Notes under the pieces: generated by a model | What the model was told of the DNA's origin: nothing | The model's input: the letters and a program-made list of their open reading frames with translations, nothing else | The model's database searches: none | Made by a program: the position numbers and the translations under genes | Source of the DNA: Pristiophorus japonicus | Lineage: Eukaryota | DNA: 64,000 bases | Assembly: GCF_044704955.1 (NCBI RefSeq) | Contig: NC_091999.1 | Span: 10,230,001 to 10,294,000, forward strand | Direction of reading: 5' to 3' | Part shown: one piece after another, positions 1-64,000 of the stretch | Position numbering within the stretch: the stretch's first letter is position 1 | Layout: the number at the start of each line of letters is the position of its first letter

Positions 1-127
1 ATTAAAGTGTATAATAATATTAGAAATAAAAATAACAAGAAAAATGAGACATAATCGTACAAAAACATCCATCGTTAATTCGAGAATTCCCTGCTTTCCC
101 ATGTTGCTGACTGTTTAGCTCACATCG

Positions 128-141
128 CCACCAGAGGGAGC
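128..141 (+). promoter_or_regulatory. CTCF-motif match CCACCAGAGGGAGC
   Basis: Near-consensus CTCF core; a degraded paralogous copy (CCACCAGAGAGAGC) lies at ~29491. Confidence 0.5.
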
Positions 142-309
142 TCTGGCATGTGCCTGCGGCTTCACTGCAGAAAGTCAATCGCAAGATCACAAGGTCATGG
201 CGAATGAGGAACGCCATTTGTCTGATCACAATCTTCCAGAAACTCGACACCCTAAAATATGCTTTATTTGTTAAGTGAGGGGCTTACAAATCTTGATATG
301 AAATGTGAT

Positions 310-703
310 TCGCAAATAAATCAAAGAAAGTTAACATGCAGTTAAAGCAAGCCCTTTGAAAGACAAATGGTATATTAACCTTTATTGCACGGCGTTAGAG
401 AATAAAGGTTAGGAAGTCTTGTTGCAATTAAATTGAGTTTTCGTGACACCACACGAGGAGTATTGTGTTCAGTTTTGTTCTTCTTATCACAGGAAGGATG
501 TACTTGCCATACAGTCAACGAAGGTTCCCTAGTTTTATTCCTGAAAAGAAAAGGTTCCTCTATGAGGAGAGATTTCGTGGAATCGGTCTACATTCTCTGC
601 CATTTTGAAGTTTAAGAGGTGATCTCATTGAAAGGTATGAACCTTTTAGAGATCTTGGCAGGACAGCGGCTGAGAGGCTGTTTCCCCTGTCTGGAGAATC
701 TCG
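310..703 (+). mobile_element. Old degenerate CR1 LINE 3' RT fragment
   Basis: Decayed CR1 ORF2 C-terminal sequence; interrupted by a younger CR1; paralog at 29680-30075. Confidence 0.7.
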
Positions 704-3040
704 AACATAAGAACATAAGAACATAAGAATTGGGAACAGGAGTAGGCCATCTAGCCCCTCGAGCCTGCTCCGCCATTCAATAAGATCATGGCTGATCTGG
801 TTGTGGACTCAGCTCCACTTACCCGCCCTCTCCCCGTAACCCTTAATTCCCTTATTGCTTAAAAATCTATCGATCTTTGACTTGAAAACATTCAATGAGC
901 CAGACTCAACTGCTTCCTTGGGCAGAGAATTCCACAGATTCACAACCCTCTGGGAGAAGAAATTCTTTCTCAACTCAGTTTTAAATTGGCTCCTCCGTAT
1001 TTTGAGGCTGTGCCCCCGAGTTCTAGTCTCCCCCACCAATGGAAACAACCTCTCTGCCTCAATCTTGTCTATCCCTTTTATGATTTTAAATGTTCTATAT
1101 GATCACCCCTCATCCTTCTGAAGTCCAATGAGTAAAGACCCAGTCTACTCAATCTATCATCATAAGTTAACCCCCTCATTTCTCGAATCAACTTAGTGAA
1201 TCGTCTCTGTACCCCTTCCAAAGCTAGTATATCCTTCCTTAAGTAAGGTGACCAAAACTGCACGCAGTACTCCAGGTGCGGCCTTACCAATACCTTATAC
1301 AGTTGCAGCAACACCTCCCTGCTTTTTACTCCATCCCTTTCGTAATGAGGGCCAACATTCAATTTGCCTTCCTGATTAACTGCTGCACCTGCAAACTAAC
1401 CTTTTGGGATTCATGCACAAGAACCCCCAGGTCCCTCTGCACCACAGCATGTTGTAATTTCTCCCCATTGAAATAATATTCCCTTTTACTGTTTTTTTTC
1501 CCAAGGTGGATGACCTCACACTTTCCGACATTGTATTCCATCTGCCAAACCTTAGCCCATTCGCTTAACCTATCCAAATCTCCTTGCAGCCTCTCTGAGT
1601 CCTCTACACAACCCGCTTATCCTCTAATCTTAGTGTCATCTGCAAATTTTGTTGCACTACACTCTGTCCGCTCCTCTAGGTCATCTATGTATATTCTAAA
1701 CAGTTGTGGTCCCAGCACTGATCCCTGTGGCACACCACTAACCACTGATTTCTAACCGGAAAAAGACCCATTTATCCCGACTCTCTGCCTTCTGTTCGCC
1801 AGCCAATTCGCTATCCATGAAAATACATTTCCTCTGACTCCGCGTACCTTTATCTTCTGCAGTAACCTTTTGTGTGGAACCTTATCGAATGCCTTTTGGA
1901 AATCTAAATACACCACATCCATCGGTACACCTCTATCCACCATGCTCGTTATATCTTCAAAGAATTCAAGTAAGTTCGTTAAACATGATTTTCCTTTCAT
2001 GAATCCATGCTGCGTCTGCTTGATTGCACTATTCCTATCCAGATGTCCCGCTATTTCTTCCTAACTGATAGGTTTCAAGCATTTTCCCCACTACAGATGT
2101 TAAACTAACCGGCCTATAGTTACCTGCCTTTTGCCTGCCCCCTTTTTTAAACAGAGGCGTTACATTAGCTGCTTTCCAATCCGCTGGTACCTCCCCAGAG
2201 TCCAGAGAGTTTTGGTAGATTATAACAAATGCATCTGCTATAACTTCCGCCATCTCTTTTAATACCCTGGGATGCATTTCATCAGGACCAGGGGACTTGT
2301 CTACCTTCAATCCCATTAGTCTGTCCAGCACTACCTCCCTAGTGATAGTGATCATCTCAAAGTCCTCCATTCCCACATTCCTATGACCAGCAATTTTTGG
2401 CATGGTTTTTGAATCTTCCACTGTGAAGACGGAAGCAAAATAATTGTTTAAGATCTCAGCCATTTCCACATTTCCCATTATTAAATCCCCCTTTTCATCT
2501 TCTAAGGGACCAACATTTACTTTAGTCACTCTTTTCCGTTTTATATATCTGTAAAAGCTTTTACTATCTGTTTTTATGTTTTGTGCAAGTTTATCTTCGT
2601 AATCTATCTTCCCTTTCTTTATTGCTTTTGTAGTCATTCTTTGCTGTTGCTTAAAATCTTCCCAATCGTCTAGTTTCCCACTAACCTTGGCCACTTTATA
2701 CGCATTGGTCTTTGATTTGATACTTTCCTTTATTTCCGTGGTTATCCACGGCTGGTTATCTCTTCTCTTGCCGCCCTTCTTTTTCACTGGAATATATTTA
2801 TGTTGCGCATTATGAAAGAGCTCCTTAAAAGTGCTCCACTGTTCCTCAATTGTGCCACCGTTTAGTCCTTGTTTCCAGTCTACTTTAGCCAACTCTGCCC
2901 TCATCCCACTGTAGTCTCCTTTGTTTAAGCATAGTACTCTCGTTTCTGACACAACTTCCTCATCCTCAATCTGTATTACAAATTCAACCATATTGAGATC
3001 ACTCATTCCGAGAGGATCTTTTACGAGGAGATCGTTTATT
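704..3040 (-). mobile_element. CR1 LINE, 5'-truncated ORF2 (RT)
   Basis: ORFs 2035-3120, 1752-2000 and 1078-1362 carry KSPGPD, NYRPVSLTS, YLDFQKAFDKV and RPHLEYC motifs; (AACATAAG)3 tail at 704-728. Confidence 0.95.
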
Positions 3041-3069
3041 TTTCTAAGGTTTGTAAGAACTGAGATCAT

Positions 3070-3875
3070 AATAAATATGAACAGGAAAAGGCCATTCGGC
3101 CCCTCGAGCCTGCTCTGCAATTCAATAAGATCATGACTGATCTGAGCAGGGGCTCAGCTCCACTTTCCTGCCTGGCTCCCATAACCCTTTATGCCCGTTT
3201 CGCCCAAAAATCTGTCTCTCTCTGCCTTAAATATATTCAATGGCCCAGCCTCCACGGCTCTCTGGGGCAGAGAATTCCACAGATTTACAACACCCTGTGA
3301 GAACAAATTCCACCTCATCTCATGGGCGAGCCCTTATTCTGGAACTATGCCCCCGAATTCGAGATTCCTGCATGAGTGGAAACATCCTCTCTGCATATAA
3401 CTTGTCGAGCCCCCTCGTTATCTTCTACGTTTCAAGAAGATCATCTCTCATTATTTGAATTCCAATGTGTATTAGCCCAACCTACTCACTCTTTCTTCAT
3501 AAGTCAACCCCTTTATCTCAGGAATCTCGTGAACCTTGTCTGAACTGCCTCCAATGCAAGTATATCCCTCCATAAATAAGGCGACCAACAATGTATGTAG
3601 TGCTCTAGTTAGGTGTGGCCTCACCAATAACCTGTGCAGTTGTAGCTGGACTTCTCTGCTTTTATACTCCAACCCTTTGCAATAAAGGCCAACGTTCCAT
3701 TTGCCTTCCTGATCACTTGCTGTACCTGCATACTAACCGTTTATGTTTCATGCACAAGGACCCCCAGGTCCCTCTGTACAGCAGTGTTTTGTAATTTTCT
3801 CCATTTAAATAAAAATTTGCTTGTTAATTATTTCTGCCAATGTCGACAACCTCTCACGTTCTCATATTATACTGC
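3070..3875 (-). mobile_element. CR1 LINE 3' fragment
   Basis: MEYKSREVQLQLHRLLVRPHL; CR1 3' UTR. Confidence 0.85.
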
Positions 3876-3889
3876 ATAATCTCAGGTCC

Positions 3890-6850
3890 TCGTGGATCCG
3901 GGAACAGTATCCTCGCAAGGGTGGCGGGGTTGCTCGTGCTGATGGGGAGGGTTTAAACAAGCTTGGCCGGGGGATGCGAACCTGAGAGTCGATTCGGAAT
4001 AGAGATAAGCAACGCTGGAATTGAATAGCAGCAAATTTTAAAGTGAATTTGAAGGCAGAGGAAACAAAGACTGGAAAATAAACCGAGTTTTCCAGTGCTC
4101 AAGGATGTATAGTCAAAGCAACGAGTGTACAGAATAATGCATTTGAGATGACAGCACAGATAGACACTTGAAGTATGATATTATAGCTATTACTGTTACA
4201 TGGCTGAAAGAAGGGCAGATATTTCAGCTCAACATTCCTGGTTCTGCATTTCCAGACGGGAACGAAATGGGGATAAATATGAGGAGGGTTTGCAGCATTG
4301 ATTAACCAAACAATTACAGCTGCGAGGAGGGATGATATGCTAATAGGATCAAAAATAGGGCCATATGGGCTGAATTTAAGAGAACAAATGGGCGATCACA
4401 CTGCTGGGAGTGCACCATAGATCCGCAAACAGTAAGAGAGAGATAGCAAATGTGCAGGTACATTTCTGGATCCTGCAAAAACTATAGGGCAGTAATAGTA
4501 GGGTACTTCTACTACCCTAATATTAACTGGGATAGAATAAGTATGAAAGGTATAGAGGGTGCAGATTTGCTAAAATGCATTCAGGAGAGTTTTTTTTAGC
4601 CAGTGTGTAGTACGCCCAGGAAGGGAGGGTTATGCACTTAATTTTAGGTGGAAGGGATATCAGTGGAAGAGCATTTTTGTGCTTTGATAATAATTCAGGT
4701 ATATTTATGGTCGCTATTGAAATGAACAAATGCAGAGCAGGAATTACAGTTCTTAATTGGGGGAAAGCCAAAGTGGACTGGAAACAGCTACTTGAAGGTA
4801 AATCATTGTTAGAGCAGGGAGAGGCATTCAAGGTGGAGATCCTGAGAGTTCAGAATAAGTTTGTTCCCTGAAAGAAAAAGGGTGGGACTAACAAATCTGG
4901 AGCACCCAAGATGTCAAGCGGAATATAGAGTAGGATAAAAAAGGGATATTTATGACAGATACCGAACGCTCAATCGTGCAGAAACTCTGGAGGAGTATAG
5001 AAAGTGCAGGGGTGAAATTAAAAAGGAAATTAGGAAAGCAAAGAGAGAGCATGAGAAAAAGATTGGCAAGGAAATGCCAAATATGTTTTATAAATATATT
5101 AAGAGCAAGAGGATAACTAAAGTGTAGGGCCTATTAGAGACCGTAAAGGTAATCTGAGCATGGAGGCAGAAGACGTGGTATTGTTCTTAATGAATACTTT
5201 GCGTCTATTTTCACAACATAGGTGGGCGAAATAGACATTATAATCTGGGAGGGCGAGTGTGAAATATTAGCTGAAAACATCATAGCGGGAGAGGAATTGT
5301 TAAAAGGTTTAGCAACTTTGTGAATGGATGAATGCCCAGGCCCGGATAAAATGTATCCCAGACTGTTAAGAGAAGCAAATGATGAAATAGCAGAGGCTCT
5401 GACCATCATTTTCCTAACCTCTCTGTCTACATGAGTTGTGCCAGAGGACTGGTGGACTGCTGATTGTGTACTTTTCTTTAAAAAGGGAAAAAGCGACAGA
5501 CGGAATAATTACAGGACAATAAGCCTGACCGCGGTGGTGGGACAATTATTGGAACAAGCTTTGAGGGAAAGGATAATTTTTCTTGGAGAACTCAAGGACA
5601 GTCAGGGTGAGTTTGTTAAGGGAAGATCGTGTCTGACTGACAAGATTTAGTGTTTTGAAGAGCTACCAAGGAGAGTCGATAAGGTTAATACTTTTGGTGT
5701 AGTGTATATGGATTGAGGCAAGGCTTTTGATAAAGTCCCACGTGGCAGTATTGTCACGAAAGGAAACGCCCATATGATCCAAGCCAAAGTGGCAAGTTGG
5801 ATCCAAGTTTGGCTCAGAGGCAGGAAACAAACGGTAGTGCTCGTTTGGTGTTTTCTGTGACTGAAAGGCTGTTTCCAGTAGGGTTCCACAGGGGTCAGTA
5901 GTAGGTCTCTTGCTTTATGTGATATACATCAATGATTACGATTTGAATGTAGGGGGTATGATTAAGAAGGATGCAGATGATACAAAAGATTGTGAGTGTG
6001 ATTGATAATGAAGAAGAAACGTGTAAACTGCAGGAATATATCAATAAACTGATCAGGTGGACACTACAGTGGAAAATGGACTTCAAACCTGAGAAGCATG
6101 AACTAAGAAATTTGGGGAGGGCTAACAAGGCAAGGGTATACACATTAAATTGTAGGAGTCTGAGAAGTGTAGAGAACCATAGGGACCATGGGGTGCATGT
6201 CCACAGATACCTGAAATAGGAGCCCAAAACCAAAAGGATGTTAACAGGCATACAGTATAGTGCAGGGAGGTTATGCATGAACCTTATAAAACACTAGTTA
6301 GGCCACAGCTAGAATACTGCGTACAGTTGTAGTCTGTTCACCACATGACAGGAACGTGATTGCACTTGAAAAGGTACAGAGGAGATTTTCGAGGATGCTG
6401 CGTGGACTTGAGAATTTTAGCTATCAGAAAAGATTGGATAGGCTGGGTTTGATTTCTTTGGAGAATGGAGGTTGAGGGGAGACCTTTTTGAAGTGTATAC
6501 AATTATGGGACCTCGATAGTGTGATTAGGCGCACCTATTTTGCTTCGAAGGGCCAACAACCAGGAAGCAGAGATTTAACGTAATTGGCAGAAGGTTTAAA
6601 GGGAATTTGAAGGGAAATGTTTTCATCCAGTTGTGATGATGGTTTGGAACTCACTGCCTGAAAGGGGGTAGAGGCAGAAACCCTCATCGCACTTCAAAAC
6701 TACTTGGATGTGCATTTGAATTTCCACAACCTCAAGGCTACAGACCAGGAGCTGGAAAGTGGATTAATGCCGGATAGCTCTTTTTCAGCCTGTGTAATAG
6801 GCCGAAATGGCCTCTTTCCGTGCTGTAAATTTCTATGATTCTATGATAAT
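3890..6850 (+). mobile_element. Degenerate CR1 LINE (endonuclease and RT remnants)
   Basis: Broken EN/RT motifs (NYRTISLT, KGRSCLT); (ATTCTATG)n tail near 6830-6847. Confidence 0.85.
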
Positions 6851-6864
6851 CGCTCGGCCATGTA

Positions 6865-7125
6865 GGTCTGTGGTGAGGAGCAATTTCTTCATTTAGTAGT
6901 TTTTGAACCTTTGGAGTTCACTACCTAAAGATCTGTGACTGCTGAATGGTGGAGTATGTTCAAGATTGTGATCTATGGATTATTGGGTCCTAATGGAATC
7001 AAGGGATATGGGATTTGGTGGGAAAGTTGATTTGATGTGCAAGTTCAGCCATGATCTTCTTGAATGGAGGAGCTGGCTCGATGGGAGGTGTGGTCGACCA
7101 GTGTTCCTATTTCTTATGTTCTCAC
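6865..7125 (+). mobile_element. CR1 3' end fragment
   Basis: Similar to the 3' UTRs of other CR1 copies in the window. Confidence 0.6.
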
Positions 7126-7349
7126 TAAAGTAATTGCATGCTTATGGATTCCTCCAACTTTTACCAGAGCCCTTTCCAACTGTTTATCTCGTGATCTCTT
7201 CCTGAATTTCTCGATCTGTGTTTCTCGCCCTATTTCTCCCTCAATCTTTTTCACTGTATCTATATCTATGTCTCCGTCTCTCAGTTAATTACAGATTTGA
7301 AAAGCAAATGAGACGACCTGACCTCACGTACTGCAATCTTTCAAGAAGG

Positions 7350-7430
7350 CAGCTCATCACTAACTTCTCAAGGGCAATTAGGAATGAGCAACAAGTGCTG
7401 GCATTGACATCGACGACCCGGTCCCGTGAG
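7350..7430 (+). mobile_element. L2/SINE-type 3' tail
   Basis: GGGCAATTAGGAATGAGCAACAAGTGCTGGC... motif; related copies at 34455-34545 and 43080-43155. Confidence 0.5.
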
Positions 7431-8121
7431 AGAGTGTTTCTATGCAGTGAAAATATCCAGTGTTTTTTGGGGATTCCATTCGCAGGAGATTACATTCAAT
7501 TAGTTGACGGTTACTGTTATAGAAGGCAAGAGTAATCAATGCTCTGTAGCTATTGGAAACAGCGCATGTCACCTGTATCCCGGCCCTGTCGCAACAACAT
7601 ATCTGAAACCTTACCCGGTTCACTTAAAGCCCTGCACATCCAAAACTCATTTTATGAGCTCTATTTGAATGGTGGAGAAATACTGGTGTTATCCCACATA
7701 ATCTTCTCAGTCCCATCAGATATAATTGATCTCCATCCTTTTTTGCCCCCACAGTTGTCACAACCACGTCCCAGAGGGAGATAGGTCAGTGCTTAATAGA
7801 CAGGGGAGGCCACTGCTCTCTGTTTGCGTGGAGTTACTTTAATTAACCACTGGTACTACATGAGTTAACGATAAACTTGGCAGCTATTGTTCAAGACAAT
7901 AAATGATAAACTGAGCAACCAGAGGGCGTGTTAATTGGTATAAAGCATCCGCACTTGCATTCTTCTCTGGCCCTCAGTGAGGATATAACAAAGAATTATC
8001 ATCATACCTGAAAATGTTATCATCGATTGCACATCAGAATATCCCCGAAGTAATTGAGTTTCCAATAATATTCTCAATCCACGAGGATAAACTCGAAACG
8101 TGCATAAACCTGGAAAGCGGC

Positions 8122-8538
8122 ATGAAAGAAATTGTTGCTTTCTCTTTTTTGATTTCAGGTAAGTGTTTTGTGCTTTCGCTGTTGAAATATATTTATTGCT
8201 GCTAATTTTCCACCTCCTTTCTATCAGCAGTTATCAGCGGCGAGGCTGTGATCCATCAACCACAGCAGGTGTTTGCACATGAGGGAGAGTCGATTGAAAT
8301 CCAATGCAATGCAAGCACCAGCGGCAGTGAGCGTATCATCTGGTACAGACAACTACAGAAACATGGCCTGAAATGCATCCGATCTGCTATTCAGGGCAAC
8401 ACCACTGATAGACGATTCAGACAATTCATTGCCCCAACAAGAAGTTAGAGCATTCTCGGTGTGCATATAACTGCGGTTGCAGACGCTGGATCAGTTAGGC
8501 ACCGTGAAACAAAGTCTGAGCGCTCCAGTACAATTACT
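8122..8538 (+). pseudogene. TCR V pseudogene (F1)
   Basis: Leader MKEIVAFSFLIS 8122-8158, intron, V exon from 8231 (IQCNAS...WYRQ); stop at 8446; YYC deleted; RSS CACCGTG(8500)-23-ACAATTACT. Confidence 0.9.
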
Positions 8539-9077
8539 CCTGCTGGTTTCTATTAGATAATCGCTACATCGCTCATCTCCTCTGTTGCCATGCTGCTGGT
8601 TTTGACTGCTCAGTGAGGTAAATTTCCACAGTTTCCCATCCTCCTGTAAGGAAAAGATTAATCAGACTATGCTGAATGCGTTGACTACTTTGTGTGGTGG
8701 AGTAACACAGGCATGTGTGATGTAAGGTATGGGTGATATTGAGATTGAATCAGTTACAAACACCCAGCGCCAGGAATGTCCCGTTAGCGAGTCACTATCA
8801 GAAAGTGTTGAGGTTCATCTCACTGCCCTCCATAAGGAATAGAGAAACTCGTTGGTTCTGACCACAGACGTGTCCGGATATGAACTGCAGATGAAAAATA
8901 TACATTTCCAGCCAATCCAAGAACAGCAAATCCACGTGACTGAGACTTTAACAGGGAGGCGCTGTCTTTACTCAGCCGCCTGTTCAATATCTTCACTCGG
9001 TTTGGGCTCTTGTGATGCGAGCTGTGTGCCGCTTACTTCTTGACATTGTAATTGCCAGGATGTATTATTTGGTACAA

Positions 9078-9487
9078 ATGAAAATATTCCCCGTTATTCT
9101 GCTGCAGCTAACATGTAGGTACAGGAGCTGAGCTCAATATCCCGTAGTGTTTTTTCAGTCAAGTTGCTCCAGTGTTTTATTATCTCAATGTTTTTACAGA
9201 TCGGTGTCTCTCGGACCAAGTGCTGCAGTCTCCCGCTGTCGTAAGAGCCCGGATCGGTGATTCACTGCAAATTAACTGCAGCTATGACACTCCCAGCTTT
9301 TACGCCATGCACTGGTACAAACAGAAATCCAGTCAGGGAATCGAGTGGGTAATAAGACGGGCATCGGCTGGCAGGGAAAGAAGGGATCGATTTGAAATGG
9401 ATCTTTATACTGCAGAGAAACGCGGCCAATTGATCATTACAAGCACGGAGAGCTCGGATACCGCTGTGTATTACTGTGCGATAGACT
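9078..9487 (+). CDS. TRAV: Intact TCR alpha/delta V segment (F2); leader 9078-9114, V exon 9200-9487
   Basis: MKIFPVILLQLT/YRCLSDQVLQSP...INC...WYKQ...DTAVYYCAID; GT-AG phase-1 intron; C23, W41 and C104 present. Confidence 0.9.
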
Positions 9488-9526
9488 CACACTGATACGA
9501 ATTGCTGCAGTCTCTGTACAAATACC
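9488..9526 (+). other. 23-RSS
   Basis: CACACTG-23bp-ACAAATACC. Confidence 0.92.
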
Positions 9527-10029
9527 TTCCTTTTGTTTACAGTCCCGCAACAGCTGCAGCAATCTCTGTAATGATGCAGGCAGGCAAAGTGGGTCAGAGG
9601 GAGAGCAGCAGATGGAAGCTGTGGGCGCGCCTGCCGCAGGCAGTGTGTCTGCAAGGGTTGTCCCTACAATTTCCGTTCAACAGCGGGTTTCATCAGAGAT
9701 ATTGACAGTCACAACATAAAGTATCGCTATGTGGAGCCAGTCACACAATGGGTGCAGTCTTTGGTGTGTGGGATGCATCAGCATTGCCAAATAGTTGGAT
9801 TATATTCACTGGGCTCGAAACGCTCACACTTATTGCTTTTCATTTTGTGCCATTGTGTGACCATACATCGAGAACATTCGATTCATTCTCCTGCAACATT
9901 CATGTTCAGACTGAACTCTCCGCTCTGTGCGGTAGGTTTGCTCTTGTCGATATTTCGAATGAAATAGTCAACGCATTCAAAAAGATTCAGAGTGTGATTA
10001 GTGAAAACAAATTTCAGCTAATATTTACG

Positions 10030-10290
10030 CATAGAACAGGGGAAACCTTCCCCTATGTGACCCCAGCAGAAGATTAATGGAACCAGAACCCGCGTCAATC
10101 ACCACAGACTGATTGGTGACTGTGAGTGAAATAAACTGAACATCTACCTTTATTTCAGGCCGATATATTGCCAGATCGAGATAATATCAGACCGCCATCA
10201 TCCGAATGTGTTGCAAAGTGTTCCGGAGGGGAACATGACCCCTCCCCCAAATACATGCTGAAACGGTTCTACATCAGCCTGAACTTAACA
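10030..10290 (-). pseudogene. Highly degenerate V relic
   Basis: Paralog of the 16605-16860 relic; SLTVTNQS-like E strand. Confidence 0.35.
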
Positions 10291-10355
10291 TGGGGCGCCA
10301 TTCCGCTGTGCTGATATCAATAACATGGGATGAAATATGGTGGTTATTGAGATGG

Positions 10356-12395
10356 ACATAGAAACATAGAAACATAGAAAATAGGTGCAGGAGTAGGCCA
10401 TTCGGTCCTTGTGGCCTGCACCGCCATTCAATGAGTTCATGGCTGAACATGCAAATTCGGTACCCCATTCCTGCTTTCTCGCCATACCCCTTGATCCCCT
10501 TGTAGTAAGGACTTCACCAAACTCCTTTTTGAATATATTTAGTCAATTGGCCTCAACAACTTTCTGTGGTAGAGAATTCCACAGGTTCGCCACTCTCTGA
10601 GTGAAGAAGTTTCTCCTCATCTCGGTCCTAAATGGCTTACCCCTTATCCATAGACTGTGACCCCTGGTTCTGGACTTCCCCAACATTGGGAACATTCTTC
10701 CTGCATCTAACCTGTCTAAACCCATCAGAATTTTAAACGTTTCTATGAGGTCCTCTCTCATTCTTCAGAACTCCAGTGAATACAAGCCCAGTTGATGCAG
10801 TCTTTCTTGAAATGTCAGTCCCGCCATCCCAGGAATCAGTCTGGTGAACCTTCGCTGCACTCCCTCAATAGCAAGAATGTCCTTCCTCAGGTTAGGAGAC
10901 CAAAACTGTATTCCACGTGTGGCCTCACCAAGGCCCTGTACAACTGTAGCAACACCTCCCTGCCCCTGTACTCAAATCCCCTCTCTATGAAGGCCAACAT
11001 GCCATTTGCTTTCTTAACCACCTGCTTTACCTGCATGCCAACTTTCAATGACTGATGTACCATGACACCCAGCTCACGTTGCATCTACCCTTTTCCTAAT
11101 CTGTCACCATTCAGATAATAGTCTGTCTCTCTGTTTTTACCACCAAAGTGGATATCCACATTATACTTCATCTGCCATGCATTTACCCACTCACCTAACC
11201 TATTCAAGTCGCTCTGCAGCCTCATAGCATCCTCCTCGCAGCTCACACTGCCACCCAACTTAGTTTCATCCGCAAATTTGGAGATACTACATTTAATCCC
11301 CTCGTCTAAATCATTAATGTACAGTGTAAACAGCTGGGGCCCCAGCACAGCACCTTGCGGTACCCCACTACTCATTGCCTGCCATTCTGAAAAGTACCCA
11401 TTTACTCCTACTCTTTGCTTCCTGTCTGACAACCAGTTCTCAATCCATATCAGCACACAACCCCCAATCCCATTTGTTTTAACTCTGCACATTAAGCTCT
11501 TGTGTGGGACCTTGTCGAAAGCCTTCTGAAAGTCCAAATATACCACATCAACTGGTTTTCCCTTGTCCACTCTACTGGAAACATCCTCAAAAAATTCCAG
11601 AACGTTTGTCAAGCATGATTTCCCTTTCACAAATCCATGCTGACTTGGACCTATCATGTCACCTCTTTCCAAATGCGCTGCTATGACATCCTTAATAATT
11701 GATTCCATCATTTTATCCACTACCGATGTCAGGCTTACTGGTCTATAATTCCCTGTTTTCTCTCTACATCCTTTTGTAAAAAGTGGGGTTACATTGGCTA
11801 CCCTCCACTCGATAGGAACTGATCCAGAATCAATGGAATGTTGCAAAATGACTGTCAATGTGTTCGCTATTTCCAAGGCCACCTCCTTAAGTACTCTGGG
11901 ATGCAGTCCATCAGGCCCTGGGGATTTATCGGCCTTAAATCCCATCAATTTCCCTTGCACAATTTCCCGACTAATAAGGATTTCCCTCAGTTCCTCCTCC
12001 TTACTAGACCCTCTGACCGCTTTTATATCCAGAAAGTTGTTTGTGTCCTCCTTAGTGAATACCGAACCAAAGTACTTGTTCAATTGATCCGCCATTTCTT
12101 TGTTCCCCGTTATGACTTCCCCTGATTCTGACTGCAGGTGACCTACGTTTGTCTTTGCTAACCTTTTTCTCTTTACATATCGATAGAAACTTTTGCAATC
12201 CGTCTTAATGTTCCCTGCAAGCTTCTTCTCGTCCTCCATTTTCCCTAATCAAACCCTTTGTCCTCCTCTGCTGAGTTCTAAATTTCTCCCAGTCCCCGGG
12301 TTCGCAGTTATTTCTGGCCAATTTGTATGCCTCTTCCTTGGCTTTAATACTATCCCTGATTTCCCTTGATAGCCACGGTTGAGTCACCTTCCTTT
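10356..12395 (-). mobile_element. CR1 LINE, 5'-truncated (AAACATAG-tail subfamily)
   Basis: 384-aa RT ORF 11085-12239 (GVPQGAVLGP, FADE); tail at 10356-10380; absent from the paralogous site at ~16925. Confidence 0.95.
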
Positions 12396-13750
12396 TTTTT
12401 TTTAGCCGGGTTTCACTCCATCTCTATGCGTGTGTCCTTCATTCCAGCTTTCAACATTAAACGCATTTTTGCAAATGACAGCTTTACAAAACGAAAAATT
12501 CCTTCCATCTTATTTGCTTTAATATTTTCAATATCAGCAAATAATTCTAAAGTCTGGTAGGGAGATATTGTGACGATGAGTTGCAGACAATACAAGACGT
12601 GGAGTGGGAAGTCTTTGCTGAACTGCATGAACGTAAACACAGATTTAAACAGATTGCAAATGTTGATGAATTTAAAGGAATTGAAGCATCTAAGGAAGAA
12701 CATTAGGCCGTGTCCCGAGGGAGCAGCGAGATATATTTGAGCACATCGCACTCTCGTGGATATGATGAGAACTGTCAAGCTATTCAGATTTTGGATGAAA
12801 AAAAGACAGTGAGTGTATCACTTGAGCAGTTTGCAGTGCCCATTTATGGGGAGATGCGTTGCACTGATGGTAATGGTGAATGTCAAGCCTTGTAAATTAA
12901 AACTTATGTGGACAGAAATATTAATCAGATGAATAGGAGGTTGGAAATGTCAAAGTTTCCGCTGGAAAATTTGATCCTTTCTGATTTGCACAATAAACAA
13001 CAACCCTAAACCCGAAGTCACAGCAATTGACATCCATTTCCTTTCAGTTCAACTTGTGCCATATGCTTGTTATCTTTGTGCACAGGCTCTCGAGGGTCAG
13101 TATGTTTTTACTATCGCACTCCCCGATTCCAGCGCAAATTAGGTACATCCCAGGCCTGCCGCAAAAAGGCTCAAACTCTCTCCTGTTATTTTCAAGTGCT
13201 TCCATCCAAAACCAAATGCTGCCTTTACTCATTTTATGGTCTCTATTTGATTCGGGGAGACATACCAGCGTTAAGCTGACTGATCTTCTCAGTCCACATG
13301 AGACACAGTAGATATCCATCCTTTCTGTCCCCACTACTTTCCAAAACAACTCCCAGTTTCTGAATTGTCTGTGTCTGACACACTGACCCAGACAGTCCCC
13401 CATCAGCTGGAGCGGAGACCTTCATTCTCCTGTGCCTAGGGTGGGTTAGAACCCTGATCCCAGAGGATGAAAGTTCAATGTCTGACCCAATAGCCTACCA
13501 GTACTGCACGAGTTAATAGTAAACTTAACAGTTTTTGCTCAGGAGGTTAAATGAATAATGGCGATACCAGAAGGCATGTCAGTATGAATGAAGCGTCAGC
13601 ACTTGCATCGTTCCCTGACCTTCTAATGAAGATATACGGTATTGGTAGCATCATAACTGGTATTACCGATTACACGTCAGAATAACGCGGAATAATTCGA
13701 TTTTACAGCAGTATTCTTGATCCACCGTGCGCTGAAATCAGGAAAATGCT

Positions 13751-14122
13751 ATGAATGAAATTTAACTTTTCACTTTTTTGATATTAGGTGAGTGTTTTGT
13801 GTAGAAAAGCGTTAATCATTCAAATATATTTCTTTTCTCTAGTTTTCCATCTATTTTGTTTTGGCAGTTATGGACGGCGCGGCTGTGATCCACCAACCAC
13901 AGCAGATATTTGCACAAGGGCGAATCGATTGAAATCCAGTGCAATGCAAGCACCAGCGGCTCTGATGACAACGCCACTGACGGACGATTCGAACTCTTCA
14001 TTGACCCAACAAGGAGTTACAACAATTTCGGTATGGACAACAGCGTGGTCTCAGAAGCTGGAATTCATTAATGTGCAGTGAGGCACCATGAGACAAAAGC
14101 TGGGTGCTGCAATACATTATCT
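13751..14122 (+). pseudogene. TCR V pseudogene (F1), internal deletion
   Basis: Leader with stop; V lacks the FR2 region; RSS CACCATG(14084)-23-ACATTATCT. Confidence 0.85.
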
Positions 14123-14877
14123 CCTGCTGGAACCTATCAGATAATCTTATCACCCTTCCTCTGATCCCCTAAATATGTTGACTGATTTGTGCTGTACAGT
14201 TCCATTCATTCGAGAAGGAAAAGGTTAATCATATTTTCCTTAAAGATATTGAGTCTTTTGTGCAGTACTTTTCCACAGGCTCTATTCATCTTGCAAGGGC
14301 ATGGTTACTCAGACTGACCAGAAGACTAATAATTTTTTCTTGCTACTGATTTCTGATCATGTTGTAATTAATTTAATTCACATATTGGTGGATTTTATCG
14401 AATTTACCACATCCTTCTGTTCAAATCCCTCAGGAGCCGCTGTGCTTCGTCATCCCCTTATCTATTGGATGCCGTTTTTTTCTAATAGTAAATATGCAGC
14501 TATTTTAATGGGAGACTCCTGGAATGATAACATAAGTAAATTAACTATTTCCCTTCACTGCCCCTACTACAGCTGCTAAAGAGTCAACATTGGGTTTAAT
14601 TCCCATCCAGTTCCATGTTATGAGGAGAACAACTTCACTCTGGTCCGCGCTGCTTGCTGTGAGTTATTGAATTGGAGAACAAATGGAGCTGGGAGATGAT
14701 TCGTTGAATTGGAGAACATAGGACACGTGAGCTGATAGGATAACACCTGTTAACTCTGCCAGGAATGAACCAATCAGCAATGACACCGGATATGAATCAA
14801 CGTCTTTGCAACTCTTGACAAAAATAATTTCAGGTTCAACACGTTCTGTTCAAATCTGCCAGGTACTATCTGTAAAC

Positions 14878-15393
14878 ATGTTGGGTGTGACTTTTTACTC
14901 CGCCATCACAGCTGCAGCTCTCTTAACTGGTAAAATTAAAATTTACACAATCTTCCTCTTCCAGGTGTCATTGACATCCTTTTAACTGTGCTTTAACTCT
15001 ATTTGCAATGTACTCCATCACATGATGATTTAGTTATAATTAAATGATTAAAAACATTAAAATTCTGTATTTATACATGTCTGCAGGTGTTAGTGGTGCA
15101 GACTCTGTCTCGCAGCGGCCGGTAACAGCGATGCAGTTTGAAGGCGACTCTGTGACAATTGATTGCAGCTATTCTACCACTGCTACTTCGTATTCCTTAC
15201 AGCTGTACCATCAGGACCGGGACAAAGGTCCCAAAATCCTAATCTACAGTTCTTCCTATGGGAATGTTGTGAGAGCACTGGGCACCGGGGCTCGATTTTC
15301 TGCATCTCTCGACATTTCGAAAAGCGAGGGGAACTTCACCATCGGCAGCCTGCGTCTGACTGACAGCGTAGTGTATTACTGCGCACTGAGAGA
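14878..15393 (+). CDS. TRAV: Open TCR V segment (F3) with Trp41 replaced by Leu; leader 14878-14929, V exon 15087-15393
   Basis: MLGVTFYSAITAAALLT/GVSGADSVSQ...IDCSYS...LQLYHQ...DSVVYYCALRD; splice sites intact. Confidence 0.8.
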
Positions 15394-15432
15394 CACAGTG
15401 ATAGGAACCGGAGGGTGCCTCGTACAATAACC
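15394..15432 (+). other. 23-RSS
   Basis: CACAGTG-23bp-ACAATAACC. Confidence 0.95.
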
Positions 15433-15788
15433 CTGCTGCAATCTGACATGGTGAGCGGAATAGTGGGCAAAGTGGGGAGAATGGGGGAATGTCAGTACTT
15501 ATCGCAGGAGAGTGTCCATGCAAATCAACCAAATGACTAGCTACCCAACTAACAATACAGAACTGGCATAACGTTAATTATTTTAATCATAATAATCTTG
15601 CAGTTAATTTCATAATAAATTGTCTAATTGCACAATGCTTCCAATCTCTGGTCATGTCATGGACACATCAACTTTCAATCTTCGTGAACTGTATATAAAG
15701 CAAGTTCTCAGTCAGTGTTAGAATCGCACTGAGGCCTGCTGCTCCAGTTGAGGCACCCTCCGATTCCTATCACTGTGTCTCTCAGTGC

Positions 15789-16090
15789 GCAGTCTCCCGC
15801 TGTGGTAAGAGTACGGATCGGTGATTCGCTGCAGATTAACTGCAGCTATGTCACTCCCAGCTTTTATGCCACGCACTGGTACAAACAGAAATCCAATCAG
15901 GGAATCGAGTGGGTAATAAGACGGGCATCGGCTGGCAGGGAGAAAAGGGATCGATTTGAAATGGATCTTTATACTGCAGACAAACCTGGCTAATTAATCT
16001 TTACAAGCACGGAGAGCATTGATACCATTGTGTATTGCTGTGCGATAGACTCACACTGATAGGAATTGCAGCAGTCCCTGTACAAATACC
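15789..16090 (+). pseudogene. 5'-truncated leaderless V pseudogene (F2 copy)
   Basis: Close copy of the 9200 V exon starting at QSPAVV; stop at 15991; RSS CACACTG(16052)-23-ACAAATACC. Confidence 0.9.
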
Positions 16091-16604
16091 TTCCTCTTGT
16101 TTACATTCCCATAACAGCTGCAGCAGTCTCTCCAATGATTCAGGGCAGGCAAAGTGGGTCAGAAGAGAGAGCAGCAGATGGAAGCTGTGGGCGGGGCGAC
16201 CGAAGGCAATGTGTCTGCAAAAATTGTCTTTACAATTTCCATTTAACAGCGGGTTTCATCAGAGATATTTACAATCACAACATAAAGTATCTATATGTGG
16301 AGCCAGTCACATAATGGGTGCAGTCTTTGGCGTGAGGAAAGCTGCAGCATTGCTCAATAGTTGGATTATATTCAACAGGTTGGAAACCCTCACAATGATT
16401 GTTTTTCATTTTATGCTGGATTGTGATGATACATCGAGAGCATTATGTTCATTCTCCTGTAACATTCATGTTCACACTGAACTATCCGCTGTGTGCAGTA
16501 GATTTGTTCTTGTCGATATTTCTAATGAAATAGTCAACGCATTCTAAAAGATTATGGGTTTGATCAGAAAAAACAAATTTCAGCTAATATTTATACAGAG
16601 AGAC

Positions 16605-16860
16605 CAGGGGAAATCTTCCCACTGTGTGTCCCCAGCAGAAGGTTAGTGGAACCTGAACCCCTGTCAACCACCCCAGTCTGACTGATGACTGTGAGTGAAA
16701 TAAACTGAACATCTACCTTTATATTCAAACCGATATATCGCCAGTTCGAGATTATAACACATCGCCACCATCCGATTGTGTTGGTAATTTTTCGCAGGGG
16801 AACATGACCCCTTTCCCAAATGCCTGCTGAAACGGTTCTACCTCTGCCTGAAATTAACAG
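16605..16860 (-). pseudogene. Highly degenerate V relic
   Basis: GKGVMFPC...GGDVL*SR and SLTVISQTG; perfect CACAGTG at 16620-16626 on minus strand. Confidence 0.4.
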
Positions 16861-18259
16861 CAGGCACTACTCTGCTGTGCTGATATCAATGACATGGAAT
16901 CAAATATGGTGGTTATTGACACGGGACGAACTCCTTATCCGGGTTTCACTCCTGTCTCTATGCATGTGTCCTTCATTCCAGATTTAATATTAAACATATT
17001 TTTTTAAATGGCAGCTTTACAAAACGACCAACTCCTTCTATCTTATTTGCTTTAATATTTTCATATCCGCAAATAATTCAAAAGTGTGGTATGGAGAGAT
17101 TGTGACGATGATTTGCAGACAACACAAGAGGCAGGGTGGGGGCGGCAGGGGTTGGGTGAAGCCGGAGTACGTCTTTGCTAAACTCCACGAATGTAAATAC
17201 AGATATAATCAATTTCCAAATTTTGATGGACTGAAAGGAATGAAAGTGTCAAATGAAGAAAATTGGATCGCGGCACGAGGGCGTAGCGAGATATATATGA
17301 GCACGGTGCTCTCTAGTGGATATTATGAGAACTGTCAGACTGGCTGAAAACAGTGAGTGCATCAATTGAGCAGTTTGCAGCGCCCATTTTTGGGGAGATG
17401 TGTTGCGCTGATGGTGATGGTGAATGTCAAGCATTGTACATCAACAATTATGTGAACAGAAATATTAATCAAATGAATTGGTGCTTGGAAATTCAAAGTT
17501 TCTGCTGGAAAATTTGATGCATTCTGATCTGCACAAAAAACAACAACCCTAAACCAGAAGTCATTACAATTTACATCCATTTCCTTTCAATTCAACTTGT
17601 GCCGAATGCATGTGATCTTTGTGCACAGGCTCTAGAGAGTCACTATGTTTTTCCTGCCGCATTTCCCGATTCCAGCACAAATTAGATATATCCCTAGCCT
17701 GCCGCAACAAGCCTCAAACCCTTACCTATTATTTTCAAGTCCTTCCCATCCAAAACCAAAAGCTGCCTTCACTCGTTTTACGGTCTCTATTTGAATGGGG
17801 GAGAAATACCAGCGTTAAGCCAACTGAACTTCACAGTCGAAATTCCCCACTACATTCCAAAAGAACTCCCAGAGGGTGAATTGTCTGTGTCTGACACACT
17901 GACACACCCAGTCCCCCATCAGAGAGACCGGAGACCTTCATCCTCCTCTGCCTGGGCGAAATTAGAACCCTGATCTCAGAGAATGGATGGTCAATGTCTT
18001 CCCCACCAGTACTGCACGAAGTTAACAGTAACTTTAACTGCTTTTGCTCAGGAGGATAAATGAGGAATCGGGAAATGTCAGTACGGGATAAAGCGTCAAA
18101 ACTTGCATCGCTCTCTGACCTTCAGTGCAGATGTAAGATATATGTCGCATCATAACTAGTAGAAAAGTAGACAATCGATTGCACGTTAGAATAACCCGGA
18201 ATCACTCGATTTTCCAGTAATTATCTTGATCCACCGTGCGCTGCAATCAGGAAAACACA

Positions 18260-18568
18260 ATGAATGAAATTTAAACATTCACTTTTTTGGTTTTAGGTGA
18301 GTGTTTTGTGCAGAAAAGTGTTAATCGTTAAAACATATTTCTTCTCTCTAAAATTTCCAGCGCTTTTGTATTGGTAGTTATGGGCGGCGATGCGAGCACC
18401 AGCGGCTCTGTTGGCAACGCCATTGATGGACGATTCAAACTCTTCCTTGATACAACAAGGAGTTACAACATTTTCGGTATGGACAGCACAGTGGCCTCTG
18501 ACAATGTAGTGTATTACTTAGCAGTGAGGCACCGTGGGACAATAGCTAGGAGCTCCAGTACATTATCT
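18260..18568 (+). pseudogene. TCR V pseudogene (F1), large deletions
   Basis: Leader with stop; ends VVYYLAVR; RSS CACCGTG(18530)-23-ACATTATCT. Confidence 0.85.
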
Positions 18569-19260
18569 CCTGCTGGTTCCTATCAGACAATCGTAATACC
18601 CTTCCTCTGCTCCCTCAATGTGTTGACTGCTTTGTGACGTACAGTTCCATTCATCCGAGAAGGAAAGGATTAATCAGATTTTCCTTTAAGATGTTGCCTC
18701 TTTGTGCTGTACATTTCCACAGGCTCTATTCATCTTGCAAGGGGATGTATACTCAAACTGATCTGAATATTATTAATTTTATCTTGCTACTGATTTCTGA
18801 TCATGTTGTAATTAATTTCATTCATATAATTGGTGGCTTCTATCGAATTTACCTCATCCTTGTGTTCAATTCCCTCAGGACCCGCTGGCCTTCTATATCC
18901 CCTTATCTATTGGTTGTCGGTATTTGTAACAGTAAAGGAGCAGCTATTTTAATGGGCGACTCCGGGAATCATAAAATAAGTAAATAAACTATTTTCCTTC
19001 ACTGCTCCTACTTCACCTGCTAAAGACGCAACATTGGCTTTAATTCCCATCCAGTTCCATGTTGTGGAGAACAAAGGAGCTGGGAGCTGACTCGTTGAAA
19101 AGGAAAGCAAAGGACACGTGAGCTGATTAGATAACACCTGCTGACTCTGCCAGGAATGAACCAATCAGCAAAGGCACCGGATATGAATCAACATCTTCAC
19201 AAATCTTGACGAAAATAATTTCAGGTTTCTGTTCAAATCTGCCAGGCACTCTCTGTAAAC

Positions 19261-19813
19261 ATGTTGGGTGTGGCTTTTTTCTCAGCCGTCACATCTGCAG
19301 CTCTCATAACTGATACAATTTAAAGCTATACAATCTTCCCCTTCCAGGTGTCAGTGACAAGTTTTTTATTGTGTTTTATCACGATTTGCAATATATTCCA
19401 TCACATGATGATTTAGTTACAATTAAATTCTGATAAAAGTTTAAAATTCTATATTTATACATGTCTGCAGGTGTTAGTGGTGCAGACTCCGTCTCACAGC
19501 CGGTTACAGAGATGTAGTTTGAAGGAGACTCGGTGACAATTAATTACAGCTTTTCCACCACTGCTGGTTCGTATTCCTTACAACTGTACCGTCAGGACCG
19601 GGACAAAGGTCCCCAAATCCTAATTTACAGTCCTTTCTTTGTGGATGCTGTCAGAGCAGTGGACACAGGTGCTCGATTTTCTGCATCACTGGACAGTTCG
19701 AAAAGTGAGGGGAACTTCACCATCGGTGGCCTGCGGCTGACTGACAGTGCGGTGTATTACTGTGCGCTGAAAGACACAATGATAGGAACGAGAGGGTGCC
19801 TCGTGCAATATCC
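19261..19813 (+). pseudogene. TCR V pseudogene (F3)
   Basis: Leader donor GT changed to AT; in-frame TAG ~19515; C23 lost; YYCALKD; RSS CACAATG(19775)-23-GCAATATCC. Confidence 0.9.
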
Positions 19814-20229
19814 CTGCTGCAATCTGACATGGACAAAGGAATAGTGGGCAAAGTGGGGAGAACTTATCGCAGGAGAGTTTCCATTTAAACCAAATAAATA
19901 ATTAGCTACCCAACTAACAATACAGAACAGGCATAAAGTTTATTATTTTAATCATAATAATCTTGCAGTTAATTTCATAATAAATTGTCTGATTGCACAA
20001 TGCTTCCAATCTCTCTTCATGTCATGGACACAACCACTTTCAATCTTAGTGAAATTTATATAAAGCAAGTTCTCAGTCAGTGTCAGAATCGCACTCAGAC
20101 CTGCCGCACCAGTCGGCAGGAGATGAAATAAACGGAGGGGCACATTCTGTAACGATTTAAGAGACTATAGATGCGTCAAAAACCTTCAGAACAACGAGAT
20201 CGCCCATGAAATGTGACCCCGTGAGACTC

Positions 20230-20555
20230 AGCTTCCACCCTTAGCGGCTGGCCAGGGTGCTGATTGTACCAGAACATATAATGTGCAGCACCGCTGCTGG
20301 TTTTCAAGCTGCAAGTTAGTATGACATTACTTTCCTCTTCAACCATCATTTCAGGAATTAGCTGTTGCACTGTGTCTTGGTGGCTGCAGACTGACATCAA
20401 ACAATAGTAGCAGTAATCATCCTCATCATCATCACTTGACCAATAATTACATCTGGGTTACAGCATTGAAAGGAAGACTGGAGTTTTAGCGGGAGACCTT
20501 CAGTTACTGAGATGTGATTATAAATGAAGAGGAGCAGTTTGAGACCGTTCCACAT
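20230..20555 (-). pseudogene. 3'-truncated V pseudogene (F4)
   Basis: Leader MWNGLKLLLF...; QDTVQQLIPEMMVEEESNVILTC...MFWYNQHPGQP; no FR3 or RSS. Confidence 0.8.
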
Positions 20556-21214
20556 GATGATCCCTGAGTCTGTAACTGCACAGTCCGGGAAATTCTCTGT
20601 CGGAGCAGATAAATAGACAGGGCCCTGCTGCACACCTGATCCAAACAAAGCCAGTGGAAGCAATCTCTCCAATAGCACAGGGCTACAAAACAGTGTCAGA
20701 AGTAGAACAGCAAATGGATTAGTTGTGTGCAGCTGCCACAGACACAAAACTGAGTGAATTCAAGGCTTTGATTATCCACACAAACTGCGTGGCGCCACTC
20801 AGCTGCACTCGGAGTGCATTGGCGGAAAGGGTGATGGTTGGCTCGGGAGGTCTGTGGTCTAACCGCTTCTGCTTACTGAGCGAGTGACTGGGAATAAAGA
20901 GAGTTTGGGGGGAAAGGAAGGGATTGTACATCTTCAGAAATAATGAGCAGCTTCAGTCAGTTCTAATTTGCAGTATTAAAACACAATATCTGGCACATGT
21001 GTTTTATATAGAATCAACGAACCCGAATTCCCCATAATGACCTTATTCTGAATAAATTACGCTAACAGAAGGCGCCGATGTCAAACATGGTCATTAGAGA
21101 GTCACGTGATGTAAGCACGTGTAGATGGGAGAATAAACACACTGACACAGATAGGCGCAAGTTTAGATCACTGCTGGTTAACTTCCTGTTCTTTTACTGC
21201 CCAATCTTCATAGA

Positions 21215-21534
21215 TAGATTTTGTACAGATCCAGTACATCAATCTCCGTTGATAATTGCCGTTTGAGCAGGGGCTTCGGTGTGGTTAGATTGCGAACGTA
21301 CAACCACGGATATTTACTACATGGAATGGTATCGGCAGAAACCGGAACAGCCTCGAAGCTGGGCAATTAGCAAAGTAGCAGCTTTGAAGGGTGTCGACAT
21401 CTCTGGTGGACGCTAACTTCTCTAGAAAGTACGGTTAAAGTAAGATAAGCGGTCTGAGTTGGGTGGACGGGGTGGCCCATTACTGTGCCGTGAGGCACAG
21501 CGTCAGTTAAAAGCAACGTCTTCGTACAAAAGCC
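21215..21534 (+). pseudogene. TCR V pseudogene (F5)
   Basis: DPVHQSPLIIAV*AGASVWLDC...MEWYRQKP...HYCAVR; RSS CACAGCG(21496)-23-ACAAAAGCC. Confidence 0.85.
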
Positions 21535-21629
21535 TCAGCGAACATTATCAACTCCATTAATTCATCATTGTTGCGTTTATTTGTGGATTTAATTTGATCA
21601 CAAAGTCACGGCGATAAAAACCTGTTCGG

Positions 21630-21985
21630 TCGCTAGATCATAGAGTTGTTTTCGTGTCCTTCTCTTTGTCCAAATCAGCACAAAAGCGGTGTGGGGAATC
21701 TGGAGAATTTTCTCGGTGCTTACCAGCGATATTGAAGTACCAATAGAGAGAGGAGAACGTTTGGATCTGGAGAAACTACAGTTCAGTGTAAGTTTGATCT
21801 TCCAGAACCGTTAATTCAGACGGATAAAGGGACACTATGTCTCAGCTACTCGTTCCTGAATCAAAATATAGAATGTCTTAAAAGTCTGTGACTAAATATA
21901 ACCGATGAAGAACATGCTGATCATTTAAGCAAAATTCACCTGGCAGGACGACCATTATCAACAGTAATTAACGTAGGGAACACAT
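21630..21985 (-). pseudogene. Degenerate V pseudogene (F6)
   Basis: Leader, intron and FR1 homologous to the 24170 gene; multiple stops. Confidence 0.7.
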
Positions 21986-22210
21986 GGCGTCCGGTTTAGT
22001 GTTCGACAGAACAAAGCAACATGTTGATGCTATGGTGATCCTTCTCGTTTGGTATTAAATGGTAATCTGAGAACAGGGGCAGGCATCACGTAATTGCAGA
22101 CTGAGGGGCGGTTTCCAGGAACAGTGTTATAAATCACCCAGCACTCTGATAACCGCACAGGTTTGGCGATTAGCCCCGCCCAAACCCCGACCGCTACCTC
22201 GGGCCGGGCA

Positions 22211-22249
22211 GGTTTCTAGACGGTCTCTGCTGATCTTTGCGGCACAGTG
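22211..22249 (-). other. Orphan RSS relic (F7 V body deleted)
   Basis: CACTGTG-23-CTAGAAACC; spacer homologous to the RSS at 40185-40223. Confidence 0.5.
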
Positions 22250-22479
22250 TCACCATAGGACATGGGCTCTATTCTATCTTCACCAACAACGCCTTTAAAC
22301 ATAGTTATATTTCCCGTTGCCATAAGTTGCATTGAATAAAGTGAGCAACTTTTCGATAGGAATATCTAACGATTGGTGAGGGAGTATCCCGCGCAATTGT
22401 GCTGCTGGTAAATGGGACCAAATGAATTATTTGAAGAACAGAATTTTAACTCCGCCCCTACTTCAGCTCATAGTCGGGT

Positions 22480-22777
22480 GAAACCCTCATCCATGCCTTC
22501 GATATCTCTAAGCTCGACTATTCCATGCTCCACTGACCGGCCTCCCAGCGTGCACCCACCGTAAACATTAGCTCATCCAAAGCTCTGCTGCCTGTATATT
22601 AACTCGTGCCAAGTTCTGTTGACCCCATCACGTCTGTGCTCGCTGACCTACATTGGCTCCCAGTTGTACAACGCCTCGTGTTTAAAATTTACCTTCTTTT
22701 TCGAAAATCTTCACATTATCTCGCTCCTCTCTGTCTCTGGGCCCTCTCCAGCCCTACAACCCTCAAAATCTCTGCAC
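22480..22777 (+). mobile_element. L2 LINE RT C-terminal fragment
   Basis: PITSVLADLHWLPVVQRLVFKI motif. Confidence 0.8.
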
Positions 22778-23565
22778 TGTGGAATAGAGAACAAAGATGA
22801 AATATATTTGGTCTACAATTACCGATCAGAAAAACTGCACATAAGCCCGAGGCTGAGTAGCCAAATTGACGTTGTATACTCTTTAAAAGGCGGTTTGGAT
22901 GTTTGGAGACATACTTTCTAATCCCCACCCTCAATAATCTGCTGTCCTCTCTCAGGATGCTCTCACCGCACTTCCTTATTTCCGCACTCGTGCTGTGAGA
23001 CCGGTCAGTAAGGAGCTGCCTACCAGTGAATGGAAATACGCTCAACTGGGCCACAGTCAGTGCCCTGAGAAGGGAATGGTTAAAATTTTTGAGATGGGGA
23101 GTGGGAACGAGCCTCTTGACTGTTTGTTACAAACCGGAAGCTGCTGCGAGCCTCTTGTCTGTTTGTTGCAAACCGGAAGCTGCGGGATTGTTAATGGTGA
23201 TAGGAAACATTCCAGAATTAAAGAGACTTTCTGAAGGACGGTGGAGATTTGGGGAACGCTGCGCTTGGGGCTTGTTTGGAAGAGCGTCGTCACGACCTTG
23301 TGAAATCTGTTGATTGTGTATAAACAAACTCCGACTCAGCAACATACTCTGATCAAATAAAGTATGTGTACAGGCCACGATCACTGGGTCCTGGAAACTA
23401 ACAGAGGAGATATGGAAACAGATGCACAATACTGGAGGCTGGTACCGAAAGAACATCAAAGGATAAATGGTAAATTAAGGCGACAGAAGTGGATTTATAA
23501 GTTGATTTTTAATATGAATACGAGTTTAAATCAGTTAATAATATTATACAAATGGACCTCACATC
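22778..23565 (+). mobile_element. Putative LTR-like insertion
   Basis: Starts with TG where the L2 fragment breaks; 36-bp tandem duplication with ACCGGAAG; TATAAA ~23318; AATAAA ~23356; 3' end uncertain. Confidence 0.3.
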
Positions 23566-23661
23566 TGCTTGTTCAGAGTTGTGTTTCGTCACCCGTTTAA
23601 GAAGGTCACTGTGACTTTCACATTGGAGGTTAAATTTTCGCTTCTGTTTATCAGTGTGAGG

Positions 23662-23674
23662 GCGCCCTCTGGTG
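23662..23674 (-). promoter_or_regulatory. CTCF motif next to an RSS
   Basis: CACCAGAGGGCGC, 25 bp downstream of the nonamer. Confidence 0.65.
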
Positions 23675-23699
23675 AGCACTGATTGTAATTATCAGTATG

Positions 23700-23739
23700 A
23701 GTTTTTGTACGAGGTGCTCTATATCTCTGCAGCATTGTG
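23700..23739 (-). other. RSS with 24-bp spacer
   Basis: CACAATG-24bp-ACAAAAACT. Confidence 0.9.
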
Positions 23740-24170
23740 GGCTCCATGGCACAGAAATAAACGGCGGCATCGGAGACAAGCGTCCCGGCGATATTTAAAG
23801 GAACCGTTTTATTTGTTTTGTTCATATCAGCAGAGAACCTGTCTGGTAAACCTGGAGACTTGTCTCCGCCTCCTGAGGTATATCTCTTCAGTAAATATCT
23901 CGGAGCTTCTCCGGGATATTGTACGTACCAGAACAGAGGTAAACCAGCTCTCGAGTAACTGCAGCTCAGGATTGTGTTCTGTCCTTCCTGAACCGTTAAT
24001 TCAGGCGGATCCTGGAGCACGTTATCTTCGCCATTGATTCCTGTAACAAATCAGAGAATGTATCAAAACTTCTGCGTGAATATAACCCATGGAACTCAAA
24101 CTGGTCTTTTAAACATAGACTCACCGGGCAGCACGAATATTATTATGAGGAGGAAACATGGGGAGCACAT
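23740..24170 (-). CDS. TRAV: Intact TCR alpha/delta V segment (F6); leader 24170-24125, V exon 24040-23740
   Basis: MCSPCFLLIIIFVLP/GINGEDNVLQDPPEL...LSC...FWYVQYPG...DAAVYFCAMEP; GT-AG phase-1 intron. Confidence 0.92.
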
Positions 24171-24424
24171 GGTGAATTTTATAAAGTTCGACAGAAAATA
24201 GCAGAATGTTCTCAATATTCTAGTCGTTTATTCAGGATCAAACGTCGATCAGGCTCAGACTTCACTGATTGGGTGACTGAGGGGCGTTTCCCAGGGACAG
24301 GATTGGCTACTAACTCAGAACCGACAATTGTGTGAACCAATCAGTTGCAGACCAATTACTTTCTCTGCCGATTCCTTTTGCTGTCTCTGTCTTTGTCGGT
24401 GTCTCCACCTCTCTCTTTGTTTCG

Positions 24425-26640
24425 GCGATGTTAAGGGAAGGTCGTGTTTGACTAACTTGATTGAATTTTTTGAGAAGGTAACAAGGATTGTCGATGAACC
24501 AGTGTGCATGAATTTTAGCAAGGATTTTGACAATGTGCCACGTGGCAGGCTGAAAAAAAAGTAAAAGCCCATGGGATCGAGGGGAGAGTGGCAAATTGGA
24601 TCAAAAATTGGCTCAGTGGCTGTAAGCAAAGTGTAACAGTTGGCGAGTGCTTTTGCGATTGCGAGGTTGTTTGCAGTGAGGTTCCACCAGGCTCAGTGCT
24701 CGGTCACTTGCTGTCTGTAAAACATATTAACACTTTATGCTTAAATGTAGGGTGCATGATAAAGAGGTTTTCAGATGATACAAATATTGGCCTTGTGGTT
24801 GACAGTGAGGAATATATCGATCAACTGCTCAGTGGAGCAGAAAAAGGGATAATGGAATGCAATCAGCAGAATTGTGACGTCATGCTATTGGGGACGTGCA
24901 ACAAGAAAATGGATCGCATAAAAAATGGAGGTGTGGAGCTACGGAGGGACATAACAACATAAGAAAATAAGAAATAGGAACAGGAGTAGGCTATATGGCC
25001 CCTCGAGCCTGCTCCGCCACTCAATAATATCATGGCTGATCTGATCATGGACTCAGCCCCACTTCCCCACCCATTCCCCATAACCCCTTATCCCCTTATC
25101 TTTTAAGAAATTATTTCTATCTTAAATGTATTCAATGTCCCATCTTCCACAGCTCTCTGAGGCAGCGAATTCCACAGATTTCCAACTCTCCTAGAGAAGA
25201 ATTTCTCCTCATCTCTGTTTTAAATGGGCGGCCCCTTATTCTAAAATCATGCGCTCTAGTTCTGATCTACCTCATCTCTGAATCAACCTTGTCAAGCCCC
25301 CTCATAACCTTATACGTTTCGAGAACACCACATCTCATTCTTCTGAATTCCAATGGGTAGCGGCCCAAACGACTCAACCTTTCCTCACAAGTCAACCCCC
25401 TCATCCCCTGAATTAACCTAGTGACCCTCCAGAACACGTATATCCTTTCTTACATATGGAAAACAAAACTGCACGCAGTATTCCAGGTGTGGCCTCAGCA
25501 ATAACTTCGATTGCTGCAGTAAGACTTCCCTGCTTTTATACTCCATCCCCTTTGCAATAAAGGCCAAGATAACATTGGCCTTCCTGCTCATTTAGTGTAC
25601 CTGCATAAGATCCTTTTGTGTTTCATGCACAAGTACCCCCAGGTCCCACTGCACTGCGGAACTTTGCAATCTTTCCTCATTTAAATAATAACTTGCATTT
25701 TGATTTTTTTTCTGCCAAACTGCATGACCTCACACTTTCTAAGATTATACTCCATCTGCCAAATCTTTGCCCACTAACTTAGCCTGCCTATGTCCTTTTG
25801 CAGATTTTTTGTGTCCGCCTCACACATTGCTTTTCCTCCCATCTTTGTATCGTCAGCAAACTTGGCTACGTTACACTCAGTCCCTTCTTCCAAGTCGTAA
25901 ATATAGAATGTCAATAGTTCGGGTCCCAGTATTGATTCCTGTGGCGCCCTCCTAGTTACGGGAGTGTTTGTCCATAGATCCTTAAAGGTTGAACGATAGG
26001 CCGATAAGTTCTTAAAAGGCATATGGAATGTTTTCCTTTATTAACCGTGGCACAGACTAAAAGAGCAGTGAAGCTATGCTAAAACTGTATACAAAACTAG
26101 TTTGCCCACAGCTTGAGTATTGTATACAGATCTGGTCACCACATTACACGAAATATGTAACTGCATTCGAGGTCGTACAGAGGAGATTTTCAAGGATGTT
26201 GCCAGGACTGTAAATTTTTTAGCTATGATGTAATATTGGAGAGGCTGGGTTTGTTATCTTCTTTCGACCAGAGGAGGCTGAGGCAAAATTTAATTAAGGT
26301 GCATAGAATTATGAGGAGCCTCGAGACAGTAGATAGCAGAGGGTCAATACCAGGGTGGGGGGGAGACAGGATCAAAGTCGTTGGTAGAAGGATTGGAGGC
26401 GAGCTGAGCTAATGTAAATTCACCGAGATGGTGGTGGGGGTCTGAACGCACTACCAGAAAGGTTGGTAGAGGCAGAAACCCTCCTCACTTTGAAAAAGTA
26501 CTTGCATGTTCATTGAAAGCTGTGAACTACAGGGTTGTGAAAATAATGCCGAAAATTAGGAATAGGCAGGCTCGCTATTTGTCAACACGATGGGTCGAAT
26601 GGCCACCCTTGTATGTTGTAATTTATGATTCTATGATTCT
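24425..26640 (+). mobile_element. Degenerate CR1 interrupted by a nested minus-strand CR1
   Basis: KGRSCLTNLIEFFE at ~24435; continues 25965-26640 to an ATTCTATG tail. Confidence 0.8.
24955..25960 (-). mobile_element. Nested CR1 3' fragment
   Basis: AKFADDTK motif; AACATAAG-type tail. Confidence 0.85.
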
Positions 26641-26917
26641 TCCGTGTCTGTGTGTGTCACCCTCTTCCGTTCGCTCTCCCTGCTGTGTGACAATGTGTCT
26701 GAATTTGAATCCCTAGCTTCAACACAACAAGGTGCTCCATTGATAGTATCAGTTATAGTATATAAAACATTGCTGAAGCACAGTAATATATTTAAAATGC
26801 CAGCAATCACAGCAAGATCCAAACGTGATGAAGCACGAATCATGATACGGTTCCACACCCTCTGTATTTGCCGCCGGTTCCTCAGATTTGGAATCGGTGT
26901 TTGTTCATGTCGTTTTG

Positions 26918-29265
26918 AACATACGAACAAAAGAATTAGGAACAGGAGTAGGCCATCCAGTCGCTCGAGCCTGCTCTGCCACTCAACAAGATCATGGCTG
27001 ATCTGGCCGTGGACTCAACTCCACTTACCCGCCCGCTCCCCCTAACCCTTAAGTCCCTTATTGGTTAAAGATCTATCTATCTGTGATTTGAATACATTCA
27101 ATGAGCTAACCTCAACTGCTTCCCTGTGCAGAGAATTCCACAGGTTCACAACCCTCTGGGAGAAGAAATTCCTTCTCGGTTTTAAATTGGCTCCCAGTAT
27201 TTTGAGGCTGTGCCCCCGAGTTCTAGTCTCCCCGATCAGTGGAAACAACCTCTCTGCCTCTATCTTGTCTATCCCTTTCATTATTTTAAATGTTTCTCTA
27301 AGATCACCCCTCATCCTTCTGAACTCTAACGAGTAAAGACCCAGTCTACTCAATCTATCATCATAAGGAAACCCCCTCATCTCCGGAATCAGCCTAGTGA
27401 ATCATCTCTGTACCCCCTCCAAATATAATATATCCTTCCTTAAGTAAGGTGATCAAAACTGCATGCAGTACTCCAGGTGCGGCCTCACCAATACCCTGTA
27501 CAGTTACAGCAGGACCTCCCTGCTTTTATACTCCATCCCTCTCGCAATGAAGGCCAACATTACATTCGCCTTCCTGATTACCTGCTGCAACTGCAAACGA
27601 ACTTTTTGGAATTCATGCACAAGGACCCCCAGGTCCCTCTGCACCACCGAATGTTGTAATTTCTCCCCATTCAAATAATATTCCCTTTTACCTTTTTTTT
27701 TCCCAAGGTGGATGACCTCACTTTTTCCGACATTGTATTCCATCTGCCAAACCTTACCCCATTCGCGTAACCTCTCTAAATCTCTTTCCAGCCTCTCTGT
27801 GTCCTCTACACAACCCGCTTTCCCACTATTCTTTTGTGTCATCTCCAAATTTTGTTACACTACACTCTGTCCCCTCTCCCAGGTCATCTATGTATATTGT
27901 AAACAGTTGTGGTCCCAGCACCGATCCCTGTGGCACACCAATAACCACCGGTTTCCAACCCGAAAAGGACCCATTTATCCCGACTCTCTGCTCTCTTTTA
28001 GCCAGCCAATTCTCGATCCATGCTAATACATTTCCTCTGACTCCGTGTACCTTTATCTTCTGCAGTAACTTGTGTGTGGCACCCTATCGAATGCCTTTTG
28101 GAAATCCAAATACACCACATCCATCGGTACATCTCTATCCACCATGCTCGTTATATCCTGGAAGAATTACAGTAAATTAGTTAAACATGATTTCCCCTTC
28201 TTGAATTCATGTTGCGTCTGCTTGATTGCACTATTCCTATCTAGATGTTCCGCTATTTCTTCCTTAATGTTAGTTTCAACCATGTTCCCCACTACAGGTT
28301 TTTAATTAACTGGCAGAAAGTTACATGCCTTTTTTCTGCCCCCTTTTTTAAACAGAGGCGTTACATTAGCTGCTCTCCAATCCGCTGGTACCTCCCCAGA
28401 GTCCAGAGAATTTTGGTAGATTTTAACGAATGCATCTGCTATAACTTCTGCCATCTCTTTTAATACCCTGGGATGCATTTCATCAGGACCAGGGGACTTG
28501 TCTACTTTGAGTCCCATTAGCCTGTCCAGCACTATCACAATAGTGATAGTTATTGTCTCAAGGTCCTTCCTTCCCACATTCCCGTGACCAGCAATTTTTA
28601 CCATGGTTTTTGTGTCTTCAACTGTGAAGACCGAAGCAAAATAATTGTTTAAGATCTCAGCCATTTCCACATTTCCCACTATTAAACCCCCCTGCTCATC
28701 TTCTAAGCGACCAACATTTATTTTAGTCACTCTTTTCCATTTTATATATCGGTAAAAGCTTTTACTATCTATTTTTATGTTTTGCGCAAGTTTACTTTCG
28801 TAATCTATCTTTCCTTTCTTTATTGCTTTCTCAGTCATTCTTTGCTGTCGTTTAAAATTTACCCAATCTTCTAGTTTCCCACGAATCTTGGCCACCTTAT
28901 ATGCATTGATTTTTAATTTGATCCTCTCCTTTATTTCCTTGGTTATCCACAGCTGGTTATCCTTTCTCTTACCGCCTTTCATTTTCACTGGAATATATTT
29001 TTGTTTGAGTACTATGAAAGCGCTCCTTAAAAGTCCTCCACTGTTCCTCAATTGTGCCACCGTTCAGTCTGTGTTCTCAGTCTATTTTAGCCAACTCTGC
29101 CCTCATCCCACTGTAGTCCCCTTTGTTTAAGCATAGTACGCTCGTTTGAGACACTACTTCCTCAACCTCAATCTGTATTACAAATCAACCATACTGGGAT
29201 CACTCATTCCGAGAGGATCTTTTACTCGGAGATCGTTTATTATTCCTGTCTCGTTACACAGGACC
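26918..29265 (-). mobile_element. CR1 LINE, 5'-truncated
   Basis: ORFs 28302-29060, 27504-27848 and 27042-27380; same subfamily as 704-3040. Confidence 0.95.
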
Positions 29266-29679
29266 GCGCTTCATTCATCAGTTGTGTCTTGGATATTAAA
29301 AATAAACAAAGGGAATTACCAAAATTTAAGCTGAAGTTGCCACTAATACCGGGTATTTCTCGTTCTGCACTAAAGTCTATCATAGTAATGGTAAAAAAAC
29401 AAGAAAATGTGTCATAGTCATTCAACAACATCCACCTGCACTTTGAGAATTCCGTGCTTCCTCAGGCAGATGGCTGTTTACCTCACTTCGCCACCAGAGA
29501 GAGCACCGGCATGTGCCTGCGGTTTCACTGCAGCAAATCATTCGCAAGATCACAAGGCTGTGGAGGATGAGCACGTTGTTCGTCCGATCAAAATTTAATC
29601 TTCCAGAAACTCGACATACTAAAATATGCTGTATCTGTAAAAAGGTGCTTATGAATCTTAATATTCAATGTGATTTGCA

Positions 29680-32600
29680 AACGAATCACAGAAAGTTAAC
29701 ATGCAGTTACAGCAAGCTTTGGAAGGCAAATAGTATATTCATCTTTATTGCAAGGCATTAGAGGAAAAGAGTTTGGAAATCTTGCTGCAAATAAATTGAG
29801 TCTTGGTGAGACCATACCGGGAGCACTGTGTTCAGTTTTGTTCCCCCTATCGGAGGAAGGAAGTACTTGCCATCTAGTAAACAAAGGTTCGCTAGCTTTA
29901 ATTCGTGTAATGAAATGGCTCTTCTCTGCGGAGAGGTTTCATGGAATTAGTTTATTTTCTCTGCTGTTTAGAAGAATGAGAGGTGATCTCATTGAAACGT
30001 ATGAGCTTTTTAGTGGTCTTGATTTGATAGTTGCTGAGATGTTGTTTCCCTTGCCTGGAGAATCCAGAACTAGGGTTCATAAGAACATAAGAACATAAGA
30101 AATGTGACCACGAGTCGGCCATTTGGCCCCTCAGACCTGCTCCACCATTCAATAAGATCATTGCTGACCTGATCATGTGCTCAGCTCTACTTCCCTGTCC
30201 GCTCCCCTTAACCCTTCAGTCCCTTATCGTCCATAAGTATGTCTATCTGCATCTTAAATATAATCAATGGCCCAGCCTCCACCGATCTCCTGGGCAGAGA
30301 ATTCCACAGAGTTAGAACGATTTGAGAGAACAAATTCCTCCTCATCCCAGTTTTAAATGGGCGACACCTTATTCAGAAACTATCGACCCTAGTTTCAGAT
30401 TCTCCCTGAGTGGAAACATCCTCTCTGCATCTACATTTTCGAGACCCCTCAGTATCTTATATATCTCAACAAGAACACTTCTCATTATTTTGAACTCCAA
30501 TGAGTATAGGCTCAACCTTTCTTCATAAGTTAACCCCTTCATCTCAGGAATCAATCTCGTGAAAATTGTCTGAACTGCCTCCAATGCAAGTATATCTCTC
30601 CTTAAATAGAGGAGACCAACACTGTACGCAGTACTCTAGGTGTGGCCTCACCAGAAATCTGTAGAGTTGTAGGAGGTATTCTCTGCTTTTATACTCGACC
30701 CCCTTGCAATAAAGGACAACATGCAATTTGATTTCCTGCTATTTTGCTGTACCTGCATACGAATATTTTATGCTTCATGCACAAGGACTTCCAGGTTCCT
30801 CTGCACTGCAGCAATTTTTAATTTCCTCCATTTAAATAAGAATGTGATTTTTTATTATTTATATCCAAGTGGATAACCTCAAACTTTCCTACATTATAAG
30901 TCATAGTCTCAGAATCCTTGCGGATCAAGGAACAATATCCTTGCACGGATGTTGCGGGTTGCTCGTGCTGATGGGGAGGTTATGAATCATCTTGGCAGGT
31001 GGGTGGGAATCCGAGAGTAGATTCAAAAGGGAGATAAACAACGCTGGAATTCGATAGCAGCAAATGTGAAAATGAAATTGTCGGCAGGGGAAACAAAGGC
31101 TGGCAAATAAATGGAGTTGGCACTGCTAAAGGGTGTATATTCAAAGGAAGTGTGTACGGAACAATGCAGATGAATTGAGAGCACAGGTAGACACTTGGGA
31201 GTATGATATTATAGCTATTACTGACACATGGATGAAAGAAGAACAGGTATGTCAGCTCAACATTTCTGGTTACTGGGTTTTCAGACGTTACAGAGCGGGA
31301 GATAAAAAGGAGGAAGGGGTGCAGCATTGAATTAAAAATCAATTACAGCTGTGAGGAGGGAAGATATGTCGAAGGATCATCCAATAAGACGATATGGGTT
31401 GAATTTAAGAACGAAAAAGGGGCTGGGAGTGCACTGTAGATCCTCAAATAGTCAGAGAGAGACAGAACAGCAAATGTGCAGGCACATTTCTGAGAACTGC
31501 AAAAACTATTGGACAGCAATCTTAGGGGATTTCTACTACCCTAATATTAACTGGGATAGAATAAGTGTGAAAGATATAGAGTGTTCAGATTTCCAAAAAT
31601 GCATTCAGGAGAGTTTTTTTCAGCTAGTATGTAGCAAGGCGAGGAGTGGAAGGGTTCTCCACTTAATTTTATCGAACGAAGCTGGGCAGGTGGAAGGGAT
31701 ATCTTTGGAAGAGCATGTTGGTGATAGTGACCAAAATTCAGTTAGATTCGGGTCGTTATGGAAAAGGACGAAGATAGACAAGGAATAACAATTCTCAATT
31801 GGGGGAAAGCCAAAGTGGATTGGAAATAGTTACTTGAAGGTAAATCATTGTCACAGCAGTGAGAGGCATTCAAGGTGGAGATCCTGAGAGCCAGATTGTT
31901 GCATTAACTAAAAAGAGTGGCACTAACATATCTAGAGCACCCAGGATGTCATGCAGCATAAAGAGTAAGATGCAGAAAAAAAGGAACGTTTATAACAGAT
32001 ACCATGGGCTCAATATGTCAGAAGACCTAGAGGAGTATAGAAATTGCAACCGTGAAATTAAAAAGGAAATTCGTAAAGCAATGAGTTGAAAAAATGATTG
32101 GTAGGTAAATCTAGGAAAAGCCAAATATATTTTATAAATACATTAAGACAAAGAGGATAAAAAAAAGAGTAGGGCGTATTAGAGACAATAAATGTAGTCT
32201 GTATGTTGAGACGGATGTCGTTGGTGTCATTCTTAATGAATACTTTGCGTCTGTTTTCACAACATAGAGGGGTGAAACAGACATTACAATCAGGGAGGAG
32301 GAGTGTGAAATATTAAGTAAACTTTAATAATCACAGCGAGAGAGGAATTGTTAACAGGTTAAGCAGCTTTGAGAGTGTATCAATATCCAGGCTCGGATGA
32401 AATGTATCCCAGGCTGTAACGGAAAACAGATGTGGAAATAACAGAGAGTCTGACCATCATTTTCCTAACCTCTCTGGCTACAGGGAGGACTGGAGGACTG
32501 CTCATGGTGCACCTTTGTTTCAAAAGGGAGAAAGGAACAGATAGAATAATTACATGCCAGTAAGCCTAATCTCGGTGGTGGAAAAATTATTGGAAGAAAC

Positions 32601-34200
32601 TTTGAGGGACAGGACACATCTTCATTGAGAAAGACACGGATTAATCAAGGATAGCCAGCATGGATTTGTTCAGGGAAATTCGTGTCTGATTAATCTGATA
32701 CAATTTTTTGAGGAGATTATAAGAAGGTTCAGTCACGATAGTAGTTTTGATGTCTTGTATTTGGATTGAAGCAAGGCTTTTGATAAGGTCCCACATGGAA
32801 GATTATCACGAAAGTAAACCCCCATATGATTCAAACCAAAGTGGCAAGTTGGATCCAAGTTTGGCTCAGAGGCAGGAAGCAAACGGTAATGATCGTTGGG
32901 TGTTTTGTGTGACTGAAAGGCTGTTTCCAGTGCGGTTCCACAGCAGTCAGCAGCAGGTCCCTTGATTTTTGTTGGAACTTCGATGATTTAGATTTGAATG
33001 TAGGGGCTATGATTAAGAAGGTTTCAGATGATACAAACATTGTTCGTGTGGTTGAGAATGAGGAAGAAATATGTAACCTGCAGGAATATATCGATGAACT
33101 GGTCAGGTGGAAACAACAGTGGCAAATGGAATTCAATCCTGAAAAGCGTGAGGTAATCCATTTGGGGAGGTCAAACAAGGCAAGGTAATACGCATTAAAT
33201 GGTAGGAGACTGAGCAATGTAGAGGAACATAGGGATTTTCGGGTACATTTGCACGGATCCCTGAATGTAGCAGCCCATGCATATAACATGGTTCAGACGG
33301 CATACAGAACACCTGCCTGATTAGAAGGGTACAGTTACTTGCCTTACTGCGTGAACTGTATAAAACACTAGTTACACCACAGCCAGAGTACTATGCACAG
33401 TTCTGGTCACCACATTACATGAACGTGATTGCACTCGAGAGCGTACAGAGATTTGCGAGGATGCTGCCTGGACTGAAGAGTTTTCGCCAGCAGGAAGGAT
33501 CCGATAGGCTGGGTTTGATTTCTTTGGAGAAAGGAAGCTGAGGGGAGACCTTATTGAGGTATATAAAATGAAGGGGGCCTAGATAATGTAAATATGCGCA
33601 CCTATTTCGCTTAGTGGAGGGGTCAATCACCAGCGGGCATAGATTTAAATTAATTGGCAAACGGTTTAGTGGGGATTTGAAGGGAAATGTTTTCACCCAG
33701 TTGGGGTGGTTTTGAACTCACTGCCTGAAAGGTGATAGGAGCAGAAACCCTCATAGCACTTAAAAAGTATTAGGATGTGCTTTTGAATTTTCGAAACTTA
33801 AAAGTCTATGGGCCATGTTTTGGAATGTGGGTTAAGGCTGGATAGTTCTTTGTCATTCAATGCGGAAACAATGGGCCGAAATGGCGTCTTTCCGTGCTTT
33901 AAGTTTCTATGATTCTATGATTCTATGATAAGGGATCAGACATTTAGGTCTGCAGTGAGCAGCAATTGCTTCACTCAGAAGGTTGTGCAACTTTGGTATT
34001 CTCTAACGCAGAGACCTGTGGATGCTGAATGGAGCAGTATGTCCAAGACTGAGATCTATAGATTATTGGGAGTAATGTAATCAAGCGATATGGGATTTGG
34101 GCGGGAATGTGGATGTGATGTGCAAGTTAAGCTATGATCTTATTGAATGCAGGAGCTGGCTAGATGGGAGGTGTAGTCTACCCCTGCTCCTTTTTCTTAT
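29680..34200. mobile_element. Cluster of old CR1 fragments (+29680-30075, -30080-30900, +30910-33930, +33940-34200)
   Basis: Same order and orientation as the old CR1 pieces at 310-7125; EN motif ILGDFYYPNINW. Confidence 0.85.
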
Positions 34201-35280
34201 ATTCTTGCGAAAGCAATTCCATGCATGTGGATTCTTCTAACTGTTCCCAGAGTCCTTTCCAACTGTTTATCTTGCGGTCTCTCGCTGGATTTCTCTCCCA
34301 GTATCTCAATCTGTGTTTCTCGCCCTATTTCTCCCTCAATCTTTTTCACTGTATCTATAACTATTTTTCTCTCTCTGTCTCTTCGTTAATGACAGATTTG
34401 AAAAGTAAGTAGAAAGGCGTTACCTCACGTACTACACCCTTTCAAAAAGGCAGCTCATCACCAACTTCTCAATGGCAATTAGGAATGAGCAACAAATGGT
34501 GGCCAAGCCATCGACCCCCCTCGCCCATGAAATAATAAAAACAACGAATGGGCCACCAGGTAGTGCTCTTTTACGTCAATAGTTTGTATGCAGTGAAAAT
34601 ATCAAAGTGTTTTTTTTTGCATTCCTTTCCCGGGAGATTACATTCAATTAGCTGACGGTTAATGTTGTAGAAGGCCAGTGTAGTCAATACTGTGTTGCCA
34701 TTGCAAACAGCGCATGACACCGATATCCCGCCCCTGCCGCAACAACATATCTCCAAAATCCCCCCATTAATTTCAAGCCCTTCCAATCGAAAACTCACTT
34801 TATCGGCTCTATTTAAATGGTGGAGAAGTACGAGGTTTAACACAGCTAACCTGTGCAGTCCCATCAATACAATAGAACTCCGTATTTTCTGCCCCCTCAG
34901 TTTTCGAAACCAAATCCGAGAGGGAGATCGGTCAGTGTTTATCCCACTGCCCAATCAGACAGAGGAGACCTCTGCTCTCAGTTTGGATGGAGTTACTTTT
35001 GTTAACCGTCAGTACAGCATGCGTTAATGGTAAATTTGGCGGCTTTTGTTCAAGAGGATAAATTTTATACTGTGCAACTAGAGAGCGTGTCAGTAAGAAT
35101 AAAGCATCAGCACTAGCATTCCTCCCTGGCTCTCAGTGAGGACATAATAGATACTTACCATCATACCTGAAAATCACATCGTCGACTGCACATCAGAATA
35201 ATCCCAAAATAATCGAGTTTACAATAATATTCTTAATCCATTAGGATAAACTAGGAACTTGCATAAATTAGGGAAACGCC

Positions 35281-35725
35281 ATGAATGTAATTATAATTTT
35301 CACTTTTTGATTTTAGGTGAGCATCGGTGCACTGAAAAGCATTCGCTGTTAAAATGTATTTATTGTGTCTAATTTTCCACCTCCTTTGTATTTGCAGTTT
35401 TCGGTGGCGAGGCTCTGATCCAACAACCACAGCAGGTGTTTGCACAAGAGGGGTGATCGATTGAAATCACGTGCAATGCAAGGACCAGCGGCTTTGATGG
35501 TATATTATGGTACAGCCAACTGCAGAACCGTGACCTGAAATTTATCATATCTACTGTCCTGGCCAACGCCACTGATGGACAATTCAAATTCTTCATTGAC
35601 GCAATAAAAAGTTAACAGGTTATAACATTCTCGTTATGGACAGCAACGAGGTCTCAGAGGCTGGAATATATTACTGTGCAATAGGGAACCATAAGACAAA
35701 GGCTGGGCGCTCCAGTACAATAACT
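35281..35725 (+). pseudogene. TCR V pseudogene (F1)
   Basis: Frameshifted leader and V; EAGIYYCAIG; RSS AACCATA-23-ACAATAACT. Confidence 0.85.
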
Positions 35726-36480
35726 CCTGAAATTTCTTATCAGAAAATCTTAGCACAGTTCCACAGCTCTCCTGAATGTGTAGTCTCCTGTGTTGTGTAC
35801 AGTTCCATTCATCCAGTAAGGAACGGGTTAATCAGAACTACAAGCTCGATTCATCCTGCAAGGGAAGGGTTCATCACACTGACCTGAAGTCAATTCAAGT
35901 TCTACTGCTACTGATTTCTGTGCATATTGTAATTAATTTCTCTCATATTATAGGTGACTTTTGTCGGATTTACCATACACTTGTGTTCAAATCCCTCAGA
36001 ATTGAGAGGCCTTCTATATCACGCTTTCTATTGGCTATGGGTAGTTCGAATAGTAAGTGAGCAATTTTTAATGGGAGTCGCCTACACTGATAACAGAAGA
36101 GCATTAACTATTTCGCTTCACTGCCTCTATCTCACCTGTTAAAGGGCCGACATTGGGGTTTAATTCCCGTCCAGTTCTCTGTTGTGAGAACAATTTCGTT
36201 CCGTTTATCGCTGCTCGCTGTCATGTACTGAATTGGAGAACAGAGGAACTGTGAGCCGATTGCATCAATTGGAGAACAAAGGAGCTGTGAACTGATTCGA
36301 CGAATTGCAGAAAAAAGACCCGCCTGCTGACACGGTCAGGAAACTCTTTTGAGTTTGTAACGGTCAGGAATGAACCAGTCGGCAAAGACACCGGATATTA
36401 ATCATCATCTTCCCAACTCTTGATTAAAATTATATCAGGTTCAGACCGTGCTGTTCCAATCCGCAAGCAACTCTCTGTAA

Positions 36481-37026
36481 ATATCTTGGGTGTAACGTGT
36501 TTATTCAACTATCACAGCTGCAGCTCTCTGAACTCGTACAGTTTACAAGTTACAAAATCTTCTTCCAGGTGCCATTGAAATATTTATAACGTTGTTTTCT
36601 CTATATTTGCAATGTATTCCGTCACATAATGATTTAGTTACAACAAAGTGATGAAAAATGGTTGAAGTTCTGTATTTCTCAATTTCTGCAGCTGTTAGTG
36701 GCGCAGACTCAATCTCACAGGGGCTGGTGACTGCGACACAGTATGAAGGAGACGCGGTGACAATTAATTACAGCTATTCTTGCGATTCCTTACAGCTGCA
36801 CTGACAGGGCGGCGAAAAAGCACCACAATCTTAATCAACCTCCCATCGTACGGGAATGTTTTCAGAGCAGAGGGCGTGACTGCTCGATTTTCCACATCTC
36901 TCGTTACTTCGCAACTTGAGGGGAATTTCACCATCAGCGACTTGTGGCTGTTTGACAGTGCGGTCTATTACTGCGGGCAGAAATTGACACAGGGGCAGGA
37001 ACCAAAGGGAGCCTCGTATAAAACCG
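36481..37026 (+). pseudogene. TCR V pseudogene (F3)
   Basis: ATG lost; deletions; DSAVYYCG; RSS CACAGGG(36988)-23-ATAAAACCG. Confidence 0.85.
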
Positions 37027-37439
37027 CTGCCGCAATGTGACATGGTCAAGGGGACAGTGGGAAAAGCGGGAAGAAACCTGGACTGTCAGTACTTATCGCA
37101 GGAGAGTATCCATCAAAATCAAACAAATGAGTAGCTTTCCAGCTTTCAATACTGAATTGGAATAATGTTTATTATTAATAATAAGCTTGCTGTTACAATC
37201 ATAATAAGTTGTTTGATAGACAATGCTTCCAATCCATGTTCATATCATGGGCACCTCAATTTTCAATCTTAGTGAAACAGATAAATAAACAGTTCTCATT
37301 CAGTGTCAGAATCGCAAGCAGACCTCACGTTCCAGTCGGCAGGAACATAGCTTAATGGTTAGGGGCAATTCCGAAATGAATTTAGAAATCATTTGAGGGT
37401 TTCAGAAAAATCAGAACAACGCGGCCTCCCCTGAAATGT

Positions 37440-37759
37440 GACCCACAACCTAAATCCTGGCGGCTGCACGGGGTGCTGACGGTACCAGCAGACATAATGT
37501 GTCGCACCACTTGCTTTCAAGGTTCGTGTTACATCACATTGCCTCTTCAACCGTCATTTCCAGAACTGGCGGTTCTACCGTGTCTTGGTGGTCTACTTCT
37601 GACATAAAATAATAGTAATAGTGATTATCATCACTGTCACCACTTGGTCAATAATAACATCTGGGTTGCAGCAGTCTGGGGAGAATGGATTTTTACTGGG
37701 AAGGAAATCCTTACTGAGAAGTGATATAGTGATGTGGAGCGGCGCGGGATGGTCTGCAT
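37440..37759 (-). pseudogene. Truncated V pseudogene (F4)
   Basis: Paralog of 20230-20555. Confidence 0.7.
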
Positions 37760-38696
37760 GATCCTCCCTGAGTCTGATACACTGCAGTCTGGAAAATCCT
37801 CTGTCGGGACGGAAATACAGAACCCCGCTCCACTGTACTTCTGATCCAAGCAATGGCGAAGAGGGACCAGTGGCAGCAATCTCTCCAATAAAATAAGGCG
37901 GGTCAGAGCAAGAGCAGCAAAGGGAAGCTGTGGGTGGGGCAGCCACAGATACACAATTGAGTGAATTCAACTCCCTGTGTACCCGCAGAAACTGCGCAGC
38001 GCCAATCAACTGAAATCGCAGCTGATGTAATGGAAAGGGTGTTGGCGTCGTGGAGAAGTCTGTGGCCAAACTGATCCTGCTAACTGAGCAAGTGACTGGA
38101 AATAAATAGAGTGGGAGGGACAAGAAATGATTGCACAGCTTCAGAAATATTCCTGGTTGAACCGCTCAAATCTAGAGTTTTGAGACGCAATATCTGGCAC
38201 AGGTCTTTTATATATGATCCATAAAACATAAATCCCCTCAATTATGTTATTTTAAATCGAATTGAACAAAATCCGCCAGCAGACGGCGCCAAACTCAAGT
38301 GTGGGAATTAGAAAGTCACGTGATGCAAACATCAATGCCAACAATGACCGCAGGCAAAGGAAGTCACAAATGGGTCGCCCCCTGCAGCGTGTGGGTGGAA
38401 CGGTGAGCTGGACAGGTCGCGGGTTACCTCTGTCCCTCTCAATCTCTGCCTCATTCCATTCCAAGTTACTGCGAGTGATTCAATCAGACTTATTTCTCAT
38501 AATACAGGCGGCTGTGCAGTAAGTACTGAATTATAAGAAAAACCCCAGTTAGCAGACTGATGCAAATAATTTGTGCAGGCAATCTGAACTATCCATACAA
38601 TTAATAGCTGGGTTCATGGGAAGTTACATACACACACACACAAGTTGTAATCGATACTGTGTAAGCTCATATTCTACTGTTCTCCTTTCTTCACAG

Positions 38697-38980
38697 GCGA
38701 TTTTGCGCGAATCCAGTAGCTCAGCCTCCGATGACAATAGAGGTGTTTGCAGGATGTTCGCTGCAGTACGATTGCGAATATACAACCCCGGATATTGACA
38801 TCGTGCAATGGTGTCGGCAGAAATATAATTAGAAAATATCCACACTAATGGGAGGCGAAATATCAGGACAATATTAGGTGGCTGCAAGCAAGTGTAGAAA
38901 GAACATTTACCTAAGTGTGCAGGACGTGCGGTCAATCACTCTGCAGTGATGTACAGCGTCAAAAGGCCCCGGACATAAAT
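38697..38980 (+). pseudogene. V pseudogene (F5)
   Basis: NPVAQPPMTIEVFAGCSLQYDCEYTTPDIDIVQWCRQK; degenerate RSS. Confidence 0.7.
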
Positions 38981-39004
38981 TTCAGCATGTATTTATAGTT
39001 GCAT

Positions 39005-39512
39005 AATAACATAACAACTTAAGACATAGGAGCATTAGTAGGCCCTAAGGACTCTAGCATCTGCTCTGCCATTCAATAAGATCATTGCTGATCTGACCAT
39101 GGACTCAGCTCCACTTCCCCGCTCGCTCCCAGTAACCCTTTATCCCCTTATCATTGAAGAAACTGTCTACATCTGCCTCAAATTTATTCAATGTCCCAGG
39201 TTCCAGAGCTCTCTGAGGCAGCGAATTCCACAGATTTACAACCCTCTGGGAGCAGAAATGTCTCCCCATCTCTGTTTTAAATGGGCGTCCACTTATTAAA
39301 AGATCATGACCTCTAGTTGTAGCCTCTCTCATCGGTGGAAACATCCTCTCTGCATTCTCTTTGTCAGGCCCCCGCATAATCTTATGTTTCGATAAGATCA
39401 CCTCTCATTCTTTTGAATTCCAATGAGTAGAGGCCCATCCTAATCAACATTTCCACATAAGTCAACCCCGTCGCCGGAATCAACCTAGTGAACATTCTCT
39501 GAACTGCCTCCA
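39005..39512 (-). mobile_element. CR1 3' fragment
   Basis: ORF 39105-39401 with SQRVVNLWNSLP. Confidence 0.9.
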
Positions 39513-39599
39513 AACATGAGATCTTTCATGCTTTTCTCTCTGGGGTTAGTTTAATCAGAAAGTGACGAGGATCAAATTCTGTCAGTTTGCGAGATGAAA

Positions 39600-39980
39600 T
39601 ACGTGCTTGCATTCGTGTCCTTATCCTTGTCCAAATCTGCAGAGAATTAATCTGGGAAATACAGAGAATTATAAACCTGCCCGGAGTGATAACTCCTCTG
39701 GAAGTTTCTCAGAGCTTACCAGGTGTGCTGATGTAGGAGCAGAGGAAGGACAAACTATCGGATCTGGAGAATCTACAGATGAGTATTATGGTCTGTTCAT
39801 CTTACCGTTAATTCAGATGGATACTAGCACACTGCGTCTGCGCCCCTGGTTCCTGTAACAAAACACAAAATGTGTGAAAGTTCATGGATTGTACGTAACC
39901 CATGAAGCACATACTGAGCATTTATACATATACTCACCGGGCAGCACGACAATTATCAGCAAGGCACATGGGTCGTACAT
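39600..39980 (-). pseudogene. V pseudogene (F6)
   Basis: Leader MYDPCALLIIVVLP|GTGAG; V exon with stops. Confidence 0.75.
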
Positions 39981-40184
39981 GCGGAGCCCTTCTTAGAGTG
40001 CGACAGAAAATTGCAAATTTTTAATAAAATGTTGAATCTTCTCGTCTGATATTAAAGAGTAAACTGAGATCCGGAGCATGTTTCCCTTATTGGGAGACTG
40101 AAGGGGCGTTCTCAGGGACAGTGTTATAAATCATCCAGCGCTCTGATAATGGCAGAGGATAGAAGTTCTGAGGCCCCCGGCAGG

Positions 40185-40882
40185 GTTTTTTTTACTGTCT
40201 CTGCCGATCTTTCCTGCACTCTGTCTTCACCGCACAGAATAGGTGGCGGCGTCTGTTGCTCAAGCGTCTCAAGCATTCAGAGCACTGCGCTTCTCTGTTG
40301 AACTGAACCGAGCCGCGATCCTGCTCTGATCACTGGTGCCAGTTGCCAGGTGCTGCACGGTTCGCTTCGAGTATTGCCTGTACCATTGCAGGATCAGTCC
40401 TTAGACTGTGGTGACGCAGTTGAACGATGCAGTATCTCCCTCATTTAAAACCACTGAATTAGGAAACTGCGATATGTCTTTATTGCCCATGGCACCTAAG
40501 ACGGGTATGTAGATATTAATATGATATAAAATAATATCATCTGATAGAATATATCTTATGAGAAGTAGATATAACATAATAGAATATACAATAAATTATT
40601 ATATCATATAATTAATACAATGTAAATAATATAGTATAATTTTATAACGTGAAAAATTAGAATGTAGCATAATATAACCTCATACAATATAACATAATAT
40701 TGCATAAAATAATACAACGTAATTAAAATAAAATATAACATAACATAAAATAATAATATATAAACAATAAAATATACATTTAAGATGTAAAATATTACCA
40801 ACGATGGATTGTGACCACACGGACAGGAAGGGGAGAGTAAGAAATTCAGGGAGATAATCACTAAAGTAAAGACCAGCCTCAT
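40185..40882 (-). pseudogene. V pseudogene (F7) with AT-rich intron
   Basis: Leader MRLVFTLVIISL...; exon from 40495 KDISQFPNSVVLNEGDTASFNC..*..LQWYRQ...DAAT..CAVK; RSS CAGAGTG(40223)-23-AAAAAAAAC. Confidence 0.8.
40515..40800. repeat. AT-rich degenerate (ATAAY)n microsatellite
   Basis: Low-complexity pentamer-like run. Confidence 0.8.
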
Positions 40883-41183
40883 GTCAGATCCTTTCGACTT
40901 TTGTAAAGGAACCGCCAGCGGATCAAGGCCGGGACAATTCCTGGAGAAGGCAGCGCTGTTGTGTATGAATCTGAGCCCAATATCCCACTGTGCCCAGCAC
41001 AAACGGGCCTCTGGGACTCAAGAGGTGAACCTGTGAGGTCGGCTCGGGGCTCAGCATTAATGGGGGTTGGGGGACGGGTACCGCACATGTGTGGGACATC
41101 CACGCGTGATTCTGAATGAAATAGGCAGAGCGAGATCACAAATAGTGAACAATGTCTACGAGTTCAGCTTAAAGAGGACCCGG

Positions 41184-41197
41184 CCACCAGATGGCGC
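41184..41197 (+). promoter_or_regulatory. CTCF motif CCACCAGATGGCGC
   Basis: Strong consensus match. Confidence 0.6.
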
Positions 41198-42406
41198 TGA
41201 CTGACCATTGTTTCCCACGCGGGTCACGTTTCATCAAAACAAACAGACTGATTTGTTTTTGATTAAAATGGGGAATTCCTCCTCCCCTCTCAGATTTATG
41301 TTCACTTATGTTATATATTCCACTTACAGTTGAACAGTTCCACACATTACTTGACTGTAAATGAGTTTGTCAACTTAAATTGATAGTTTCAATAAATATA
41401 TTTATCATCTATAATTACAATTCATTATGCGTTGGTCTTGTGTTATATTATCCAACATCTGATTTCACCCACAAAATGGAAACCCAACTCAGAGATGAAG
41501 TTTTTTGTCGCTAAAATAATAACTCTGGAAATCCTTGCTCGAGCCTGGAAATCACACATTTTTTTTCGAGAAGTGGAGTTACATTGATCCTAAAGGTACA
41601 GTATTATTGAAGTAATTTCCTTAGAAATGTGTTGTCTGTGTTGTACAGCTGAATGCTGCAATTAAGCAAATGGCGTGAACAGATATTAAATGAGTTTGAC
41701 CCTGTCAATGTGAACTTACCTTGTATAGTGACTCTGGACACTGGCGAATATCCCACTGGTTCTTCACTGCATTCCTTGTGCACGTGGGGCATTTATTCCG
41801 CTCTCTTTTAAATTCACCACCAGCTATTTAAACACCATGCGTAAAGTATTTATGTTCTTCATTGTCCCTTCTCATGCACAATACTTTACACTTTCTTGAT
41901 TAAGTTACATCTGCCATAATCGTCTTTATTTTTCCTGTCTTGCGTGGGTAAGTCCATTCATCGGGACCGCTATTGTTAATTTCTCTCCATTTATTCCACA
42001 GCCCCCGGTGCCTGATCAGCGACTCTGTCTGTCTAACACATGGACCACCCCAGTCACCACCAGAAATGGAGACGCTTTAATCCCTTTTGTCAGGGCCGGT
42101 TTTGAACACAGAATACCAGAGCATGATAGGATTGCTAACGACCCATTGCCAGGACCCACCATAGTGAACAGACACCAATTGCTTCTGATGTTTGCAAAGT
42201 GACACCAGACTAAATATCGGGCACGTCGGATTGAAACACGTTAGCCATTTGGTTTTTGGATACAAAAGATCCACGCTACAAGGACCAGACACGTTTATCA
42301 GTTGCTGTCAAATTATAACATCGGTTATCGATCTTACCAAACATACAGACAGACTTGCAGACAATCGACTGCGCTGGAATTTTCAGAACCAATATCTTGC
42401 AATACA

Positions 42407-42847
42407 ATACGTCCAATCGGGACATTCAGGTTCTTATTTCCATGTAAGTATTCTGACTTAAGAAGACGTGGACTGGAAAATAAACCTGCTGAACGTGCTG
42501 CGTGTTTGTCTTTTATTAGCAGGGGTCTGTTTTGAGGACGGAATATCCCAAACCGAGAAGGTGACGGCCGTGGAGGGACAGTCAGTTCAAATCCAGTGCG
42601 ATGGGACCACCAGCTGCAGTGATAGGGTTTTTTGGCACCGGCAATTACCAGGCCGGACACCGGAATTTACTGTCTCTGCCTATCAGACTAATACAACCGA
42701 CGAGAGTGGACGGTTCGATTCGTTTGTTGACAAAAAGAATGGTTATAATATTTTCGGTGTGCTGAAAGTCACTGCTTCCATCTCCAGGCTGTTGACTGCG
42801 CGAAGGTGCATAGTGATGTAAACGGTGACACATCCAGCACAATAAGT
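42407..42847 (+). pseudogene. V pseudogene (F1-related)
   Basis: 12-codon leader starting ATA, donor at 42444; exon from 42523 EDGISQTEKVTAVEGQSVQIQC...FWHRQ; FR3 frameshift; RSS CATAGTG(42809)-23-ACAATAAGT. Confidence 0.85.
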
Positions 42848-43382
42848 TTCATTCCTCTCAATCATCGAGATCAGTATATTTATTCTCATTATCCTGTGTC
42901 TCGCTTTGGAAAACAAAGATTCAGAATTGTATTACTGTCATTTAGTGTCAGCTGACAAAATATACAGGATTACAGTAATGGTGAATGAGTTAGCCACATT
43001 AAAGGACCGGATTTAGTCAGTAACCGTGATTTCACTGGGATACATCAAATATAGTGGTGTCATATTATTAAATAATCATTTAGGAAGCTATCAGGGATGG
43101 CCAATAAGTTCTGGCCTTGCCAGCTTCGAAGACATCCAGCGAATGAATTAAAAATAACTTTGCATAACATTATATGGCGTTTTCAGTTTTATTATTGAGT
43201 GTTACTTCAAATGACATAAATTAAAATGGAAGTTACTACAATATTTAGATCCGTGGGGGTTTAATTTTTCCCTACAGTAAACATCCTCTTCTCATTAAAA
43301 TAAATAGGAAAGCAATCCAAATAATTCTGTGAGAGAATACTTCGTTTGACAAATACGATAAATACACATGTATCCAAAACCA

Positions 43383-43396
43383 CCACCAGGTGGAGC
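43383..43396 (+). promoter_or_regulatory. CTCF motif CCACCAGGTGGAGC
   Basis: Consensus-like match. Confidence 0.5.
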
Positions 43397-43997
43397 GCCT
43401 GTCAATCAGGAGTTTTCACGTTGATATAGAACTTAAAGCACAATCAAAAAATTGCCGTTTTTCTTTGCATGAGACATCGAAAGCATCGAGACCAGAGACC
43501 TTATGAACTTACGGTAACGAGGTAAATATTCATTTAAAGGAGTAAAGGGGGAGTAGAATTTAGGGGTTCAGTTTCATAAAGCTTGGAACAAGGTGTAAAA
43601 TTCTATGATTCCAAGATCGCGATGACTATTTCAGATTGAAATGCGACACAGATCAAATTTTTCTGAAAAATGTAATCAGTTATTACACATAGATGTCAGA
43701 GGCATTCCAGGTTGAAGAGTTCATTGTTTTGAGAGACAGTCAATCCGCGCCTGGGCTGGGAATGATGTCAGGTGACAACATCCCATAATGCACCAATTGA
43801 TGAGAATGTCGCCCATCAGTGGCACACTGTATGAGGCGAATGTAAAGCTCTCCACTCACATCCCTGTCATCATCATTAAAATTCTGGGATTCGGCCGCAC
43901 GGTCCAGTGTGGAAATCAGACCCAAATTGATCCGATTTTGTCTATCTTTATCGTCATCAACAGGAACCTCCGCAAGGACCATTTTCCAGTTGGAGCA

Positions 43998-44410
43998 ATG
44001 GTGCTGTTCATGTTGTGTGAGTTTATTTATCCGATCAGACGCCTGACTTTAGCAATTTCTTATTATCTTGTGTTTGTTGAGTAACTATATTTTTTTCACA
44101 GTCGTTCGGTGCGAGAATCGGAGCTCACATCCTCAGCATGTGGTGTCACGGGAAGGACAACGGGCTGAACTGGACTGCCGGCTCTCCTTTGGTGCAGCTT
44201 GGTACAAACAAGTACTGACAGGGCCGGCCAAATTTATCGGCTCCATATACCAGGGGAATGAGACCACAGGTCGCTTCAAACTGTCCTTTGACCGAGCGAA
44301 GAAGTCCAACTCCATCTCAATAGTTAGCACCGCGGCCAGAGACGCCGGAGTGTATCACTCTGTGGTGCAGACAGGGTGAGGGGAAGAGCGGCTCCAGCTG
44401 CACAATATCT
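43998..44410 (+). pseudogene. V pseudogene, open frame but C104 lost
   Basis: GQRAELDC...WYKQ...DAGVYHS; RSS CAGGGTG(44372)-23-ACAATATCT. Confidence 0.8.
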
Positions 44411-44600
44411 TGTTTGTTGTCGTCTTTCTGCTGCACCATCACTCTTTCCCCGAATCAAGTAATTTAGAAATGCCGGTGTTGTTCAGAAATGTTACTTTCA
44501 CATGTTTAAACTTCCACCTGGTAAAATTACGACATAGAAGAGCTATAACTACCAACATAGTGCATCGAACCATATTAACTAAGGTGTTTTATGTTTGGTT

Positions 44601-44735
44601 NNNNNNNNNNNNNNNNNNNNNNNNNNNNNNNNNNNNNNNNNNNNNNNNNNNNNNNNNNNNNNNNNNNNNNNNNNNNNNNNNNNNNNNNNNNNNNNNNNNN
44701 NNNNNNNNNNNNNNNNNNNNNNNNNNNNNNNNNNN
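44601..44735. other. Assembly gap (N run)
   Basis: Run of N bases. Confidence 1.
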
Positions 44736-44829
44736 GATAGATTAATCCAGTATTCCCATAGCCAAGCATTTTATTACATTCTCCTTGGATGTATCTTCCG
44801 TTTAATTCTTATTCCTGCTTTGGCAGCAG

Positions 44830-45115
44830 CTCCATGTCACTCGGTGAGATTTGAAATATCGGTGTATCGGGAAACTGAAAGACAAACCATATTGCTTCAT
44901 GACAAAACACCGACAATTCACCAATCAGGCTCCTTAGTATGCCAGCTCCATCTTCAGAAACGAACGAGTTGAGCTCACGTTTAAAGTGTCTATGGACCGT
45001 GAGAAATTCTGCACCACTCTCACCATGAACGCGGCGGGGCTATCAAATGTCGCGGTGTATTGCACTGCAGTGAGAAATAGTAAAATAAAGAGGTGAGGAA
45101 CCTATATCAGAACTC
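44830..45115 (+). pseudogene. Degenerate V relic
   Basis: TTLTMNAAGLSNVAVYCTAVR-like 3' end. Confidence 0.4.
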
Positions 45116-45419
45116 AATCATCGCAGGGACTGAGGGAACAACGGCTGTCAGAATCCAGTGTGATACAATTAAAATCAGCAAGAGGTTACTTCAGAAAAGT
45201 AAAGCACGTCATCAGTGCTATTAGTTTTAACAGATTAAAAATATGATTCATTGTTTCGTTGGAAATGCAAGTTTTGTTTTCACAATTTCACCAAAATTAC
45301 ATCCTGATCCAGGCAGAAGCTTAACTTACCCGGTGCTGTGCTTGCCCTGGGAGTCTTTATTTGGATAGTACAGGGGTTGGGGGGCGGGGGGTGGGGGTGG
45401 GGGTGTCGTTATTGTGTAT

Positions 45420-45840
45420 CTAGCCCATGCTGTAGCTGCCCTGGCACTCTTTGATGGGACAGTATAGCGGCAGGTTTTCTCTGTATCGAACACGGGCTGT
45501 AACTGCCCTGCGAGTGTTTGAAGGGACAGTGTTAAGGGAGATTTATCTTAATCAAAAGCTTGCTGTACCTGCCCTGCGACTGTTTGATGAGAGAGTGTGG
45601 AGGGAACTTTACCCGACCTCCAATTCGTGCTTTACCTGTCCCGGGATTGTTTGATGGGACAGTGCACAGAGAGCTCTACTCTGTACATAACCTGTGCTTC
45701 ACCTGCCCTGGGAGTGTTTGACGGGCCAATGAAGTGGGAGCTTGACTCTATATCTTACCCGTGCTGTACCTGTCCTGGAAGCATTTGGTGGGACAGTGTA
45801 AAGCGAGCGTTACTCTCTATCTAACCCATGTTGTTCCTGT
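45420..45840. repeat. ~65-bp tandem repeat (TGTACCTGCCCTGGGAGTGTTTGATGGGACAGTGTAGAGGGAGCTTTACTCTGTATCTAACC...)
   Basis: About 6 diverged units. Confidence 0.8.
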
Positions 45841-46629
45841 GAGGGATTGTTTTATATGAAATGTTGATGAGCAACTTATGCTGACAGTATTTTGATTCAA
45901 AATTCAGTTTAATCGTCAAGAGCTAAACGTTAATCCCCTTTGATTCATGGAGTTACTCTGCTTGGTCTCCATATTGCGTGATTAGGAATGTCGAATGACT
46001 TCCATTTTTATGAAATTAATATTCCACCGTTATGAATAGTGCTATATTGACGTGAAGTCCATCTAGTTCAGGCAGTTAAATTAATATTTGTGTTGGTGAC
46101 CTGGAGATAATAAAAAACATAAACATGAAATTTCTGAATTAATGTAAATACCGAGAAAGCAAAACAAGTACATTAAAATGGCAGAAGTTGCAGTCATAAT
46201 TCTTAACAAACTAATAACAGCTATAACCTGGCATAATAATAATGCAGCATAATCACGCAGCAGTGTTCTTTATAAATTGATAAATAATGTTTCACAGAGC
46301 GGATTCACTCTACGTCCTGTCGCCAAGAATGGTGCTCCAAAACCTCATATTTCTCCAAAACTTACAGATCCGACAGTTTAACGGGTGACAGCTGGGGATT
46401 CCCGGAAACACTTTTATGTCTTATCACCGCACATAGTTTTGTATTTAGGGCAATAGTCTATGCACAAACAATAGGTGTTACGGAGTGGGACAAGAGAATG
46501 ACAGTGAACCCGCGATATTTCTGTATCTTATGTTCCAATGTCACTGCGAGGTCCGATTGGGGAGGGTAACAATTCATCAATCCAAAATTATACTTCACTG
46601 TGTCATAAACAGACAGTTGTGTCGATCTT

Positions 46630-47190
46630 GCACTAGGACCTGCATCCGTTTTTAGTGCACAAGGGCATGTATCTATTTATATTACACAAAGCCCTGTCTC
46701 AGTTTTTACTCTACTAGACCATGTCTTTATTTTTATTACATTAGATCCTGTCGCTGTTTATATTACACAAGACCATGTCTCTGTTTATATTCCACTGACT
46801 CTGTCTCAGTTATTACTATACTCAACCACGCCTCTCTTTATATTACATTGGATCCTGTCGCTATTTCTCTTACGCCAGGCCTGATATCTGTTTATATCAC
46901 ACGAGACCAAGTCTCTATTTATATTGCACGAGGCACTCTCTCTGTTTATATTAAATTAGGTCCTATCTCAGTTATTATTGCATTCGACCGTCTCTGTTTA
47001 TATTACGCCATGCCCTGTCACTCATTATATTACACCAGACCACGTCTCTGTTTATGTTGCATTAGGCCCTGCTCAGTTATTGCTGCACCAGATCCTGTCT
47101 CTGTTTATATTACAGTAGACGTAGTCTCAGTTATTTATGCACTAGACCATGTCATTGTTTGTATTACACTAGACGCTGTCTCTGTTTTTA
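46630..47190 (+). repeat. 27-bp minisatellite (CTAGACCCTGTCTCTGTTTATATTACA)
   Basis: About 20 diverged units; inverted copy at 63555-64000. Confidence 0.85.
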
Positions 47191-48654
47191 AACCATTGTC
47201 TATCAGACCTTCGCTCCCTGTTTCCCTGAAGTTTGACTGCACGTCCTTTACCACCTCATCGGATTCCTTCAGCGCCTCCTGGCGAGGGGAACATCTCCAG
47301 ATGTTTCTAATCAGACCCGAGTACTGTCCGGCATTTTTTTGCTGGTGCTGCGCTCTTTTTCCTCTAAACACCTGGAGTTCACACATGATGTCTCCTGTGA
47401 TTTAATAGGACAGTTGGTTAAGGGACGGAAGAAGTAACGACTGTTAGGAAGGGGGTGGATTGACTTGTTTGAGAATAGGTGCAGATGATGATTAAATTAT
47501 TTCCCTGCCCAATCCCTCTTCCCCGACACCCCCTATCTGGGACCGCCCTCCACCCTAATCCCATTTTATTTTGCTGTCGTGTTCCCGCTCGGTAAGTTTC
47601 AGGGAGTGATTAAGCCCATCAAGTCTGTAATTCCGTTATCGCTTCTCACACCCTTTAAAACACTCTTTAGAGACTCATATCCAATTTACCTATTGATATA
47701 ACTCGTGCAGTTATTCCACAGTTTCAGCTGCTTCTGTGAAAAAATTGATTTTATCATCACAAAAATGTATCTTTCGCCGGATTCACTCGGTTGACATCCG
47801 GGACATGGAGGGCTGCGGCTCCCACAATTTCAATCGGCAGAGAAAAGGCGCTATCTGTGACACGGGTCCCGCTGCACTCTGGCAGAAATGTTCACACATG
47901 CGCACCTCACCAACCTTTCCAGCGACAACTCTATATTTCTCTCTTTTTTTTATCGATTAAGATACCGGAGTTATTTTCGTGTAAATTGACGTGTTTCAAT
48001 CGAGCCATTTTATGTAAAGGAACGGAAGCCATTCACAACGTGTTACGTCACACAAAGATGGCGGACTGTACGTCACAAAATGTTGGCCGCCGGTGTGCCT
48101 GGCAGTGGATGACGACACAATTATTTTCCACGTTACAGCGCCATGATTGACTGTTTCTCCCATTGATTAAGGGTCAGGGGTCACGGGCCGTTTGCTGCAG
48201 AGTACAAGAGTCCCATTTGGTGCGGTCTGTGACCCCTGACTCAGGGCTGAGACTATGGAATATCAGCTCTTGAAAGGGCCTAGCACAGCCCGAGTTTTTA
48301 CTGTTAGTTCTGATACTTGATGGGACTTTGAATAAGAATAAGAATGTGAATAAAATTAAATTTAACTCTTTAAGTATTCCTTCATTCAGTAGGTTGTTGA
48401 ACAGCAAATGATCATAGTGGCTAATAATCGACATTGTGAAGTAGGATCAGTTATCCTCAAGTCGAACATGTTATTATATAATGTGATTTTTAAAATGGAG
48501 ACGATATTGATTTTATTTATTTCTGTATCCCAACATAATAAAGCAGCAGGAATATAGCAGTAACTAATTCATCCGATCAAGCCTTTCCATCATTCTAAAA
48601 AGCTACTGCCAATCTCTGGCAGCAAACAGAAATACATGCCATTGCCTCTTACAG

Positions 48655-51500
48655 CAAACTAATGGGACTAAATGTGAATAGGTCCCCTTTACCCGATGGC
48701 CTGCATCCTATGGTCTAAAGGGGTGGCTGCAGAGATAGTGGATCCAATGCTTGTAATCAACCAAAATTCCCTGGATTCTGGCGAGGCCTCAGTGGACTTG
48801 AAAACCGCAAATGTGATGCCCTTATTTAAGAAAGGAGAGACACAGAAAGCAAGATACTATATCCCAGTTAGCCTAATATCTGTCAAATGCTACAGTCCAT
48901 CAATGAGGACCGAGTAGTAAGTCCTTTAGAAAATCAGAATGCAGACAAGCAGAGGCAGCATGATTTCATTAAAGGGAAATCATGTTTGACAAATTTGCTC
49001 CAGTTCTTTGAGGAAGTAACGGTCAGGGTGGATATAGTGGAACCAATAGATGTTGTGTTTTTGGATTTCCCGAAATCATTCAATACGCTGCCACATAAAG
49101 AGTATTGCATAAGATAAGAGCTCATGGGTTTGGGGGTAATATATTAGTGTTCATAGTGGATTGGATGACTAACAGAAAGTAGAGATTCAAGATAAACCGG
49201 TCATTTTCAGGTTGGCAAACAGTAACAAGTGGGGTGCCAAAGGGATCAGTGCTGGGGCCTCATCTATTTACAATTTGTATTATATACTTGGATGAAGGGA
49301 CCGAGTGTCATATAACCAAATTTATTAATGATATAAAAATAAGTTTGAAAGCAAGATGTGTGGAGGAAGCAAATAATCTACAAAGGAAAAGAGATAGACT
49401 AATTAAGTAGGCAACAATTTGACCAATTGAGTATATTTTGCAAAAATGTGAAGTTATCGAATTTGATAGGAAAAATAAAAAGAGAATTATTATTTTAAAT
49501 TTGGAAAGATTACAAAATGCAATGGTACAGAGGTATCTGGGGGTCCTGGTACAGAAAGCTCAAAAACGTTAGCATGCAGGTACACCAAGTAATTAGGAAG
49601 GTAAGTGGAATGTTACCCTTTATTTTAAGGGGGATAGAATATAAAAGCAGAGAACTCCTGCTACAAATGTACAGTGTATTGGTGAGACCACACCTGGTGC
49701 ATTGCGTACAGTTTTGTCACCTTATTTAAGGAAAGGTACACTTGCATTGGAGACAGTACAGAGATGTTACAGGAGATTGATTCCTGAGATGAAGAGGTTG
49801 TCTGGTGAAGAAATGTTGAGCAGGTTGGGCATGTACATTTGGAGTTGCGAAGACAGAGTTGGTCTATGAAAACGTATATAACTATGAGGGGGCTTATCAC
49901 GGTACATGAAGAGTGGATATTTCCCCTAGTGCCGGTATCTAGAACTCGGGGGCATAGTTTCCGAATAAGTGGTCGCCCATTTAAACATAGAAACATAGAA
50001 ACATAGACAATAGGTGCAGGATTAAGCCATTCGGCCTTTCGAGCCTGCACCACCATTCAATATGATCATGGCTGATCATGCAACTTTACTACCGCATTCC
50101 TGCTTTCTCTCCATACCATTGATCCCTTTAGCCTCAAGGGCCACATCTAAAACACTTTTGAATATATCCAACGTACTGGCCTCAACAACTTTCTGTGGTA
50201 GAGAATTCCACAGGTTCAAAATTCTCTGATTGAAGAAGTTTCTCCTCATCTCGGTCCTAATTGGCTTACCCCTTATCCTTCGACTGTGACCCCTGGTTCT
50301 GGACTTCTCCCACATCGTAACATTCTTCTTGCATCTAACCTGTCCAATCCCGTCAGAATTTTAAATGTTTCTATGAGATCCCCATAATTTTTCTCAATTC
50401 CAGTGAATATAAGCCTCGTCGATGCAGTCTTTCTTCATATGTCAGTCCTGCCATCCGGGCATCAGTCTCGTGAACCTTCGCTGCACTCCCTCAATAGCAA
50501 GAATGTCCTTCCTCAGATTACATTAACATAGTTGTACACAATATTCAAGGTGTGGCCTCACCAAGGCCCTGTAAAACTGCAGTCAGACCACCCTGCTCCT
50601 ATACTCAAATCCTCTCCCTATGAAGGCCAGCGTGCCATTTGGCTTCTTCACCGCCTACTGTAACTGCATGCCAAATTTCAATGACTGATATACCATGACA
50701 CCCAGGTCTCATTGCACCTCCCCTTTTCCTAATCTGTCACCATTCGGATAATATTCTGCCTTCCTGTTTTTGCCACCCAAGTGGATAACCTCACATTTAT
50801 CTACATTATACTGCATCTGCCATGCATTTGCCCACTCACCTAATCTGTCCAAGTCACCTTGCAGTCTCTTAGCATGCTCCTCACAGCTCACACTACCAAC
50901 CAGCTTAGTGATATCTGCAAACGTGGTGATATTACATTCAATTCCTTCCACTAAATCATGAATGCATATTGTGAATAGCTGGTGTCCCAGCACTGAAACT
51001 TGTGGCACCCCACTAGTCACTGCCTGCCATTCTGAAAAGGACCCGTTTATTCCTACGCTTTGCTTCCTGTCTGCCAACCAGTACTCTATTCACGTCAATT
51101 CATTAGCCCCAATACCATGTGCTTTAATTTAGCACACTAATCTCTTGTATGGGACCTTGTAAAAACCTTTTGAAAGCCCAAATACACGACATCCACCGAT
51201 TCTCCCTTGTCCACTCTACTAGTTAAATCGAAAATAAGGAGTAATTTCTTCTCTCAGAGAGTCATGAATCTTTGGGTTTATCTTCCTCAGAGTGCTGTGA
51301 TGTCTCGTTCATTGGATATATTTAAGGTGGAGATATACAGACTTTTGAACGATAAGGGAGTCAAGGATTATGGGGATCGGGCGGGGCAGTGGGGTTGACG
51401 CCAAAATCAGATCTGCCATCATCTTTTTGAATGGCAAAGCAGGCTCGAGAAGCCAAATGGACTACTCCTGCTCCTATTTCTTATTTTCTTATGTTTTATG
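48655..51500 (+). mobile_element. Old CR1 interrupted by a nested CR1
   Basis: RT motifs 48696-49980; continues 51223-51500. Confidence 0.85.
49986..51221 (-). mobile_element. Nested CR1, 5'-truncated
   Basis: AAACATAG tail; TTAAA on both flanks, a possible target-site duplication. Confidence 0.9.
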
Positions 51501-52079
51501 TTTTCCTTTCTTATTAATTGTCGTGAGTTCGCTGTGGATCCCAGAATTTATTGGCCATTCCCCAGATTCCCCTTGATAAGCTGATGGTCGTCCTTTTTCT
51601 TGGACTGCTGTATTACTGCTCTTTGCACTCGTTTGATACAATTGACTGGCTTACTGGGCCACTTCACCGAACAGTCAAGAGGCAACCATGTTGTGTATGG
51701 CACTGGAGTTCCATACGGGACAGAGCCGGATAAAGTAACAGTTTTCCTTCCTAATTAAGGGCGTTAATCATGCAGTTGCGGTTTTACCACAATCCGAGTT
51801 TCACGATCATTTTTACCAATAACTGCTTCGTATTTATTTGCAAAATATCTGAATTCAAATTTATAAACTAGCAGAGTAGAAGTTGAACAATCGCACTCTA
51901 GATTATTAGCTCACACCTAGTGATTATTTGTTGAGTTACAGAACGCACAGGCCTTAAAACGTCATTTTTGCTGCATCAATCAGTCGATATGACAGTGTCA
52001 AGAGTATTATAAATAGAGAGTTGGTTTAGTGCAGTCATAACTCAGACCGGTTCTAATATAATGTAAAACGAGATATTTA

Positions 52080-52420
52080 AGGAGAGACAGATGGAGAGGC
52101 ATAGATAGAGAAACAGATTGAATTAAACAGAGGGGAAGAGAGTGAGAGATAACGAGAGAGTGAAACAGTGCAAGATTGAGACAGAGAGAGAGAGACAGAG
52201 CGAAGAATAGAGAGAGAGAGAGCGAGAGAGATGCAGAAAAAGGGACATTGTGAGAGACAGAGAGACAGACAGAGAGGGAAATCGGCAGACACAGACGCGG
52301 AGCCAATGAGATATATACAGTGAGAATCAGATGGAGACGAGAGACACAGAGATAGTGAAAAAGATAGACAGTGAAATAGAGTGACAGAGAAAGGATCACA
52401 GCGAGAGAAATAGAGTGATC
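52080..52420. repeat. GA-rich degenerate microsatellite
   Basis: (GA)n and (GACA)n runs. Confidence 0.9.
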
Positions 52421-52734
52421 AGCTGAGGCAAATGTTTTACATAGTTAAACGATAAAAAGGAAGAAGAAATATCAAATAATTATGGATAACGACTAGAGAC
52501 AAGGCGTGAGATGGGGCAGGCATGCATGGAAAGGGCATTGAAAAAAATGTGCCACAGATGCCTTTGCGCAGTGTTTTTCTATTTTAAAAGTTCTTTAAAT
52601 TCACCAGCTCATGTAATTAAACCGGTGAACGTCACCGATTCTTGTTAAGCATTTTGTTTTATTTGACTTTTAAGAAAGTCCCTGTGAATCTCACTGTGGA
52701 GGCTGAATTATCGCTTCTGTTTAGCAGTTTGAGA

Positions 52735-52747
52735 GCGCCCTCTGGTG
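52735..52747 (-). promoter_or_regulatory. CTCF motif next to an RSS
   Basis: CACCAGAGGGCGC, 23 bp downstream of the nonamer. Confidence 0.65.
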
Positions 52748-52770
52748 AGCACTGTGGAACTCCCAGTGTG

Positions 52771-52810
52771 GGTTTTTGTACGGGGTCCGCTATATCTCTG
52801 CACCAGTGTG
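52771..52810 (-). other. RSS with 24-bp spacer
   Basis: CACACTG-24bp-ACAAAAACC. Confidence 0.9.
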
Positions 52811-53257
52811 GGACTCATGGCACAGAAATAAACGGCGGTGTCTGAGATCAAGGCCTTGCTGATCGTTAGCTCAGTAAACTTAGTCGTTTTATGAAACGCA
52901 GAAGAGAATCGGTCAGTGAAGTCGGGGTTTCGCTTTACGGCCGTTCCAATAAGGTAAAACACGTACTGTGGGGGCTGCCCGGGGTGTTGACTGTACCAGA
53001 ACACATAAGGACTAGGTTTGCTGGTTTTCAAGGTGCAGTTTAGTGTCACATTACATTCCTCTTCAACCATCATTTCGAGAACTGACTGTTCCACTGTGTC
53101 TTGTTGGGTCCATTCTAAAATAAAATAATAGCAATTGTAATCATCGCATTATCACTTTACCAATAATAACATCAGGGGCAGAATTATTATTTTTACAAAG
53201 GAAATACTTACTGAGAAGTGATATAATGATGAAGAGCGGTGCGAGACGGTTCTACAT
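52811..53257 (-). pseudogene. V segment (F4): intact V exon 53114-52811, leader with ATG TAG
   Basis: QDTVEQSVLEMMVEEECNVTLNC...FWYSQ...DTAVYFCAMSP; leader M*NRLAPLFIIISLL. Confidence 0.85.
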
Positions 53258-53871
53258 GATGCTCCCTGAGTCTCTAACTCTGCAGTCCTGGAAATTCTCT
53301 GTCGGAGCAGCAATACAGATCCCTGCTACACTGCACTGCTGGTCCAACCAATGTGAAGCAGGGAACAGCGACAGCGATCTCTCCAATAACACAGGGCAGG
53401 CAAGGCGGGGCAGAGCGAGAGCAGCAAATGGAAGCTGTGGGCGTCGCTGTCACCATAAGTGTTTTCATACGTGGGATCCATCTGTGAGAACAGAATTCAG
53501 AACAATGTCTCCTTCTCAAATTATACAACTCTTCCTCTCGATAAGAGCTGCGTTAATTTCACATTTATTACAAACTCGGGGCAAGGAGATTGGCGACAGG
53601 AATTGCAAAATTATTACATTATTCGACAGTTACCGAAAATTTCATCAGTGAAATAGGTTAAAACTAGGTGCTGAAATAAGCGATGGGAAAGAGAACAAAC
53701 TGTGAGGAAAAGTATACCATTACTGAGCTGAAATGTGAAATCAAAAGGAATTTCATCCTAATTTATATTGAATAATATAATTGCAGATTGATCACTGTCC
53801 TTTGACTGAACTGGCCGTTTTCGGATCCGATTTGACTATTACCCAATCTGTTCAGACTTTGATCAGTGAGG

Positions 53872-54135
53872 AGAAGTTGCACGAGAGGGGAGTTATCCTC
53901 CAAACTATGGCCCGTAGCACAGCAATAGATTCTGGTATCCACAAACTCTGCCTGGCCGAAGCCCAGTGTGCTCAGACATTGATCCCGGTTGGTACGGATC
54001 TTAAATCGGATTGGTGGCATTCTTCTTTAAATCCACAATGGATGTATCTCGGGGCCGCGCTCACCAATCGGCTATACCAACAGATGTTGTCGGTCATGCG
54101 GAACACGCACTGGATTCTGACAGGATTTGGTTCCG
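53872..54135 (-). pseudogene. Degenerate V pseudogene
   Basis: VRIQC...ICWYSR...; DTRIYCCATG; RSS-like CATAGTT-22-GCAACTTCT. Confidence 0.6.
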
Positions 54136-54908
54136 CTGCGAAATCACAGGCAGGTAGAGAAATCTGGGCCAAACTCGGAGCAACTTTCGACAAAATTTAA
54201 GAATTACATGGAATCTACAGCATAGAAACAGCTCATAGAATCAGTGGATATTGGGAAATAGAGAAGAGAAAGATTTAAAGAAAGTGAGTATGGAACAGAT
54301 TTCGAAACATAAGGTAGAGGAAAAGAAAGTGAAAGTGTGAAAGAAAGAATGAAAAAGACAAAGAGACAAAGCTTTTCAATAATGAGAGTGTAGAGGACAG
54401 CAAATGAGAAAAGGGGGAACGAGAAATGAAAGAACGTGATAAGCAACGAGAGAAGGACAACGCGAATAGGTAAAACATGTTCTTTCCTTTACATTCACTC
54501 ACATTTCAGTTCTGCCTATTTAGCCAGTTGAATTGTCTGAAACAAAAGTCTCACATAATAACCCGCTGGAAACCACCCTATCGATGAATTCACACTTTCC
54601 TCTACCCATTATCCTGAATTCCTCAGAGTCACTGTCAGAGGGCGCCGGGGTCACATGTTTCTCACCGTTACCACCCGGAAATTCTAGAGACAAATCATGC
54701 AGTAACACTGCCCAAGGCAGCCCAGCCCACAGCTTCCATTTGCCGCTCTCGCTCAGACCCACCTTGCCAGCCCCGTGTTATTGTAGAGATTGCTGCCGCT
54801 GCTCCCTGTTTGCATTGGTGCAATCAGCATTGCAGTGGCGCGGGGATCTGTAATTCTGCACCCCCAGACGATTTTCCGCACTGCAGAGTTACAGACTGAG
54901 GGAGCATC

Positions 54909-55451
54909 ATGCGGAACCGCCTCACAGCAGTCCTCATCAATATATCACTTCGCAGTAAGTCTTTCCTTGTCAGTAAAAATCCATTCTCCCCTGGACTGCT
55001 GTAACTCAGCTGTTATTATTGGTAAAATGACATTGATACTTATTTTGATTTGAATTATGGTGATTATGATGATGAAGATGGTGAAGATTACAATAATTTT
55101 ATTTTAGATTGGAGCCACCAAGACAGAGTGGAACAGTTGCTCCCTGAAATGACAATTGAAGAGCAAAGTAATGTCACACTAACCTGCACCTTCAAAACAC
55201 GCGTTACTGCCCCTTATGTGTAATGGTACATTCAGCACGCCGGGAAGCCTCCACAGTGCGTGCTTCATCTTCTCGGAGGCGATGTATACAGGAAAAATGA
55301 TATCACTGATCGATTCTCCTCTACGTTTACTAAAATTAACAAGATTACCGAGCTCACAATCGGCAAAGCCCTGATTTCCGACACCACCGTGTATTTCGGT
55401 GCCATGGAACCCACACTGCTACAGAGTTATCGTGCATCCCTGACAAAAACC
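54909..55451 (+). pseudogene. V pseudogene (F4)
   Basis: Leader 54909-54954; exon from 55108; TAA before WY; YFG replaces YFC; RSS CACACTG(55412)-24-ACAAAAACC. Confidence 0.9.
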
Positions 55452-55844
55452 CACGCTAAGATTTCCAGTTGCTGCGCACCAGAGGGCCCTCCCACACCGA
55501 TAATCAGAAGCAGTAATTCAGCCTCCACAGTCAGAGTCACAGGGAGATTCTTCAAAGGTGAATAAACAAAACCAGCAACTAGTCTGTCCTCCTGCTTCTG
55601 TCTTCCCCCTTGAAGGCAGCGTCGGAGTGACACAATCTCCATGATTCAGGTCTGAAAATACATATTCCATCGGGGAAAGGACAAACCATCGAGTGTTTGC
55701 AATTGAGAACCTAAACATGTTGCAAATTCGAGAAAAGAGCAAACGTGTTTCATGCAGAATCATCACTGCCATCAATTTACCAGTAATAACACCTGGGTTA
55801 CAACAGTCAGGGTGAGGATGGATTTTTTTGGGGGGAATGTAATA

Positions 55845-56080
55845 TTACTCAGAAGTGATATAACGAAGAGGAGTGGTGTGAGGCGGTTCTGCATGATGCT
55901 GCTGAGTCGGGATCTCTGCAGTCACGGGAATTCACTTTCGGAGCAGAAATACAGATGTTAACCCAACTGCATTGTTGATCCAAACAATGTCAAACATGTA
56001 ACGCCGGGAGCAATCTCTCCAATAACTCAGGCCAGGCATGGTGTGTCAGAGTGAGAGGAGCAAATGGAAGCTGTGAGCGA
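55845..56080 (-). pseudogene. Orphan F4 promoter and leader without a V exon
   Basis: MQNRLTPLLFVISLL from 55894; upstream motif conserved. Confidence 0.7.
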
Positions 56081-56754
56081 GGCTGGTAAAGTGGGAGGCA
56101 GAATAAATAAATAATCACCTGACACCTTCCTCTGATCCATCTGCACCTCGTCTCCTTCCATTCTGCTGAAACATGTCAATCATTCCAAATTTTATTCATA
56201 TAACAGGTGGCGTTTTTATAATTTACCTTATCGTTGTCTTTGAATAGCCCAGGAACGTCTGGCTGTCTATATTAACCTATATATCACCAGCGGGTAGATC
56301 TAATGGTCAGTGAACAGCTCTGAATTCCTTCTGATACCTGCACAACAGTAATTGTTTCCCTTTACTGCCCCCAGCTTACAGATTGTACCAGTTTAGACAA
56401 TTGAGACGCCGTTGCATCTGAAAACAGTGAACGATTTTCCATCCAAAGAACGTGAAATTTATATTTCTATCAGTTGAGAGACCTGTATTCATCAGTTAAT
56501 GACGTCAGCAAGTAGATTGCAACGACGGAATGTGGCTGTGCTGATTGTGTACAGAAGTGGATGCAAGATATGAAAAACAAACTGTCTCTCCGGGATGAGT
56601 GGGTGCCACTTGTTATATGATCTTTAGGAATTGTCTGACAGATTGTTAAATGTGTGAGCGCATTGTTGAGACGTAATTAATCCAATTCTGGAATAGTTTC
56701 CTTCGAGTCTGTTCGTCGTTCATCTCAACACGTTGACAACTGAAAGGCATCGAA

Positions 56755-59301
56755 CAGGAAATTAGTGGTGCATGCAATTAAGGTGCAGCAGTTATCATGG
56801 TTGACTTTAATATGCATATAGATTGGGCTAACCAAACTGGAAGCAATACGGTGGAGGAGGATTTCCTGGAGTGCATAAGTGATGTTTTTTTTAGACCAAT
56901 ATGTCGAGGAATCAACTAGGGGGAGGCCATCTTAGACTGGGTGTCGTGTAATGAGAGAGGATTAATTATCCATCTCGTTGTGCAAGGCCCTTTGGGGAAG
57001 AATGACCATAATGTGGTGGAATTCAACATTTGGATGGAGAATGAAACAGTTAATTCAGAGACCATGGTCAAGAACTGAAAGAAGAGCAACTTTGAAGGTA
57101 TGAGGCGCGAATTGGCTTGGAGGGATTGGCGAATGATACTTAAGGGGGTGACTGTGGGTGGGCAATAGCTGATTTTTAGAGACCACATGGATGAATGGAT
57201 GAACTACAACAATTGTACATCTTTCCCTGGCGTAAAAATAAAAAAGGGAAGGAGGCTCAACCGTGGCTATCAAGGGAAATCAGGGATAGTATTTAAGCCA
57301 AGGAAGTGGCATATACATTGGCCAGAAATAGCAGCGAACCCGGGGACTGGGACAAATTTAGAACTCAGCAGAGGAGGAAAAAGGTTTTGATTACGGCAGG
57401 GAAAATGGAGTACGAGAGGAAGCTTGCAGGGAACATTAAGATGGACTGCAAATGTTTCTATAGATATGTAAAGAGAAAAAGTTTAGTAAAGACAAACGTA
57501 GGTCCTCTGCATTCAGAATCAGGGAAAGTCATAACGGGGAACAAAGAAATGGCAAACCAATTGAACAACTACTTTGGTTTGGTATTCACTAAGGAGGACA
57601 CAAACAACCTTCCGCATATAAAAGGGGCCAGAGGGTCTAGTAAGAAGAAGGAACTGAGGGAAATCCTTATTAGTCGGGAAACTGTGTTGGGGAAATTGAC
57701 GGGAATGAAGGCCGATACATCCCCAGGGCCTGATGGACTGCATTCGGAATACTTAAGGTGGTGGCCTTGGAAATAGCGGATTCATTTACAGTCATTTTCC
57801 AACATTCCATAGACTCTGGATCAGTTCCGATGGAGTGGAGGGTAGCCAATGTAACCCCACTTTTTAAAAAAGGAGGGAGAGAGAAAAGAGGGAATTATAG
57901 ACGGGTCAGCCTGACATCGGTAGTGGGTAAAATGAAGGAATCAATTATTAAGGATTTCATAGCAGCGCATTTGGAAAGAGGTGGCATGATAGATCCAAGT
58001 CAGCGTGGATTTGTAAAAGGGAAATCATGCTTGACAAATATTCTGCAATTTTTTGAGGATGTTTCCAGTAGAGTGGACAAGGGAGAACCAGTTGATATGG
58101 TGTATTTGAACTTTCAGAAGGCTTTCGACAATGTCCCACAGAAGAGATTAATGTGCAAAGTTAAAGCACATGGGATTGGAAGTAGTGTGCTGACGTGGAT
58201 TGAGAACTGGTTGGCAGACAGGAAGCAAAGAGTAGGAGTAAATGGGTACTTTACAGAATGGCAGGCAGTGACTAGTGGGGTACCGCAAGGTTCTGTGCTG
58301 GGGCCCCAGCTGTTTACCTTGTACACTAATGTTTTAGATGAGGGGATTAAATGTAGTATCTCCAAATCTGTGAATGACACTAAGTTGGGTGGCAGTGTGA
58401 GCTGCGAGGAGGATGCTATGAGGCTGCAGAGTGACTTGGATAGCTTAGGTGAGTGGGCAACTGCATGGCAGATAAAGCATTATGTGGATAAATGTGAGGT
58501 TATCCACTATGGTGGTAAAAACAGAGAGACAGAATGTTATCTGAATGGTGACAGATTAGGAAAAGGGGAGGTGCAACGACACCTGGGTGTCATGTTACAT
58601 CAGTCATTGAAGGTTGGAAAGCAGGTACGGCAGGCGGTTATGAAAGCAAATGGCATGTTGGCCTTCATAGCGAGGGGATTTGAGTACAAGTGCAGGGAGG
58701 TGTTGCTACAGTTGTACAGGGCCTTGTTCAGGCCACACCTGGAGTATTGTGTACAGTTTTGGTCTTCTAACTTGTGGAAGGACATTCTTGCTATTGAGCG
58801 AGTGCAGCGAAGGTTCACCACACTGATTCCTGGGATGGCGGGACTGACATATGAAGAAAGACTGGATCAACTGGGCTTGTAGTCACTGGAGTTCAGAAGA
58901 ATGAGAGGGGATCTCATAGAAACGTTTAAAATTTTGATGAGTTTAGTCAGGTTAGATGCAGGAAGAATGTTCCGAATCTTGGGGTAGTCCAGAACCAGGG
59001 ATCACTCTAAGGACAAGGGGTAAACGATTTAGGACCGAGATGAGGATAAACTTCTTCACCCAGAGAGTGCTGAAACTGTGGAATTCTCTACCACACGAAG
59101 TTGTTGAGGCCAATTCACTAAATATATTCAAAAAGGAGTTGCATGTAGTTCTTACTACTAGGTGGATCAAGGGGTATGGCGAGAAAGCAGGAGTGGGGTA
59201 CTGAAGTTGCATGTTCAGCCATGAACTCATTGAATGTCGGTGCTGGCTCGAAGGTTCGAATGACCTACACCTGCACCTATTTTATTTGTTTCTATGTTTC
59301 T
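56755..59301 (+). mobile_element. CR1 LINE, 5'-truncated (partial EN plus RT)
   Basis: 374-aa ORF 57758-58882; CTATGTTT tail. Confidence 0.95.
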
Positions 59302-59302
59302 A

Positions 59303-60249
59303 ATATCCCAAATTTGCAGATGAAACTAGGCTGGTTGGCAGTGTGAGCTCTGAGGAGGATGCTAACATGCTGCAGCTTGACTTGGACAGGTTAGGTGAGT
59401 GGGGAAATGTAGGGCAGATGCAGTATAATGTGGATAAATATGAGGTTATCCACTTTGGTGGCAAAAACAGCAAGGCAGAATATTATCTGAATGGTGACAG
59501 ATAAGGAAAAGGGGAGGCGCAGCGAGACCTGGGTGCTATGGTACATCAGTCATTGAAAGTTGACATGCAGGTACAACAGGCGGTGAAGAAGGCAAATGGC
59601 ATGTTGGCCTTCATAGCGAGAGGATTTGAGTAAAGGAGCAGGGAGGTCTTACTATAGTTGTACAGGGTCTTGGTGAGGACAAACCTTGAATATTGCGTAC
59701 AGTTTTGGTCTCCTAATCTGAGGGAGTACATTCTTGCTATTGAGGGAGTGCAGCGAAGGTTCACCAGACTGATTCCCGGGATGGCGTGACAGACATATGA
59801 AGAAAGACTGGATCGAGTAGGCTTATATTCAATGGACTTTAGAAGAATGAGAGGGGATCTCAGAAACATGTAAAATTATGACGGGATTGGAAAAGTTAGA
59901 TGCAGAAAAATTTTCCCGATGTTGGGGAATTCCAGAATCAGGGATCACATTCTAAGGATAAGGGGTAAGCCATTTAGGACCGAGATGAGAAGAAACTTCT
60001 TCACTCAGAGAATTGTGAACCTGTGGAATTCTCTACCACAGAAAGTTGTTGAGGCCAATATGTTAGATATGTTGAGAAGGGAGTTAGATGTGGCCCTTAC
60101 AGCTAAAGGGATCAAGCGGTATGGAGTGAAAGCAGGAATGAGGTAGTAAAGTTGCATGATCAGACATGATCATATGGAATGGTGACGCAGGCTCGAGGGG
60201 CCGAATGGCCTACTCCTGCATGTATTTTCTATGATTCTATGTTTCTATG
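59303..60249 (+). mobile_element. CR1 3' fragment (inverted paralog of 49986-50920)
   Basis: Same insertion junction in the host CR1. Confidence 0.9.
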
Positions 60250-60250
60250 C

Positions 60251-62062
60251 TTAAATGGGCGACCACTTACTCTGAAACTATGCCCCCGAGTTCCAGATTC
60301 CCGAACTGGGGAAACAATCCGCTCTGCATCACCGTGTTAAGCCCCCTCAGAATCGTGTACGTTTCAATGGACCACCTCTAAGTCTTCGAAACTCCAATGA
60401 GTATATGCCCAACATGCTCAATCTTTGTTTATAAGACAACCCCTTCATCTCAGGAATCAATCTCATGAAATATCTATGAACAGCCTTCAATGCAAGTAGA
60501 TCCTTCGTTAAATACGGTGACCAAACTGTACACAGTGCTCCAGGTGTGATCTCACCAATAACCAGTACAGTTGTAGCATGAGTTGTCTGCTGTTATATTC
60601 TATCCCCCTTACAATAAAGGCCAACATTCCATTTGCCTTCATTATTACTTGCTGTACCTATATGCTAGCGTTTTTGAGTTTCCTGTACAAAGACCGCCAG
60701 AACCCTCTGTACCACGGCATTTTGTAAGTTTTCCAAATCTAAGATACTAATTAGCTTTTTATTTTTCCTACCAATGCCGATAATCTCACATTTTCGCAAA
60801 ATATACTCAATTGGTCAAATGTTGCCTCCTTAATTAGCCTATCTATGGTCCTTTGCAGATTATTTGCTTCCTCCACACAACGTGCACTCCCACTTATTTT
60901 TGTGTCATTAGCAAATCTGGTTATATGACACTCGGTCCCTTCATCCAAGAAATTAATACAAATTGAAAATAGTTGAGGCGCCAGCAATGATCCCTTTGTC
61001 ACCCCACTAGTTACGGTTTGCCAACCAGAAAATGACCCATTTATGTCGACTCTCTGCCTTCTGTTAGGTATCCAATCCACTATGAACGCTAATATATTAC
61101 CCCCAACCCGGTGAGCTCTTATCTTGTGCAATAATATTTTATGTGGCAGCTTATCGAATGCAATCTGGAAACCCAAATTCACAACATCTACTGTTTCCGC
61201 TATATCCACCCTGCCCATTACTTCCTCAAAGAACTGGAGCAAATTTGGCAAACATGATTTCCCTTTCATGAAACCATGCTGTCTCTGCTTAGAAACATAG
61301 AAACATAGAAAATAGGTGCAGGAGTAGGCCATTCGGCCCTTCTAGCCTGCACCGCCATTCAATGAGTTCATGGCTGAACATGAAACTTCAGTACCCCATT
61401 CCTGCTTTCTCACCATACCCCTTGATTCCCCTAGTAGTAAGGACTTCATCTAACTCATTTTTGAATATATTTAGTGAATTGGCCTCAACAACTTTCTGTG
61501 GTAGAGAATTCCACAGGTTCACCACTCTCTGGGTGAACAAATTCCTCCTCATCTCGGTCCTAAATGGCTTCCCCCTTATCCTTAGACTGTGTCCCCTGGT
61601 TCTGGACTTCCCCAACATTGGGAACATTCTACCTGCATCTAACCTGTCTAACCCCGTCAGAATTTTAAACGTTTCTATGAGATCCCCTCTCATTCTTCTG
61701 AACTCCAGTGAATACAAGCCCAGTTGATCCAGTCTTTCTTGATAGGTCAGTCCTGCCCTCCCGTGCATTATGACTGCTTTATGATTTCCTAAATGACCTG
61801 CCACTTCTTCCTCAATGATGGCCCGCAGTATTTTGCCAATGACAGATATTAGGCTAACTGGGATATAGTTTCCAGCGTTTTGTCTCTCTCCTTTCTTCAA
61901 TAGGAGCATCACATTTGCGGTTTTGCAGTCCACTGGGGCCTCACAAGAATCCAGGGAATTATTGTAGTTTACGTGCACTATCTCTGCAGCCACCTCCTTT
62001 AAGACTGTAGGATGCAGGCCATCTGGTAAAGTGGACTTATCCACATTTAGTCCCATTAGTTT
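60251..62062 (-). mobile_element. Old CR1 (paralog of 48655-49985) with a nested young CR1 at 61289-61760
   Basis: ORFs 60751-61332 and 61388-62056; internal AAACATAG tail. Confidence 0.9.
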
Positions 62063-63554
62063 GCTGGAAGAGCCAATGGTATTTATTTCTGTTTGCAGCC
62101 AGAGATTAGACGTAGATTTTTAGAATGATAGAAAGGCTTGAGCGGATAAATTAGCGACTGCTAAATTTCTACTGCTTTATTATGTTTGGATACAGAAATA
62201 AATATAATCAATTTTGTCTCCATTTTCAAAATTAATAACATGTATAATAACATGTTCTCCTTTAGGATAAATGATCCTACTTCACAATGTCGCTTATTAG
62301 CCGATTTGAGGAATTGGTCATAAACAACCTACTGAATCAAGGAATACTTAAAGAGTTAAATTTCATTTTCTTCCCATTCTTATTCGAAGTCCCATCAACT
62401 CTCCGAAAGTATCGAAACAAACAGAAACAAGTCGGGCTGTTCCAGGCCCTTTTAAGAACTGGTATCCCATTGTCACAACCCTGAGTCAGGGGTCACAGAC
62501 TGCACCAAATGGGGCTCGTGAGCTCTGCAGGAAACGACTTGTGCCCCTTGACCCTGAATCAATGGAAGAAACAGCCAATCATGACGCTATAACGTGGAAC
62601 ACGACTGTGGAGTCATCCACTGCCAGGCACACTGGCAGGCAGCATTGTATGACGTACAGTCCATCATGTTTGTGTGACGTGATACGTTGTGGTTGGTTTC
62701 CGTTCATGTACATACAATGGCTCGATTGAAACGAATAGTTACGTCAATTTACACGAAAATAATTTCGGTATCTTAATCGATAAAAGAGAGAAATATACGG
62801 TTGTCGCTAGAAAGGTTGCTGAGGTGCGTATGTGTGAACATTTCTCCCAGAGTACAGCGGGACGCGTGTCATAGATAGTGGCTTTATCTCCACCAATGTG
62901 AACTGTGGGAGCCGCAGCTCTCCATGGCCTGGACATCAACAGAGCAAATCCGGCAAAAGAAACATTTTTGTCGTGAGAAAAGCAATTCTTTACACAGAAG
63001 CAGCTGATACTGTGCAATAACTACACGAGTTATTTTAATAGGTAAATTGGATATGAGTCGCTAAAGAGGAGTTTAAAGGGTGTGAGGAGCGAGAACGGAA
63101 TTGCAGACTGGATGGACTTATTCACTCCCTGAAACTTACCGAACCCGGTGTCAGTGGAAACAGGACAGCCAAATAAGATGAGACTAGAGTGGAGGACGGC
63201 CCCCGAAAGCGGGTGTAGGGGAAAAGGGATTGACGCAAAGACATAATTTAATCCTCATCTGCACCTATTCCCAAACAATTCCTTCCACTCCCTATTTAAG
63301 AGTCGTTAATGTTTCCCTCCCTTAAACAACTGTCTGAATAAACCTCAGGACACATCATGCCAGAACTCCAGCAGTTTAGAAGAAAAGGAGTGCCGCACCA
63401 GCAAAAAAGCAGGATGGTACTCAGGTCTGATTAGAAATATCTGGAGATGTTCCCCTCGCCAGGAGGAGCCTAAGAAATCCGATGAGGCGGCAAAGGACAC
63501 GCAGTGAAACTTCAGTGAAACAAGGTGCGAAGGTCTGAGGGACAATGGTGGGAA

Positions 63555-64000
63555 AGCAGAGACAGCGTCTAGTGTAATACAAAAAGAGACAGGGTCCAGT
63601 GCATTAATTACTGAGACTGCGTCTAGTGCAATGCAAAAAAAGACAGGCTCTAGTGCAATATAAACAGAGACAGGGTCTCATGTAATATAAGCAGAGACAG
63701 CGTCTAGTGTAATACCAACAAAGACAGGGTCTACTGTAATATAAACAGAGACAGGTTCTATTGTAGTATAAACAGAGACAGGGTCTAGTGCATTAGTAAC
63801 TGCGACTGGGTCTAGTGCAATACAAACAAAGATAGCCTCGAGTGTAATACAAACGGAGACAGGGTCCAGTGCATTAATTACTGAGACTGCGTCTAGTGCA
63901 ATACAAACAAAGACAGGCTCGAGTGTAATATAAACAGAGACAGGGTCGAGTGTAATATAAACAGAGACAGGTCTACTATAATACAAACAGAGGCACGGTC
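63555..64000 (-). repeat. 27-bp minisatellite
   Basis: Translates as a 9-aa periodic LDPVSVYIT. Confidence 0.9.

What the first reader, a model, noticed from the sequence alone, without database searches (positions are those of the whole stretch)
23700..55451. A class of RSS with a 24-bp spacer
Seen: RSSs at 23700-23739, 52771-52810 and 55412-55451 all have a 24-bp spacer (e.g. CTGCAGAGATATAGAGCACCTCGT) with consensus or near-consensus nonamers. The other well-preserved RSSs in the window have 23 bp. Three occurrences argue against sequencing error. These are the same three RSSs that carry the CTCF motif. Known: RAG tolerates 23+/-1 bp at lower efficiency. Inference: a weaker spacer may be offset by a strong nonamer and the CTCF site.
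Basis: partly seen in the sequence, partly recalled or inferred. Interest (0 to 1): 0.7.

Follow-up and report, generated by a model that had tools for sequence, protein, structure and literature searches.

The report
Shark TCR genes with 24-bp signals
About a third of the open T-cell-receptor variable segments in this likely shark locus carry a DNA-cutting signal one base longer than the textbook 23; it sits on one inherited tail that was likely swapped between two gene families and is likely cut by the ordinary recombinase, so it is a tolerated variant rather than a new kind of signal.

Summary
The three 24-bp spacers are real, and the class is large. In 1.86 Mb of this TCR alpha/delta locus, 55 of 175 readable V signals and 33 of 103 open V exons have 24 bp. 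They are not independent: 53 of the 55 lie in two V families (A, B) that are about 40% identical as proteins yet share a ~175-bp tail (end of FR3, RSS, CTCF-type motif). The tail is far younger than their V bodies (distance 0.25 versus 0.91), so it was likely exchanged. A horn shark gene model also reads as 24 bp; bamboo shark and skate homologs read as 23. One contig from an RNA-like run fits a 24-bp V and leaves germline three bases before the heptamer, a likely coding joint. The compensation idea is unsupported: heptamers are worse, the 23-bp sister family has perfect nonamers, the CTCF motif also follows 23-bp signals, and 22-bp families lack it. Only one of the three window genes is intact. 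Used 24-bp spacers are known singly in humans; my searches found no paper on a family-wide class. The scan noted the same tail before in other genomes.

The parts
24125..24170 (-). leader exon of family-A V gene (open, GT donor at 24124)
   Evidence: a spliced contig of a close family member in run X5 removes a net 84 nt at this intron
23740..24040 (-). family-A TCR alpha/delta V exon, open, ends YFCAME; the only intact gene of the three
23700..23739 (-). RSS: heptamer 23733-23739, 24-bp spacer 23709-23732, nonamer 23700-23708
23662..23675 (-). CTCF-type motif, 24 bp behind the nonamer, same sense as the V (binding untested)
23601..23776 (-). shared ~175-bp tail (end of FR3 to about +150 from Cys104) common to families A and B; limits approximate
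53212..53257 (-). leader exon of family-B2 V gene with a stop as codon 2 (pseudogene)
52811..53114 (-). family-B2 V exon, open, ends YFCAMS
52771..52810 (-). RSS with 24-bp spacer and consensus nonamer
52735..52748 (-). CTCF-type motif, 22 bp behind the nonamer (2-bp deletion shared with one paralog)
54909..54954 (+). leader exon of family-B1 V gene, head to head with the B2 gene
   Evidence: read from the sequence
55108..55411 (+). family-B1 V exon, pseudogene (stop 55221-55223, Cys104 to Gly)
55412..55451 (+). RSS with 24-bp spacer and consensus nonamer
55476..55489 (+). CTCF-type motif with 2 mismatches, 24 bp behind the nonamer

Best explanation
These are two-turn (23-type) recombination signals with one extra spacer base, carried on a ~175-bp tail shared by two distant V families of a TCR alpha/delta locus; the tail was likely passed between the families by gene conversion or unequal crossover and then multiplied by duplication, and RAG likely cuts it with ordinary 12-bp J or D partners inside its known tolerance of one base. 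The extra base likely arose once, in family B, before the split from the horn shark lineage, and persists because it costs little. The CTCF-type motif is likely older than the extra base and likely aids accessibility as at mouse proximal VH genes, but it is not a specific repair for the long spacer. Shown: lengths, distribution, mosaic distances, open frames. Inferred: exchange, its direction and age, RAG cleavage, CTCF binding.
For: Distribution: 53 of 57 readable signals in A1/A2/B1/B2 are 24 bp, against 2 of 118 elsewhere. A 35-letter pattern of the signal hits only C23 9.99-11.68 Mb (32 places) and contig C645 (2), with 0 in the reversed control. Mosaic: A1-B2 distance is 0.25 (0.20-0.31) in the non-coding tail, 0.91 in the V body, 1.00 in the far flank and 1.31 upstream, while within families the tail evolves as fast as its neighbours (0.12-0.18). 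The A-B branch is about 0.76 in the V tree and about 0.06 in the tail tree. It is the only flank sharing between non-sister families. Function: 33 of 103 open V exons are 24 bp, and 30 of the 33 have an open leader with GT donor. Pairwise dN/dS is 0.57 (A1) and 0.58 (B2), within the 0.40-0.76 of 23-bp families. Run X5 holds a spliced family-A contig and a 170-nt contig that follows a B2 exon to 3 nt before the heptamer and then has 15 unaligned letters. Its 8 differences match exactly 1 of 14 close paralogs, C23:10,914,172, which has a 24-bp spacer; germline would have matched 14 of those 15 letters. Partners: the 46 J segments with FGxG found all have 12-bp spacers, one reading 11 equally well. 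Age: read-through gene models give 24 bp in Heterodontus francisci P0004 and unnamed P0070 (frame rule checked on own genes). [quoted passage not shown] In this locus 22 bp is fixed or dominant in F14, F20 and F57.
Against: Rearrangement rests on one contig of depth 3.7 whose 15 junction letters were not displayed, so no J was seen; that X5 is RNA is inferred from the spliced contig. None of 150 protein hits with A, B or S30 as best match at 45% identity or more showed a J motif. AU tests did not reject congruent topologies (p 0.42 and 0.44), so exchange rests on branch lengths. B1 has dN/dS 0.91 (6 genes). A-type homologs with the same CAME end exist with 23 bp (P0089; skate P0012), so the tail was shared early and a single transfer is too simple; direction is not tested. 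PMC7753069 also cites Akira 1987 for a drastic drop with altered spacer lengths. Cross-species lengths come from single protein models, not DNA. The CTCF core is more conserved than its flanks (1.21 versus about 2.1 changes per site, p 0.017), which leaves room for a supporting role.
Confidence: 0.7

Rival explanations
1. Compensation: the 24-bp spacer is a real handicap and survives only because a strong nonamer and the adjacent CTCF site make up for it.
For: Nonamers are nearer consensus in 24-bp genes (0.61 versus 1.37; Mann-Whitney p 0.004 on a stricter set of 33 versus 44, but copies are not independent). The CTCF core is conserved. A flanking CTCF site raises VH use in mouse (PMC7930373, passage). 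The only fixed 24-bp lineage is the main CTCF-bearing lineage.
Against: One origin, so n = 1. Heptamers are worse (0.97 versus 0.58). The sister 23-bp family has perfect nonamers and no motif. The motif occurs behind 23-bp signals. 22-bp families manage without it.
Confidence: 0.14
2. Shark RAG has a broader or shifted two-turn optimum (22-24), or this spacer sequence bends so that 24 is as good as or better than 23; the length is then kept or favoured.
For: 45 of 103 open V exons are 22 or 24 bp. Only 5 of 64 scored A/B genes show 23, two of them by a base lost in the nonamer, and revertants have not spread. 24 bp also appears in a horn shark model.
Against: Length changes in the spacer (5 at 23, 1 at 25) are about as frequent as in the neighbouring nonamer-to-CTCF stretch (8 genes), as expected without special selection on 24. 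23 remains the mode across families. A bamboo shark B homolog reads 23.
Confidence: 0.12
3. The 24-bp genes are poorly or never rearranged and were spread passively by segmental duplication.
For: 2 of 3 window genes are broken; 36 of 73 A/B segments fail the strict intact test.
Against: Other families are broken more often (47 of 194 pass the strict test, which undercounts some of them). dN/dS below 1 in A1 and B2, a spliced transcript and a likely coding joint.
Confidence: 0.03
4. Assembly or sequencing artefact.
For: None found.
Against: 60 genes with diverged spacers of the same length (53, 7 more), no spacer indel listed in short-read contigs, and the same length in another species' model.
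Confidence: 0.01

Closest known systems
23-RSS of TCR alpha/delta V segments (12/23 rule)
   Same: CAC heptamer 11 nt after Cys104 (position 15, as for zebrafish Va in PMC10322711, passage), consensus-type nonamer, 12-bp J partners in the same locus
   Different: spacer 24 bp, fixed across two families and a third of open V exons
[quoted passage not shown]
   Same: one-base departure on segments that still rearrange (PMC2212390 and PMC7753069, passages)
   Different: in the passages read these are mentioned as exceptions, and human VH 24-bp spacers occur only in 7 pseudogenes; here it is a family-wide, cross-species state
RSS-associated CTCF sites of mouse proximal VH (7183, Q52, VH81X) and human IGHV
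   Same: consensus-type motif at a fixed short distance behind the nonamer, in the V's sense, inherited by clade (PMC6746451, PMC7930373, passages)
   Different: TCR locus of a cartilaginous fish; 24 bp away rather than 17-19; V genes lie on both strands so the motifs do not all face one way; binding untested

Membership tests
23-RSS (two-turn signal) | heptamer beginning CAC directly at the V coding end | tested here: met
23-RSS (two-turn signal) | A-rich nonamer near ACAAAAACC | tested here: met
   0-1 mismatch in 31 of 33 open genes
23-RSS (two-turn signal) | spacer of exactly 23 bp | tested here: not met
   24 bp; no 23 register fits. Filed therefore as a variant, not a canonical member
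23-RSS (two-turn signal) | spacer within 23 plus or minus 1 | tested here: met
   tolerance per PMC2212390 and PMC7753069 passages
23-RSS (two-turn signal) | rearranges with a 12-RSS partner in vivo | tested here: inconclusive
   one likely coding joint, J letters not seen; J signals are 12 bp
23-RSS (two-turn signal) | cleaved by RAG1/2 in a 12/23-coupled assay | not testable with these tools
   needs a substrate assay
TCR alpha/delta V segment | leader, V exon with Cys23/Trp41/Cys104, upstream of D-delta, J-delta and a J-alpha cluster on the same contig | tested here: met
   a named homolog is annotated TCR alpha-like. The delta/alpha labels of the J clusters are my reading of their arrangement; C exons were not located
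RSS-associated CTCF element | match to CCASYAGRKGGCRS at a fixed distance and in fixed sense to the V | tested here: met
   consensus first recalled, later seen in PMC6746451
RSS-associated CTCF element | CTCF occupancy and effect on V use | not testable with these tools
   only conservation was measured

The most novel reading that the evidence does not exclude
Sharks run a standing 12/24 recombination class: a portable RSS-plus-CTCF module that was grafted between V families, that supplies up to a third of the alpha/delta V repertoire, and whose CTCF site or a relaxed shark RAG makes 24 bp as efficient as 23. The 23-bp optimum would then be lineage- and context-dependent.
Probability: 0.2. 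Interest if true: 0.72.

Novelty: new variant of a known kind. Interest (0 to 1): 0.45.

Why it matters
It is a natural, large-scale test of how strict the 23-bp arm of the 12/23 rule is in the oldest lineage with RAG-based immunity, with matched 22-, 23- and 24-bp families in one locus. It suggests that signal and chromatin-anchor modules can move between V families apart from the coding exon. In practice, annotation that demands 23 bp would drop or downgrade about a third of the open V segments here.

Tried and rejected
Alternative 23-bp register: rejected. Mobile repeat as source of the tail: pattern hits are confined to this locus and C645. Within the locus 65 of 82 flank hits sit at A1/A2/B1/B2 genes and 3 at B33; the other 14 lie at degenerate A/B genes or are RSS-less copies. 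Compensating 11- or 13-bp J partners: not found. Orientation bias of intact A/B genes: none (p 0.63). AU tests of discordance: uninformative. Rearranged cDNAs in protein collections: no candidate for family A, 3 gene models for B, 11 hits for a B alignment of which those read were genomic-type models, no J-joined hit among 150. No RNA holder was listed by the run search; runs X7 and X8 gave no contig over the coding end, which says nothing either way. PDB search gave only generic V domains; the Atlas gave no result. The leader finder failed on several 23- and 22-bp families (30 of 103 genes outside the 24-bp set got no model), so leader status is compared for 24-bp genes only. Literature searches found no report of a 24-bp class in shark TCR. 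The library lacks most subscription papers; Ramsden 1994 was not held; 8 of 19 supplements of PMC10322711 were not searched and could bear on this.
Full report
Observation. All three signals are present as described, each with a 24-bp spacer and a nonamer at 0-1 mismatch. The other V-linked signals passing the same filter in the window are 23 bp. Each of the three is followed by a CTCF-type 14-mer after 22-24 bp. They cannot be read as 23-bp signals: at 23 the nonamer averages 4.0 mismatches, and a shifted heptamer loses CAC in 33 of 33 open genes. Only the gene at 23.7 kb is intact; the 52.8-kb gene has a stop as second leader codon and the 55.4-kb gene has an internal stop and lacks Cys104.

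Setting. The window lies at G000:C23:10.23-10.29 Mb. About 0.5 Mb to the left lie a D segment with 12/23 signals, two J segments and a cluster of 44 more J segments, which I read as the delta and alpha parts of a TCR alpha/delta locus; all 46 J signals are 12 bp, one reading 11 equally well. The closest named proteins are from sharks (Heterodontus francisci 77%, Scyliorhinus torazame 59%), so the host is likely a shark. I assembled 9.62-11.484 Mb contiguously and 11.604-11.694 Mb separately. The 120 kb between them and anything beyond were not read; at least one more signal lies there.

Census. Of 335 V-like clusters, 267 reach Cys104 and 175 have a readable signal: 96 at 23, 55 at 24, 19 at 22, 5 other. 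By family, 53 of 57 readable signals in A1, A2, B1 and B2 are 24 bp, against 2 of 118 elsewhere. Seven more A/B genes in the distal 90 kb are all 24 bp with the motif at +24. Among 103 open V exons, 57 are 23, 33 are 24, 12 are 22 and 1 is 21. Of the 33, 30 have an open leader with a GT donor, 1 has a leader stop, and 2 show a GC donor. A 22-bp spacer is fixed or dominant in F14, F20 and F57, so length varies by family in both directions.

One origin, carried on a tail. Families A and B are about 40% identical as proteins. A 23-bp family without the motif, S30, groups with A (support 100/100). A and B are 51-67% identical over the V body but mostly 73-85% from 25 nt before Cys104 to about +150; A1 and S30 show the reverse, 69-83% in the exon and about 50% behind the signal. 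Corrected distances for A1-B2 are 0.91 (V body), 0.25 (non-coding tail), 1.00 (far flank) and 1.31 (upstream), while within families the tail (0.12-0.18) is no slower than other parts. Slow evolution therefore does not explain the likeness; exchange by conversion or unequal crossover is the inference. It is the only flank sharing between non-sister families. Against this: AU tests did not reject congruent topologies (p 0.42, 0.44), and conversion cannot be told from crossover, because far flanks are unrelated even between B1 and B2. The signal pattern occurs only in this locus and on contig C645 (34 hits, 0 in control), so it is no dispersed repeat.

Other species. Gene models that read through the signal reveal the spacer by frame; on own genes, 24 bp gives TK, 23 gives QK and 22 gives KN after the same number of codons. 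B-type models read 24 in H. francisci (P0004, which also runs into a CTCF-like stretch) and in unnamed P0070, and 23 in Chiloscyllium punctatum (P0069) and unnamed P0132. A-type models read 23 in unnamed P0089 (with a CTCF-like stretch) and probably in Leucoraja erinacea (P0012). The tail with its motif is thus likely older than the extra base and was likely homogenised more than once. The extra base likely predates the split from the horn shark lineage, which suggests B to A as direction. These are single protein models, not DNA. In DNA run X6 (another organism), one contig shows a one-base spacer deletion at depth 191 of 2064 and no other spacer indel is listed.

Use. Pairwise dN/dS is 0.57 in A1 and 0.58 in B2, inside the 0.40-0.76 of six mainly 23-bp families; B1 gives 0.91 on 6 genes (pairs are not independent). 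Run X5 holds a family-A contig lacking a net 84 nt at the leader intron, so it is likely RNA. It also holds a 170-nt contig that follows a B2 exon to 52814, three bases short of the heptamer, and continues with 15 unaligned letters. Its 8 differences match exactly one of 14 close paralogs, C23:10,914,172, a 24-bp gene with a GC leader donor, whose germline continuation would match 14 of 15 letters. This is a likely coding joint, but it is one contig at depth 3.7 and the junction letters were not shown. No J-joined protein was found among 150 profile hits.

Compensation. Open 24-bp genes have better nonamers (0.61 versus 1.37 mismatches) and worse heptamers (0.97 versus 0.58) than 23-bp genes; the sister family S30 has perfect nonamers with 23 bp and no motif. 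The motif also follows 23-bp signals in F46 and F47 and in revertants, and 22-bp families lack it. The CTCF core changes less than its flanks (17 changes in 14 sites versus 176 in 85, p 0.017), so it is likely under selection, but nothing ties it to spacer length. Among 64 scored A/B genes the spacer reads 23 in 5 and 25 in 1, and the nonamer-to-motif distance differs in 8 (one more row was misparsed): no sign that 24 is specially guarded, nor that 23 is sweeping back.

Known work. [quoted passage not shown] PMC7753069 (passages) cites both a moderate and a drastic effect of one-base changes; I did not read those primary papers. PMC6746451 and PMC7930373 (passages) describe CTCF sites 17-19 bp behind mouse VH nonamers and their effect on VH use. 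PMC5931798, PMC12227049 and PMC10322711 (passages; 11 of 19 supplements of the last searched) do not contain the word spacer in their main text. PMC2435157, PMC2193808 and PMC13433984 (passages) and PMC2186579 (listing; the held text had no match) added nothing on this. Nine searches found no report of a 24-bp class in shark TCR; the library is incomplete. The scan's own notes describe the same tail, 24-bp spacer and motif in other genomes. They are unreviewed and no support; my reading was stated before seeing them.

Verdict. A real, family-wide, cross-species 23+1 variant on a likely exchanged RSS-CTCF tail; likely functional within known RAG tolerance; compensation not supported. New variant of a known kind, interest 0.45.

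Noticed in passing
G000:C23, family F14 (7 copies, e.g. 10,404,465 and 10,488,007) near family F45 (e.g. 10,396,664 and 10,495,819): V exons ending YYCKAQ with 22-bp spacers lie about 8 kb from F45 exons. By recall they look like NAR-TCR V plus supporting delta V, scattered among ordinary V genes; label not tested.
   Followed up: no
window 52811-55411 and many places in the locus: B2 and B1 genes recur as head-to-head pairs about 2.5-3 kb apart inside larger duplicated blocks on both strands.
   Followed up: no
C23:9,898,420; 9,962,209; 10,127,452; 11,477,337 (F46, F47): A second lineage has a perfect CTCF consensus match 42 bp behind a 23-bp signal; one more, weaker, at 11,671,397.
   Followed up: partly
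C23:10,620,930; 11,185,862; 11,372,996; 11,434,255 (B33): B-type pseudogenes appear to have lost the RSS and CTCF motif by a deletion ending at a heptamer-like word about 115 bp downstream.
   Followed up: no
window 52686 (-) and 55538 (+): A weak second RSS-like word pair (22 and 21 bp spacing) lies in the tail about 125 bp behind the true signal; the nonamer side is not conserved across the families.
   Followed up: partly
C23:10,079,716; 10,376,003; 10,531,288; 10,794,949; 10,824,429; 11,089,254: Copies of the post-nonamer part of the tail without V or RSS lie about 1 kb behind F58 pseudogenes, with a degraded CTCF motif.
   Followed up: no
window 15382 and 19763 (family F49): Open V exons with Leu in place of Trp41, several also lacking Cys23, with intact leaders and dN/dS 0.50.
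   Followed up: no
G000:C645:1,037,179 and 1,074,734: A separate contig holds two 24-bp signals resembling those at C23 11.67 and 11.65 Mb; possibly an alternate haplotype or a duplicate.
   Followed up: no
C23:9,772,904-9,815,313 (behind F56 genes): An inverted RSS-like element faces the V signal about 110 bp downstream in four D-proximal genes.
   Followed up: no
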